Positions 1 to 64,000 of a stretch of 64,000 nt of DNA are shown in pieces. The DNA comes from Nannocystis bainbridge. GTDB lineage: Bacteria; Myxococcota_A; Polyangia; Nannocystales; Nannocystaceae. The translations under genes and the position numbers were made by a program. The DNA is taken from the NCBI RefSeq assembly GCF_028368995.1, contig NZ_JAQNDL010000005.1, forward strand, positions 32,001-96,000. The letters are read 5' to 3'. Within the stretch, counting starts at the first letter, position 1. Each line of letters opens with the position of its first letter. Under the pieces are notes generated by a model. The model had not been told where the DNA came from, did not search any database, and saw only the letters and a program-made list of their open reading frames with translations.

Positions 1-340
1 CCCCGAGGCTGCAAGTGTCGCCCGGCTCCGTCTCGGGCAAGTTGGCGAGGCAGCTCTTGCGCAGGGTGTCGCAGGTGTCGACGCTGCCGTCGGCCACCAG
101 CGCGTCGTTGATGGCCTTGAAGGTGCACTCCGCGGCGGCGATGTCGGCCTCCGGGAACACCTGCTTGCCGTAAGCGTCGGCCGCCTCGCAGAACTGCTCC
201 TTCTCGGCGTCGGTGAGCTCGTCGCCCTGCTTGGCGCCGTCGATGCCCGAGTCGAGGGAGGTGTCGTCCTCCTTGCACGCGCCGAGCGAGACGGCCAACA
301 GGCCGAGGAGGGTGGAGAACAGCCGGGACGCGGTGGTCAC
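1..340 (-). CDS. Cys-rich lipoprotein, 3' end truncated by window edge
   Basis: Not in the ORF track; hand-translated from GTG at 340: MTTASRLFSTLLGLLAVSLGAC-KEDD...FCEAAD...ECTF...TCDTLRKSC. Lipobox LGAC, GC3-rich codons, frame open to position 1. Confidence 0.75.
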   Translation of the reverse strand, partial: MTTASRLFSTLLGLLAVSLGACKEDDTSLDSGIDGAKQGDELTDAEKEQFCEAADAYGKQVFPEADIAAAECTFKAINDALVADGSVDTCDTLRKSCLANLPETEPGDTCSLG

Positions 341-429
341 AGTCGCCGTCTACCTCGAGCGCGCCGCGGCCGACAAGCGCCGCTTCCGGCTCCTGGCGGC
401 CTCAGGCGAGGCGCTGTGGGGTCCAGCCC

Positions 430-3400
430 TCAGCGTACGGTCACGCGGGCGCCCTCGGACCGGCCCCACACCTCGGGCATGTACATCGCCTCGGCGCGGG
501 CCGGCGGCAGCGAGAAGTCCCCGCGGCTGGTGGCCCGCAGGAACACCGTGTGACGATGTGTCCCCGGAGGCAGGTCGTCGGCGAACACCAGCACGCGATC
601 GCTGCGCAGCTCCTCGTGCGAGGCCCACCAGCCGCGCGGACCGGAGAGGATGCCGGCCGCCTGGCCCTTGCCGAGGTTGAGCTGGACCGCCTCGAGCCCG
701 GACGGCAGCGGGATCTCGAGCGCGACGTAGCGGATCCGCGTGTGCGCGGCGAGGGTCAGGTCGATCGCCACCGCGTCGCCGATGGCGATTGATCGCCCGT
801 TCAGCGCCCCGTCGGCGAGCCGGAGCTCGCGGCGGAGCTCGAGCCCGTGCTCGCGGGCCGCCGGGTTCGGCTCGGCCGGCGCCCACTCGGCACCGAGCCG
901 GTAGTACATGCGGCCCTGCCCCTGGCGCTGCAGCGTCACCGTCAACGGCGTCGCGGTCGCGGGCTGGTCGGCGCCGGTCGGCTTCAGGATGTCGGGCATC
1001 TTCGCGGTCGCCTCCTGGCCCTTGAGATCGCGGCCGAGGAAGCTGGCCTCAAAGACAGGTTTTCTTCCGACCCACGCGCGGCCGACGAAGTCAGGCGGAT
1101 CGGCCTCACGGACGCGGGCGTAGTCGGTGATCGCTACCAGCGCGTAGGCGTTCTCCTGGGTGTTGCGCCACGCCCCGCCGATGCGCCGCTCGAGCAGGCC
1201 GCGGGCCAGCTTCTCGATCACCGCGTGGTCGGGGCGGACCCGCAGCAGCGCCGACAGGATGATCGCGTCGCTGCGGCCGTCGGAGTGGAAATACTCGCCG
1301 CCGGCATAACCGTCGCGCTCGATCACGTGGGCCGTGGCCGGCAGCTCCTCGAGGTCCGCCAGCAACTCCTGCGTCAGCGTCACCACTTCGGGCCGCTGCG
1401 GATCGGCGCGGTGCATCGCCATCAGCAGGAACGCGCGCCCGTAGGCCGGCAGCTCGGCGCGACGGACGAACAGCGCGTCGACGTGCGCGCGCATCGGACG
1501 GTCGGCGTCGGCCAGCACGTGCAGCGCCAGCGCGTGGCGCTCGATCTCGCCGCGGGCCCACCGCTGCGGCTGGTCGACCGGTGGCAGCCGGCGCGCGAGG
1601 TCGTCGTGCGCCCGCTCGAGCGCGTCGGCCGGGACCGGGTGACCGGCGCGCTTGGCCAGGTCGAGCACCCACGTCGCGTAGGCGCTGGCATACGCGTGCA
1701 CCTCGTTGCCGCCGGGCCAGTAGGCGAACCCGCCCGACCCGGTCTGCATCGAGAGGATCCGCTCGACGCCGGCCTTGACGAACACCTGCGGGTCCTCGCG
1801 CAGCCCCAGCGGGTAGGTCGAATGCAGCGCCAGCAGCGAGACCACCGGCAGCAGCCGGCTCGAGGTCTGCTCGACGCAACCATAAGGATAGGTGAGCAGC
1901 GCGTCGGCGGCGTCCTCGAGCCCGCCGAGCAGCGAAGAGCTGGCCGACACCGACACCCCGCCGACGTCGCGCCGCACCGCGCCCGGCATCACCACCGGGA
2001 TGGCGATCGCCTTGTCGTCGGCCAGGCTGCCGTACATCGCCACTTTTTCGGTCAGCGTGCGCTCGGGCGTGACCGGCAGCGCCAGCTTGACCGCGTCGCG
2101 GCCCGCCACGCCCTCGCCCGCGCGCAGCTGCGCCCGCAGCTCGAACTTGGCCTCGCCGGCCGCGTCGGCGCGGATCGTGAAAGGCACCCGCACCTGCCCG
2201 CCGGCCGGGATCTCGACCTCGGCTGTCTTTTTGGACATGGCCACGAGATCCTGTCCCTTCGTACCTGTATCATCGTGCAGCACCAGCTCGATCGCGGCCC
2301 GGCCGGCGACCGCGGTGAAGTTCTGCACGATCGCCGCGACCTCGGCCGCGTCGCCCGGCCGCAGCTGGCGCGGCGCCGCGGCGCGCACGAGGAACGGCGC
2401 GGTCACGGTGGTGCGCGCATCGCCGACGCCGAAGCGCCCGGGTGATTTCTTGTCGGCCAGGCGCGCCGACGCCAGCGCGAAGATCCGGAACGTGGTCAGG
2501 TTCTCGGGCAGCTGCGCCTTCGTGCGCACCACCCCGTCGGCGTCGGCCGCGAGGTCGGCGAGGAACACCGGCGTGGTCTCGAACCGCTCGCGCGCCGCCG
2601 GCTCCGTCCGGGCCGAGCCCCCACGCACGCTCGCCGTCCTGCTGCCGTGCCCGCTGCCGGACCCGAACCCGCGCCCGTAGCCCCACGTGCCCGACAGCCA
2701 CGGATCGTCGTGGACCGGCGTGTACGGCCACAGCACCGCGCTGTAGTCGTTGTACGCGCGCGTGCCCATGGCGCCGCCGGGCAAGAAGCTCGGCAGCAGG
2801 TCGGGCACCTCGTAGTCGGTCAGCGCCAGCACGGCCTCGTCGACCGCCCACAGCGCGACCCGACCGACGACCGGCTCGCCCGCGGCGTCGCGCACGAACG
2901 CCGCCAGCTCGACCTTGTCGCCGGGCCCGGCCTTGGCCGGCGCTTCGACCCGGACCTGCAGCCGCCGGTGCTCGCTGCCCTGGGTCACGGTGGTGCGCGT
3001 GCTCAGCACTTCGGGCCGCTCCGGCCGCCGCTTCGGATCGATCGGCGCGACCACGATCGCGCTGACGTGGACCTGCGGGGTCCAGCTGTCGTCGGCGGTG
3101 AACTGGAAGTCGGCCGTACCGGAATCGGCGCCCTTGAACGTGAACGGCTTGAACTGCCGCAGACCCTTGCGATCGAGCACGAGCACGCCCCGGCCGCCAC
3201 GCCACGGCGCGTGCACGGCGACGTCGACCGACTCGCCGGGCGTCACCTGCTGCGCGCTGGTCTCGACAGTCAACGTCTTCTGCGGCGTCGGCACCCACTT
3301 CGACCGCGTCGCGCCGACGACCCAGAAGTTGCCCTCGCTCGCCACGGCCCGCTTGTCGGCGGTGAGCACCTCGACCCGCAGCTGGTAGCTGCCCTCCTTG

Positions 3401-6255
3401 AGCGCCGGCAGCTCGCAGCGGACGTCGGGGCCCTCGGCGGCGACGTCGAGCGTGCAGCTCTTGACCCGCTCGGTCTTGTCGACGGTCCCGTCGTAGACCA
3501 TGCGCCCGCCCTCGGCGCGCTCCTTCACTTCGGACCATGTCCTTTCGACCATGACCTTCGCGCCACGTACGGCGACGCGCTGACCGCCGAGGCCGACCGC
3601 GCGGACCGGCACGCCGATCCGATCGCCGGTGTGGCGATAGCCGGGGGGCATGCCCATCGCCAGGTAGAAGTCGGCCGGGTGGACCTGGACCTGCGCCTCG
3701 GCGCCGATGGCCTGGTTGCTGGCGTCGCGGACCTCGGCGCTGATCGTGCAGCGATGCGGGAACTCGGCAGCGTGCAGCGTCAATGGGGTCGCGACCTCGA
3801 GCATCCCGAGCTTCGCGTTCGGGTCGGGCGAGGTGCCGGTCCGGGGCCCGCGCCCGCCGCTGGCGCGGTACGGGATCGACTCGCCGACGGCCCAGGTCGA
3901 GTCGAGCCCGGGCGGGCGCCAGCGATGCGGCGTGCAGGTCGCCTGATGCGCCATGTGGACGATCGGCACCGCGCCGCCGAAGTAATAGTTGGCGGCCACG
4001 CGCAGCCCGACGCGCTCGCCGGCGAGCACGTCGGTCCGGTCGACGCTGGCCGTGACCTGGAACTCGGGCACGCGGTAGTCCTCGACCTTGACCGTCGCGC
4101 GCGCGTCGGCGCCGAGCACCGTCGCGGTGAGCTGATAGTTGCCCAGCGCGGCCCCGGCGGGCAGCTCGAGCTCGGCCCAGTACTTGCCCTCGGCCGTGGT
4201 CTTGACGGTGCGCGTCGCCACCTCGCCGCCGCGCGGGTCGGTGAGCACGAACTTCGCCTCTGTCTTTTGGGCCAGGTGCTTGAGGCCGCTGTCGCGGTGC
4301 GGGGTCTCGACCGCGGCCCAGCCGACCACCTTGACCTTCTCGCCGGGGCGATAGGCGCCGCGGTCGGGGACGATGCGGGCGATGGCCCGCTCGTGCGGCG
4401 CCAGGTCGGCGCTCAGGCTGTCGGCCGCGGGCACCTCGCCGGCGGCGATCGCCGTGCGGTCGGCACCCGCCGCATCGACGATCACCAGCCGCTGCGCCTG
4501 CGAGCCCTCGCCGGCCTTGACGATCCCCTTCGCCATGTACTCCGAGACAGGTGGCAGCGCGAGCATGCCGTCGCCGTCGGTCGTGCCGAGCATGCGCGTC
4601 GTCGTCTTCTCGTCGACCGTCACCACCCGCGCGACCGTGGCCCCGGCCACCGGCGTGCTGTCGGACAGCCGCAGCACCTGGACCACCGCGCGCGTCGGCG
4701 AATCGATCACCACCGGCCCGAGATCGGTGAGGCGGTACAGCCCGCGCACCCGCCCGGCGCTGCCGTGGTCCGTCGCGGTCGAGAGCTCGCCGGGCGCGAC
4801 CTCGACCAGCACCGCCCCGCGCTTGCCGCCGACCAGGTCGCCGATGTCGAGCGCGATCGAGGCCCAGCCGCCCGGGCCCTTCGGCGCGAGCGCGACGGTC
4901 CGCTCGCTCGCCCCGGCCGGCATCGCCATCGCCTGCCACGACTGCCGCGCCAGCTCGAGCTCGTCGACCACCGCCGCGCGCACCTTCAGCGACTTGAAGA
5001 ACCGCGCCTCGACGCCCACCGTCTGCTTGCGCCCCGGCAGCAGCGTGCCCTGGGTGCTCGACAGCGCCAGCTCGGGCCGGCGCTCGATCACCACCGTGCG
5101 CTTGAAGCCGCCCGCCAGCGTCTGGCCGTAGATGTCCCGCAGGCCAGGTGCGATCGAGATCGTGTAGACCGTGCCGGGCACGAACTGGCCCTGGATCTCG
5201 ACCTCGGTCCCGCCCTCGTCGTCGTAGGCGTCGGCGATGTCGACGTGCAGCGACTTCGGCCGCGGGCTGACCGTCACGTGCTTGGCCTGGCTCGCGCGCA
5301 CCGGGTTGCGCAGGCCGACGTGGATCGGCTCGAGCCCGCAGCGGGTCGTCTCGTCGCACGGCAGCGAGACCACGGCCTGCGGGCTGTAGGTCTCGAAGGA
5401 CATCTCCCACGGGGTCTCGAGCGGCAGCGGACCGCGGCGGCCGACGAGCCCCGGCCGCACCGCCAGCACGATCTCGCTGTCGCTCGGCCACAACCCCCCG
5501 GCGCGGATCGTGAAGTAGCGGCCGCGGTCCTCGCGGGTGGCCGTGTAGCCGTAGTACTCGACCTCTTCGACCTCCGCGGCGGTGGCCTCGCGGATCTGCA
5601 GCTGCACCGGCGCCGGCTTCGCATCCTCGCGACCGAGCGGCCGCGCGGTCGCCTGCAGGTGCGCGCGGACCTGGGCCACGGTCGTCGGATGATCGAAGGT
5701 GACGACGAAGGGCGCGTCGCGGCGCATCGCCGCCGTCAGCGTGTCGCGCAGCGGCTGGCCCTCGACGACCTGCGGCCGCGGCGTCTCGAACGTCCACTCG
5801 ACGCCCTGGGCCATCGCCTGACCGTCGAGTCCGACCAGGCCGGGGGCGAAGCGGGCGGTGTAGAGGGTCGCGTCCTGCAGCTCCGCGTCGGGGTGGAAGA
5901 CCAGCAGGTCGGGGGTCTCGAACCGCGCCGAGCCCGGGATCGGCGGCGTGAACGAGAGGAAGCGGCCGGGGTCGACGCTCGGCTCGCTGCCGAGCGCGAC
6001 CACCGGGCGGTCGAAACGGACCTTGATCGCGGCGCCGCCCGCGGTCCTTCCCTGCGGCGCGTAATCGAGGATGGCGACAGCAGCGCCCGCGGGCCCCTGC
6101 GGCGGCGCACCCGGACGATCGACGAGGGCCGCGGGATCGAAGGGCGGCTGCGCCTCGGCGTCGGGCATCGCGGGCTCGGGGTCCGCCGGACCGGAGTTCT
6201 TGCATGCGAGCAGCGCGGCGACGAGGACGGCGGACGACGAGATGCGCGGGGTCAT
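430..6255 (-). CDS. Bacterial alpha-2-macroglobulin family lipoprotein
   Basis: Start placed at ATG 6255 (MTPRISSSAVLVAALLAC, lipobox). MG-domain motifs (DRGAYRPGE, VEDYRVPEF, AVDEAVLAL), thioester motif YPYGCVEQ, W-RNTQEN, C-terminal PARAEAMYMPEVWGRS. Confidence 0.93.
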   Translation of the reverse strand: MTPRISSSAVLVAALLACKNSGPADPEPAMPDAEAQPPFDPAALVDRPGAPPQGPAGAAVAILDYAPQGRTAGGAAIKVRFDRPVVALGSEPSVDPGRFLSFTPPIPGSARFETPDLLVFHPDAELQDATLYTARFAPGLVGLDGQAMAQGVEWTFETPRPQVVEGQPLRDTLTAAMRRDAPFVVTFDHPTTVAQVRAHLQATARPLGREDAKPAPVQLQIREATAAEVEEVEYYGYTATREDRGRYFTIRAGGLWPSDSEIVLAVRPGLVGRRGPLPLETPWEMSFETYSPQAVVSLPCDETTRCGLEPIHVGLRNPVRASQAKHVTVSPRPKSLHVDIADAYDDEGGTEVEIQGQFVPGTVYTISIAPGLRDIYGQTLAGGFKRTVVIERRPELALSSTQGTLLPGRKQTVGVEARFFKSLKVRAAVVDELELARQSWQAMAMPAGASERTVALAPKGPGGWASIALDIGDLVGGKRGAVLVEVAPGELSTATDHGSAGRVRGLYRLTDLGPVVIDSPTRAVVQVLRLSDSTPVAGATVARVVTVDEKTTTRMLGTTDGDGMLALPPVSEYMAKGIVKAGEGSQAQRLVIVDAAGADRTAIAAGEVPAADSLSADLAPHERAIARIVPDRGAYRPGEKVKVVGWAAVETPHRDSGLKHLAQKTEAKFVLTDPRGGEVATRTVKTTAEGKYWAELELPAGAALGNYQLTATVLGADARATVKVEDYRVPEFQVTASVDRTDVLAGERVGLRVAANYYFGGAVPIVHMAHQATCTPHRWRPPGLDSTWAVGESIPYRASGGRGPRTGTSPDPNAKLGMLEVATPLTLHAAEFPHRCTISAEVRDASNQAIGAEAQVQVHPADFYLAMGMPPGYRHTGDRIGVPVRAVGLGGQRVAVRGAKVMVERTWSEVKERAEGGRMVYDGTVDKTERVKSCTLDVAAEGPDVRCELPALKEGSYQLRVEVLTADKRAVASEGNFWVVGATRSKWVPTPQKTLTVETSAQQVTPGESVDVAVHAPWRGGRGVLVLDRKGLRQFKPFTFKGADSGTADFQFTADDSWTPQVHVSAIVVAPIDPKRRPERPEVLSTRTTVTQGSEHRRLQVRVEAPAKAGPGDKVELAAFVRDAAGEPVVGRVALWAVDEAVLALTDYEVPDLLPSFLPGGAMGTRAYNDYSAVLWPYTPVHDDPWLSGTWGYGRGFGSGSGHGSRTASVRGGSARTEPAARERFETTPVFLADLAADADGVVRTKAQLPENLTTFRIFALASARLADKKSPGRFGVGDARTTVTAPFLVRAAAPRQLRPGDAAEVAAIVQNFTAVAGRAAIELVLHDDTGTKGQDLVAMSKKTAEVEIPAGGQVRVPFTIRADAAGEAKFELRAQLRAGEGVAGRDAVKLALPVTPERTLTEKVAMYGSLADDKAIAIPVVMPGAVRRDVGGVSVSASSSLLGGLEDAADALLTYPYGCVEQTSSRLLPVVSLLALHSTYPLGLREDPQVFVKAGVERILSMQTGSGGFAYWPGGNEVHAYASAYATWVLDLAKRAGHPVPADALERAHDDLARRLPPVDQPQRWARGEIERHALALHVLADADRPMRAHVDALFVRRAELPAYGRAFLLMAMHRADPQRPEVVTLTQELLADLEELPATAHVIERDGYAGGEYFHSDGRSDAIILSALLRVRPDHAVIEKLARGLLERRIGGAWRNTQENAYALVAITDYARVREADPPDFVGRAWVGRKPVFEASFLGRDLKGQEATAKMPDILKPTGADQPATATPLTVTLQRQGQGRMYYRLGAEWAPAEPNPAAREHGLELRRELRLADGALNGRSIAIGDAVAIDLTLAAHTRIRYVALEIPLPSGLEAVQLNLGKGQAAGILSGPRGWWASHEELRSDRVLVFADDLPPGTHRHTVFLRATSRGDFSLPPARAEAMYMPEVWGRSEGARVTVR

Positions 6256-6506
6256 ACGGGCCGGCCTGGGACCGTGCCGACCGGCGAAAGTTCCCACCCG
6301 CGCGGACCTGCCACCGGCTCCTTTGGACATGTCGTAAAGGACATATGATTTCTCCGCCCGCGGGCCGGCGAACCCGCCGCCAGGCGGCCGCACCGCTGCA
6401 CTTGCGGCTGGGTCAACATCGCCCACCTTGCGAGTCGACCCGCGAGGGATGTCACCATCGGCCTGTCCGGCCGCGCCCCCTCGCATGCGCAGCAGGAGTA
6501 GAAGCG

Positions 6507-6908
6507 ATGTCGAGCAATCGAGGCAAGGGCCGCGGCGACGCCCGCGGATTCGCAGGTATGGACCCGGACAGGCAGCGCGTGATCGCCAGCCGCGGCGGCG
6601 AGACCGTCAGCCAGGACCGGCAACACATGGCGAACATCGGCCGGCGAGGCGGCGCCGCGGTCAGTCAAAACCGCGAGTACATGGCGATGATCGGCCGGCG
6701 GGGCGGCGAGGCCGTCAGTCAGAACCGCGAGCACATGGCGATGATCGGCCGCCGCGGCGGCGAGACCGTCAGCCAGGACCGCGATCACATGGCCGAGATC
6801 GGCCGCGAGGGCGGGCACCACTCGCACGGCAGTCCGACGCACAGCGTGCGCGAGCACGAGGACGAGCCGCACGAGCCGGAGGCGCAGGACAGCGGATCTG
6901 GCCTTTAG
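6507..6908 (+). CDS. KGG/GsiB-like stress-induced hydrophilic repeat protein
   Basis: AGGAG RBS at 6494-6498. RGFAGMDPDRQRVIASRGG start, then four 18-aa repeats GG(E/A)xVSQ(D/N)RxHMAxIGRR (54-bp period: 6606, 6660, 6714, 6768). Confidence 0.88.
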   Translation: MSSNRGKGRGDARGFAGMDPDRQRVIASRGGETVSQDRQHMANIGRRGGAAVSQNREYMAMIGRRGGEAVSQNREHMAMIGRRGGETVSQDRDHMAEIGREGGHHSHGSPTHSVREHEDEPHEPEAQDSGSGL

Positions 6909-7003
6909 GCCAGGTGCCGCGCGAGGGTCGCAGCCCATGCGCGACCCCGCGTTAAGCGAGCGCTTGACACATGCGCTCTGCTTCGGGTGTCATCGCCTCG
7001 CCG

Positions 7004-8311
7004 ATGCGCCCCACCGTCCTGCTCCGGTACGCCGCCGCATTGGTCGTGCTCATCCCCGGGGCGCAGGCGTGGGCCAACCCGCCGGCGCCGGTGCTTCCGA
7101 AGCCGAGCGGACCGCCGCCGCCGCCGCCCGCGTGGATGCCCGCGGGCGAGGCCCAGCGCCAGGCCGAGGTGCCGCTCGGCAAGGCGACGTGGCGGCCCGG
7201 CAAGGGCATCGAGCTGGCCACGCCCGATCGCCGCTTCACCATCAACTTCAACATGTGGGCCCAGCTGTTGGCCACGGTCCGGCGCGAGGCGATCCCCGCC
7301 GCTGGGATGGAGCCGTGGACGAGCAGCCTCGAGTTCCGGCGGGCGCGCCTGATCCTGTCCGGCAGCATCTTCTCGCCGCACGTCGGCTACTACGTGCATT
7401 TGATGTTCGCGCCGAAGGACCTCGGGTTCAAGGACGGCACGCCGCGGCGCCCGCCGATCTTCCAGTGGTACACGACATGGACCCGCTACCGCCACGCGAA
7501 CATCCAGGCCGGCTTCTTCTTCGTGCCCTACGCGCGCCAGCGGATGGCGCCGCTGGCCAAGCTGCAGATGGTCGACAACTCGTCGGCCAGCTACGAGTTC
7601 ACGCTCGATCAGGACATCGGCGTGCAGGTGAGCTCGCCCGACGTCGCCGGCCTCGGCAAGCTGCGCTACCTCGCCGGCGTGTTCATGGGCGACGGCTACG
7701 ACTACTACAAGGCCAGCGATTTCGGCCTGACGTACATGGCCCGCGTCGACTACCTGCCCTTCGGCATGTTCGACGACTACAGCGAGGCTGACTTCGAGCG
7801 CAAGGCCACGCCGCGGCTCGCCATCGGCGCCGCCTACGCCTTCAGCGACCGCGACCACCGCACGCGCGCCATCAGCGGCACCACCTTCGCCGACGGCGGC
7901 ACCATGCGCAGCAACAACCTGACCGTCGACGCCATGTTCAAGGTCGCCGGCATGTCGCTGCTGCTCGATTTCTACTGGCGGCAGGGCTGGCGCTTGCCGG
8001 GTGACGCAAAGGACATGTTCGGAGAGCCAGTCGCCGTCGAGGCCGCCCGCAACGGCATCGGCTGGACCGCGCAGATGGGCCTCTTCATCCCGCGCACCCG
8101 CCTCGAGGTCACCGCTCGCTCGTCCGGCGTCCGCCCGTCGCGGCGCGCCGAGACCAGCCTCGGTCGCCTCGACGAGTACGGCGCCGGCCTCAACTACTAT
8201 TTTTACCGCCACTCGCTCAAGCTGCAGCTCGACTACTTCCGCCAGTACGGCCCGGGCGTGCCGGCCGGCGTCGCCGACCAGATGCGACTCCAGCTGCAAG
8301 CCGGCTTCTGA
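7004..8311 (+). CDS. Outer-membrane porin (OprO/OprP phosphate-selective-like)
   Basis: Signal peptide (AQA-W), FRRARLILSG, QAGFFFVP, beta-strand pattern, C-terminal LQLQAGF. Confidence 0.8.
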   Translation: MRPTVLLRYAAALVVLIPGAQAWANPPAPVLPKPSGPPPPPPAWMPAGEAQRQAEVPLGKATWRPGKGIELATPDRRFTINFNMWAQLLATVRREAIPAAGMEPWTSSLEFRRARLILSGSIFSPHVGYYVHLMFAPKDLGFKDGTPRRPPIFQWYTTWTRYRHANIQAGFFFVPYARQRMAPLAKLQMVDNSSASYEFTLDQDIGVQVSSPDVAGLGKLRYLAGVFMGDGYDYYKASDFGLTYMARVDYLPFGMFDDYSEADFERKATPRLAIGAAYAFSDRDHRTRAISGTTFADGGTMRSNNLTVDAMFKVAGMSLLLDFYWRQGWRLPGDAKDMFGEPVAVEAARNGIGWTAQMGLFIPRTRLEVTARSSGVRPSRRAETSLGRLDEYGAGLNYYFYRHSLKLQLDYFRQYGPGVPAGVADQMRLQLQAGF

Positions 8312-8388
8312 GCGCCCGCGGGCGATCGCCTGACGGCCCGCGCGGGCCCGGGCTGCTCGCTCGTCGGACATGGTATCGTGCTGCGGCC

Positions 8389-9246
8389 ATGAGGTTCGCC
8401 CCGCCCGCGCTGCTCGTCTCGCTCCTCGTCGGCTGCGGCGGCGAAGCTCCCCCGCCGCCGCCCGCCCCGGTTCAAGCGCCCGCTCCGGCGCCCGCCCCCG
8501 AGCCCGAAGCACCGCCGCCGCCGAGCGGCCGCGTCTTGCTGGTCGCCAGCGAATTTGGCCTCTCGCCGCTCGCCTGCTACCTCGACGCCAGCCAGCAATT
8601 CGCCGGCGGCGCCGACTGCCTGGTCCTCGCGCCCGAGGGCACCGAGGTGTGGCTCATGAGCGGCGCGCCCGCGAAGGTCGTGGGCCGCGCAGTCGCGGCC
8701 TGCCCCGGGGTCGGCGAGCCCGAACCCACCCTCGTGATCGACGCCCCACCCGAGGCCCTGCGCGGTGACGCGCTCGTCCCGGCCAGCCTCAAGGGCGCGC
8801 TCGTCTACGTCACGCCGACCCCGCCGCCCGAGGCCGACCGCGACGCGCCCGCGGAGCTGCGGGCCCGCATCGCCGAGACCATCACCGCCGCCGCACCTGG
8901 CCTCAAGGTCAGCAAGCTGCGCATCGACCAACACGCCCGCCTCGACCTCGACGGCGACGGCAGCCCCGAAGCGCTGGTCGCCGCCGTGGTCCCCGACCCC
9001 AAGGACGCCGAAGCGAACCTCCGCTTCAGCGGCCTGTTCCTGGTGCCCGCGAGCGGCGCCCCGGTGCTGCTGCGCTCGCGCGTCGACACCCGCGAGCGCT
9101 ACGCCCTGCTCGGCGCCCTCGACCTCGACGGCGACGGCCCGCGCGAGCTCTACCTCAACACCTACGGCGACGACGGCTTCTCGCTGTCGCTCGAGTCGCG
9201 CGGCCCGAGCGGCCTGCAGTCCCTCGGCCGCTGGGCCTGCGGCTGA
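8389..9246 (+). CDS. Lipoprotein with DLDGDG (FG-GAP/Ca-binding-like) motifs
   Basis: Lipobox LVGC, Pro-rich linker, two LDLDGDG motifs. Confidence 0.75.
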   Translation: MRFAPPALLVSLLVGCGGEAPPPPPAPVQAPAPAPAPEPEAPPPPSGRVLLVASEFGLSPLACYLDASQQFAGGADCLVLAPEGTEVWLMSGAPAKVVGRAVAACPGVGEPEPTLVIDAPPEALRGDALVPASLKGALVYVTPTPPPEADRDAPAELRARIAETITAAAPGLKVSKLRIDQHARLDLDGDGSPEALVAAVVPDPKDAEANLRFSGLFLVPASGAPVLLRSRVDTRERYALLGALDLDGDGPRELYLNTYGDDGFSLSLESRGPSGLQSLGRWACG

Positions 9247-9318
9247 CGATCGATGCATGACCCGAAGGACATGTCCGTTGCGACATGTTCCGCGAACACT
9301 CCGAACCATCGAGGCGCC

Positions 9319-11142
9319 ATGACCGACCCGCAGCCGCTGTCTCTCGCGCTCGCGCCCGCCGAGGTGGTCGTCACCTACCGCGAAGGCGGCGTCATGGAGC
9401 TGCGCTCGCCGCAGCCGCTGCAGCCCTACCCGGCCACCCTCGCGGCCGCGCTGCGCCGCTGGGCCGAGGAGGCGCCCGAGCGGGTGCTGCTCGGCGAGCG
9501 CCGTGACGGCCAGCTGTTCGAGCTGACCTACGGGGCCGCGTGGGCCCAGATCCGCCGCCTCGGCGCGGCCCTGCTGGCGCGCGGGCTGTCGGCCGCGCGG
9601 CCGCTGCTCTTGCTGTCCGACAACAGCGTCGACAACGCCCTGCTGCAGCTCGCGGCCATGTACGTCGGCGTGCCCGCGGTCCCGGTCTCGCCGGCCTACA
9701 GCCTGGTCTCGCAGGACCTCGAGAACCTGCGCCACATCGCCGCCCAGGTCGAGCCGGGCCTGGTGTTCGCCGCCGACGGGGCCCGCTTCGCCCGCGCGCT
9801 CGCGGCCGTCGGCGCCCCCGCGGTCGTCGGCCAGGCGCCGGGCGCCGGTCATTCTGTCCTCGAAGACATGCTCTCCGAGACATGTTCCTTGGACCATGCC
9901 GACGCCGCCCACGCCGCCACCGGCCCCGACACCGTCGCCAAGATCCTCTTCACCTCGGGCTCGACCAGCCGGCCCAAGGGCGTCGTCAACACCCAGCGCA
10001 TGCTGTGCTCGAACCAGCAGGCGATCGCCCAGTGCTGGCCGTTCCTGCGCGCGCGCCCGCCGGTGCTGGTCGACTGGCTGCCGTGGCACCACACCTTCGG
10101 CGGCAACCACAACTTCAACATGGCGCTGTTCCACGGCGGCTCGCTCTACCTCGACGAGGGCAAGCCGGCGCCGGGCCTGATCGAGCGCACCGTCGCCAAC
10201 CTGCGCGCCGTCCCGCCGACCCTCTACTTCAACGTCCCGCGCGGCTTCGAGGTCCTGCTGCCGCACCTCGAGCGCGACGCCGAGCTGCGCGAGCGGTTCT
10301 TCTCGCGCCTCGACGTCATCTTCTACGCCGGCGCCGCCCTGCCGCCCAACCTGTGGGCCCGCCTGGTCGCGGTGGCCGAGCAGGCCGGCGCGGCCGGGCG
10401 CGTGCTCATGGCCTCGGCGTGGGGCTCGACCGAGACGTCGCCGCTGGTCACCAGCGTCCACTTCTCGATCGAGCACGCCGGCATCATCGGCCTGCCGGCG
10501 CCCGGCTGCGAGCTCAAGCTGGTCCCGCGCGAGGGCAAGCTCGAGCTGCGGGTGCGCGGGCCCAACGTCACGCCCGGCTACCACCGCGAGCCCGAGCTCA
10601 CCGCCGCCGCCTTCGACGACGAGGGCTACTACTGCATCGGCGACGCCGGCCGCCTCGCCGACCCGACCGACCCGCGGCGCGGCGTGGTGTTCGATGGCCG
10701 CGTCGCCGAGGACTTCAAGCTCACCAGCGGCACGTGGGTCAGCGTCGGCGCCCTGCGGGTCGCCTTCATCGCCGCCGCCGCGCCGGTCGTGCAGGACGTC
10801 GTGATCGCCGGCGAGGGTCGGACCGCCGCCGGTGCGCTGATCTTCCTCAACCCCGACGGCTGCCGCGCGCTCGCCCCGGATGTCCCCGCGGACAGGTACA
10901 CCGACGACCCGCGGATCCGCGCCCACCTGGCCGCCGCGCTGGCCGCCCACAACGCCGCCAACCCGACCGGCAGCCGCCTGCTGGCCGCCGGTGTCGTGCT
11001 CGCCGAGCCGCCCGCGATCGACGCCGGCGAGATCACCGACAAGGGCTACATCAATCAACGCGCGGTCCTCCGCCGCCGCGCCGCCGACGTCGCCCGCCTC
11101 TACGCCAGCCCGCCCGACCCGGCCCGCGTCGACCCGGCCTGA
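9319..11142 (+). CDS. fcs: Feruloyl-CoA synthase (AMP-binding acyl-CoA ligase)
   Basis: ILFTSGST.PKGV, LVDWLPWHHTFGGNHN, GRVAEDFKLTSGTWVSVG, GEITDKGYINQRAVL: Fcs family signatures. Confidence 0.88.
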   Translation: MTDPQPLSLALAPAEVVVTYREGGVMELRSPQPLQPYPATLAAALRRWAEEAPERVLLGERRDGQLFELTYGAAWAQIRRLGAALLARGLSAARPLLLLSDNSVDNALLQLAAMYVGVPAVPVSPAYSLVSQDLENLRHIAAQVEPGLVFAADGARFARALAAVGAPAVVGQAPGAGHSVLEDMLSETCSLDHADAAHAATGPDTVAKILFTSGSTSRPKGVVNTQRMLCSNQQAIAQCWPFLRARPPVLVDWLPWHHTFGGNHNFNMALFHGGSLYLDEGKPAPGLIERTVANLRAVPPTLYFNVPRGFEVLLPHLERDAELRERFFSRLDVIFYAGAALPPNLWARLVAVAEQAGAAGRVLMASAWGSTETSPLVTSVHFSIEHAGIIGLPAPGCELKLVPREGKLELRVRGPNVTPGYHREPELTAAAFDDEGYYCIGDAGRLADPTDPRRGVVFDGRVAEDFKLTSGTWVSVGALRVAFIAAAAPVVQDVVIAGEGRTAAGALIFLNPDGCRALAPDVPADRYTDDPRIRAHLAAALAAHNAANPTGSRLLAAGVVLAEPPAIDAGEITDKGYINQRAVLRRRAADVARLYASPPDPARVDPA

Positions 11143-11400
11143 TCGCCTGCGCTTCGGGACATGTCGCTTCGGACATGTTATCGACACGCTGGCGCTCGGG
11201 CGGGCGAATCAACCTGTCCCGAAGGACATCCTTAGTTCTCCGACTCGCGCCCTCCCCTGGCCCCCGAGCGGTCGCGGGTACCGCAGCCCCGAAGGTGCCG
11301 CCCTGCCCTCCGCGCCAGCCGCTGGCGGCTTCGGGTTCGCCGCACTAGCCCGTGCGCGCGCCCGCGTGGTAGCCTGCGGCCCGAAAGCACCGTTTTCGCA

Positions 11401-12753
<1,353 letters not shown>

Positions 12754-12892
12754 CGTCGGCGCGCGATCTCACCGCCGGGCTCGCCGGAGCCGCGTGAGGC
12801 CGATCCGGGCGGCGCGTCGCCGCGGCCGCGCGACCTGCGATGCGTGCGCGATTGCTTGACAGGCCCGGGGGGTCCGCACCACGCTCCGCGCG

Positions 12893-13435
12893 ATGCATCC
12901 GTGGCACGACATCTATGTCGACGAAGGCCAGCTCCCCCACGTCCCGGCGGTGATCGAGGTCCCGCAGGGCAGCAAGAACAAGTACGAGGTCGACAAGGAG
13001 ACCGGCTTCCTCCGCCTCGACCGCGTCCTCTTCAGCGCGGTGCACTACCCCGCCAACTACGGCTTCATCCCGCGCACCTACTGCGACGACGGCGACGCGC
13101 TCGACATCCTCGTCCTGCAGCAGAGCCCCGTGCACCCGCTGTGCATCGTCACGGCCCGCCCGATCGGCGTCATGCGCATGCGCGACGACAAGGGCATCGA
13201 CGACAAGATCGTCGCCGTCAGCACCCACGACCCCTGGTTCAACGAGTACACCGACCAGTCGCAGCTGCCGCACCACGTCATGCGCGAGGTCCGGCGCTTC
13301 TTCGAGGACTACAAGATCCTCGAGAACAAGACCGTCGTCATCGACGACATCCTCGGCACCGCCGAGGCCCTCGGCGTCATCCGCGAGGCGTTCGAGCTGT
13401 ACAAGCGGCTGCGCCGCGGCGAGCTCAATAAGTAG
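12893..13435 (+). CDS. ppa: Inorganic pyrophosphatase (family I)
   Basis: [37 protein letters not shown]. Confidence 0.96.
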
Positions 13436-13442
13436 TCGCGCG

Positions 13443-13489
13443 GGACATGTCCTTCAGGGCATGTCCTCCGGGGCATGTCCCTCGGGACA
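13443..13489. repeat. Array of three 14-bp TGTCC-N4-GGACA units
   Basis: TGTCCTTCAGGGCA, TGTCCTCCGGGGCA, TGTCCCTCGGGACA at 13448, 13462, 13476, just after the ppa stop. Confidence 0.85.
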
Positions 13490-13841
13490 GCGCTCCGATG
13501 CCCGGCGCGCGCGTGCCATGGCGCGCGAGCAGTCTTGGCCGGCGGCGATTCGCGGCCGGCTGGATCGCACGGCGACATGCGGGGTCCTTGCGGACATCCT
13601 CGATCGGCCCACATCCTGCGCTCGCAGGCTCCACTGGGCCGGTCGAAGAACTGGCGGGCGGACCGCCCGCGCGCTGAGAACTCGCTCGGGCGATGGCTCG
13701 TCGGCGACGAGCGTGCCCTGACCGCGACGGCGAGCTCGGAGGGCCCTCGCGTTTGCGGCCCAGGAAGCAGCATCCTGGAGCTCCGCGTGGGCCTCGCGCC
13801 GACATCGACCCGGCTCTCCGTCTCCGCTACCGTCGCGCCCG

Positions 13842-14795
13842 TTGCCACCCCCCACGGGCCAGGACACCGCCAGGGCCGTCGCCGCGCTGCTCGTCGTGCA
13901 GCTGCTGTTCGGCACCCACTACAGCGCCGCGCGCGAGATCACCGCGTATCTCGATCCGATCGCGTGGACGCTGATCCGTCAGTGCGGCGGCGCCCTCCTG
14001 CTCGTCGGCGCCGCGCTGGTCCTGCGCAAGGCCTGGCCGCGCCGCGGCTGGGGTCTGCTCGCCGTGCTCGGCCTGCTCGGCGTGGTCTTGAACCAGCTGC
14101 TCTTCAACGCCGGCATCCAGCGCTCCACCGCCGTCCACGGCGCGCTGGTCATGGCCACCGTGCCGGCGCAGACGCTCGCGCTCGGGGTCCTGTTCGGCCA
14201 GGAGTCGTTGACCCGGCGCAAGCTCGCCAGCGTCGCGCTCGGGGTCGTCGGCATCGCCGCCCTGTTCGGCGTCGACCAGCTGGCCGTCGGGACAGGTGCC
14301 TGGCTGCGCACCCGCGACGGCGCGCTCGCGGCCCGCTTCAGCGACACCGTGCTCTGCGGCGACCTGCTGATCCTCGGCAACGCCGCCGCCTACTCGCTGT
14401 TCCTCGCCCTCTCCAAGCGCGTGTCCGAGTCGACCGACCCGCTGACCCTCTCGGCCGCGATCTACGCCTGCTCGCTGCCGATGATCGCCGTCGTCGGCCT
14501 GCCCGCCCTCGTCGCCGTCGACCTCGCCGCCGTGCCGGGCCACGTGTGGCTGCTCGGCGCGCTCGTCATCGTCGGCCCGACCGCCGTCGCCTACATCCTC
14601 AGCCTCTACGCCCTGCGCCGCCTGCCGACCTCGCTGGTCGGGCTGTTCATCAACGTCCAGTTCATCATCGCCGCCGCCACCGCCGCGCTGTGGCACGGCG
14701 AGCGCCTCGACGACCGCACGGTGCTCGCCGCCGCCGCGGTGCTGCTCGGGCTGTCGCTGCGGTTCGTGCCCGAGCGCGGCGCGCCACCGAGCTGA
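13842..14795 (+). CDS. DMT/EamA family transporter
   Basis: About 10 hydrophobic segments in two EamA-like halves; GDLLILG motif. Confidence 0.88.
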   Translation: MPPPTGQDTARAVAALLVVQLLFGTHYSAAREITAYLDPIAWTLIRQCGGALLLVGAALVLRKAWPRRGWGLLAVLGLLGVVLNQLLFNAGIQRSTAVHGALVMATVPAQTLALGVLFGQESLTRRKLASVALGVVGIAALFGVDQLAVGTGAWLRTRDGALAARFSDTVLCGDLLILGNAAAYSLFLALSKRVSESTDPLTLSAAIYACSLPMIAVVGLPALVAVDLAAVPGHVWLLGALVIVGPTAVAYILSLYALRRLPTSLVGLFINVQFIIAAATAALWHGERLDDRTVLAAAAVLLGLSLRFVPERGAPPS

Positions 14796-14801
14796 ACCTC
14801 G

Positions 14802-14939
14802 GGACATGCCCCTCGGCGCATGTTCCCCCGGACATGTGCGCGAGCGCGCTCCGGCCGGCTCGCGCTCGCCGCCGGCGCGGATCTCCAGGACATGCCCCTC
14901 AGGACATGCCCGTGCGGACATGCCGCAGAGAGCATGTCC
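14802..14939. repeat. Two arrays of the 14-bp palindromic unit
   Basis: CATG junctions at 14805/14819/14833 and 14891/14905/14919/14933, directly after the EamA stop. Confidence 0.85.
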
Positions 14940-15964
14940 CGAGAGTCATCCCGCGCGGCGCCGCGCCTCGTGGCGCGAAATTGGACGGAGCGGCCCGGGC
15001 ACCATTGCCCGGGCCGCCCTTGGTTGCGCCTCGTCCAAAAACTTGTGGGCTCGCTCAGGGCGTGGCGTCGGTCACCAGCTCGGCGAGGACCCGCGACGGA
15101 CGCGGGCGGGCCGGGTGGACGCGATCGCGCACGCCCGAGCGGGCGGCGTTGCGGCGAGCTGCCCAGGGGGTCAGGTCGGGGTTGCCGGCACCGGCCTCGC
15201 GCGGCGGCGTGACGGGGCGGGCCACGGCGGGGCTATGGGCCAGCCCTGGCGTCTCGGCGACGGGGCGGCCGCTCCAGCCCTTGCGCTTGCCCTTGCGGCC
15301 GGAACCGGCAGCGGGCTCGGCCTTGGCGGCGGCCACGGTGAGGCGGTCGTTGCGGCGGGCCAGGTACTTGGCGACCGCGATCGAGCGATGGCATTCGCCG
15401 AGGGGGGCGGCGTGCCGCTGGCGGGGGAAGTTGCGGACCCCGGGTCGGCCGGAGGGAGGAGCGGCACCGAGCGTGTTGCTCGGGCCAGCGAGCGAGCGGA
15501 GAGCCTGAGGGGCCCGCGCAGTGTTGCCCAAGATCTTGGGGGGGCAGCGGCGGCTTCTCGTTCGCATCGGCTGTTTCATGGGGCAGCTTCCACGCGGACG
15601 CTCGCGGTCGATTCCGCGAGCGGCTGTACGGCCGGACTATATGCACACTGGTTCGCTTTCGGTACCCGGAAAGCACAGGGCGCCGTCGACCCCGCCGAGG
15701 CCGACCACCAGACCCGGCGACAGGCCCGGCGCGGGGTGGACAGCGAGGCCGCATGATGCGCGCTAGCGTGCCGTGGAGGCACGAATTCGCCACAATTGGA
15801 TCTGTGGATAAATCTGCCAGCAGAGATCGGTTTCGTCCTTCGGACAACTGTCACATTGTAGTTTTTGTAAGGGGCAACACAATCACGGCAACAGCAGCCG
15901 GCGCGCCTGCGCTCGTCGCCCCGCTACGTGCAACGGCTCACGGTGGATCACTCCCTCCTCCGGA

Positions 15965-17263
15965 TCACCGACGTGATGTCGCGGGCCGCGGGGCCTCCGC
16001 CAATGCGAGCGAGAACTCGAGCTCGGACCGCGAGACCGCGGCGGTGACGACCCGCGCCCGGTAGTCGACGCCGAGCATGTCGAACTCGATCGCGCCGGCG
16101 ACCGACTCGCTGAGGGCGAAGGTCTGCCGGCCGAGACCGGAGAACCACACCGCCGCGCGCACCCGCAGCGCGCCCGTGACCTCCTCGAGCGTGCCGTCGG
16201 CGACCTCCACCGCCAGGTCACCGCCGCGCTCGGCGGCGGCCTTCGGCGTGCCGCCGAAGCTGAGGCGGGCGCAGGTGCCCTCGGTGCTCCACGCGTGGAC
16301 CTTGAGCGGCCGCTCGCCGGCCCGCCAGTCGACGCCCGCGAGCAGCTCGCCGCGCGGGTCGGGGGCGCCGTCGCGGTTGTAGCGCGCCGGGATCTGGCCG
16401 CTCGCCATGGCCCGGTTGGCCAGCGCGGCCGCCACCCCGCCCGACATGCGCAGACCGACCAGGCGGGCGTCGCTGCCCGGCGGGCGAGCTGTCCCCGGGG
16501 ACAGGGCCTCCGCCGGCAGCGCGGCGTGGGCCCACAGCTCGAGGTCGGTCGCCCCGCTCTTCAGCTCGATCTTCGTCAACGGGACGTCGCCGAGGTCGAT
16601 CTCGAGGTCGACGAGGTCGTCTGTCCCTTGGAGCAGGTTGTCGCGGATCTGCGGCCAGCGCCCGCCGACCAGCTCGCGCAGGAAGGTCTCGGCCAGCGCC
16701 TCGACCTGCTCGCGCCCGACCAGCGCGCGCGCGGCCCCGGGCACCAGCGACAGCAAGAACTCGGCGAACCGCTTGCGCTCGGCCGGCGGCAGGCTCGGCC
16801 TCACTTCGCGGAGGTCGGCGGCGCCGAGGCGCAGGCGCACGCTGCCGGCGGCCGGATCGAGGCGCGGCGCGACCACGGCGTCGAGCTCGAGCGCGGTGAC
16901 GGGCTTGCCCTGACTGAGGAGGGCCACGCTCACGCGCGCGCCGACGCTGCCGGCCGGGGCCGGGCGAAAGGCGACGCTGCGGATCGTCACCGCGAGCGCG
17001 CCGAGATCGACCGGGCCGAGGTCGGGCAGCGGCAACCGCACCTGCGGCAGGCTGGCCAGCGAGCGCTGCACGCTCTGGCTCAGCGTCGCGTACGGCACCG
17101 CCAGGGCCAGGTGGGGGCCGGGCGCGGCGGCGCGGCGCGTGAAGGCCTCGCGGTCGGCTCGCACCTTGCTGCACACCGAGCTGGCGCAGCCGGGCGTCGT
17201 CAGCAGCAGCGGGATCAGCGGGGCGAGGACGAGGAGGACGCCGGGGGCGGGACGAGGGCGCAT
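15965..17263 (-). CDS. Hypothetical lipoprotein
   Basis: Signal peptide ending TPGC; 432 aa with typical codon bias; family not recognised. Confidence 0.75.
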   Translation of the reverse strand: MRPRPAPGVLLVLAPLIPLLLTTPGCASSVCSKVRADREAFTRRAAAPGPHLALAVPYATLSQSVQRSLASLPQVRLPLPDLGPVDLGALAVTIRSVAFRPAPAGSVGARVSVALLSQGKPVTALELDAVVAPRLDPAAGSVRLRLGAADLREVRPSLPPAERKRFAEFLLSLVPGAARALVGREQVEALAETFLRELVGGRWPQIRDNLLQGTDDLVDLEIDLGDVPLTKIELKSGATDLELWAHAALPAEALSPGTARPPGSDARLVGLRMSGGVAAALANRAMASGQIPARYNRDGAPDPRGELLAGVDWRAGERPLKVHAWSTEGTCARLSFGGTPKAAAERGGDLAVEVADGTLEEVTGALRVRAAVWFSGLGRQTFALSESVAGAIEFDMLGVDYRARVVTAAVSRSELEFSLALAEAPRPATSRR

Positions 17264-17303
17264 GTGGCCCCAGTCTAGCGGGCCCGGCGGTTATAGTGGC
17301 GGC

Positions 17304-19052
17304 GTGTCGCTCGGCAGCGTCCTCGTCCTCCTCGTCGCGCTCGGCGTCGTGGCCCTCGACCTCGCCGTCACCTCGTCCTGGACCGGCCTCGTCATCGTGT
17401 TCGGCATGGCCGCCGTGACCCTCGCGGTCGCGGAGGAGGTCCGGCAGATGATCTTCGCCCGCCGCGAGGGCGCCGGCATGGACGGCGTGCTGTGGTTCGA
17501 GGTCGCGCTGCTGCTGGCCCTGCTCGGCTTCCTGCTCGCGCGGACCTTCGCCCTCACCGGCCAGTTCGGCGGCACCCTCGAGGCCAGCGGGATCGCGGCC
17601 CTCGAGACCTACGACCTCGTGTTCGCCAGCCTGGCCGCGGTCGCCGGCGGCCTGGTCATCGCCCCCGAGCGCACGGGACATGTCCTCCTGAACATGTCCC
17701 AGCGGCCAGCCATGATGCTGATCGGCAGCTTCGCGGCGATGATCCTGATCGGCAGCCTGCTCCTCACCCTGCCGCTGTCGCTGACCCAGGCCGCCCACAC
17801 CTCGTACGTCGACTCGCTGTTCACCATGGCCAGCGCCGTGTGCGTCACCGGCCTGACCGTCAACGACGTGCCGACCGTCTACACCGCCTTCGGTCAGGGC
17901 GTCATCCTCGCCGGCATCCAGCTCGGCGGCGTCGGCATCATGACCATCGCCGCCCTCGCGCTGGCGTTCAGCCATAACAGCTCGCTCCAGAGCCAGCTGC
18001 GCTACGCCGCCATGCTCGACGCCCGCACCGTCACCGACCTGCGCAAGATCGTCGTCGGCATCCTCGCCGGCACCTTCGTCGTCGAGGCCATCGGCGCGCT
18101 GCTGCTGTGGTCCCTCCTGCTCGGCGACCCGCGCCTCGGCGAGCACTCGGCGCTGTGGATGGCCGTGTTCCACGCGGTCTCGGCCTTCTGCAACGCCGGC
18201 TTCTCGCTGTTCCCCGCCAGCCTCACCGGGTTCGCCGGCGAGTTCGGGGTCCAGACCGTGATCATGGGCCTCATCATCCTGGGCGGCCTCGGCTTCCCGG
18301 TCATGGTCGAGCTGGTGCGCCACGGCTGGCGCCGCCTCGTCCGCCTGGTGAAGCGCTCCGCGCCGGCGCCCGCCCGCCTGTCCCTGACCACCCGCGTGGT
18401 CCTCTCGACCAGCCTCCTCCTGATCGTCGCCGGCACCGTCGTCATCTACGCGCTCGAGTTCTCGCACGCGCTGGTGCCGGCCAGCGAGCAGGGCTTCGGC
18501 CGCCGCTTCATGGCCGCGCTGTTCGCCTCGGTCAACACCCGCACCGCCGGCTTCAACTCCTACGACATGGCCGGCCTGCGCGACGCGACGATCCTCGTCA
18601 CCTGCGCGCTGATGTTCATCGGTGGTTCGCCGGCGTCGACCGCCGGCGGCATCAAGACCACCACCTTCGCCACCATCGTCGCCACCCTGCGCGCGGAGCT
18701 GCGCGGCCGCGAGCCCGAGCTCGGCGGTCGCGCCCTCGCCCCCGAGGTCGTGCGCAAGGCCACCGCCGTGCTGGTGATGATGGGCGGCCTCGCCCTGACC
18801 ATCATCCTCCTGCTGGCCCTCACCGAGCGGCAGCCGTTCCTCAAGCTGTGCCTCGAGGCCGTCTCGGCGCTCGCCACCGTCGGCCTCTCGACCGGCATCA
18901 CCGGCTCGCTGACCGTCGCCGGCAAGCTGATCGTGTCGGCCGCGATGTTCCTCGGCCGCGTCGGCCCCTTCACGATCGCCCTCGCCGTGGGCGAGAGCGC
19001 GGCCAGCCAACCCCGCTACCGCCTCGCCCGCGAGGATCTCCCGGTCGGCTGA
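17304..19052 (+). CDS. ktrB: KtrB/TrkH family K+ uptake membrane subunit, copy 1
   Basis: Four pore loops CVTGL, CNAGF, RTAGF, ATVGL; FIGGSPASTAGGIK; MFLGRVG. GTG start at 17304 by homology to copy 2. Confidence 0.92.
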   Translation: MSLGSVLVLLVALGVVALDLAVTSSWTGLVIVFGMAAVTLAVAEEVRQMIFARREGAGMDGVLWFEVALLLALLGFLLARTFALTGQFGGTLEASGIAALETYDLVFASLAAVAGGLVIAPERTGHVLLNMSQRPAMMLIGSFAAMILIGSLLLTLPLSLTQAAHTSYVDSLFTMASAVCVTGLTVNDVPTVYTAFGQGVILAGIQLGGVGIMTIAALALAFSHNSSLQSQLRYAAMLDARTVTDLRKIVVGILAGTFVVEAIGALLLWSLLLGDPRLGEHSALWMAVFHAVSAFCNAGFSLFPASLTGFAGEFGVQTVIMGLIILGGLGFPVMVELVRHGWRRLVRLVKRSAPAPARLSLTTRVVLSTSLLLIVAGTVVIYALEFSHALVPASEQGFGRRFMAALFASVNTRTAGFNSYDMAGLRDATILVTCALMFIGGSPASTAGGIKTTTFATIVATLRAELRGREPELGGRALAPEVVRKATAVLVMMGGLALTIILLLALTERQPFLKLCLEAVSALATVGLSTGITGSLTVAGKLIVSAAMFLGRVGPFTIALAVGESAASQPRYRLAREDLPVG

Positions 19053-19139
19053 CCCGGGCCTGCCCGTGCACCTCGCTGCGCGCCGCGGCGCCCCGCAACA
19101 GCGCAGCCCGCGAGGCCACGCGGCCGGTATAGTGGTGGC

Positions 19140-20888
19140 GTGTCGATCGGCAGCCTGATCGTCCTCCTCGTCGCCGTCGCCGTCGTCGCGCTCGACGTCG
19201 CCGTCGCCTCGCCGTGGACCGGCCTGCTCGTCGTGCTCGGCATGGGCATCGTCACCCTCGCCGTCGCCGAGCAGGTGCGACAGATGATCGCCGCCCACCG
19301 TAAAGACGCCAACCTCGGCGGCGTGCTGTGGTTCGAGGTCGCCCTGTTCCTCGCGCTGCTCGGGTTCTTCCTCGCCCGCGCCGTGATCCTCGGCGACGCC
19401 TTCGACGGCCCGCTGACCGCCCGCCGCCTGGCCGCCGCCGAGACCTACGACCTCGTGTTCACCACCCTCGCCGCGCTCGCCGGCGCCCTGGTGATCGCGC
19501 CCGAGCGGACCGGACGTGTTCTTTTGAACATGTCCCAGCGGCCAGCCATGATGCTGATCGGCAGCTTCGCCGCCCTGATCACGCTCGGCAGCCTGCTGCT
19601 CACCTTGCCGGTCTCGCTGACGGACGCGGCCCACACCTCGTACGTCGACTCGCTGTTCACCATGGCCAGCGCGGTGTGCGTCACCGGCCTCGCGGTCAAC
19701 GACCTCGGCGCGACCTACAGCCTGTTCGGCCAGGGCGTGATCCTCACCGGCGTCCAGCTCGGCGGCATCGGCATCATGACGGTGGCCGCCCTGGCGCTGG
19801 CGTTCAACAACAACAGCTCGCTGCAGAGCCAGCTGCGCTACGCCGCCATGCTCGACGCCCGCACCGTCGCCGATCTGCGCAAGATCGTCGTCGGCATCCT
19901 CGCCGGCACCTTCATCGTCGAGGCCATCGGCGCCTTCCTGCTGTGGCTCATGCTCGCCGGCGACCCGCGGATCGGCGACGCCTCGGCGCTGTGGACGGCC
20001 GTGTTCCACGCGGTGTCGTCGTTCTGCAACGCCGGCTTCGCGCTGTTCCCGGGCGGCATGGGGGCGTTCGTCGGCGACCTCGGCGTCCAGGTCGTGGTCA
20101 TGACGCTGATGATCCTCGGCGGCCTCGGCTTCCCGGTCCTCGTCGAGCTGGTCCGCCACGGCTGGCGCCGCACCGTCCGCCTGGTGCGGCCCAGCACCCC
20201 GGCGCCGCCGCGGCTGTCGCTCGCCACCCGCGTGGTGCTTTCGACGACCCTGGCGCTGATCGTCGCCGGCACCGTCGCAGTGCTCGCGCTCGAGTTCGGC
20301 TCGGGGCTCGCGCCCGCGGGCGAGCACGGGATCTTCCACCGCCTGTGGTCGGCGCTGTTCATCTCCGCCAACACCCGCAGCGGCGGCCTCGACACCGTCG
20401 GCGTCGGGGCCATGCGCGACGCCACGCTGCTGGTCCTGTGCGTGCTGATGTTCATCGGCGGCGCCCCGGCGTCGACCGCCGGCGGCATCAAGACCACCAC
20501 CTTCGCCACCGTCGTCGCCACCCTGCGCGCGGAGCTGCGCGGCCGCGAACCCGAGCTCGGCGGTCGCGCCCTCTCGCCCGAGGTCGTGCGCAAGGCCACC
20601 GCCGTGCTGGTGATGATGAGCGGCCTGCTGATGGCGTTCATCCTCCTGCTCAGCCTCACCGAGGACCTGCCGTTCCTCCACGTCGCCTTCGAGGCCGTGT
20701 CGGCCCTCGCCACCGTCGGCCTCTCGACCGGCATCACCGGCTCCTTCTCCGTCGCCGGCAAGCTGATCCTGACCGCCGCGATGTTCCTCGGCCGCGTCGG
20801 CCCCTTCACCATCGCGCTCGCCGTCGCCGACCGAGCCGCCGCCCACTCGCGCCACCGCCTCGCCCGCGAGGACCTCCCGGTCGGGTAA
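19140..20888 (+). CDS. ktrB: KtrB/TrkH family K+ uptake membrane subunit, copy 2
   Basis: Collinear same-length paralog of copy 1; pore loops CVTGL, CNAGF, RSGGL, ATVGL. Confidence 0.92.
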   Translation: MSIGSLIVLLVAVAVVALDVAVASPWTGLLVVLGMGIVTLAVAEQVRQMIAAHRKDANLGGVLWFEVALFLALLGFFLARAVILGDAFDGPLTARRLAAAETYDLVFTTLAALAGALVIAPERTGRVLLNMSQRPAMMLIGSFAALITLGSLLLTLPVSLTDAAHTSYVDSLFTMASAVCVTGLAVNDLGATYSLFGQGVILTGVQLGGIGIMTVAALALAFNNNSSLQSQLRYAAMLDARTVADLRKIVVGILAGTFIVEAIGAFLLWLMLAGDPRIGDASALWTAVFHAVSSFCNAGFALFPGGMGAFVGDLGVQVVVMTLMILGGLGFPVLVELVRHGWRRTVRLVRPSTPAPPRLSLATRVVLSTTLALIVAGTVAVLALEFGSGLAPAGEHGIFHRLWSALFISANTRSGGLDTVGVGAMRDATLLVLCVLMFIGGAPASTAGGIKTTTFATVVATLRAELRGREPELGGRALSPEVVRKATAVLVMMSGLLMAFILLLSLTEDLPFLHVAFEAVSALATVGLSTGITGSFSVAGKLILTAAMFLGRVGPFTIALAVADRAAAHSRHRLAREDLPVG

Positions 20889-20897
20889 GCTGTCGCC

Positions 20898-21347
20898 ATG
20901 GCACAGAGCCGCTACCTCATCATCGGCCTCGGTCGCTTCGGCGCCGCCCTGGCCGAATCGCTCGCCGAGCAGGGCGCCGAAGTCATCGCCGTCGACCGCG
21001 ACATGGCCATGGTCGACGCCGTCAAGAAGAAGGTCGCCTACGCGATCGAGCTCGACGCCACCGACCCGCAGGCGCTGCTGTCCATCGACCCGCTCAAGTG
21101 CCGGGCCGCGATCGTCGCCATCGGCGAGAACTTCGAGGCCACCGTGCTCACCCTCGCCGCCCTCAAGGAGGTCGGCGTGCGCGACATCGTCGCCCGCTCC
21201 CGCTCCGCCCGCGAGTCGCGCATCCTCCAGGCCGTCGGCGCGACCCAGGTGATCGAGCTCGAGTACGAGATGGGCCGCACCTTCGGCAAGCGCCTGATCG
21301 GCAGCGCCGAGGCCCAGCCCGCCCTCGGCCAGGCGCTCAAGCCCTGA
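20898..21347 (+). CDS. ktrA: KtrA/TrkA-N (RCK) nucleotide-binding regulatory subunit
   Basis: IIGLGRFG Rossmann motif, VIAVD, AIVAIG, position directly after ktrB. Confidence 0.9.
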   Translation: MAQSRYLIIGLGRFGAALAESLAEQGAEVIAVDRDMAMVDAVKKKVAYAIELDATDPQALLSIDPLKCRAAIVAIGENFEATVLTLAALKEVGVRDIVARSRSARESRILQAVGATQVIELEYEMGRTFGKRLIGSAEAQPALGQALKP

Positions 21348-21353
21348 CTCTCG

Positions 21354-21430
21354 GTACATGTCCGATCGGGCCTGTCCGAAAGGGCATGCCTATCGGGACA
21401 TGTCGATATGTACATGTCACCGAGGACATG
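21354..21430. repeat. Array of five 14-bp palindromic units
   Basis: Junctions at 21357, 21371, 21385, 21399, 21413, 21427, directly after the ktrA stop. Confidence 0.9.
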
Positions 21431-21555
21431 TACGACCGCGCCCCGAGCATCACGCCGGCCGAGCGCCCCGCGACCGCTTAAACGACCAGCGGCCCGACGC
21501 CGGAGCGACGGACCGCGCGAGGAGCGTTGAGGAGCCGCCCCCGGTCTTCGATCGT

Positions 21556-21804
21556 TCACGCGGTCATCGCGGCGACCGGAGCGACGGTCGCGGCCTGACG
21601 CGGGGAGGTGTCACCGAGACCGGGGCGGGCGCCCGCGTCGCGGATCCAGCGGATATTGTGCTTGATGATGCGCCGCTTGAGCGCGTGCCGGGTGATACCG
21701 AGCAGTTTTGCTGCCTCGACGATGCTGCCCGCGGTGTGGAGGGCGGTCTCGCAAAGGAGGCGTTCGGCGGCGGTGAGGTTGTAGGTGTCGAGGACGATCT
21801 GCAT
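21556..21804 (-). CDS. Small stand-alone Fis-family (HTH_8) DNA-binding protein
   Basis: LTAAERLLCETALHTAGSIVEAAKLLGITRHALKRRIIKH matches the Fis/NtrC C-terminal HTH pattern; AAGGGG RBS-like sequence upstream. Confidence 0.8.
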   Translation of the reverse strand: MQIVLDTYNLTAAERLLCETALHTAGSIVEAAKLLGITRHALKRRIIKHNIRWIRDAGARPGLGDTSPRQAATVAPVAAMTA

Positions 21805-22283
21805 GACGACAACCTAGAACATCCCCTTGATCCATCGGAGACCAAGCGCGCGGCGCCGGGACAGCGACCGGCTTGTGCTCCGTGCGTCGCGCGGCATGTG
21901 GCCGCGTACTCGTGGGCACCGGCGGAGACATGCGCGACGGCGAGCACGCCGCCCCGCCTTCACGACTCGCAGCAGCACGGCCACCGCAGCCAAACGCGGC
22001 GCTTCGGCTCGCCTCACGTCCGTGGTCGCGGTCCTCGCCGTCGATCGCTGCGACGTGGGGTCGCCGCGAGCTCGCGGCGTTATCCGATCCGGATCAACAC
22101 CGCCGATCGATCGACGCTCTCGCGGGTGACGACCGCGGCGCAGGCTGCTCCGATCGCGGCGAACGCCACGCCGACGCCACCACGAGCAGCACCTCGCTGA
22201 AGTCCTCTCGCGTCACCGCGACCCATCGATCTGCAGGCGCGGAGAGGACGGCGCCCGATCGGCTTTCGCAGCGCCCCGGCCGC

Positions 22284-23294
22284 TCACGCGCGCGGCCCGA
22301 CCGGCGGCTCGTCGCTCGCCGGCGGCGAACCCGAGCCGCGGCGGATCAGCACCGCCAGCGCCACCCCGCCGACCAACTCGCCGTACCACAGCGTGCACGC
22401 GCGGATGAGGATCGTCGACGCCAGCGCGATCGGCTGCGTCACCCCGTGGGCCAGCCGCGCCACCAGCACCGTCAGCGAGCCCTCCGTCGCGCCGAGCCCG
22501 CCCGGCAGGAAGCTCAGCGCGCCGATCAGCGTCGTCGTCGCCCACAAGAAGATGCACAGCGGCAGGCTCGCCTCGACCCCGGGGAAGCCGTGGAGGATCA
22601 GCCAGTAGCCGACGCACTCGAGGCCCCAGCCGACCACGCTGATCACGCTCAGCACCAGCAGCGCTCGCAGCCGCAGCACCGCCGCGCTGCTCTCGACCAG
22701 GCCCTCGGCGCGCGCGACCAGCCCGCGCAGCCGCGGCAGTCGGCCGAGCAGCGCCAGCAGCCCGCGACACAGGCGCGGGCTGCCGAGCACGACCACGCCC
22801 GCGACCACCAGCGCGAGCGTGACGATCGCTACCGGCAGGTACTCACGGTGCTCGGCGATGCCGACGAGGCTCAGCACCACGAGCGCGACGAGGTCGGTCA
22901 GGCGATCGGCGACGACGATCGGCGCGGTGCGGGTGAACGGCACCCCGTCGGTCTCGCGCAGCAGATAGCTGCGCAGCACCTCGCCGATCTTGCCCGGCGT
23001 CACCGACATGCTGAGGCCCGCGAGGTAGACCAGCAGCGAGCGGCTGTACGTGAGCCCGGGCGCCGACCCGGGCCCCTCGCCGCGGACCGCGAGCCAGCCG
23101 AGGCACAGCTCCCACTTCAAGAAGCGCAGCAGGTAGTTGACGCTCGACAGCGCCAGCGCCACCAGCACCATCGACCATGTATATTCGGACATGGCCTCTC
23201 GGACACGTCCGGCGTCGACCCACAGCACCGCCGCCACGTAGACCAGCACGCCGAGCGCGACGCCGACGAGGGCGCGGCGGACGAAGCGGCTCAC
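22284..23294 (-). CDS. Lysylphosphatidylglycerol synthase TM-domain (UPF0104) membrane protein
   Basis: NYLLRFLKW, TPGKIGEVLRSYLL, ADRLTD, LPGGLGATEG. GTG start at 23294 inferred. Confidence 0.85.
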   Translation of the reverse strand: MSRFVRRALVGVALGVLVYVAAVLWVDAGRVREAMSEYTWSMVLVALALSSVNYLLRFLKWELCLGWLAVRGEGPGSAPGLTYSRSLLVYLAGLSMSVTPGKIGEVLRSYLLRETDGVPFTRTAPIVVADRLTDLVALVVLSLVGIAEHREYLPVAIVTLALVVAGVVVLGSPRLCRGLLALLGRLPRLRGLVARAEGLVESSAAVLRLRALLVLSVISVVGWGLECVGYWLILHGFPGVEASLPLCIFLWATTTLIGALSFLPGGLGATEGSLTVLVARLAHGVTQPIALASTILIRACTLWYGELVGGVALAVLIRRGSGSPPASDEPPVGPRA

Positions 23295-23415
23295 GCGAGC
23301 TCCGGGGGTCGGTGCGGCATGGGCGGCGAGGATAGCGGCCCCGGCGGGCCAGACAAAGCCGTGAGGCGCGGGCGCCGACTTGCGCGCGGGCGGCGAGGCG
23401 GGCAGCATCGCGGCG

Positions 23416-24270
23416 ATGACCAGCGGAGGCAACGACGAGGTGCTGTGGCTCGGGCGCGCCCGGGCGCCCGGAGCGGCAGGTGCGCGGACGGTGCGAGTGC
23501 GGACGCGCGGCGCTGCGCCGGGTCCGAACGACGTCGCCGAGGAGATCGACGATCCGTTCGCCGACGACGACGGCGATCCGTGGCAGCAGACCGCGGACGC
23601 GCGCGCCGGCTCGCAGCAGCAGGTCGGCGCGCTGGAGCTGCTCGCGCCGGCGCGGCCCAGCAAGGTGATCTGCGTCGGTCGCAACTTCCGCGCTCACGCG
23701 GCCGAGCTCGGCAACGAGGTCCCGACCGAGCCGCTGCTGTTCTTCAAGCCGCCGAGCTGCCTCGTGCCCGCGGGCCAGACCGTGCAGCTGCCCCGCGGCT
23801 ACGAGCGCATCGACATGGAGAGCGAGCTGGTCGTGGTCGTCGGCCGCAAGGCCAGCCACGTCGCCGCCGACCGGGCCCTCGAGCACGTCGCCGGCTGGCT
23901 CGTCGGCAACGACGTCTCGAACCGCGACCTGCAGAAGCGCGACAAGCAGTGGACCCGCGCCAAGGGCTTCGACGGCTTCGGCCCGCTCGCCGCCTGGATC
24001 CGCCTCACCCCGCCCGGCTTCGCGCCGCCGGCCCAGGCCCGGATCCGCGGCTGGCTCAACGGACAGGCCAAACAATCCGCACCGCTCGCCGACATGGTGT
24101 TCGACGTGCCGTTTCTGCTGGCATACATCAGCGCCTGCATGACGCTGATGCCGGGCGACCTGATCTTCACCGGCACGCCCGAGGGCGTCGCGGCGCTCCA
24201 GCCCGGCGACTCGGCCGAGGTCGCCCTCGAGGGCTTCGAGCTGGCCCCGCTCGTCACCCCGTTCGCCTGA
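23416..24270 (+). CDS. Fumarylacetoacetate hydrolase family protein
   Basis: KVICVGRNF..HA.E, FFKPPS, ESELVVVVG, NDVSNRD, AKGFDGFGP, PGDLIFTGTPEGV. Confidence 0.92.
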   Translation: MTSGGNDEVLWLGRARAPGAAGARTVRVRTRGAAPGPNDVAEEIDDPFADDDGDPWQQTADARAGSQQQVGALELLAPARPSKVICVGRNFRAHAAELGNEVPTEPLLFFKPPSCLVPAGQTVQLPRGYERIDMESELVVVVGRKASHVAADRALEHVAGWLVGNDVSNRDLQKRDKQWTRAKGFDGFGPLAAWIRLTPPGFAPPAQARIRGWLNGQAKQSAPLADMVFDVPFLLAYISACMTLMPGDLIFTGTPEGVAALQPGDSAEVALEGFELAPLVTPFA

Positions 24271-24274
24271 ACCC

Positions 24275-24676
24275 TCACCGCTTGCCCGGCCCCGCCAGCG
24301 TCGCGATCTGCTCGCACGTCAGCTTGCAGGTCTCGCGGTCGGTCTTGCGCAACGAGGTGTCGGTGTAGCAATCGTCGAGGCACGCCGACAGGTGCTCGAG
24401 CGTCGCCGGAGCCGGCGCATGGACGATGCGCTCGGCCCGGCGCGCGCACGCCTGCAGGCACATGTCGCGACCGGCGCCCCGGTTGTGACAGGACGCCATG
24501 CAGCGGGCCACCTTGACCACGCCGCCGTCATATTCGCGCTCGCGCTCCCGCGTCGACACCGACGGCGCCGTACTCGGCGCCCGCGCGGCATCTTCGGCCG
24601 CATCGGCGCGCGGCGCGGCGACGAAGGGGACGAGCAGCAATGCCAGGAGCGATGCGGTGATCGATGCAGTTCGCAT
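24275..24676 (-). CDS. Secreted small protein with four CX3C motifs
   Basis: GAGG RBS, signal peptide ending ADA; CMASC...CLQAC and CLDDC...CKLTC. Confidence 0.7.
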   Translation of the reverse strand: MRTASITASLLALLLVPFVAAPRADAAEDAARAPSTAPSVSTREREREYDGGVVKVARCMASCHNRGAGRDMCLQACARRAERIVHAPAPATLEHLSACLDDCYTDTSLRKTDRETCKLTCEQIATLAGPGKR

Positions 24677-24986
24677 ATCCTCGGGGGTAGCGCGGGTGCT
24701 GTGTGCCGCAATGCGACTCGCAGCACGCAGCGGCGAAAGCACCGCGGACGCGCAGCCGCGACGCATCATACGGCCGCGCTCGATTGTGCACACGCCACGC
24801 GCGCCGGCGAATCGCGGCCCGACAGGGGCCTCGGCCGCGAGCGCAGCAATTATCGAGCCATTCCGACTGTGATCATTGCCCGATCGCGGCCAAAAGGCCC
24901 CTGCGCGCGGGCCCCGGCCGCGAACGCGCGCGGCGCTCGCGGGACGGTGCCCACAATCGCCGCGCGCTCGCTTTCGTCGACTGCCA

Positions 24987-25958
24987 TCAATCGGCGGCTT
25001 CGCCGTCGAGCTCGGCCAGATGCGCGCGCGAGTGCGCGAGCGCCTCGGCGTGGCCGGTCCGCAGCGCCCATTCGGCGGCCACCACCGCCCACGCGGCCCA
25101 CCGCTCGCCCGCGTGCTCGATGAGCCCCGGCCAGGTCACCCCGCCGGCCGCCGCGAAGCGCTCGACCAGCCGCTCCAACGCGTCGCGCCCGAAGCAGCCG
25201 AGGAACATCGCCATGTCGGTCGCCGGGTCGTCGATCCGCGCCTCGGTCCAGTCGAGCACGCCAATTACGCGCCCGTCGTCGGCGAGCAACATGTGGCCCG
25301 GGTGCAGGTCGCCGTGGACCAGCGCGGTGTGGGTGGGCCACAGCGCGTCGCTCTCCAACCACCGATGCCAGCGCGCCCACATCCGCGGCGACGGCTGCAG
25401 CGCCTCGCGCGTGGCCGTCATCGCCGCCGCCAGCTTGGCCCGCGTCGCCGCGAGCGTCCACGTCGGCACGCCCTGCGACGCCGCCGAGGTCGGGGCGATC
25501 GCCTGCAGCGCCGCCAGCACGTGCGCCATCGACTCGACGAACACCGGCGACGGAGCCGCCGGATCGATGATGTTCCACTGCGGGCCCGCGGGCGTGACCG
25601 CGACCGCCGGGACGCCGGCGATCCGCGGATAGGCGATGACCTCGGGCGCGTGGACCCGCCAGTCCGGCACCGCCACCGGCAACTGCTCGCCGACCAGCGC
25701 CAGCACCCTGGCCTCGACGCTCGCCGCGGCCACCACGTCGGCCCGCCGCGGCGCCCGCACGATCCACGGCGCCCTCGCGGCGTCGGTGCCGTGCGCGACC
25801 ACGAAATCGAGGCCGGTGTTCTCGAGCGCCTCGCTCGCGGCCTCCAGCACCAGCCCGTGACGCCGGGCCCGCGCCAGCAACTCGGCGACGGTGTCGGGCG
25901 GGGCGGTGAAGGCTGGGGCGGAAGACGACTCGTTCAAAGAAATGGACTTTTCAGACAT
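24987..25958 (-). CDS. mph: Macrolide 2'-phosphotransferase (Mph/APH family)
   Basis: TGLDF.V..G.D....WIVRAPRRADV, VPDWRVH, LVHGDLHPGH, GVLDWTEA.IDDPA.D. Confidence 0.88.
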   Translation of the reverse strand: MSEKSISLNESSSAPAFTAPPDTVAELLARARRHGLVLEAASEALENTGLDFVVAHGTDAARAPWIVRAPRRADVVAAASVEARVLALVGEQLPVAVPDWRVHAPEVIAYPRIAGVPAVAVTPAGPQWNIIDPAAPSPVFVESMAHVLAALQAIAPTSAASQGVPTWTLAATRAKLAAAMTATREALQPSPRMWARWHRWLESDALWPTHTALVHGDLHPGHMLLADDGRVIGVLDWTEARIDDPATDMAMFLGCFGRDALERLVERFAAAGGVTWPGLIEHAGERWAAWAVVAAEWALRTGHAEALAHSRAHLAELDGEAAD

Positions 25959-26389
25959 GTTCGAAGATTCCTGTGCTCTCGGACAGGTGATCCGACGAGC
26001 GCGAGGAGGCCGCGAGAGCCGGTCGCGAGGCGACCGAGGTGCGCGCGGTCCTCCGGGTCAACGGGAGGGTCAAGCGCGACCACGCCGCGACGCCGATGCA
26101 CGCGCCGCAGAGCCGGCGCACACACGGGCGGCGGCGGTGCTCAGCGCAGGCGGATGAACGCGAACATGGGCCGAGCTTCGCACCGCCACGGCGACCCGCG
26201 CAAGCCCCGAATGAACCGCCGCGTGCCGCGAACCCCGGCGCCGGCCAAACAGCCCCGTGGCGCACCGGAGGCCGATTTGCGGCGCACCGCCATCGGCCGG
26301 CCTCATGCGGCGGACCGCGCAGCGGAGCCGGCCCGGCTCTCCGCCCCGCGTGACCGTCGCCTGCGCGATTGGAGTACCCTCGCGCGGCT

Positions 26390-28495
26390 GTGACCGCTCC
26401 AGCCCGCACTCCCGCCTCCTCCGTGCTGTTCGCCGTGGCGATCGGGCTCGGCGCGTTCCTGCTGTTCCTCGTCCAGTTCATCCTCGGCAAGCAGCTGCTC
26501 CCCTGGTTCGGCGGCGCGCCGGCGGTGTGGACCACCTGCATGCTGTTCTTCCAGCTGCTGCTGCTCGGCGGCTACGGCTACGCCCACCTGCTCGCCGACC
26601 GCTTCACGCCGGCGCGCCAGCGCGACATTCACCTCGCCGCTCTCGGCCTCGCCGCCGTGCTGCTGCTCGTGCGGGCCTTCGTGTGGCCGGCCCCGATCAG
26701 CCCCTCCGACGCCTGGAAGCCGGACGCCGAGGCCAGCCCGATCCTCGCCATCCTCGGCCTCCTCGCCTTCACCGTCGGCCTGCCCTTCCTCGTGCTCGCC
26801 GCCACCGGCCCGCTGCTGCAGAGCTGGTTCGCCCGCGTGCGCCCCGGCGTCTCGCCCTACCGCCTGTACGCGCTGTCGAACCTCGGCTCGCTGCTCGGCA
26901 TGTTCTCGTACCCGTTCGCGCTCGAGCCCGCGCTGCCGATCGCCGGTCAGGGCTGGGTGTGGTCGATCGGCTTCTTCGTGTTCGCCGGCGTGTGCGCGGC
27001 CTGTGCCGTGCTCGCCGGCTCGGCGCCCGCGATCGCCAGGCCTTCGGGACATGTCGTTTCGGACAGCAAACCCGCGGCCGGCAGGAAGCTGCTGTGGTTC
27101 GCCCTGGCGACCATCCCCTCGACCATGCTGCTGGCGACCACCAGCCAGATCAGCCAGGAGGTCGCCGTCATCCCGTTCCTGTGGATGTTGCCGCTCGCGC
27201 TCTACCTGCTGAGCTTCATCCTCTGCTTCGAGTACGAGCGCAGCTACGTGCGCGCGCTGTGGCTGCCGCTGCTCGTCATCGGCGCCGGCGGGGCCACCTA
27301 CGCCCTGTACGCCGGGGTCTACGCCGGCATGGTCCTGCAGCTCGTCATCTACCTCGTGACCCTGCTGGCCTACTGCATGGTCTGCCACGGCGAGCTGGTG
27401 CGGCAGAAGCCTGACCCGAAGTACCTGACGCAATTCTACCTGATCGTCTCCGCCGGCGGCGCGGCCGGGGGGATCTTCACGGGCGTGGTCGCGCCGCTCC
27501 TCTTCCCCGAGTTCTGGGAGCTGCCGATCGCGCTGTTCGTCGGCTTCGCGCTGGCGATGTACGTGCTGTACCGCGGCGCCTGGCCGCAGCGGCTGTGGCT
27601 GTCGGCCCTGTCGGCCTTCGGCGTGCTCGTCGGCTCGCTCGCGCTCGCGGGCGCGCTCGTCCATCACATGCGCGAGCAGCTCGACGACAACATGTTCGTC
27701 ACCCGGAACTTCTTCGGCGTCCTGCGCGTCGACCGGGCGAGCGGCGGAAACCTCGCGTACACGCGCCTGCGCCACGGCCGGATCACCCACGGCATCCAGT
27801 TCGAGGGCGAGCCGCTGAGCTCGGTCCCGACGAGCTACTACGGGCAGACCAGCGGCGTCGGCCTCGCGGTCGAGAAGCACCCGCGGCGGCTCGCCGGCGA
27901 GAAGCTGCACATCGGCGTCGTCGGCCTCGGCGCCGGCACGATGGCCACTTACGGGCGCGAGGGCGATCGCGTGCGCTTCTACGAGATCAACCCGGCCGTG
28001 GTCGCGCTGTCGACCGGCGACGAGCCCTACTTCACGTACTTGCAGCAGAGCGACGGCGAGGTCGCGGTGGTCGTCGGCGACGCCCGCGTCGCGCTCGAGC
28101 GCGAGCAGCCGCAGGGCTTCGACGTGCTCGCCATCGACGCTTTCAGCAGCGACTCGATCCCCGCGCACCTGCTCACGGTCGAGGCCGTCGAGCTCTACTT
28201 CCGCCACCTGCGCGAGGGCGGCCTGCTCGCGGTCCACATCTCCAACCGCTACCTCGACCTCGACCCGGTCGTGCGCGGGATCGGCGAGAAGCTCGGCCTC
28301 CACGTCGAGTACGTCGAGGACCTCGAGAACGACGAGGTCGTGTGGCAGAGCGACTGGATGCTGTTGGCCCGGCGCGACAGCGACATGAACAGCCCCGACC
28401 TCGTCGACGCGCTCGCGCCCAAGATCGACCCCGATGCGCCCTATCCGCTGTGGACCGACGCGTACAGCAACCTGCTGCAGGTGCTGAAGCGTTGA
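26390..28495 (+). CDS. Fused membrane domain / spermidine-synthase-like SAM-dependent protein
   Basis: FLLFLVQ..GK.LLPWFGG.PAVW, PYRLYALSNLGS, CHGEL, HG.I.HGIQ, GLGAGT, DAFSSDSIP.HLLT.EA, WTDAYSNL. Confidence 0.88.
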   Translation: MTAPARTPASSVLFAVAIGLGAFLLFLVQFILGKQLLPWFGGAPAVWTTCMLFFQLLLLGGYGYAHLLADRFTPARQRDIHLAALGLAAVLLLVRAFVWPAPISPSDAWKPDAEASPILAILGLLAFTVGLPFLVLAATGPLLQSWFARVRPGVSPYRLYALSNLGSLLGMFSYPFALEPALPIAGQGWVWSIGFFVFAGVCAACAVLAGSAPAIARPSGHVVSDSKPAAGRKLLWFALATIPSTMLLATTSQISQEVAVIPFLWMLPLALYLLSFILCFEYERSYVRALWLPLLVIGAGGATYALYAGVYAGMVLQLVIYLVTLLAYCMVCHGELVRQKPDPKYLTQFYLIVSAGGAAGGIFTGVVAPLLFPEFWELPIALFVGFALAMYVLYRGAWPQRLWLSALSAFGVLVGSLALAGALVHHMREQLDDNMFVTRNFFGVLRVDRASGGNLAYTRLRHGRITHGIQFEGEPLSSVPTSYYGQTSGVGLAVEKHPRRLAGEKLHIGVVGLGAGTMATYGREGDRVRFYEINPAVVALSTGDEPYFTYLQQSDGEVAVVVGDARVALEREQPQGFDVLAIDAFSSDSIPAHLLTVEAVELYFRHLREGGLLAVHISNRYLDLDPVVRGIGEKLGLHVEYVEDLENDEVVWQSDWMLLARRDSDMNSPDLVDALAPKIDPDAPYPLWTDAYSNLLQVLKR

Positions 28496-28777
28496 GCGGC
28501 GCGATCATTCGCTGAGCACGCGGGCCGCCTGACAATTCGCGGGGCCCGCGATACACACTGCGCCGATTCGCGCCCCTGGCACGACATCGCGCATTCGAAT
28601 GATCCGCACCGGATAAGCCACAAATGACATAAGGCGCGTTCACACGGGCGCCCGTCCGCGCGTGAATAGGGCCTGGGGGCCGGCGTCGCAGCGGCCCCCC
28701 GAACAGCGTCTATCAGCGGCCGCGCTCGCTCCTGCTCCTTTGCGGGCCTGCCGCTGGTTGACGAGAGGAAGAAAGCC

Positions 28778-29572
28778 ATGCAAAAGCTCCACCCCATGAA
28801 ATGGCTTACGCGTCATGTGCCGTCGCTGCTCGCGGCGGTCACCGTCGTCGTCGGCGCAGCGCACGTCGCTCGCGCCCAAGAGCCCGCCGCCGCCGGCGTC
28901 GAGGCCGACGCTGCGAAGATCCGCCAGCTCGTGTTCGACATGGAGAAGGCGTTCGAGCAGGTCCACGACTACACCACAACCATGTACAAGCAAGAGCGCG
29001 TCAAGGGCCGCTTGATGCCGCGCGAAGAGATCGAGGTCAAGTTCCGCAAGCCGCTCGCCCTCTACCTCAAGTGGACCGGCGAGGTGAACCAGACCCGCGA
29101 GGTCATCTACGTCAAGGGCTGGAACGACGACAAGATCCGGGCCCACAAGGGCTCCTTCCCGGACATGACGGTCAACCTGCGTCCCGACTCGAGCATGGCG
29201 ATGCAGGGCAACCGTCACCAGATCACCGAGGCCCACTTCGGCCACGCGATCGGCCTCATCGCCCGCGACGCGCGGCTCAGCGAGTCGCGCCCGCAGGACG
29301 GCGTCCGTTACCTCGACCACGGCGAGAAGGTCGTCCACGGCGCCCGCAGCCGCTGCATCGAGGCCCGCACCCCCGCGGGCGGCGTGTTCACCGTCTACTA
29401 CGCCGCGCGCGCCAAGGTCTGCTTCGACCTCAAGACGAAGATGCCGACGCGGATCCAGGTCTGGGACGCCGACGGCGACCTGCTCGAGGACTACGGCTTC
29501 CAGGGCACCAAGCTCAACGTCGGCCTCGCCGACGCGGACTTCGACCCGGCCAACGAAGCGTATAACTTCTGA
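28778..29572 (+). CDS. DUF1571-like exported protein (LolA-like fold)
   Basis: Signal peptide ARA; DYTTTMYKQERV.G.L...E.I.VKFRKP...YLKW; C-terminal NVGL.DADFDP.N..Y.F. Confidence 0.8.
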   Translation: MQKLHPMKWLTRHVPSLLAAVTVVVGAAHVARAQEPAAAGVEADAAKIRQLVFDMEKAFEQVHDYTTTMYKQERVKGRLMPREEIEVKFRKPLALYLKWTGEVNQTREVIYVKGWNDDKIRAHKGSFPDMTVNLRPDSSMAMQGNRHQITEAHFGHAIGLIARDARLSESRPQDGVRYLDHGEKVVHGARSRCIEARTPAGGVFTVYYAARAKVCFDLKTKMPTRIQVWDADGDLLEDYGFQGTKLNVGLADADFDPANEAYNF

Positions 29573-29632
29573 GCGATGATTCAGCCGGAGGCGCCTTGGC
29601 CTCCGGCTGTCTTTTGAGACATGTGCTGACAA

Positions 29633-46191: not shown

Positions 46192-48075
46192 ATGCCCGAC
46201 CCCGGCGACGAACGCTGCCTGCCTGCCCTCGCCGCGGCCTTACGGAGCCTCCTGCTCCCTGGCGCGGGCGCGGCCGAGCGGGCGCTCGCGGCCTTCGCCG
46301 AGCCGCAGGGCTTCGACTTCGCCGCCTTCCTCGAGCCCAGCGGACTCGGCTTCGCCCCGCGCGGCGTGTGGATGCGCGAGCGCGGGGCCCCGCGGGGCGA
46401 CGAGCTGCGGCTGCCCCCGCGCTGGCTCGACGCCTTCGCCGAGGGTCGGGTCGTCAGCGCCCCGGCCGGCGAGGTGTCGCCGCCCGAGCTCAAGCCGCTG
46501 CGACTGTTCGGCGCCCCGGCCCTGCTGGCCGCCCCCGCGCGCGGCGACGGCCTGGTCGGCGTGCTCCTGTTCGCCGCCTTCGGCCAGCGCTTCACCTGGT
46601 CCGAAGGACATGCCCATGCGGCCAGCGCCCTGGCCGCGGCCCTCGCCGCCGCGCTCGTGCGCATCGACGAGACCGCCGCCGTCCTCGACCACCTGCCGCA
46701 GCGCATCGCCTGGAAGGACAGCCGCCTGCGCTACCGCGGGGCCAACCGCGCGTTCGCCCGCGCGGCCGGCCTGACCGGCGCCCAGCTGGCCGGCCGCAGC
46801 GACCGCGAGTTGGTCCTGCGCCCCGAGCTGTGCGACGGCGGCGAGGTCGCGCGGCGACACGAGCGCGAAGTGCTGCAGAGCGGCCGCCCGCAGCTCGCCC
46901 GCATCGAGGCGACCCAGGTCGCCGCCGGCCGCGAGCAGTGGCTCGCCGTCAGCCGGATCCCGCTGACCGGCAGCGACGGCAAGCCCTCGGGCGTGATCGT
47001 CGTCAGCGAGGACATCACCGATCGCCTGCAAGCCGCGGCGATGCTGCGCCACGCCGAGCGGACCGGCGCGGTCGCGCGGCTGGCCGCGGCCATGACCGCC
47101 GACCTCCGGACCCCGCTGGCCGAGATCGAGAACCTCGCCGACGACGAGCGGGTCCGCAGCGCCGCCCGCAACGCCGGCGACCTCGTGCGCCAGCTCGCCG
47201 CCTTCGCCCGCCGCCAGCTCGCCGACCCGGTCGACGTCGCCCCCGCCTCGCTGATCGCCCGCATGGGCAACCTGCTCGGCCGCGTCCTCGGCGACGGCCT
47301 CGCGCTCGAGCTCCCGGTCGAGGGCCTGCGCATCGCCGTCCGCGTCGACCCGCGCCAGCTCGAGCTGATGGTCGTGTCCGTCGTCCGCCATGTCCGCTCG
47401 TACATGCCCCAGGGTGCCAAGCTGGCGCTCGACGTCGCCCCGCAGACGCTGGGCATCGAGCGCTCGCTCGCGTTCGGCCTGCCTGCTGGCGAGTACGTCC
47501 GGATCCGCTTCCTCGCCTACCCGATCGACCCTGGCGGCGCCGACATGAGCGAGACCTTGCGGGCCCGCCTGGTCCTCGCCCAGACCATCGCTCGCCACGG
47601 CGGCGGCGCCCTCCGGCTCAACCGCGACGAGTCGAGCTACCGCGCCGGCTCCGACTCGCTGGCGATCGAGGTCGTGCTGCCGCGGGTGTTCAGCCTCCCG
47701 CGCGCCATCGACCCGACCCCCGCCGCCGACACCCGCGGCGTCGAGTCGGTGCTCATCCTCGACGACGACCTGCACCTGCGCGGGGCCGTGGCCGCCGTGC
47801 TGCGCCAGCTCGGCTACACCGTCCACATCGCCGAGCACCTCGACGAGGCGCTGGCCCAGCAGCGCCAGACCCGGCCGCCGCTGGCCCTGGCGCTGGTCTC
47901 GTCCGAGCTGTCGGCCGGCCCCGGCGAGGCCTCCCGCGCGCTGCAGAAGGCCCAGCCCGAGCTGCGCGTGATGGTCCTGTCGCGCCAGGCCGGCGGCGAG
48001 GGCGTGGTCGTGTCCGCCAGCTTCGAGGCCCTGGCCGCCCGCGTCCGCCAGGCCCTCGACAGCCGCCCGGGCTGA
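46192..48075 (+). CDS. GAF/PAS + degenerate histidine kinase + degenerate receiver protein
   Basis: PAS (WKD..LRY.GAN.AF), GAVARLAAAMTADL, QLAAFARRQ, VDPRQLE, C-terminal SVLILDDD receiver fold. Confidence 0.8.
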   Translation: MPDPGDERCLPALAAALRSLLLPGAGAAERALAAFAEPQGFDFAAFLEPSGLGFAPRGVWMRERGAPRGDELRLPPRWLDAFAEGRVVSAPAGEVSPPELKPLRLFGAPALLAAPARGDGLVGVLLFAAFGQRFTWSEGHAHAASALAAALAAALVRIDETAAVLDHLPQRIAWKDSRLRYRGANRAFARAAGLTGAQLAGRSDRELVLRPELCDGGEVARRHEREVLQSGRPQLARIEATQVAAGREQWLAVSRIPLTGSDGKPSGVIVVSEDITDRLQAAAMLRHAERTGAVARLAAAMTADLRTPLAEIENLADDERVRSAARNAGDLVRQLAAFARRQLADPVDVAPASLIARMGNLLGRVLGDGLALELPVEGLRIAVRVDPRQLELMVVSVVRHVRSYMPQGAKLALDVAPQTLGIERSLAFGLPAGEYVRIRFLAYPIDPGGADMSETLRARLVLAQTIARHGGGALRLNRDESSYRAGSDSLAIEVVLPRVFSLPRAIDPTPAADTRGVESVLILDDDLHLRGAVAAVLRQLGYTVHIAEHLDEALAQQRQTRPPLALALVSSELSAGPGEASRALQKAQPELRVMVLSRQAGGEGVVVSASFEALAARVRQALDSRPG

Positions 48076-48077
48076 CC

Positions 48078-48166
48078 TGTCCGCCAGGACATGCCGCTGG
48101 GAGCATGTCCGAGAGCACATGCCCGTGAGGACATGTTGCGAAGGGCATGCCCGATCCGACATGTCC
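48078..48166. repeat. Array of six 14-bp palindromic units
   Basis: Junctions 48076, 48090, 48104, 48118, 48132, 48146, 48160, starting immediately after the TGA at 48075. Confidence 0.9.
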
Positions 48167-48521
48167 GTTCGAGCCGCTCCGCCGAGCCCGCTCCCTCGGC
48201 GGCCGCCCGAGCTCCGCGCCCGGGGACTGCGCGCCCGCCACATCGGCGCCCCGGTTCGCGGTCGCGATTCGGGCGGCGTCCGGTCCGCATCGCCGGACTG
48301 CGGCCCGAACGACGCGCAGCGGGGCCTGCGCGCCCTTGTGGGCTCGATCCTGTCCCGGAGATCTCCCCGCACGCGCTGCTGGGGTGAGGCGAAAGAACGG
48401 CGTATGGAAGCGACCCACGGGCTGTTTGGCGCGCGCGACGCTGCGCGTGGTCGCGGCGACATTTGGTACACCTGGCCTCAGCAACCGGCGATGACGGCGC
48501 AGGGGCACACGAGAGTTCGCA

Positions 48522-51377
48522 TTGCCGTGGCGTGACCACTACCTCGCAGCGATGCACGACATCCGCCGGGGCCTCGGCGAGCAGGTCGACCTGCCGGCCC
48601 TGGTCGGCTCGATCTTGTGGCACGCCGAGCAGTTCTTCGACGGCAGCGGCGCGGCCTTCTACCTCGCCCAGCCCGAGGGCCTGCGGGCGATCGCCGGCGC
48701 CAGCGCGGTGATCCTTTCGCTCGGCGAGAACATCGAGCGCGACGGCCCGGTGATGGAGGTGTGGAGCTCCGGGCAGGCCATGTTGGTCCCGCCCGATCAC
48801 GAGAGCTCGATGGGCCTCGCCCTCACCCCGGTCGAGACCCACGACCGTCGGCTCGGCGTGATGGTCGTCGGCGGCCTCACCGGCCTGTCGGCCGTCGACG
48901 CCATGACGCTGGCCGAGATGACCCCGTTCGCGGGGCTCCTGGCGATCAGCGTCGTCAACGCCGGCCTCTACATCACCGCGCGCCAGGAGCTGGCCGAGCG
49001 GCGCAAGGCCGAGGCCGCGCTGCGCGAGAGCGAGGAGCGGTTCCGGACCCTGTTCGAGTACGCCCCCGACGCCATCCTCGTCGTCGACGCCGACACCGGC
49101 CTGTTCGTCGATCCCAACGCCAACGCCACCCGGCTCTACGGCCTCTCGCGCGAGGAGCTGCTGTTCGTCGGCCCCGGGATCATGAGCCCGCCGATCCAGC
49201 CCGACGGCCGCAACTCGCTCGAGGGCGCGCAGGAGCACGTGCTCGCGGCCATGGCCGGCGAGGCGCCGGTGTTCGAGTGGTACCACCGCAACGGCGCCGG
49301 CCACGACATCCCGTGCGAGGTCCGGCTGGTGCGCATGCCGGCGAGCGGCCGCAACCTCGTGCGCGCCAGCGTCACCGACATCACCGAGCGCAAGCGGGCC
49401 CAGCAGGCGCTGGCCACCGCCAAGGAGGCCGCCGAGGCCGCCAACGCCGCCAAGGGCACCTTCCTCGCCAACATGAGCCACGAGATCCGCACGCCGATGA
49501 ACGCCATCATCGGCATGACCGGGCTCCTCCTCGACACCCCGTTGAGCGTCGAGCAGCGCGACTTCGTCGACACCCTGCGCTCCTCGTGCGAGTCGCTGCT
49601 GACGATCATCAACGACATCCTCGACTTCTCCAAGATCGAGGCCAACAAGCTCGAGCTCGAGAGCGAGGCCTTCAGCCTGCAGGAGTTCATCGAGGGCGTG
49701 GTCGACCTCGTCGCCGCCAGCAAGCTCGGCGACAAGCCGCTCAACATCGCCGTCTCGATCGCCGCCGACGTCCCGCGCCGCCTCGTCACCGACTCCACCC
49801 GGCTGCGCCAGATCCTCCTCAACCTCCTCAGCAACGCCGTCAAGTTCACCGCCCACGGCGACATCAGCCTCGACGTCAGCGTCCGCGGCGTGCGGCGCCC
49901 GAACGACGGCCCGCCGCGCTACGGCCTGCTGTTCGCCGTCGAGGACACCGGCATCGGCATCCGCGCCGACCGCATGGACCGCCTGTTCCAGAGCTTCAGC
50001 CAGCTCGACAGCTCGACCACGCGGCGCTTCGGCGGCACCGGCCTCGGCCTGGCGATCAGCAAGCGCCTGGCCGAGATGCTCGGCGGCACCATGTGGGCCG
50101 TCAGCGAGGTCGATCGCGGCTCGACCTTCTACTTCACCATCGACGCCGCCAGCGAGCCCTCGGCCCAGGTGATCGTCGCCGACCACGACGGCCGCTTCCG
50201 CGGCAAGCAGCTGCTGCTCGTCGACGCCAGCGGCCCGCAGCGGCGCCTGCTCGCCGGCCACGCCCACGCCTGGGGCCTGCAGACGCTCGCCTTCGCCAGC
50301 GCCGCCGAGGCGCTGGCCGGCCTGCGCGAGGTCGCGGTCGACGTCGCCGTCGTCGACACCCTGCTGCCCGACGAGCACTACAAGGAGCTGCTCGAGGCCC
50401 TGCGCGGCGCCCATGTCCCGGTGATCCTGCTCGCGCCGATGGCGAGGCGGTCTTTCAAGACAGGTCTCGAAGAACATGACGCATTGGTCAGCAAGCCGAT
50501 CAAGGGCGCCTCGCTGCTGGCCGCGCTGGCCAGCGCGCTCGGCGACGCCGACGCCCAGCCGAGCCCGCGCATCGAGCTCGGCGCGTCCGAGTTCGACCCG
50601 ACCCTCGCCGAGCGCCTGCCGCTGCGGATCCTCGTCGCCGAGGACAACGCCACCAACCAAAAGCTCATGCTGCTGATGCTCGAGCGGTTCGGCTACCGGG
50701 CCGACTGCGCCTTCCACGGCATCGAGGCGCTCGACGCGATCAGCCGCCACTCCTACGACATCGTCCTGATGGACGTGCAGATGCCGGAGATGGACGGCCT
50801 CGAGGCGACCCGGCTGATCCGCCGCAGCGGCGGCCCGCAGCCGCGCATCGTCGCCATGACCGCCAACGCCATGGACAGCGACCGCGAGGCCTGCCTGGCC
50901 GCCGGCATGGACGACTACGTCAGTAAGCCGATCCAGATCCGCGAGCTGCGGGCCGCGCTCGAGCGGTCGCGGCGGCCGATCGAAATCCCGCCGCCGCCGC
51001 CGCAGCTCGACCCGTCGCTGGTGGCGACGCCGACCGAGATCGAGCGCGAGGCCGCGGCCGGTTACCGCCAGCTGCGCGACCTGCTGGGGGCCGCCACGGC
51101 CGACGAGATCGCGGCCCTGTTCTTGCGCGAGGCCGACGAGCTGATGGAGCGCCTGCGCGTGGCCATCGCCGACGGCGACCACGACGGCGTGCGAGAGGCC
51201 GCGCACAGCCTCAAGGGCAGCTCGGGCGGCCTGCGGCTGATGAGCCTCCACGCCATCGCCGCCGCCCTCGAGTCCAAGAGCCGCGCCGGCGACCTCCTGC
51301 ACGCCCCCGTGCTGTTCGGCGAGCTCGAGCGGCAGTACGGGGTCGTCCAGGGCCGCCTGGCCCCGCGCACCGGCTGA
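48522..51377 (+). CDS. Hybrid sensor histidine kinase (GAF-PAS-HisKA-HATPase-REC-REC-Hpt)
   Basis: [56 protein letters not shown]; start uncertain (48522 or 48552). Confidence 0.95.
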
Positions 51378-51445
51378 TCGGGGCCGGGCTCACGAGCGTG
51401 CGCGCCGGAGCGCCGGCGCCCGCCTGCTATACCTCCGGCGCCCGC

Positions 51446-52231
51446 ATGCAACGCGACCTCCGAAGCCCCAGGGCTGCCGCCCCGATCACGCCCGAGATGA
51501 AGGTCTGCGGCGTCAACGCCTGCCTGGCGCTCGCCGCCCGTCGCCCCGATGACGTCCGTCGTGTCTACGTCCACCCGTCGCGCCTGTCCGTGTTCGGCGC
51601 CGTCCTCAAGCGCTGCGCCGAGCGCCGGATCGCCTACCACGTGGTCGAGAACGACGAGCTCGAGCGCATCACCCAATCGGTGCACCACGAGGGCATCTGC
51701 TTCATCGCCCGCGAGCGCCCCGCGATCGGCCTCCAGGGCGCGCTGCAGCGGCGCGACCCGACCCGCCCGCGCTGCCTCCTCTACCTCGGCGGCGTCGGCA
51801 ACCCGCACAACCTCGGCGCCATCGTCCGCGTGTGCGCCCACTTCGACGTCGACGCCGTGCTCGCTGGCGGCCTCGAGACGCACGCCTCGCCGGCCATGCT
51901 GCGCACCGCCGAGGGCGGCGCCGAGTTCGTCGACGTCGTGCCCGTCGCCGACGGCACCGGCCCGCTGGTCGTCGCGCGCCGGGCCGGCTTCCGCCTGATC
52001 GCCACCGCCGCCCGGGCCAAGCGCTCGCTCTACAGCGCCCCGCTGCCGCCGCGCTCGATCGTCATGCTCGGCGCCGAGGCCGACGGGCTCGCGCCGGCCC
52101 TCGTCAACATGGCCGACGACGTCGTCCACATCCCCGGCACCGGCGCGCTCGACAGCCTCAACGTCGCCTGCGCCGCCGCCGTCGTGCTCGGCGAGTTCTG
52201 GCGCGTCCACCGGACCCCGGTCGCGGAGTAG
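51446..52231 (+). CDS. TrmH/SpoU family RNA methyltransferase
   Basis: HHEGI, NPHNLGAIVR, MLGAEADGL, IPGTG.LDSLNVA.AA. Confidence 0.92.
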   Translation: MQRDLRSPRAAAPITPEMKVCGVNACLALAARRPDDVRRVYVHPSRLSVFGAVLKRCAERRIAYHVVENDELERITQSVHHEGICFIARERPAIGLQGALQRRDPTRPRCLLYLGGVGNPHNLGAIVRVCAHFDVDAVLAGGLETHASPAMLRTAEGGAEFVDVVPVADGTGPLVVARRAGFRLIATAARAKRSLYSAPLPPRSIVMLGAEADGLAPALVNMADDVVHIPGTGALDSLNVACAAAVVLGEFWRVHRTPVAE

Positions 52232-52234
52232 CCC

Positions 52235-52933
52235 GTGGCGCGCCACCCGGTCCTCACCGACGCGCTGCTGGACGCCGCGCTCGGGCCCGAGGCCGAACCT
52301 GACCCCAAGGCCAGGTCCCCGCGCTTCTTCCACCGCCCGCTGTACGAGCGCCTGACGCGGGCCCACCCAGCCAGCCCTTATCTGCTGTGGGCCGGCCCGA
52401 TCGCCGCTTGCCTGGCCTTCGGGACAGCCGCGCACGACCCTCCGCGGCTGCTCCTGCTGCTCGCCGTCGGCTGGCTGGTGTGGACCTTCGTCGAGTACTG
52501 GCTGCACCGCGGCTTCTTCCACCTCGCCCCCACCACCCCCGCGCGGCGCGTCACCAGCTTCATCGTCCACCGCCACCACCACGTCGCCCCGAACGACCGC
52601 GACCGCCTGGTCGCCACCCCGCTCTACAGCGGCGGCCTGGCCCTGCTGCTGCTCGGCCTCTACGGCCTGATCGCCGGCCCTGACGCCCGCTGGCCGCTGC
52701 TCGCCGGCACCCTGCTCGGCTATCTCGCCTACGAGCGGGCCCACCACCTCGCGCACCACGGCCGCCCGCGCACCGCCCTCGGCCGGGCCCTGCGCCGCCG
52801 CCACCTGCGCCACCACTTCGCCGACCGCGGGCTCGACTTCGGCATCTCGAGCCCCCTGTGGGACCTGGTCTTTCGCACCTACTCCAAGAGACATGCCCCC
52901 GAGGACAGGCCCGATCGGCCATGCCCTCCATGA
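52235..52933 (+). CDS. Fatty acid hydroxylase / sterol desaturase family (FA2H-like)
   Basis: His boxes EYWLHRGFFH, HRHHH, YE.AHH.AHH, HLRHHF; FGISSPLWD.VF.T. Confidence 0.9.
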   Translation: MARHPVLTDALLDAALGPEAEPDPKARSPRFFHRPLYERLTRAHPASPYLLWAGPIAACLAFGTAAHDPPRLLLLLAVGWLVWTFVEYWLHRGFFHLAPTTPARRVTSFIVHRHHHVAPNDRDRLVATPLYSGGLALLLLGLYGLIAGPDARWPLLAGTLLGYLAYERAHHLAHHGRPRTALGRALRRRHLRHHFADRGLDFGISSPLWDLVFRTYSKRHAPEDRPDRPCPP

Positions 52934-52963
52934 CATGTCTCGATAGACATGTCCTTACGGACC
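52866..52963. repeat. Array of about seven 14-bp palindromic units across two convergent stop codons
   Basis: Junctions 52864, 52878, 52892, 52906, 52920, 52934, 52948, 52962; outer units degenerate. Confidence 0.85.
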
Positions 52964-54418
52964 GGACCGCAGCAGCGCCACCGCAGTCTGCTCCGGCCCG
53001 CCGGCGATCACGTCCGCCTTGCCGTCGCCGTCGAAGTCGCCGGCCGCCAGCAGCTCGGGCGCCGCGCCGCCGGCCACCGCGTGGCTCTGCACGCACGGAC
53101 CCTGACCCCCGGCGACGAAGATCACCCGCACCGCGTCTGTCGACCCGGTGACCAGATCGCCGGCCCCGTCGCCGTCGACGTCGGCGACGGGTCCGAGCAG
53201 CACCGGCCCTTCGACCCGCAGCTCCGACTGCGGCAGCCCTTGCGACCACCGCGAGAGCAGGTGCTTGCCCTGCGCCTCGCGGTGCCCGAGCACGTCGATC
53301 TGCCCGTCGCCGTCGAAGTCACCGGCGACCACGCTCGTCAGCGCCACCAGCCCCGGGCCGAGCAGCTCCTCCCGCAGCGCCAGCCCCTCTCCGTCGACGA
53401 ACTCGCGGACATCGACCTGCGGCCCGTTCCAGCCGGTGAGCAGCACGTCGAGCCGCGCCTGATCGCCGCCGACCGGCCCGACCGTCGCCTCGAATTTCGT
53501 CGTCCCGAGCATCACCGCCCCGAACGCCGCCCCGAAGCCGCCCACGCCGTCGCCCAGGTGCAGCGCCAGCCGCGTGTCCGGATCGTCGTCGCCGCGCGCC
53601 AGCAGGTCGGGCCGCCCGTCGCCGTCGAAATCGCCGCTCCACAGCTGCCGCGGCGCGTTGCCCAGCGAGCCCTGGACCGGCGCCGCGAACACGGCGTCCT
53701 TGCCGAACAGGAGGCTCAGCGGGCTGACCGGCGCCGCCAGCGACACCGCCAGGTCCAGCGAGCCGTCGCCGTCGAAGTCCGCGATCGCCAGCCGCTGCAT
53801 GCCCGGATCCAGCTCGGTCGGGAACAGGCCACCCGGCGCGAAGCCCCCGAGCCCGTCGCCGAGCAGCACCTCGACCTGCCCTTGCTCGGGCAGCACCACC
53901 ACCAGGTCGAGCGCCGCGTCACCGTCGAGGTCGGCCAGCGCCAGCGCCTCCGCCCGCCCCTGCAGCACCACCTTCGACGGCGTCAGCGGCAGCCGCTCGC
54001 ACAGCGGAATCGCCTCGATCGGCGCGCACCAGCCGGGCGACCCCTGGCATTCGTCGCCGTCGTAGCAATCCTCGTCGCCGTAGCATTCGTAGCCCTGACA
54101 GCGCAGCGCCAGATCGCCGCCCGGGAGCGGCACCTCCCGGCAACAACCGACCGCGTCGTAGCACTCGCCCTCGACGCAATACTCGCAGAAACCGTCGCAA
54201 TCGCCGTCGGACTGGCACTCCGGGGGCGGGCCCGACGTCCCGCTGGTCTCGCTCGTCGACGACGTCGGCGCCGTCGTCCCCGGCTCGGTCGGATCTCCCA
54301 TCGACGAACCCGGCGAAGAAGTCGAAGTCTGCTCGCCCGCGGTGTCGCCCTGCGGGGGTAGAGGACCACACGCCGTCACCCACACGCCCGCAGCAATCCA
54401 GGTCAATCGCGTCTGCAT
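52955..54418 (-). CDS. FG-GAP/VCBS-repeat lipoprotein with Cys-rich N-region
   Basis: Lipobox VTAC, Thr/Ser linker, C-x2-D-x-D-C repeats, multiple D(F/L)DGDG..D repeats. Confidence 0.88.
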   Translation of the reverse strand: MQTRLTWIAAGVWVTACGPLPPQGDTAGEQTSTSSPGSSMGDPTEPGTTAPTSSTSETSGTSGPPPECQSDGDCDGFCEYCVEGECYDAVGCCREVPLPGGDLALRCQGYECYGDEDCYDGDECQGSPGWCAPIEAIPLCERLPLTPSKVVLQGRAEALALADLDGDAALDLVVVLPEQGQVEVLLGDGLGGFAPGGLFPTELDPGMQRLAIADFDGDGSLDLAVSLAAPVSPLSLLFGKDAVFAAPVQGSLGNAPRQLWSGDFDGDGRPDLLARGDDDPDTRLALHLGDGVGGFGAAFGAVMLGTTKFEATVGPVGGDQARLDVLLTGWNGPQVDVREFVDGEGLALREELLGPGLVALTSVVAGDFDGDGQIDVLGHREAQGKHLLSRWSQGLPQSELRVEGPVLLGPVADVDGDGAGDLVTGSTDAVRVIFVAGGQGPCVQSHAVAGGAAPELLAAGDFDGDGKADVIAGGPEQTAVALLRSGP

Positions 54419-54584
54419 GCCACCGCAGCATCGCACATTCGTCGGAGCGCGCCACGGCCCACGATCCACGGCACAGGCGTGGACCTCTGTGGCCTGCGCG
54501 ACGCAGGCGCGCCTTCGCTGCTGGCCCGTCCGGCTCCAGTCTGTTTACTCTACGATGGGCCCGTGATCGGGCCACAAGGACCCA

Positions 54585-55523
54585 ATGAAGACCACGACTC
54601 TATGGTGCTCGATCCTCGGCCTGTGCGCGTTCGCGTGCGATGTCCCTGATGGTTCCACGCCTGGTGAGGCGCAAGTCGTCGCGCTCGACGACGACGCCCG
54701 CGACCTCTGCGAGATGGAAGACGACGCCTGTGCCGACGACCTCGCGGCCGCCGAGGAGGCCGCCCTTCACGGTCGCTGCGGCGTCCATCCGAGCGCCTTC
54801 GAGGTCGCGGCCATGGAGGCCGACTTCCTGCACCGCTTCGCCGCCGGCCCCTCGCCGGAGGCCGTGGGTCCGCGGGCCGCGGTCCCGGTGTGGTTCCACG
54901 TCCTGCGCAGCAGCTCCGGCGCCGGCGACATCAGCGACGCCCAGATCAACGCCCAGCTCAACCTCCTCAACTCGACCTTCGGCCCGGCCGGCTTCTCGTT
55001 CGCGCTCGCCGGCGTCGACCGCACCAACAACAACAGCTGGTACGGCATGAGCCCCGGCTCCTCGGCCGAGAAGCAGGCCAAGACCGCCCTGCGCAAGGGC
55101 GGCAAGGAGACCCTCAACATCTATACCGGCAACATCGGTCAGGGTCTGCTCGGTTGGGCCAACTTTCCCTCCTCGTACGCCAGCGACCCCAAGGGCGACG
55201 GCGTCGTGATCCTCAACGCCAGCCTCCCCGGCGGCAACGCGGCCCCCTACAACCTCGGCATGACCGGCGTGCACGAGGTCGGCCACTGGATGGGCCTCTA
55301 TCACACCTTCCAGGGCGGCTGCTCCAAGCAGGGCGACCTCGTCGACGACACCCCCGCCGAGAAGAGCTCCGCGTTCGGCTGCCCTGTCGGCCGCGACACC
55401 TGCCCCGCCGCCGGCGTCGACCCGATCCGCAACTACATGGATTACACCGACGATGCTTGCATGACCAATTTCACGGCCGGCCAGGCCACCCGCATGAAGG
55501 CCCAGATCGCCACCTACCGCTGA
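54585..55523 (+). CDS. Zinc metalloprotease, M43 (pappalysin/ulilysin-like), lipoprotein
   Basis: AAGGA RBS, lipobox AFAC, Cys-switch [16 protein letters not shown], Met-turn NYMDY. Confidence 0.93.
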
Positions 55524-55727
55524 TCCCCGGGTCCGGCGCGCGCCTCGGGGCCTGTCGCCCTCAGGCACGCGCCGACCTCGAACCGGCGGACACGCCATTC
55601 GCTGTCTCGCCTGAAAGGCCGCGTTCCTCCTGCAAGGTCACGCGGCCTTCGTTGCACCTGCACCGCGCTTGCGTATTGAAAGCCGGGCCCGACCTGTGCT
55701 CTACGTGGCGTCGTCGGAGATTGTGTA

Positions 55728-57026
55728 ATGTCGCAACGTAGCCTCGATTTCTTCTGTGCTTGCTCTCTACTCTTGCTCGCCTGCGGCGACTCCGGCGGGG
55801 ACTCCGGCGGCACCGGCGGCGTATCGGCGTCCGGCGTGACCTCGGCCGGCGGCACCGTCACCGCCACCACCACCGCCACGACTGGCAGCGAGAGCACCAC
55901 CGGCAACGGCGGCAGCGACTCGACGGCCACCAGCCCGACCACCGGCGAACCGACCACCGGCACCACCGCCCCGGTCGACACCACCGGCCCGGACACCACC
56001 AGCACGACCGAGCCCGCCACCAGCGACACCACGTCGACGACCACCACCACCGGCGACGACACCACCACCTCGACGACCGTCGCTTCGACCACCGACGGCA
56101 CCACCGGCGAGTGCGCCGCCGTCACCGAGACGGCGACCAACAAGAAGCAGCCGGCCGACATCCTGTTCGTCATCGACAACTCGGGCTCGATGGACATGGA
56201 GATCGCCAGCGTGCAGGCCAACATGAACCAGTTCTCGGCCAAGATCATCGCCAGCGGCATCGACGTGCACGTCATCGTCGTCTCCGACAACAGCATCTGC
56301 GTCGGCGCCCCGCTCGGCTCCGGCAACTGTCCCGCCGACAGCAAGCCGCCGACCTACACCCGCATCAATCAGGGCGTCGGCAGCAACAACGCCCTCCAGC
56401 TGGCGGTCAACACCTACCCGCAATACAAGGACAAGCTGCGGCCCGACGCCGCCACCCACGTCGTCGTCGTCACCGACGACAACTCCAACATGGACGCCAA
56501 CACCTTCGACGCCCAGTTCAAGGCGCTCGAGCCCGGCATGGCCGACTACAAGATGCACGCGATCTGCGGCGCCAAGGGCCCCAGCGACTTCCTGTGGTGC
56601 ATCCAGAACGCGGTGTGCTGCGCCTTCACGGCCGACGCCGGCGACGTCTACCTCGACCTCATCGCCAGCACCGGCGGCAAGTGGGGCGACCTCTGCCTGC
56701 AGAACTTCACCCCCGTGTTCGACGAGCTGTCGACCCAGGTCATCATGGGCGCCACCCTCGCCTGCGAGTGGAGCATCCCCGAGCCGATGGGCGAGCCGAT
56801 CGACTTCGACAAGGTCAACGTCGAGTTCGACGACGGCACCCCCGAGACCTTCGGCAAGGTCCCGAGCCCCGCCGAGTGCGCCAACGTCAGCGACGGCTGG
56901 TACTACGACGACGAGCAGAACCCGACCAAGATCGTCGTCTGCCCGCAGACCTGCACCAAGATCCAGGGCGTCGACGACGCCAAGATCAACATCCAGTTCG
57001 GCTGCGAGACCATCATCGCCCAGTGA
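55728..57026 (+). CDS. vWA-domain lipoprotein with Thr-rich linker
   Basis: Lipobox LLAC, MIDAS DILFVIDNSGSM, VVVTDD, C-terminal GWYYDD..NP..I..CP.TC typical of myxobacterial vWA lipoproteins. Confidence 0.88.
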   Translation: MSQRSLDFFCACSLLLLACGDSGGDSGGTGGVSASGVTSAGGTVTATTTATTGSESTTGNGGSDSTATSPTTGEPTTGTTAPVDTTGPDTTSTTEPATSDTTSTTTTTGDDTTTSTTVASTTDGTTGECAAVTETATNKKQPADILFVIDNSGSMDMEIASVQANMNQFSAKIIASGIDVHVIVVSDNSICVGAPLGSGNCPADSKPPTYTRINQGVGSNNALQLAVNTYPQYKDKLRPDAATHVVVVTDDNSNMDANTFDAQFKALEPGMADYKMHAICGAKGPSDFLWCIQNAVCCAFTADAGDVYLDLIASTGGKWGDLCLQNFTPVFDELSTQVIMGATLACEWSIPEPMGEPIDFDKVNVEFDDGTPETFGKVPSPAECANVSDGWYYDDEQNPTKIVVCPQTCTKIQGVDDAKINIQFGCETIIAQ

Positions 57027-57476
57027 TCCACGACCTGGCCCTTCGGCCATGTGATTTCCGCGATCGCACGCCGCCCCCGATCCCGCCGTCGAAACCGTTC
57101 ACTCGCTTCCAGGCGCTGTTCGCAGCCCTGGACGGGTTCGGCCGCGACGGCGACTCACGGCGCCCGCGGCCATCGCCGCGCGGGACCAAGCCCGCGACCG
57201 CGACGACCTGGCGGACCTCTGCTTCCTCCGCCCTGCCGAACGAGCGGCGCATCACCATCATGCTCGCTCTCCGCGAGCGAATGACCGCGAGTCGGTGGTG
57301 AGCCCGACGCGGGCTCGCGACCGACCTCGCCCTCGTCCACCCGGACGGCGAGGAAGGCGCTCTCCTGGCCCGCTCGCCGACGCCGAGCACCTGCTCGACC
57401 TCCAGGGCACCCATGGCTGCGCGCCAGCCCCGACCGCCGCCTCCGCCGCGCCGCGTGTCTGGCATGCTTTCGGGCG

Positions 57477-58184
57477 ATGTCCACCTCGCGGCTGCTGGTG
57501 CTCGTGCTCGTGCTCGCGGGGCTGCACCTCGGCGTCGACCCGCTCGCCGCCGAGATCGTCGGCACCTTCGGGGCCGTGCTCGCGGCCACTCGCTTCAGCC
57601 GCGGCGATCCTCCCCGTCGCCCGTGGCTGCTCCGCGCCGTGGCTCTCGGCCTCGTCGCCCTCGCCCACGCCCTCCAGCGCCTCGACCTCGTCGCCGGCCA
57701 CCGCCTCGACTACGTCCTCCTGATCGTCGCCAACATCCTCGGCGCCTGCGCCCTGCTCGGCTTCTTGCGCGTCCTTCGTCGCAGCGGCCTCACCATCCCG
57801 CTGCGCCGCCGCGAGCGCCTCGTCGCCGTCGTGCTCGCCGGGGCCATCCTCGTCGTGGTCGGCAGGATCCTCGCCGCCCTCGCCCTCGCCTCTCTGCGCG
57901 ACCTCGCCGTCGCCGTCAGCACGATCTGCGACGCCCTCGTCTTCGCCGCCGCCGCCTTGCTGCTCCGTCATGTCTCGCCGATGCGCGGCGGCCTGGTCGC
58001 GCAGCCCTACCTCCTGCTCGCCGTCGACGGCCTGTGCTTCCTCGCGCTCGACCTCGCTCACGCCCTGCAGCCCACGCCTGAGGCTGCCCTCGCCCCTCTG
58101 AGCGCCCTCGGCCACGCGGCGGGCGGCGCCGCCGGGTTCGCCCAGGCCGCCCTCGTGCGACGCGGCGCCCGGCCCTCGCGTTGA
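57477..58184 (+). CDS. Hypothetical integral membrane protein
   Basis: About 7-8 hydrophobic segments, GC3-rich codons. Confidence 0.7.
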   Translation: MSTSRLLVLVLVLAGLHLGVDPLAAEIVGTFGAVLAATRFSRGDPPRRPWLLRAVALGLVALAHALQRLDLVAGHRLDYVLLIVANILGACALLGFLRVLRRSGLTIPLRRRERLVAVVLAGAILVVVGRILAALALASLRDLAVAVSTICDALVFAAAALLLRHVSPMRGGLVAQPYLLLAVDGLCFLALDLAHALQPTPEAALAPLSALGHAAGGAAGFAQAALVRRGARPSR

Positions 58185-58216
58185 CAGCGACCGCCAGGCC
58201 GCGACACGCTCTCTCC

Positions 58217-58819
58217 ATGGCCGACGAGTCCCACGCGCTCGTGCCCACCGAGGGCTCGCGCCTGCCCGATCCCTACGAGCAGCGCTACATGGCCGGCGAG
58301 GGCACCGTGCTGTACCGCCACAAGTACAGCGCCCCGTGGCAGCTGCACCTGATCTTCGTCCTCACCATCACCGCGGTGTTCGGCGCCGCGGTGGCCGCCG
58401 GCGGCCTCGTGGGTGGCGCGATCGGCATGGCCGTCGGCGCCCCGCTGTTCGGCCTGATGTGGATCCTCTTCTCGGTCCTGCGCGTCACCGTCTCCGAGGG
58501 CCACGTCAACGTCCAGTACGGCCTGTTCGGGCCCAAGATCCCCATCTCCGGCATCGAGCAGGCCGAGCTCGTGCAGTACAACTGGCGCCGCTTCGGCGGC
58601 TGGGGCATCAAGCGCTCGCTGGCCGGCGAGTGGATCTACAACATGCCCGGCGACGGCGGCCGCGCGGTCCGCATCGTCTGGCGCGACGCTCGTGGCAAGC
58701 GCCACGTCACCCACGTCGGCAGCCCGCGCGCCGACGAATTGCTGCAACAGATCGGCCGCGCCCGCGGCGCCCTGCCCGCCGGCGCGAGCCCGGCCGCGCT
58801 CGAGCCCGGCGACCCCTGA
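58217..58819 (+). CDS. Two-TM protein with bacterial PH-like domain
   Basis: Two TM helices then LRVTVS...V.VQYG....IP...I, FGGWGIK, V.VGS.RADEL. Confidence 0.75.
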   Translation: MADESHALVPTEGSRLPDPYEQRYMAGEGTVLYRHKYSAPWQLHLIFVLTITAVFGAAVAAGGLVGGAIGMAVGAPLFGLMWILFSVLRVTVSEGHVNVQYGLFGPKIPISGIEQAELVQYNWRRFGGWGIKRSLAGEWIYNMPGDGGRAVRIVWRDARGKRHVTHVGSPRADELLQQIGRARGALPAGASPAALEPGDP

Positions 58820-58865
58820 CATATCCCATCGGGCATGTCCTCCGAGACATGTTCGATGTGCCATG
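58817..58865. repeat. Array of three 14-bp palindromic units
   Basis: Junctions 58820, 58834, 58848, 58862, abutting the TGA at 58817-58819. Confidence 0.8.
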
Positions 58866-58906
58866 CGACGAGCCCGTCCTCGACGGCTCGCCCGCAGCCC
58901 CTCATC

Positions 58907-61387
58907 TCACCCCGCCCGCCCGCGGACGAACGCCTCCGGCCACCCGCCGTGGCCCGCGATCGCCCGGTCCACCTCCGCCATCACCCCCAGCGTCGCCCGC
59001 AGCGCCGCCGCGAAGCTACGGTAGTGCCGCACATCCTCGGCGCTCAGCGTCGAGCCGCGGCGCGCCTTCAACCACTTCTCGCACGGCGCATAGCCCCCGA
59101 CCTCGAATCGCCACACCTCCGCCGGCACGCCCGCGAACCCGCGGGTCCTTCTGCGGTCGACGAAGACATGTCCCTCGGACCACGTCACCTGCTCCACCGG
59201 CCCCGGCGGACCTGTCCATTCGGCCAGCCCCTCCTCGACCTCCGCCGTCTCGAGCAGCTGCAGCCCCGCCAGCCGCGCCCCCAGGCCCACCAGCGCCTCC
59301 ACCAGCGCCGGCGCGGCCGCGATCGGCACCCGCGCGAAGTCCTCGCGGATCGCCGGCCCGTAGCGCGCGCGATACGTCGGGCTGTGCACGACCGCGAGCA
59401 CGTAGTGCAGCACCGCCTCCGGCCCCAGCCCTCTCCCTGCCGCTCCGGCCAGCGCCCCCGCGAACTCAGGCCGCAAGTTGCTCGAGCGCGCCCCCTCGTC
59501 GCCGCGCAGGTACAGCGGCGCCAGGAAGTCCTGCCCGCGGTTGCCCAGATAAAACGTCCCGTGGCAGATCGGGTCGCGCGTCACCCCGAAGTGAGACACC
59601 CGCGGGCCGACGATCTGGCGGTTGTACACCAGCGCCAGGTTGTCGCCCGCGAGCATGTGCCGCATCACCGCCGCGCGCGGCCGGCCGAGGAACCCACCTG
59701 ACTTTTCGGACATGTACGTCCAGCGCCAGTCGAACGGCCGGTAGAGGATCCGCCGCACCCGCTCCGGCGCCGGTCCGAGCGCCCGCAGCTCGGCCTGCGC
59801 CGCCGCCAGCGACCACGCCCCGTCGGCCGCGATCGCCAGGGCCTGCCGCGCCTCCGCCTCGCTCGCGCGCGCCAGCAGCTCGACCCGCGCCTGCAGCTCC
59901 GCCGCCGTCCAGCCGATGCACACCGGATCGTTCTTGCTCTGGATCCCCGAGCTGTGGACCGCGAAGATCTCGGGCAGCGACCACCAGCCCGCATACTCGC
60001 CGAGATCATCACATGTCTCATCGGACATGTCCCAGCGGTGATACGGCGCTCGCGCCTGGTGCGGCCGCAGCAGCGCCGCCAGCCCCGCCGGCTCGGCCAG
60101 CCGCGCCAGCTTGTCGGCCCGCCGGCCCCGCAGCGAGCAGCCGTCGTGCCCCGCCCCGCCGCCGCGACACAGCCACGCGATCGCCACTCCCTGCGTGATC
60201 GCAAACACGTTCTCGTCGACCACGTCGCCGCGCACGTCGCCGTGGAGGTCGACCACGCGCCGCCACGGGAACGTCGCCTGCAGGCTCGCTCGCATCCCGC
60301 GCTTGGCGATCCCCACCAGCAAATCGCGGTTGATTACCAGCCCCACCACCGCGCGCGGCACCTGCTCGGCCAACCACTCGGCCAGGCGCAGGAACTTCCA
60401 CTCGTCGCGCAGCAGATCGCTCTTGGTCTCGCCGAGCCCCGACCTCCAGCGCTGCAGCTCCGCCACCAGCCACGGCGGCGCCGACGACGACGCCGCGTAG
60501 GGCGGGTTGCCGATCACCACCGTGAACCGCCGCGTCGGCGGCTCGGCCAACGCGTCGCCCCGGATCACGCCGAACGCCTCCTGCCCGCTCGACGCGTAAC
60601 CACTGCGGATCAGCGCGTCCGCCAGCCGCAGCCGCGCGACCACCAGCGGCGCCAGCATCGGCTCGAACGCGTGAAGGCGCGGCAGCAGGTGCGCGGGCAC
60701 GTAGGCCCGCCAGCGCTGCAGCACGGCGGGGTCGTCCCACCCGCGCGCGCCGAGCTGGCGACACCACCGGTCTTTCATCGTCCGCTCGATCGAGCGCACG
60801 CACGCCAGCACGAAGGCTCCGGTGCCGCACGCAAAATCGAGGATCGACACGAACGGCTGCGCCCCTGCCTCGCCCGTCACCTGCGCCCACGTGTCGGTGG
60901 CCGCCAGACCGTCGGCGAGCCCCAGCCGGGTGCGCAGCGCCTCGTCGACGCCGCTCACGATCGCCGTCACCAGCGCGCGCGGCGTGTAGAACACTCCGCC
61001 TCGCCGCCGCGCGCGCGGATCGAGGGCCGCCAGCAAGGGCTCGAAGAACGCCTCCGCCGCCGCCTCACCGCCGACCGGCGCGAGCGCGTCGAGTCGCCCC
61101 GCGAGTCGCGTCAACTCGTCCGCCAGCGGCCCCGTCAATCCCGCCAGCTCGCGCTGCAACCCGGCCGCCCGCGCCAGCTCGCGCGCCAGCGTCAGGGTCG
61201 CCTCACCACCTGTCTCTTCGGACAGCACACGCGCAGTGAACAGCGCCGCCACCAGCGCCGCCGCCTGGGCCTCGACCTCGTGCTCCCCCGTCAGTCGGGC
61301 CAGCCGCGGCTGCAGCGCGCGAACCTCCGCCGCCAACATCGGCGCCAGCGCCCCGGCCCTCCCGCTGGCGCCCGCACGCCGTCCCAC
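58907..61387 (-). CDS. N6-adenine DNA methyltransferase with type ISP (LlaBIII-like) C-terminal TRD
   Basis: GVFYTP, ILDFACGTGAF, VVIGNPPY, DLHG....DENVF.I.QGVAI, YRPFD.RW, YA..HSPTYR.RY, VW.F.VGGY...KWLK.R. Confidence 0.88.
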   Translation of the reverse strand: MGRRAGASGRAGALAPMLAAEVRALQPRLARLTGEHEVEAQAAALVAALFTARVLSEETGGEATLTLARELARAAGLQRELAGLTGPLADELTRLAGRLDALAPVGGEAAAEAFFEPLLAALDPRARRRGGVFYTPRALVTAIVSGVDEALRTRLGLADGLAATDTWAQVTGEAGAQPFVSILDFACGTGAFVLACVRSIERTMKDRWCRQLGARGWDDPAVLQRWRAYVPAHLLPRLHAFEPMLAPLVVARLRLADALIRSGYASSGQEAFGVIRGDALAEPPTRRFTVVIGNPPYAASSSAPPWLVAELQRWRSGLGETKSDLLRDEWKFLRLAEWLAEQVPRAVVGLVINRDLLVGIAKRGMRASLQATFPWRRVVDLHGDVRGDVVDENVFAITQGVAIAWLCRGGGAGHDGCSLRGRRADKLARLAEPAGLAALLRPHQARAPYHRWDMSDETCDDLGEYAGWWSLPEIFAVHSSGIQSKNDPVCIGWTAAELQARVELLARASEAEARQALAIAADGAWSLAAAQAELRALGPAPERVRRILYRPFDWRWTYMSEKSGGFLGRPRAAVMRHMLAGDNLALVYNRQIVGPRVSHFGVTRDPICHGTFYLGNRGQDFLAPLYLRGDEGARSSNLRPEFAGALAGAAGRGLGPEAVLHYVLAVVHSPTYRARYGPAIREDFARVPIAAAPALVEALVGLGARLAGLQLLETAEVEEGLAEWTGPPGPVEQVTWSEGHVFVDRRRTRGFAGVPAEVWRFEVGGYAPCEKWLKARRGSTLSAEDVRHYRSFAAALRATLGVMAEVDRAIAGHGGWPEAFVRGRAG

Positions 61388-61627
61388 CCAGGCAGCCTAA
61401 CCGAAGCCGCAGCCACCGACAACGCTCACCCCGCCCGCCGAGTGGACCTCGCGGACAGGTTCAAAAGGACATATCCGTCGCCGCCGGCCCGCCGCCGAAA
61501 CGCCCCTCGAAGGACATGTTCCAAAGGACATGTCCTTCGAGGCCACGGCGCTCAAGCCACACGCCGCACAGCTCCGCCCACGAGCACATGCTCTTAAAAA
61601 CCATCTCCGCCGCCACGGCCTCGCCGC

Positions 61628-62455
61628 TCACGCCGGATGGACGCGCCGGATCTCGTGGCCGTCGCGCAGGTCCGCCACCGAGTGGTACCTCGAGGACAGG
61701 TTTAACAGGACATACCGCTTGTGCGACCGCGGCGCCCCGAAGATCACCGGACAGGCCTGCCGCAGCCCGCCCGCGAAGAAACCCTCCTCGTCGCGGTCGT
61801 GGCCGTGGATCACCAGCGACACCGGCACCGCGCTGGCCGACACTCGCGCCAGCAGCCGCGCCGTCACCTCCTCGCGCTGCCCGTAGCTGCAGAGGAACGT
61901 CGCCAGCAGGTGGCGGCGATATGGATCGTTGTCGCGCGGCGACAGCCGCACCCCGTCGAGATCGTCGAACTGTTGCAGCCGGTCGTCGGGCGAGCCGTGC
62001 GACAGCAGCACCCCGCACGGCGCCGCGATCGCCAGCAGGGCCGGCTCGAACAGCGCCCGCAGGTCGGCCAGCTGGGCCGGTGAGCAGCGACCCTCGAGCG
62101 CCGCCACCTCGTCGGCGTGGAACTTCGTCGTCCGCGGTCCGCCGACGTGCCCGTGGTCGTGGTTGCCGAGCACGTAGTGGACCCGGCCCGGATAAGCGCG
62201 CTGCAGCTCGAGGATGCCCGCCACGATCTCGGCGGACATGTCCGAATAGTCATAAAGCTCGGGTCGGCGCCCGCGCGCCTCGTCGCTGGGCCCGTGGACC
62301 GTGTCGCCGAGGATCGCCCAGTGCGTCGCCGGATCGACCGTGATGCCCGAGATGAAGTGCTCGCGCAGCGCCAAGAAGTCGTCCCAGCACCCGTGGAGAT
62401 CGGTGCTGATGATCAACGCGCCGCGCGACGGCAGAATCACGGTCCTACGCACCAT
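61628..62455 (-). CDS. Metallophosphoesterase (calcineurin-like)
   Basis: TDLHG, LGD.VHG, LGNHD, SHG, IHGHD all intact. Confidence 0.88.
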   Translation of the reverse strand: MVRRTVILPSRGALIISTDLHGCWDDFLALREHFISGITVDPATHWAILGDTVHGPSDEARGRRPELYDYSDMSAEIVAGILELQRAYPGRVHYVLGNHDHGHVGGPRTTKFHADEVAALEGRCSPAQLADLRALFEPALLAIAAPCGVLLSHGSPDDRLQQFDDLDGVRLSPRDNDPYRRHLLATFLCSYGQREEVTARLLARVSASAVPVSLVIHGHDRDEEGFFAGGLRQACPVIFGAPRSHKRYVLLNLSSRYHSVADLRDGHEIRRVHPA

Positions 62456-63048
62456 CTTCGCCGCGCCGATGATACACGAGAACCTCTGCGCTGCGACCGC
62501 GCGGGTCCGCGCCCGGACCGCGTGCGACGAGGCGCGAGCACGTGGTCGTTCGCGAGGCCTGGACACCACGAGCGCACGCGCACTGTCGAAGTAAAGATCG
62601 CATCGCCAAATTCTCGTTCGTCTGGCCACCGCCCGCGGATCTGCGAATCGCTATGCGCTTCAGATCACCGGCGCGCCACGAGTCGATGTCCCTTCGCGCT
62701 TGCGACAGCGAGATCGGAACATACGCCAACGTGGCTCGAGCAAGCCCTCGCACATCAACGCGGTTGCGTCCTCGAATTGAAGTCGCCGCGCGTGGCAGCG
62801 ATTCAAAGCACTACCCTCGTTCTCGTCATCATGCGCCGCGAAGACCGCGTGCGCGCGGCCACTTCGCTCCCGGTGTCCCCGTACCGGGTGACCTCTCACC
62901 GCGACCCCGGGAGCCGTCATGCGCGCCCGCTCCTCCCTCGCGGCGCCACGCCCACGCTGACTGCGAGCGTGCTCGATGTGCGCCCGAGAGCGCTGCGTCC
63001 CCACAGTCCGCTTGTCCGTGCCGGCCGCCCCGCGCTATCCTCGCGGCC

Positions 63049-63588
63049 ATGCGAAACGCCGCGCGAGTGGGCCTGTGCGTCGTGCTGTTCGGCCTCGTGA
63101 GCGCCGTCGCGGCCTGCTTCAAGGCCGACTTTTTGCTCGGCGCCGTGTGCAACCGCGACAACGCCTGCGGCAGGGACCAGGGCCTGTGCTGCTCCGGGTT
63201 CCGCTGTCGGCCTGCCCCCGAGCACTGCGAGCGCGGCGAGAACGAGGACACCAGCTACGCGCTCGCCTACTCGCCCTGCGTCTCCGACGAAGACTGTCAC
63301 GCCTTCGGCATGCCGCGCTGCGTCCACCGCGACGGCGCCGACCAGGGCTTCTGCGCCGACCTCTGCGAGGGCATCGCCAGCAACTGCGAGAAGCACCCGC
63401 AGTCGGACAGCCTCGTCTGCCTCGACGTCGAGGGCCAGCCGCTGTGCGCCCTCCGCTGCTGCAGCGCCGGCTGCGTCGCCGACACCGACGGCGCCACCTG
63501 CCCCGGTCAGGGCGTGTGTCCCGCGCCGTGCCCCGACGACATGGCCTGCCTCGACGACGTATGCGTGCCGGTCAAGGGATCGCCGTGA
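63049..63588 (+). CDS. Cys-rich lipoprotein
   Basis: ATG 63049, signal peptide ending VAAC, more than 20 Cys in repeated small modules. Confidence 0.8.
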   Translation: MRNAARVGLCVVLFGLVSAVAACFKADFLLGAVCNRDNACGRDQGLCCSGFRCRPAPEHCERGENEDTSYALAYSPCVSDEDCHAFGMPRCVHRDGADQGFCADLCEGIASNCEKHPQSDSLVCLDVEGQPLCALRCCSAGCVADTDGATCPGQGVCPAPCPDDMACLDDVCVPVKGSP

Positions 63589-63711
63589 GCGCGCGGCGAT
63601 CGCCGATCGGTCTGCCGGCCAAGACCTGCCCGCCCGCGGTCCGCCGACCGAGCGCTGCCCTCGCCGCCGCGCTCGCGCTCCACCTGTCCTTCGAGACACA
63701 TCTGGCCCACG

Positions 63712-63885
63712 CCGCCGACCTGTCCCTCAGGACATCCGCCTCCACCCCGGACTTGTCCGCCGCGCCATCTCCCGCCCGCGCCGCCGACCTGTCCCTCAGG
63801 ACATCCACATCCACCCACGACCTGTCCGCTGCGCCATCTCCCGCCCGCGCCGCCGACCTGTCCTTCAGGACATCCAACTCCACCA
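63712..63885. repeat. 69-bp tandem repeat (about 2.5 copies), each carrying the 14-bp palindrome
   Basis: CCGCCGACCTGTCCYTCAGGACATCC at 63712, 63781, 63850. Confidence 0.85.
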
Positions 63886-64000
63886 CGAGCCTGTCCTTCG
63901 CGACGATTCCCGCCCCGCGACACCTCGCCCGGGCCACCCTCCCGGCCCCCGCGTCTTCCCTGCACCTGTCCCTCGAGACAGCCCCGCCCTCGCCCCGCGA

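Follow-up and report, generated by a model that had tools for sequence, protein, structure and literature searches.

The genome of Nannocystis bainbridge carries a hyper-abundant interrupted palindrome, TGTCC-N4-GGACA, with 1987 exact and 4258 one-mismatch units (about 6245 with at most one mismatch) in the 11,048,555 bp scanned (5 contigs, 71.5% G+C). The units tile head to tail at 14 bp, are densest between convergent genes, and form arrays in register with stop codons. The evidence supports an element that acts as a dyad-symmetric word of duplex DNA and not as an RNA stem. The explanation tentatively preferred here is that of a lineage-specific “genome word”, of the class of HIP1 and the uptake sequences, read as duplex by a putative two-fold symmetric (dimeric) protein. 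The palindrome was noticed by a first-pass annotation of a stretch of 64,000 nucleotides (the window). No prior description was found in the literature on Nannocystis palindromes or inverted repeats, or on myxobacterial REP. The listed literature matches to the 10-mer junction between units concern animals, plants and viruses, many of them p53, with no bacterial repeats among them, and are taken as coincidence.

Abundance and geometry of the palindrome

Within the window, the exact word occurs 8 times, whereas 100 dinucleotide shuffles average 0.05 occurrences and never exceed 1, and the degenerate form TGYCC-N4-GGRCA occurs 15 times against 0.18 expected. For the whole genome, base composition predicts 9.5 exact copies, so that the observed number is roughly 200-fold in excess; seven control palindromes of equal composition and spacing gave 2-28 exact and 137-509 one-mismatch matches. 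The abundance first noted for the window holds on both scales. In total, 5446 loci hold 9835 in-register units, or 1.25% of the genome. Seeding the window with units of at most one mismatch across the 10 fixed positions yields 40 loci, against the earlier estimate of about 45.

The spacer is strict, as N4 alone is enriched (1987 exact copies, against 16 with N3 and 5 with N5). Isolated half-sites are not enriched, TGTCC alone having 12351 copies against about 10250 by a hand calculation from base composition, nor are isolated junctions, since 33 of 956 copies of GGACATGTCC stand without a partner half-site on both sides. Distances between degenerate matches across the genome peak at the anticipated 14 bp (114), 28 bp (83) and 42 bp (82), and also at 56 bp (40), the count staying at or below 26 for all remaining distances up to 120 bp. 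The 42-bp (three-unit) spacing is as common as that of 28 bp, and some arrays have a three-unit superperiod. The longest tiling reaches 9 head-to-tail units at 14 bp.

In the subclade of the source genome, the word extends to a 20-bp palindrome, RCATGTCC-N4-GGACATGY, beyond which the flanks are not conserved. This extended form overlaps itself by 6 bp (ACATGT), which accounts for the exact 14-bp tiling more simply than cooperative binding of a putative dimeric protein at 14-bp steps, conceivable though the latter is. Roughly one copy in two fits ATGT-N8-ACAT. The spacer bias is itself dyad-symmetric and independent of gene direction: the first base is rarely A, the last rarely T, and the centre prefers Y-Y-R-R. 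The observation that units of one array differ in their spacers while half-sites and phase are kept was made in the window and is also true across six species. The accompanying view that the units are not slippage copies likewise stands, in that they behave as a duplex word with a strict N4, position-specific conservation and no compensatory covariation.

An alternative is that an RNA hairpin is selected, as a factor-independent or Rho-assisted terminator or as a 3′-end stabilizer, with common descent producing the sequence conservation. The units do sit directly past stop codons and in convergent gaps, most protein genes are without a canonical terminator, and arrays fold better than shuffled sequences (z -2.3 to -4.5). 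Single units, however, fold weakly (-5.8 kcal/mol, z -0.7). No compensatory changes were found in the stem, along which conservation is uneven, G2/C13 being nearly invariant while T3/A12 and C5/G10 vary. Among the changes, 220 would preserve a wobble pair in the sense RNA and 183 are of the mirror-image kind, a difference that is not significant, and the loop has no asymmetry relative to gene direction. The units also lack the T-tract of intrinsic terminators, unlike many of the 102 tRNA genes, which by eye (uncounted) are followed by a GC-rich hairpin and T-run; only 9 of these 102 genes have a unit within 120 nt downstream. Together with the maintenance of copies inside genes, this makes an RNA-level explanation quite improbable.

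Position relative to genes and along the chromosome

The strongest pattern, missed by the first-pass annotation, is the tie to gene ends. Gene positions come from a crude gene caller of our own that under-calls (coding fraction 0.80-0.83), and on these calls the degenerate pattern is found at 2.5 per kb between convergent genes, 0.81 between co-directional and 0.26 between divergent ones, and at 0.11 per kb in CDS, the convergent gaps being roughly 24-fold denser than genes. Units occupy 745 of 1309 convergent gaps (57%), against 0-5% of short divergent gaps. Relative to the stop codon, unit starts peak at -3, +11, +25, +39 and +53, and at +2, +16 and +30. The occurrence in both coding and non-coding DNA, as first reported, was confirmed.

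The loci of the window are collected in the table below. The four arrays given extents in the first-pass annotation are all present with altered limits, and its singles were recovered as exact units (10881, 16490), as one-mismatch units (17681, 27052, 60014, 61517) or as a symmetric two-mismatch variant (29608). An Rfam search of the window returned rRNA and tRNA only.

Loci of the palindrome in the 64,000-nucleotide window; the last column gives array extents as first claimed
Position	Units	Context	Further observations	First-pass extent
9258-9285	2	12 nt past a stop codon	Orthologous gaps hold 2-4 units in four other species	
9855-9896	3, in register	Inside AMP-binding enzyme gene, residues ~179-193	Gene length unchanged relative to orthologues; middle unit kept in 9 of 9 genus orthologues, all using Thr codon ACA there, and absent from the sister-genus orthologue	
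10881-10894	1, exact	Inside the same AMP-binding gene; codons GAT and AGG spell the word	Kept in the 5 closest species, exactly in 4 and with 1 arm mismatch in the fifth	
11148-11228	2, plus an exact single unit	Behind AMP-binding gene		
13434-13489	4	Overlaps stop codon of gene 12893-13435	Fold z -4.46	3 units, 13448-13489
14793-14834 and 14879-14920	3 and 3	Behind EamA gene; first unit opens with TGA stop		
16490-16503	1, exact	Inside predicted gene 15965-17263		
17681-17708	2	Inside TrkH gene		
19517-19544	2, as in 17681-17708	In adjoining TrkH paralogue		
21345-21428	6	First unit opens with TGA stop of gene 20898-21347	Long hairpins as RNA, fold z -3.45	5 units, 21359-21428
29608	1, TGTCT-N4-AGACA			
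41064-41119	4	Begins 2 nt past stop of gene 40192-41061	14-bp phase conserved in six species	
48078-48175	7, in register at 14 bp, one with 4 mismatches	Starts 2 nt past stop of PAS/receiver gene 46192-48075	Orthologous arrays of 5-7 units in five other species, spacers different	6 units, 48078-48161
52894-52963	5 clear units	Fills gap of convergent genes (ends 52933, 52955, own gene calls)	Between-species indel of exactly 14 bp (one unit)	About 7 units, 52866-52963
58822-58863	3	Convergent gap	Specific to source genome; in one other species that gap carries a separate unit at a different place	
63685-63980	5 single units, three exact and 69 bp apart	Within 69-bp tandem repeat		
2224, 5133, 6316, 13583, 14281, 23178, 25972, 27038, 31284, 41225, 45299, 47391, 52413, 59199, 60014, 61211, 61517	Other units, single or double, with no more than 1 seed mismatch			

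Along the chromosome, the two replichores carry similar densities, and contigs of both GC-skew signs hold 10-108 units per 100 kb. Dips in density track low G+C (r 0.58) and not position, the density is lower in compositionally atypical DNA, and no ori/ter pattern was found on the genome contigs. This is not a signal of chromosome-arm architecture. The analogy first drawn with RacA, Noc, SlmA, MatP and ParB fails on these grounds, as well as on the presence of thousands of sites rather than tens.

The gene-end data could also reflect a boundary or chromosome-organizing system, the latter being the main idea of the first-pass annotation, whereby an abundant dimeric protein would coat the tiled arrays cooperatively and, where transcription units end, act as a roadblock in both directions or as a topological barrier, with ribosome-coupled polymerase passing the intragenic copies. 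The density order (convergent far above co-directional, and this far above divergent), the start of arrays at the stop codon, the avoidance of short divergent gaps and the frequent 42-bp spacing with its occasional superperiods would all suit such a system, and it accounts for the DNA-level dyad features equally well. Canonical terminators are scarce at protein genes, being found in 96 of 919 convergent gaps against 600 of 919 with units. The two are nevertheless not mutually exclusive in these 919 gaps (odds ratio 1.3, p 0.26), the ori/ter pattern is absent, and no candidate protein was found. No bacterial architecture protein is known to have sites that are in 200-fold excess and take up 1.25% of a genome. 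A boundary function also gives no reason for the active upkeep of about 700 exact intragenic copies at a cost in codon usage. It is considered possible, if on the unlikely side.

Conservation inside genes and origin of the arrays

Predicted CDS hold 741 of the 1987 exact copies, against 17-33 in five synonymous-codon shuffles (about 30-fold). Confident CDS interiors account for 677 exact copies with an unchanged flank logo, and the host genes of internal copies were confirmed by Pfam domains. The intragenic copies have a reading-frame bias of 425/254/62. Codon-position identity was measured on alignments of approximately 310 kb with each of two species. At third codon positions within the arms, A/T bases are identical between species at 0.80-0.91 (n=53-56 per base and species), compared with 0.36-0.40 elsewhere in the CDS (n ~1900). 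Conversely, G/C third positions in the N4 centre turn over faster than background (0.56-0.68 identical against 0.84-0.86).

These data bear on the proposal that the word has no function and is a neutral by-product of context-specific mutation or repair bias. Its presence everywhere, genes included, and the predominance of transitions among the variants would agree with such an origin. Yet a mutational process would have to require 10-16 specific bases at a fixed spacing, keep A/T bases between species against a strong G+C pressure, and avoid promoter regions, which renders it extremely unlikely. The first-pass annotation had offered a HIP1-like mutational footprint as an alternative; HIP1 is indeed the closest known kind of element, but a purely mutational footprint is unlikely because the word is conserved inside genes.

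The fast-evolving centre has also been considered in terms of strong sites for a type IIA topoisomerase. By analogy with BIME-2 of E. coli, gyrase would read the arms through its own two-fold symmetry, cut with a 4-bp stagger across the N4 and act on the positive supercoils behind genes. According to the cited part of PMC6379681, the cuts made by gyrase are staggered by 4 bp, its sites are concentrated past transcribed genes, and BIME-2 rank as strong sites; the 4-bp centre, the dyad symmetry, the raised centre turnover, and the enrichment past genes and between convergent genes are in keeping with this. The published motifs, in the portions of the literature drawn upon, are however degenerate, about 130 bp long and periodic at about 10.5 bp, as opposed to the 14-bp arrays here, and fluoroquinolone-trapped centres are GxxC and not Y-Y-R-R. 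Sequence-specific recognition of this kind would be unusual for gyrase, and the proposal is judged very unlikely.

Between species, tiled copies were found in Nannocystis records only. In 400-kb samples, the sister genera G011 and G013 hold codon-related dyads only, with neither the word nor a different “dialect” of it. A divergent subclade of the genus itself has a different flank “dialect” (C..G in place of A..T) and few arrays. Whether a gap holds units is inherited with that gap, and orthologous gaps are strongly concordant: among the co-directional ones, 18 have units in both species, 2 and 2 in one or the other, and 55 in neither. A phage link was judged to be at chance level; of 102 IMG/VR stretches with the 18-mer, the 80 listed each contain it a single time, with no enriched contig among them.

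Per convergent gap, the unit count of the source genome is about double that of two relatives. This, along with the 14-bp, unit-sized indels between species, could point to a REP/BIME-like mobile element moved by an unrecognized transposase, with arrays arising by insertion beside existing copies; a short, clustered, lineage-specific palindrome at 3′ ends and in convergent gaps is likewise what such an element would leave. The Y1 transposase RAYT (PF01797) is absent from the source genome and from all 11 genus genomes, while 6 of 14 reference genomes gave a match in the control search. Insertion sequences are few in the source genome, and their ends were rejected as a source of the word, since three repeat families of 3 copies each have no word-like termini. 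One-third of the copies are intragenic, where a 14-bp insertion would cause a frameshift, yet multiples of three units are not enriched among intragenic arrays, and one such array is accompanied by no change of gene length. The flanks past 20 bp are not conserved either. Mobility of this type is thus highly unlikely.

The preferred explanation, that of a genome word read by a protein, proposes a genome-wide force that would keep the word wherever coding and promoter constraints permit. This force may be selection, or a drive through preferential uptake, recombination or protection of word-bearing DNA. Each copy would supply 6 bases of the next at +14 through the shared ACATGT, and new copies would therefore form in situ and in register, allowing arrays to grow. 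The three-unit array within an enzyme gene of unaltered length and the stop codons embedded in units suggest such an in-situ origin, which is held as tentatively as the explanation of which it is part. Arrays would accumulate where constraint is weakest, immediately past stop codons and most of all in convergent gaps. In these places they also fold into long hairpins and probably have a secondary role as ends of transcription units. Copies upstream of genes would be harmful and hence purged, although the approximately ten-fold difference in density between convergent and divergent gaps would be explained just as well by a positive function at gene ends.

It can be further postulated that the putative dimeric protein reads some 6000-10000 dyads both to tag DNA as “self” and, by coating the in-register arrays past stop codons, to stop ribosome-free RNA polymerases. 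This dual role is regarded as distinctly unlikely. If true, it would mean that, at the protein genes of a high-G+C bacterium, a protein acting in both directions takes the place of intrinsic terminators, and the “self” tag would serve uptake, recombination or protection, as a previously unseen genome-marking system of Nannocystis.

Several candidates for the reader were rejected. The published PadR operator fits about half of the sites, but PF03551 has no match in the source genome (completeness 90.5%), whereas all 14 of 14 control genomes match. An auto-regulated reader gene was sought at promoter-region sites. Among divergent gaps no longer than 300 bp, just 14 contain an exact copy, and the 14 small genes beside them encode ABM, HEAT, SnoaL and PEBP proteins, one ArsR-type HTH and one TetR, with 8 having no Pfam match; no neighbour stands out, the regulators being of ordinary ArsR and TetR type. 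Nothing links the conserved Type ISP-like methylase/TRD gene of the window to the word. A CdbA-like nucleoid protein was set aside because Myxococcus xanthus CdbA binds a direct repeat and not a palindrome, as described in the cited part of PMC7156744. As regards a possible role in DNA uptake, ComEC and DprA, which occur in most bacteria, are present in the source genome and equally in 10-11 of 14 control genomes.

Comparison with known systems

Hyper-abundant words of the HIP1 and DUS/USS type belong to the longest-known features of bacterial genomes that still have at best a partial explanation. Those named in the cited parts of PMC5861425, PMC13756078 and 10.1101/2025.10.24.684340 are from cyanobacteria, Neisseriaceae and Pasteurellaceae, and the Nannocystis word is an independent case from the Myxococcota. 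Its geometry is cleaner (an obligatory 5-N4-5 dyad), self-overlap provides a built-in amplifier in the form of exact 14-bp tiling, and the register of arrays with stop codons makes for a very sharp positional signal. Nannocystis strains are in cultivation. The sister genera without the word, and the subclade with another flank and few arrays, provide natural controls. In annotation, the word marks the ends of transcription units and distinguishes native from acquired DNA in genomes of 11-13 Mb.

The regional sites parS, NBS, SBS, matS and ram number in the tens and are related to ori or ter, unlike the roughly 6245 units here, which have no regional pattern. Operator arrays of dimeric repressors such as PadR resemble the word in dyad geometry, the PadR operator consensus being ATGT-N8-ACAT (PMC4517056). 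They differ in that the Nannocystis sites number in the thousands and lie mostly behind genes and not at promoters, with no PadR-family match. The REP/BIME elements of Proteobacteria are also short, imperfect, lineage-specific palindromes, clustered behind genes and in convergent gaps, and BIME-2 bind gyrase (PMC6379681, in the part cited). In Nannocystis, however, RAYT is lacking in the 11 genus genomes, a third of the copies are intragenic, the unit is only 14-20 bp, and a self-symmetric unit is tiled free of gaps in place of alternating REPs and linkers.

The DUS of Neisseriaceae and the USS of Pasteurellaceae are described in the cited part of 10.1101/2025.10.24.684340 as having thousands of lineage-specific copies with dialects. 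The intragenic copies occupy permissive places with a reading-frame bias, and roughly one copy in two sits at the end of a gene, in inverted repeats with a stem-loop structure; their share of the chromosome reaches about 2%. The Nannocystis word is alike in its share of the genome, frame bias, flank dialect and tie to gene ends. It departs from these asymmetric 9-12-mers, which act singly and promote uptake or transformation by way of a specific receptor, in that the half-site alone shows no enrichment and the word requires the N4 dyad. Tandem arrays are not among the features of HIP1 or DUS/USS described in the cited parts of PMC5861425, PMC13756078 and 10.1101/2025.10.24.684340.

HIP1 (GCGATCGC) of cyanobacteria is, in the cited parts of PMC5861425 and PMC13756078, a palindrome over-represented 15- to 300-fold both in and between genes. 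It is conserved between species, and so maintained rather than just replenished; its function is unsettled, with nucleoid structure and a word for DNA uptake or transformation having been proposed. The Nannocystis word is similarly some 200-fold in excess of composition and conserved in genes and gaps. Cognate orphan methyltransferases are a trait of the HIP1 type, and none is known for the Nannocystis word. In contrast to HIP1, the word belongs to another phylum and is restricted to one genus, has the form of an interrupted 5-N4-5 dyad where HIP1 is a contiguous octamer, and tiles head to tail at 14 bp with a marked preference for convergent gaps over genes.

Abundance and anatomy of the palindromic word

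The palindrome TGTCC-N4-GGACA occurs eight times in the window against 0.05 expected from dinucleotide shuffles, and its degenerate form TGYCC-N4-GGRCA is matched 15 times against 0.18. When one mismatch is allowed among the ten fixed bases and matches are extended in 14-bp register, 40 loci are found. The first-pass annotation had described this palindrome and its phased arrays, and both are borne out (Table). The 14-bp period also holds genome-wide: distances between matches peak at 14 bp (114 matches), 28 (83), 42 (82) and 56 (40), with at most 26 matches at each remaining distance up to 120 bp. The genome (11.05 Mb, 71.5% G+C) carries 1987 exact and 4258 one-mismatch units, compared with 2-28 and 137-509 for seven control palindromes of equal composition and spacing. 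In total, 5446 loci hold 9835 in-register units and make up 1.25% of the genome; 2182 loci have two or more units, and the maximum is nine. Some arrays show a higher-order repeat of 42 bp, or three units; this spacing is as frequent as that of 28 bp and corresponds to about four helical turns. Three other tandem repeats lie in the window: each copy of the 69-bp repeat carries one exact unit, and the other two are unrelated 54-bp repeats.

Locations of arrays, unit-bearing genes and other features in the window and on contigs C1, C2, C3 and C5 of the same genome
Feature	Location	Description
Array	window 13434-13489	4 units
Array	window 21345-21428	6 units
Array	window 48078-48175	7 units
Array	window 52894-52963	5 units
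Array with 42-bp repeat	C3:1816596-1816721
Array with 42-bp repeat	C1:638629-638740
69-bp tandem repeat	window 63705-63915	3.1 copies, 87% matches; inside weakly scoring ORF
54-bp tandem repeat	window 6594-6810	4.0 copies, 81% matches
54-bp tandem repeat	window 41467-41616	2.8 copies, 96% matches
Array in AMP-binding gene	window 9855-9896	3 units
Unit in AMP-binding gene	window 10881	exact
TrkH-type gene (Pfam)	window 17304-19052	582 aa
Tandem neighbour of TrkH-type gene	window 19140-20888	582 aa; called paralogue from equal length
Methylase-like gene	window 58907-61339 (- strand)	810 aa; three units
Unit-depleted region	C1:1100000-1300000	10 units per 100 kb (mean 56); G+C 0.69, GC3 0.895, GC skew about 0
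Long repeat at contig end	C1:4515656-4536530
Long repeat at contig end	C2:1-3513
Long repeat at contig end	C2:3021545-3033751
Long repeat at contig end	C5:710378-717528
tRNA array	C2:2556665-2559233	about 27 genes within 2.6 kb; outside window
tRNA cluster	C2:2356727-2357509	7 genes
Hairpin and T-run behind dispersed tRNA gene	C1:1004619
Hairpin and T-run behind dispersed tRNA gene	C1:2344561

The spacer length is strict, with 1987 genome copies for N4 against 8, 16, 5 and 3 for N2, N3, N5 and N6. Conservation extends beyond the 14 bp, with R-C-A/C on the left and T/G-G-Y on the right, and the extended unit is a 20-bp palindrome with ACATGT at both edges. Among over-represented 8-mers, the commonest genome-wide are GACATGTC, with 2237 copies, ACATGTCC and GGACATGT. 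The junction GGACATGTCC occurs 956 times, in only 33 cases without a partner half-site on either side, and half-sites on their own are not enriched in the genome counts. As ACATGT is itself palindromic, the right arm of a copy already forms most of the left arm of another at +14 bp. This self-overlap accounts for the gap-free tiling, so that neither slippage nor cooperative binding is needed.

Position relative to genes and terminators

Gene positions, and hence all context statistics, come from a codon-usage caller of our own (7757 genes), which under-calls, as its coding fraction is only 0.80-0.83. The degenerate pattern is matched 829 times in 327 kb of convergent gaps (2.5 per kb), 886 times in 1094 kb of co-directional gaps (0.81 per kb), 152 times in 588 kb of divergent gaps (0.26 per kb) and 961 times in 9.04 Mb of CDS (0.11 per kb). 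Units are present in 745 of 1309 convergent gaps, reaching 61-68% for lengths of 60-400 bp, and in 0-5% of divergent gaps shorter than 200 bp. In co-directional gaps they sit close to the upstream stop, at a median of 69 nt, and well away from the following start, at a median of 209 nt. Unit starts are phased to the stop codon, with peaks at -3, +11, +25, +39 and +53, a series in which the TGA stop takes the place of the opening TGT. In a second series (+2, +16, +30), the stop falls within the GGACA half. Such placement could also mark a platform for a dedicated boundary or organising protein, a rather unlikely explanation. The first-pass annotation had raised chromosome organisation, and an ori/ter-type architecture site is not upheld: both replichores carry the word, and its density, which is over-dispersed, tracks G+C (r 0.58). 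The bins poorest in units combine low GC3 with few genes of native appearance and are thus probably acquired DNA. One 200-kb region of C1 is depleted five-fold and is probably acquired. Long repeats in three to five copies at contig ends are probably assembly overlaps or terminal duplications.

Among 919 convergent gaps between protein-coding genes, only 96 have a canonical terminator as called by a simple hairpin-plus-T rule and 600 have units, with no association between the two (odds ratio 1.3, p 0.26). Inspection of the flanks by eye, with no count made, shows a GC-rich hairpin and T-run behind many tRNA genes; a unit lies within 120 nt downstream of only 9 of 102. Behind dispersed tRNA genes, the hairpin and T-run often end in a TTTGGTC-like tail, again by eye. 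The clustered tRNA genes of C2 mostly lack the hairpin terminators found behind dispersed ones, and the larger cluster may be a mobile tRNA-array unit.

Copies inside genes and among relatives

Predicted CDS contain 741 exact copies against 17-33 in five synonymous-codon shuffles, and 1699 one-mismatch copies against 378-435. Copies are distributed along the gene length with a frame bias of 425/254/62, and the flank and spacer logo of 677 exact copies from confident CDS interiors matches the intergenic one. Three-unit arrays are not favoured within genes, and the arrays there are therefore not in-frame insertions. Host genes in the window confirmed by Pfam include an AMP-binding enzyme, TrkH, EamA and others. 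In the AMP-binding gene, the array and the exact unit both fall in weakly conserved protein segments and are spelled with codons GAT, ACA, TGT and AGG. The array leaves the length unchanged; its middle unit (ACA codon) is kept in all nine genus orthologues and missing from the sister-genus orthologue.

Two species were aligned to the initial 450 kb of contig C5 (69-70% covered, 86% identity). Third-codon A/T bases show an identity of 0.80-0.91 within the arms (n = 53-56 for each base in each species) and of 0.36-0.40 elsewhere (n about 1900). The arm sequence itself is thus maintained in opposition to the codon pressure of the genome, and a neutral bias is scarcely credible. The G/C third positions of the N4 centre are less conserved (0.56-0.68, n = 27-41, against 0.84-0.86 background) and change at two to three times the rate of G/C third positions elsewhere. 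The centre follows a different rule from the arms, either one that tolerates A/T or local mutability.

Two further loci concern units in genes. The tandem 582-aa genes share a two-unit site at the same relative position, the second unit being identical. The 810-aa protein combines an N6 methylase region with a C-terminal specificity domain of Type ISP, with no helicase or nuclease domain matched by Pfam, and looks like an orphan methylase. Five close genomes carry it in synteny at 78-84% identity (one match in two pieces), and weak homologues occur in three divergent genomes.

All ten same-genus genomes contain the 18-mer CATGTCC-N4-GGACATG, and the large ones have 180-369 copies. Two further genera of the family have 5 and 2 copies, and the remaining 28 genomes searched have none. 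Two tiled units were found in four records only, all Nannocystis, across one genome for each of 185,579 species. Two sister genera, each sampled over 400 kb, showed no iterated dyad of any kind. In G009, a divergent subclade of the genus, the core has a similar density (47 copies in 400 kb against 0.36 expected), with flanks C..G rather than A..T, a flank "dialect" of the word, and scarce CATG junctions. This dialect shows that the core arose first and tiling later. An alignment of 19 kb from six species, for which the arms served as part of the anchors, shows arrays holding place and phase and one indel of exactly one unit; the CA|TG junction is most conserved (0.81-1.0) and the spacers least (0.46-0.57). 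Whether a given orthologous gap holds units agrees strongly with two species, and convergent gaps hold about twice as many units here (1.2) as in either (0.6).

Nature of the word and known systems

Each of the five arm pairs was tabulated with the other eight fixed positions exact. One-sided changes are plentiful, and double-changed Watson-Crick pairs do not exceed independence plus background. Arm conservation is uneven, with 50 single changes at G2/C13 against 1889 at T3/A12. The spacer prefers Y-Y-R-R, with A rare at its first base and T at its last, and orienting sites by the upstream gene does not alter this. One-mismatch units lying no more than 120 nt from a stop codon show 220 changes that would keep a G-U pair in sense RNA and 183 mirror-image changes, which is not a significant difference. 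What is conserved is concluded to be a duplex sequence with two-fold symmetry. As RNA, arrays form long hairpins (z from -2.3 to -4.5), a consequence of this symmetry, and single units show no such folding (z about -0.7). A selected RNA hairpin is improbable given the missing covariation, and array hairpins may have been co-opted secondarily. A canonical terminator was rejected, as units lack a T-run and covariation and fold weakly when single.

Strong gyrase sites agree in their 4-bp centre and position, but the published motifs (PMC6379681) do not match, and this origin is very doubtful. A REP/RAYT identity was discarded, with zero Y1 transposases in 11 genus genomes, as was an insertion-sequence origin, since insertion sequences are few and none has similar ends; a mobile element of no recognised type is highly unlikely. 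The published PadR operator (PMC4517056) fits half of the sites, yet a PadR gene was not found in the genome, estimated to be 90.5% complete, and a PadR regulon was set aside. A CdbA-like site was dismissed because Myxococcus CdbA binds a direct repeat (PMC7156744). Rfam matched only rRNA and tRNA in the window.

A single force acting everywhere would account for more of these features than the alternatives. The leading reading, held tentatively, is that the word belongs with HIP1, the iterated palindrome of cyanobacteria, and the uptake sequences (DUS/USS): a candidate symmetric protein would read the duplex, and selection or drive would retain the word wherever tolerated. Self-overlap would then create new copies in register beside existing ones. 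Copies would accumulate in the free DNA behind stop codons and be lost by selection from promoters and leaders, where a bound protein or hairpin would do harm. ComEC and DprA are present in the genome and are uninformative on DNA uptake. Recent work proposes HIP1 as a transformation-enhancing, methylation-dependent word (PMC5861425, PMC13756078), which gives a precedent for a palindromic word of this class. These papers and 10.1101/2025.10.24.684340 describe a like footprint for HIP1 and uptake sequences: thousands of copies with lineage dialects, in-gene copies that sit at permissive places and are biased in frame, inverted repeats at gene ends that make up half of all copies, and up to about 2% of the genome.
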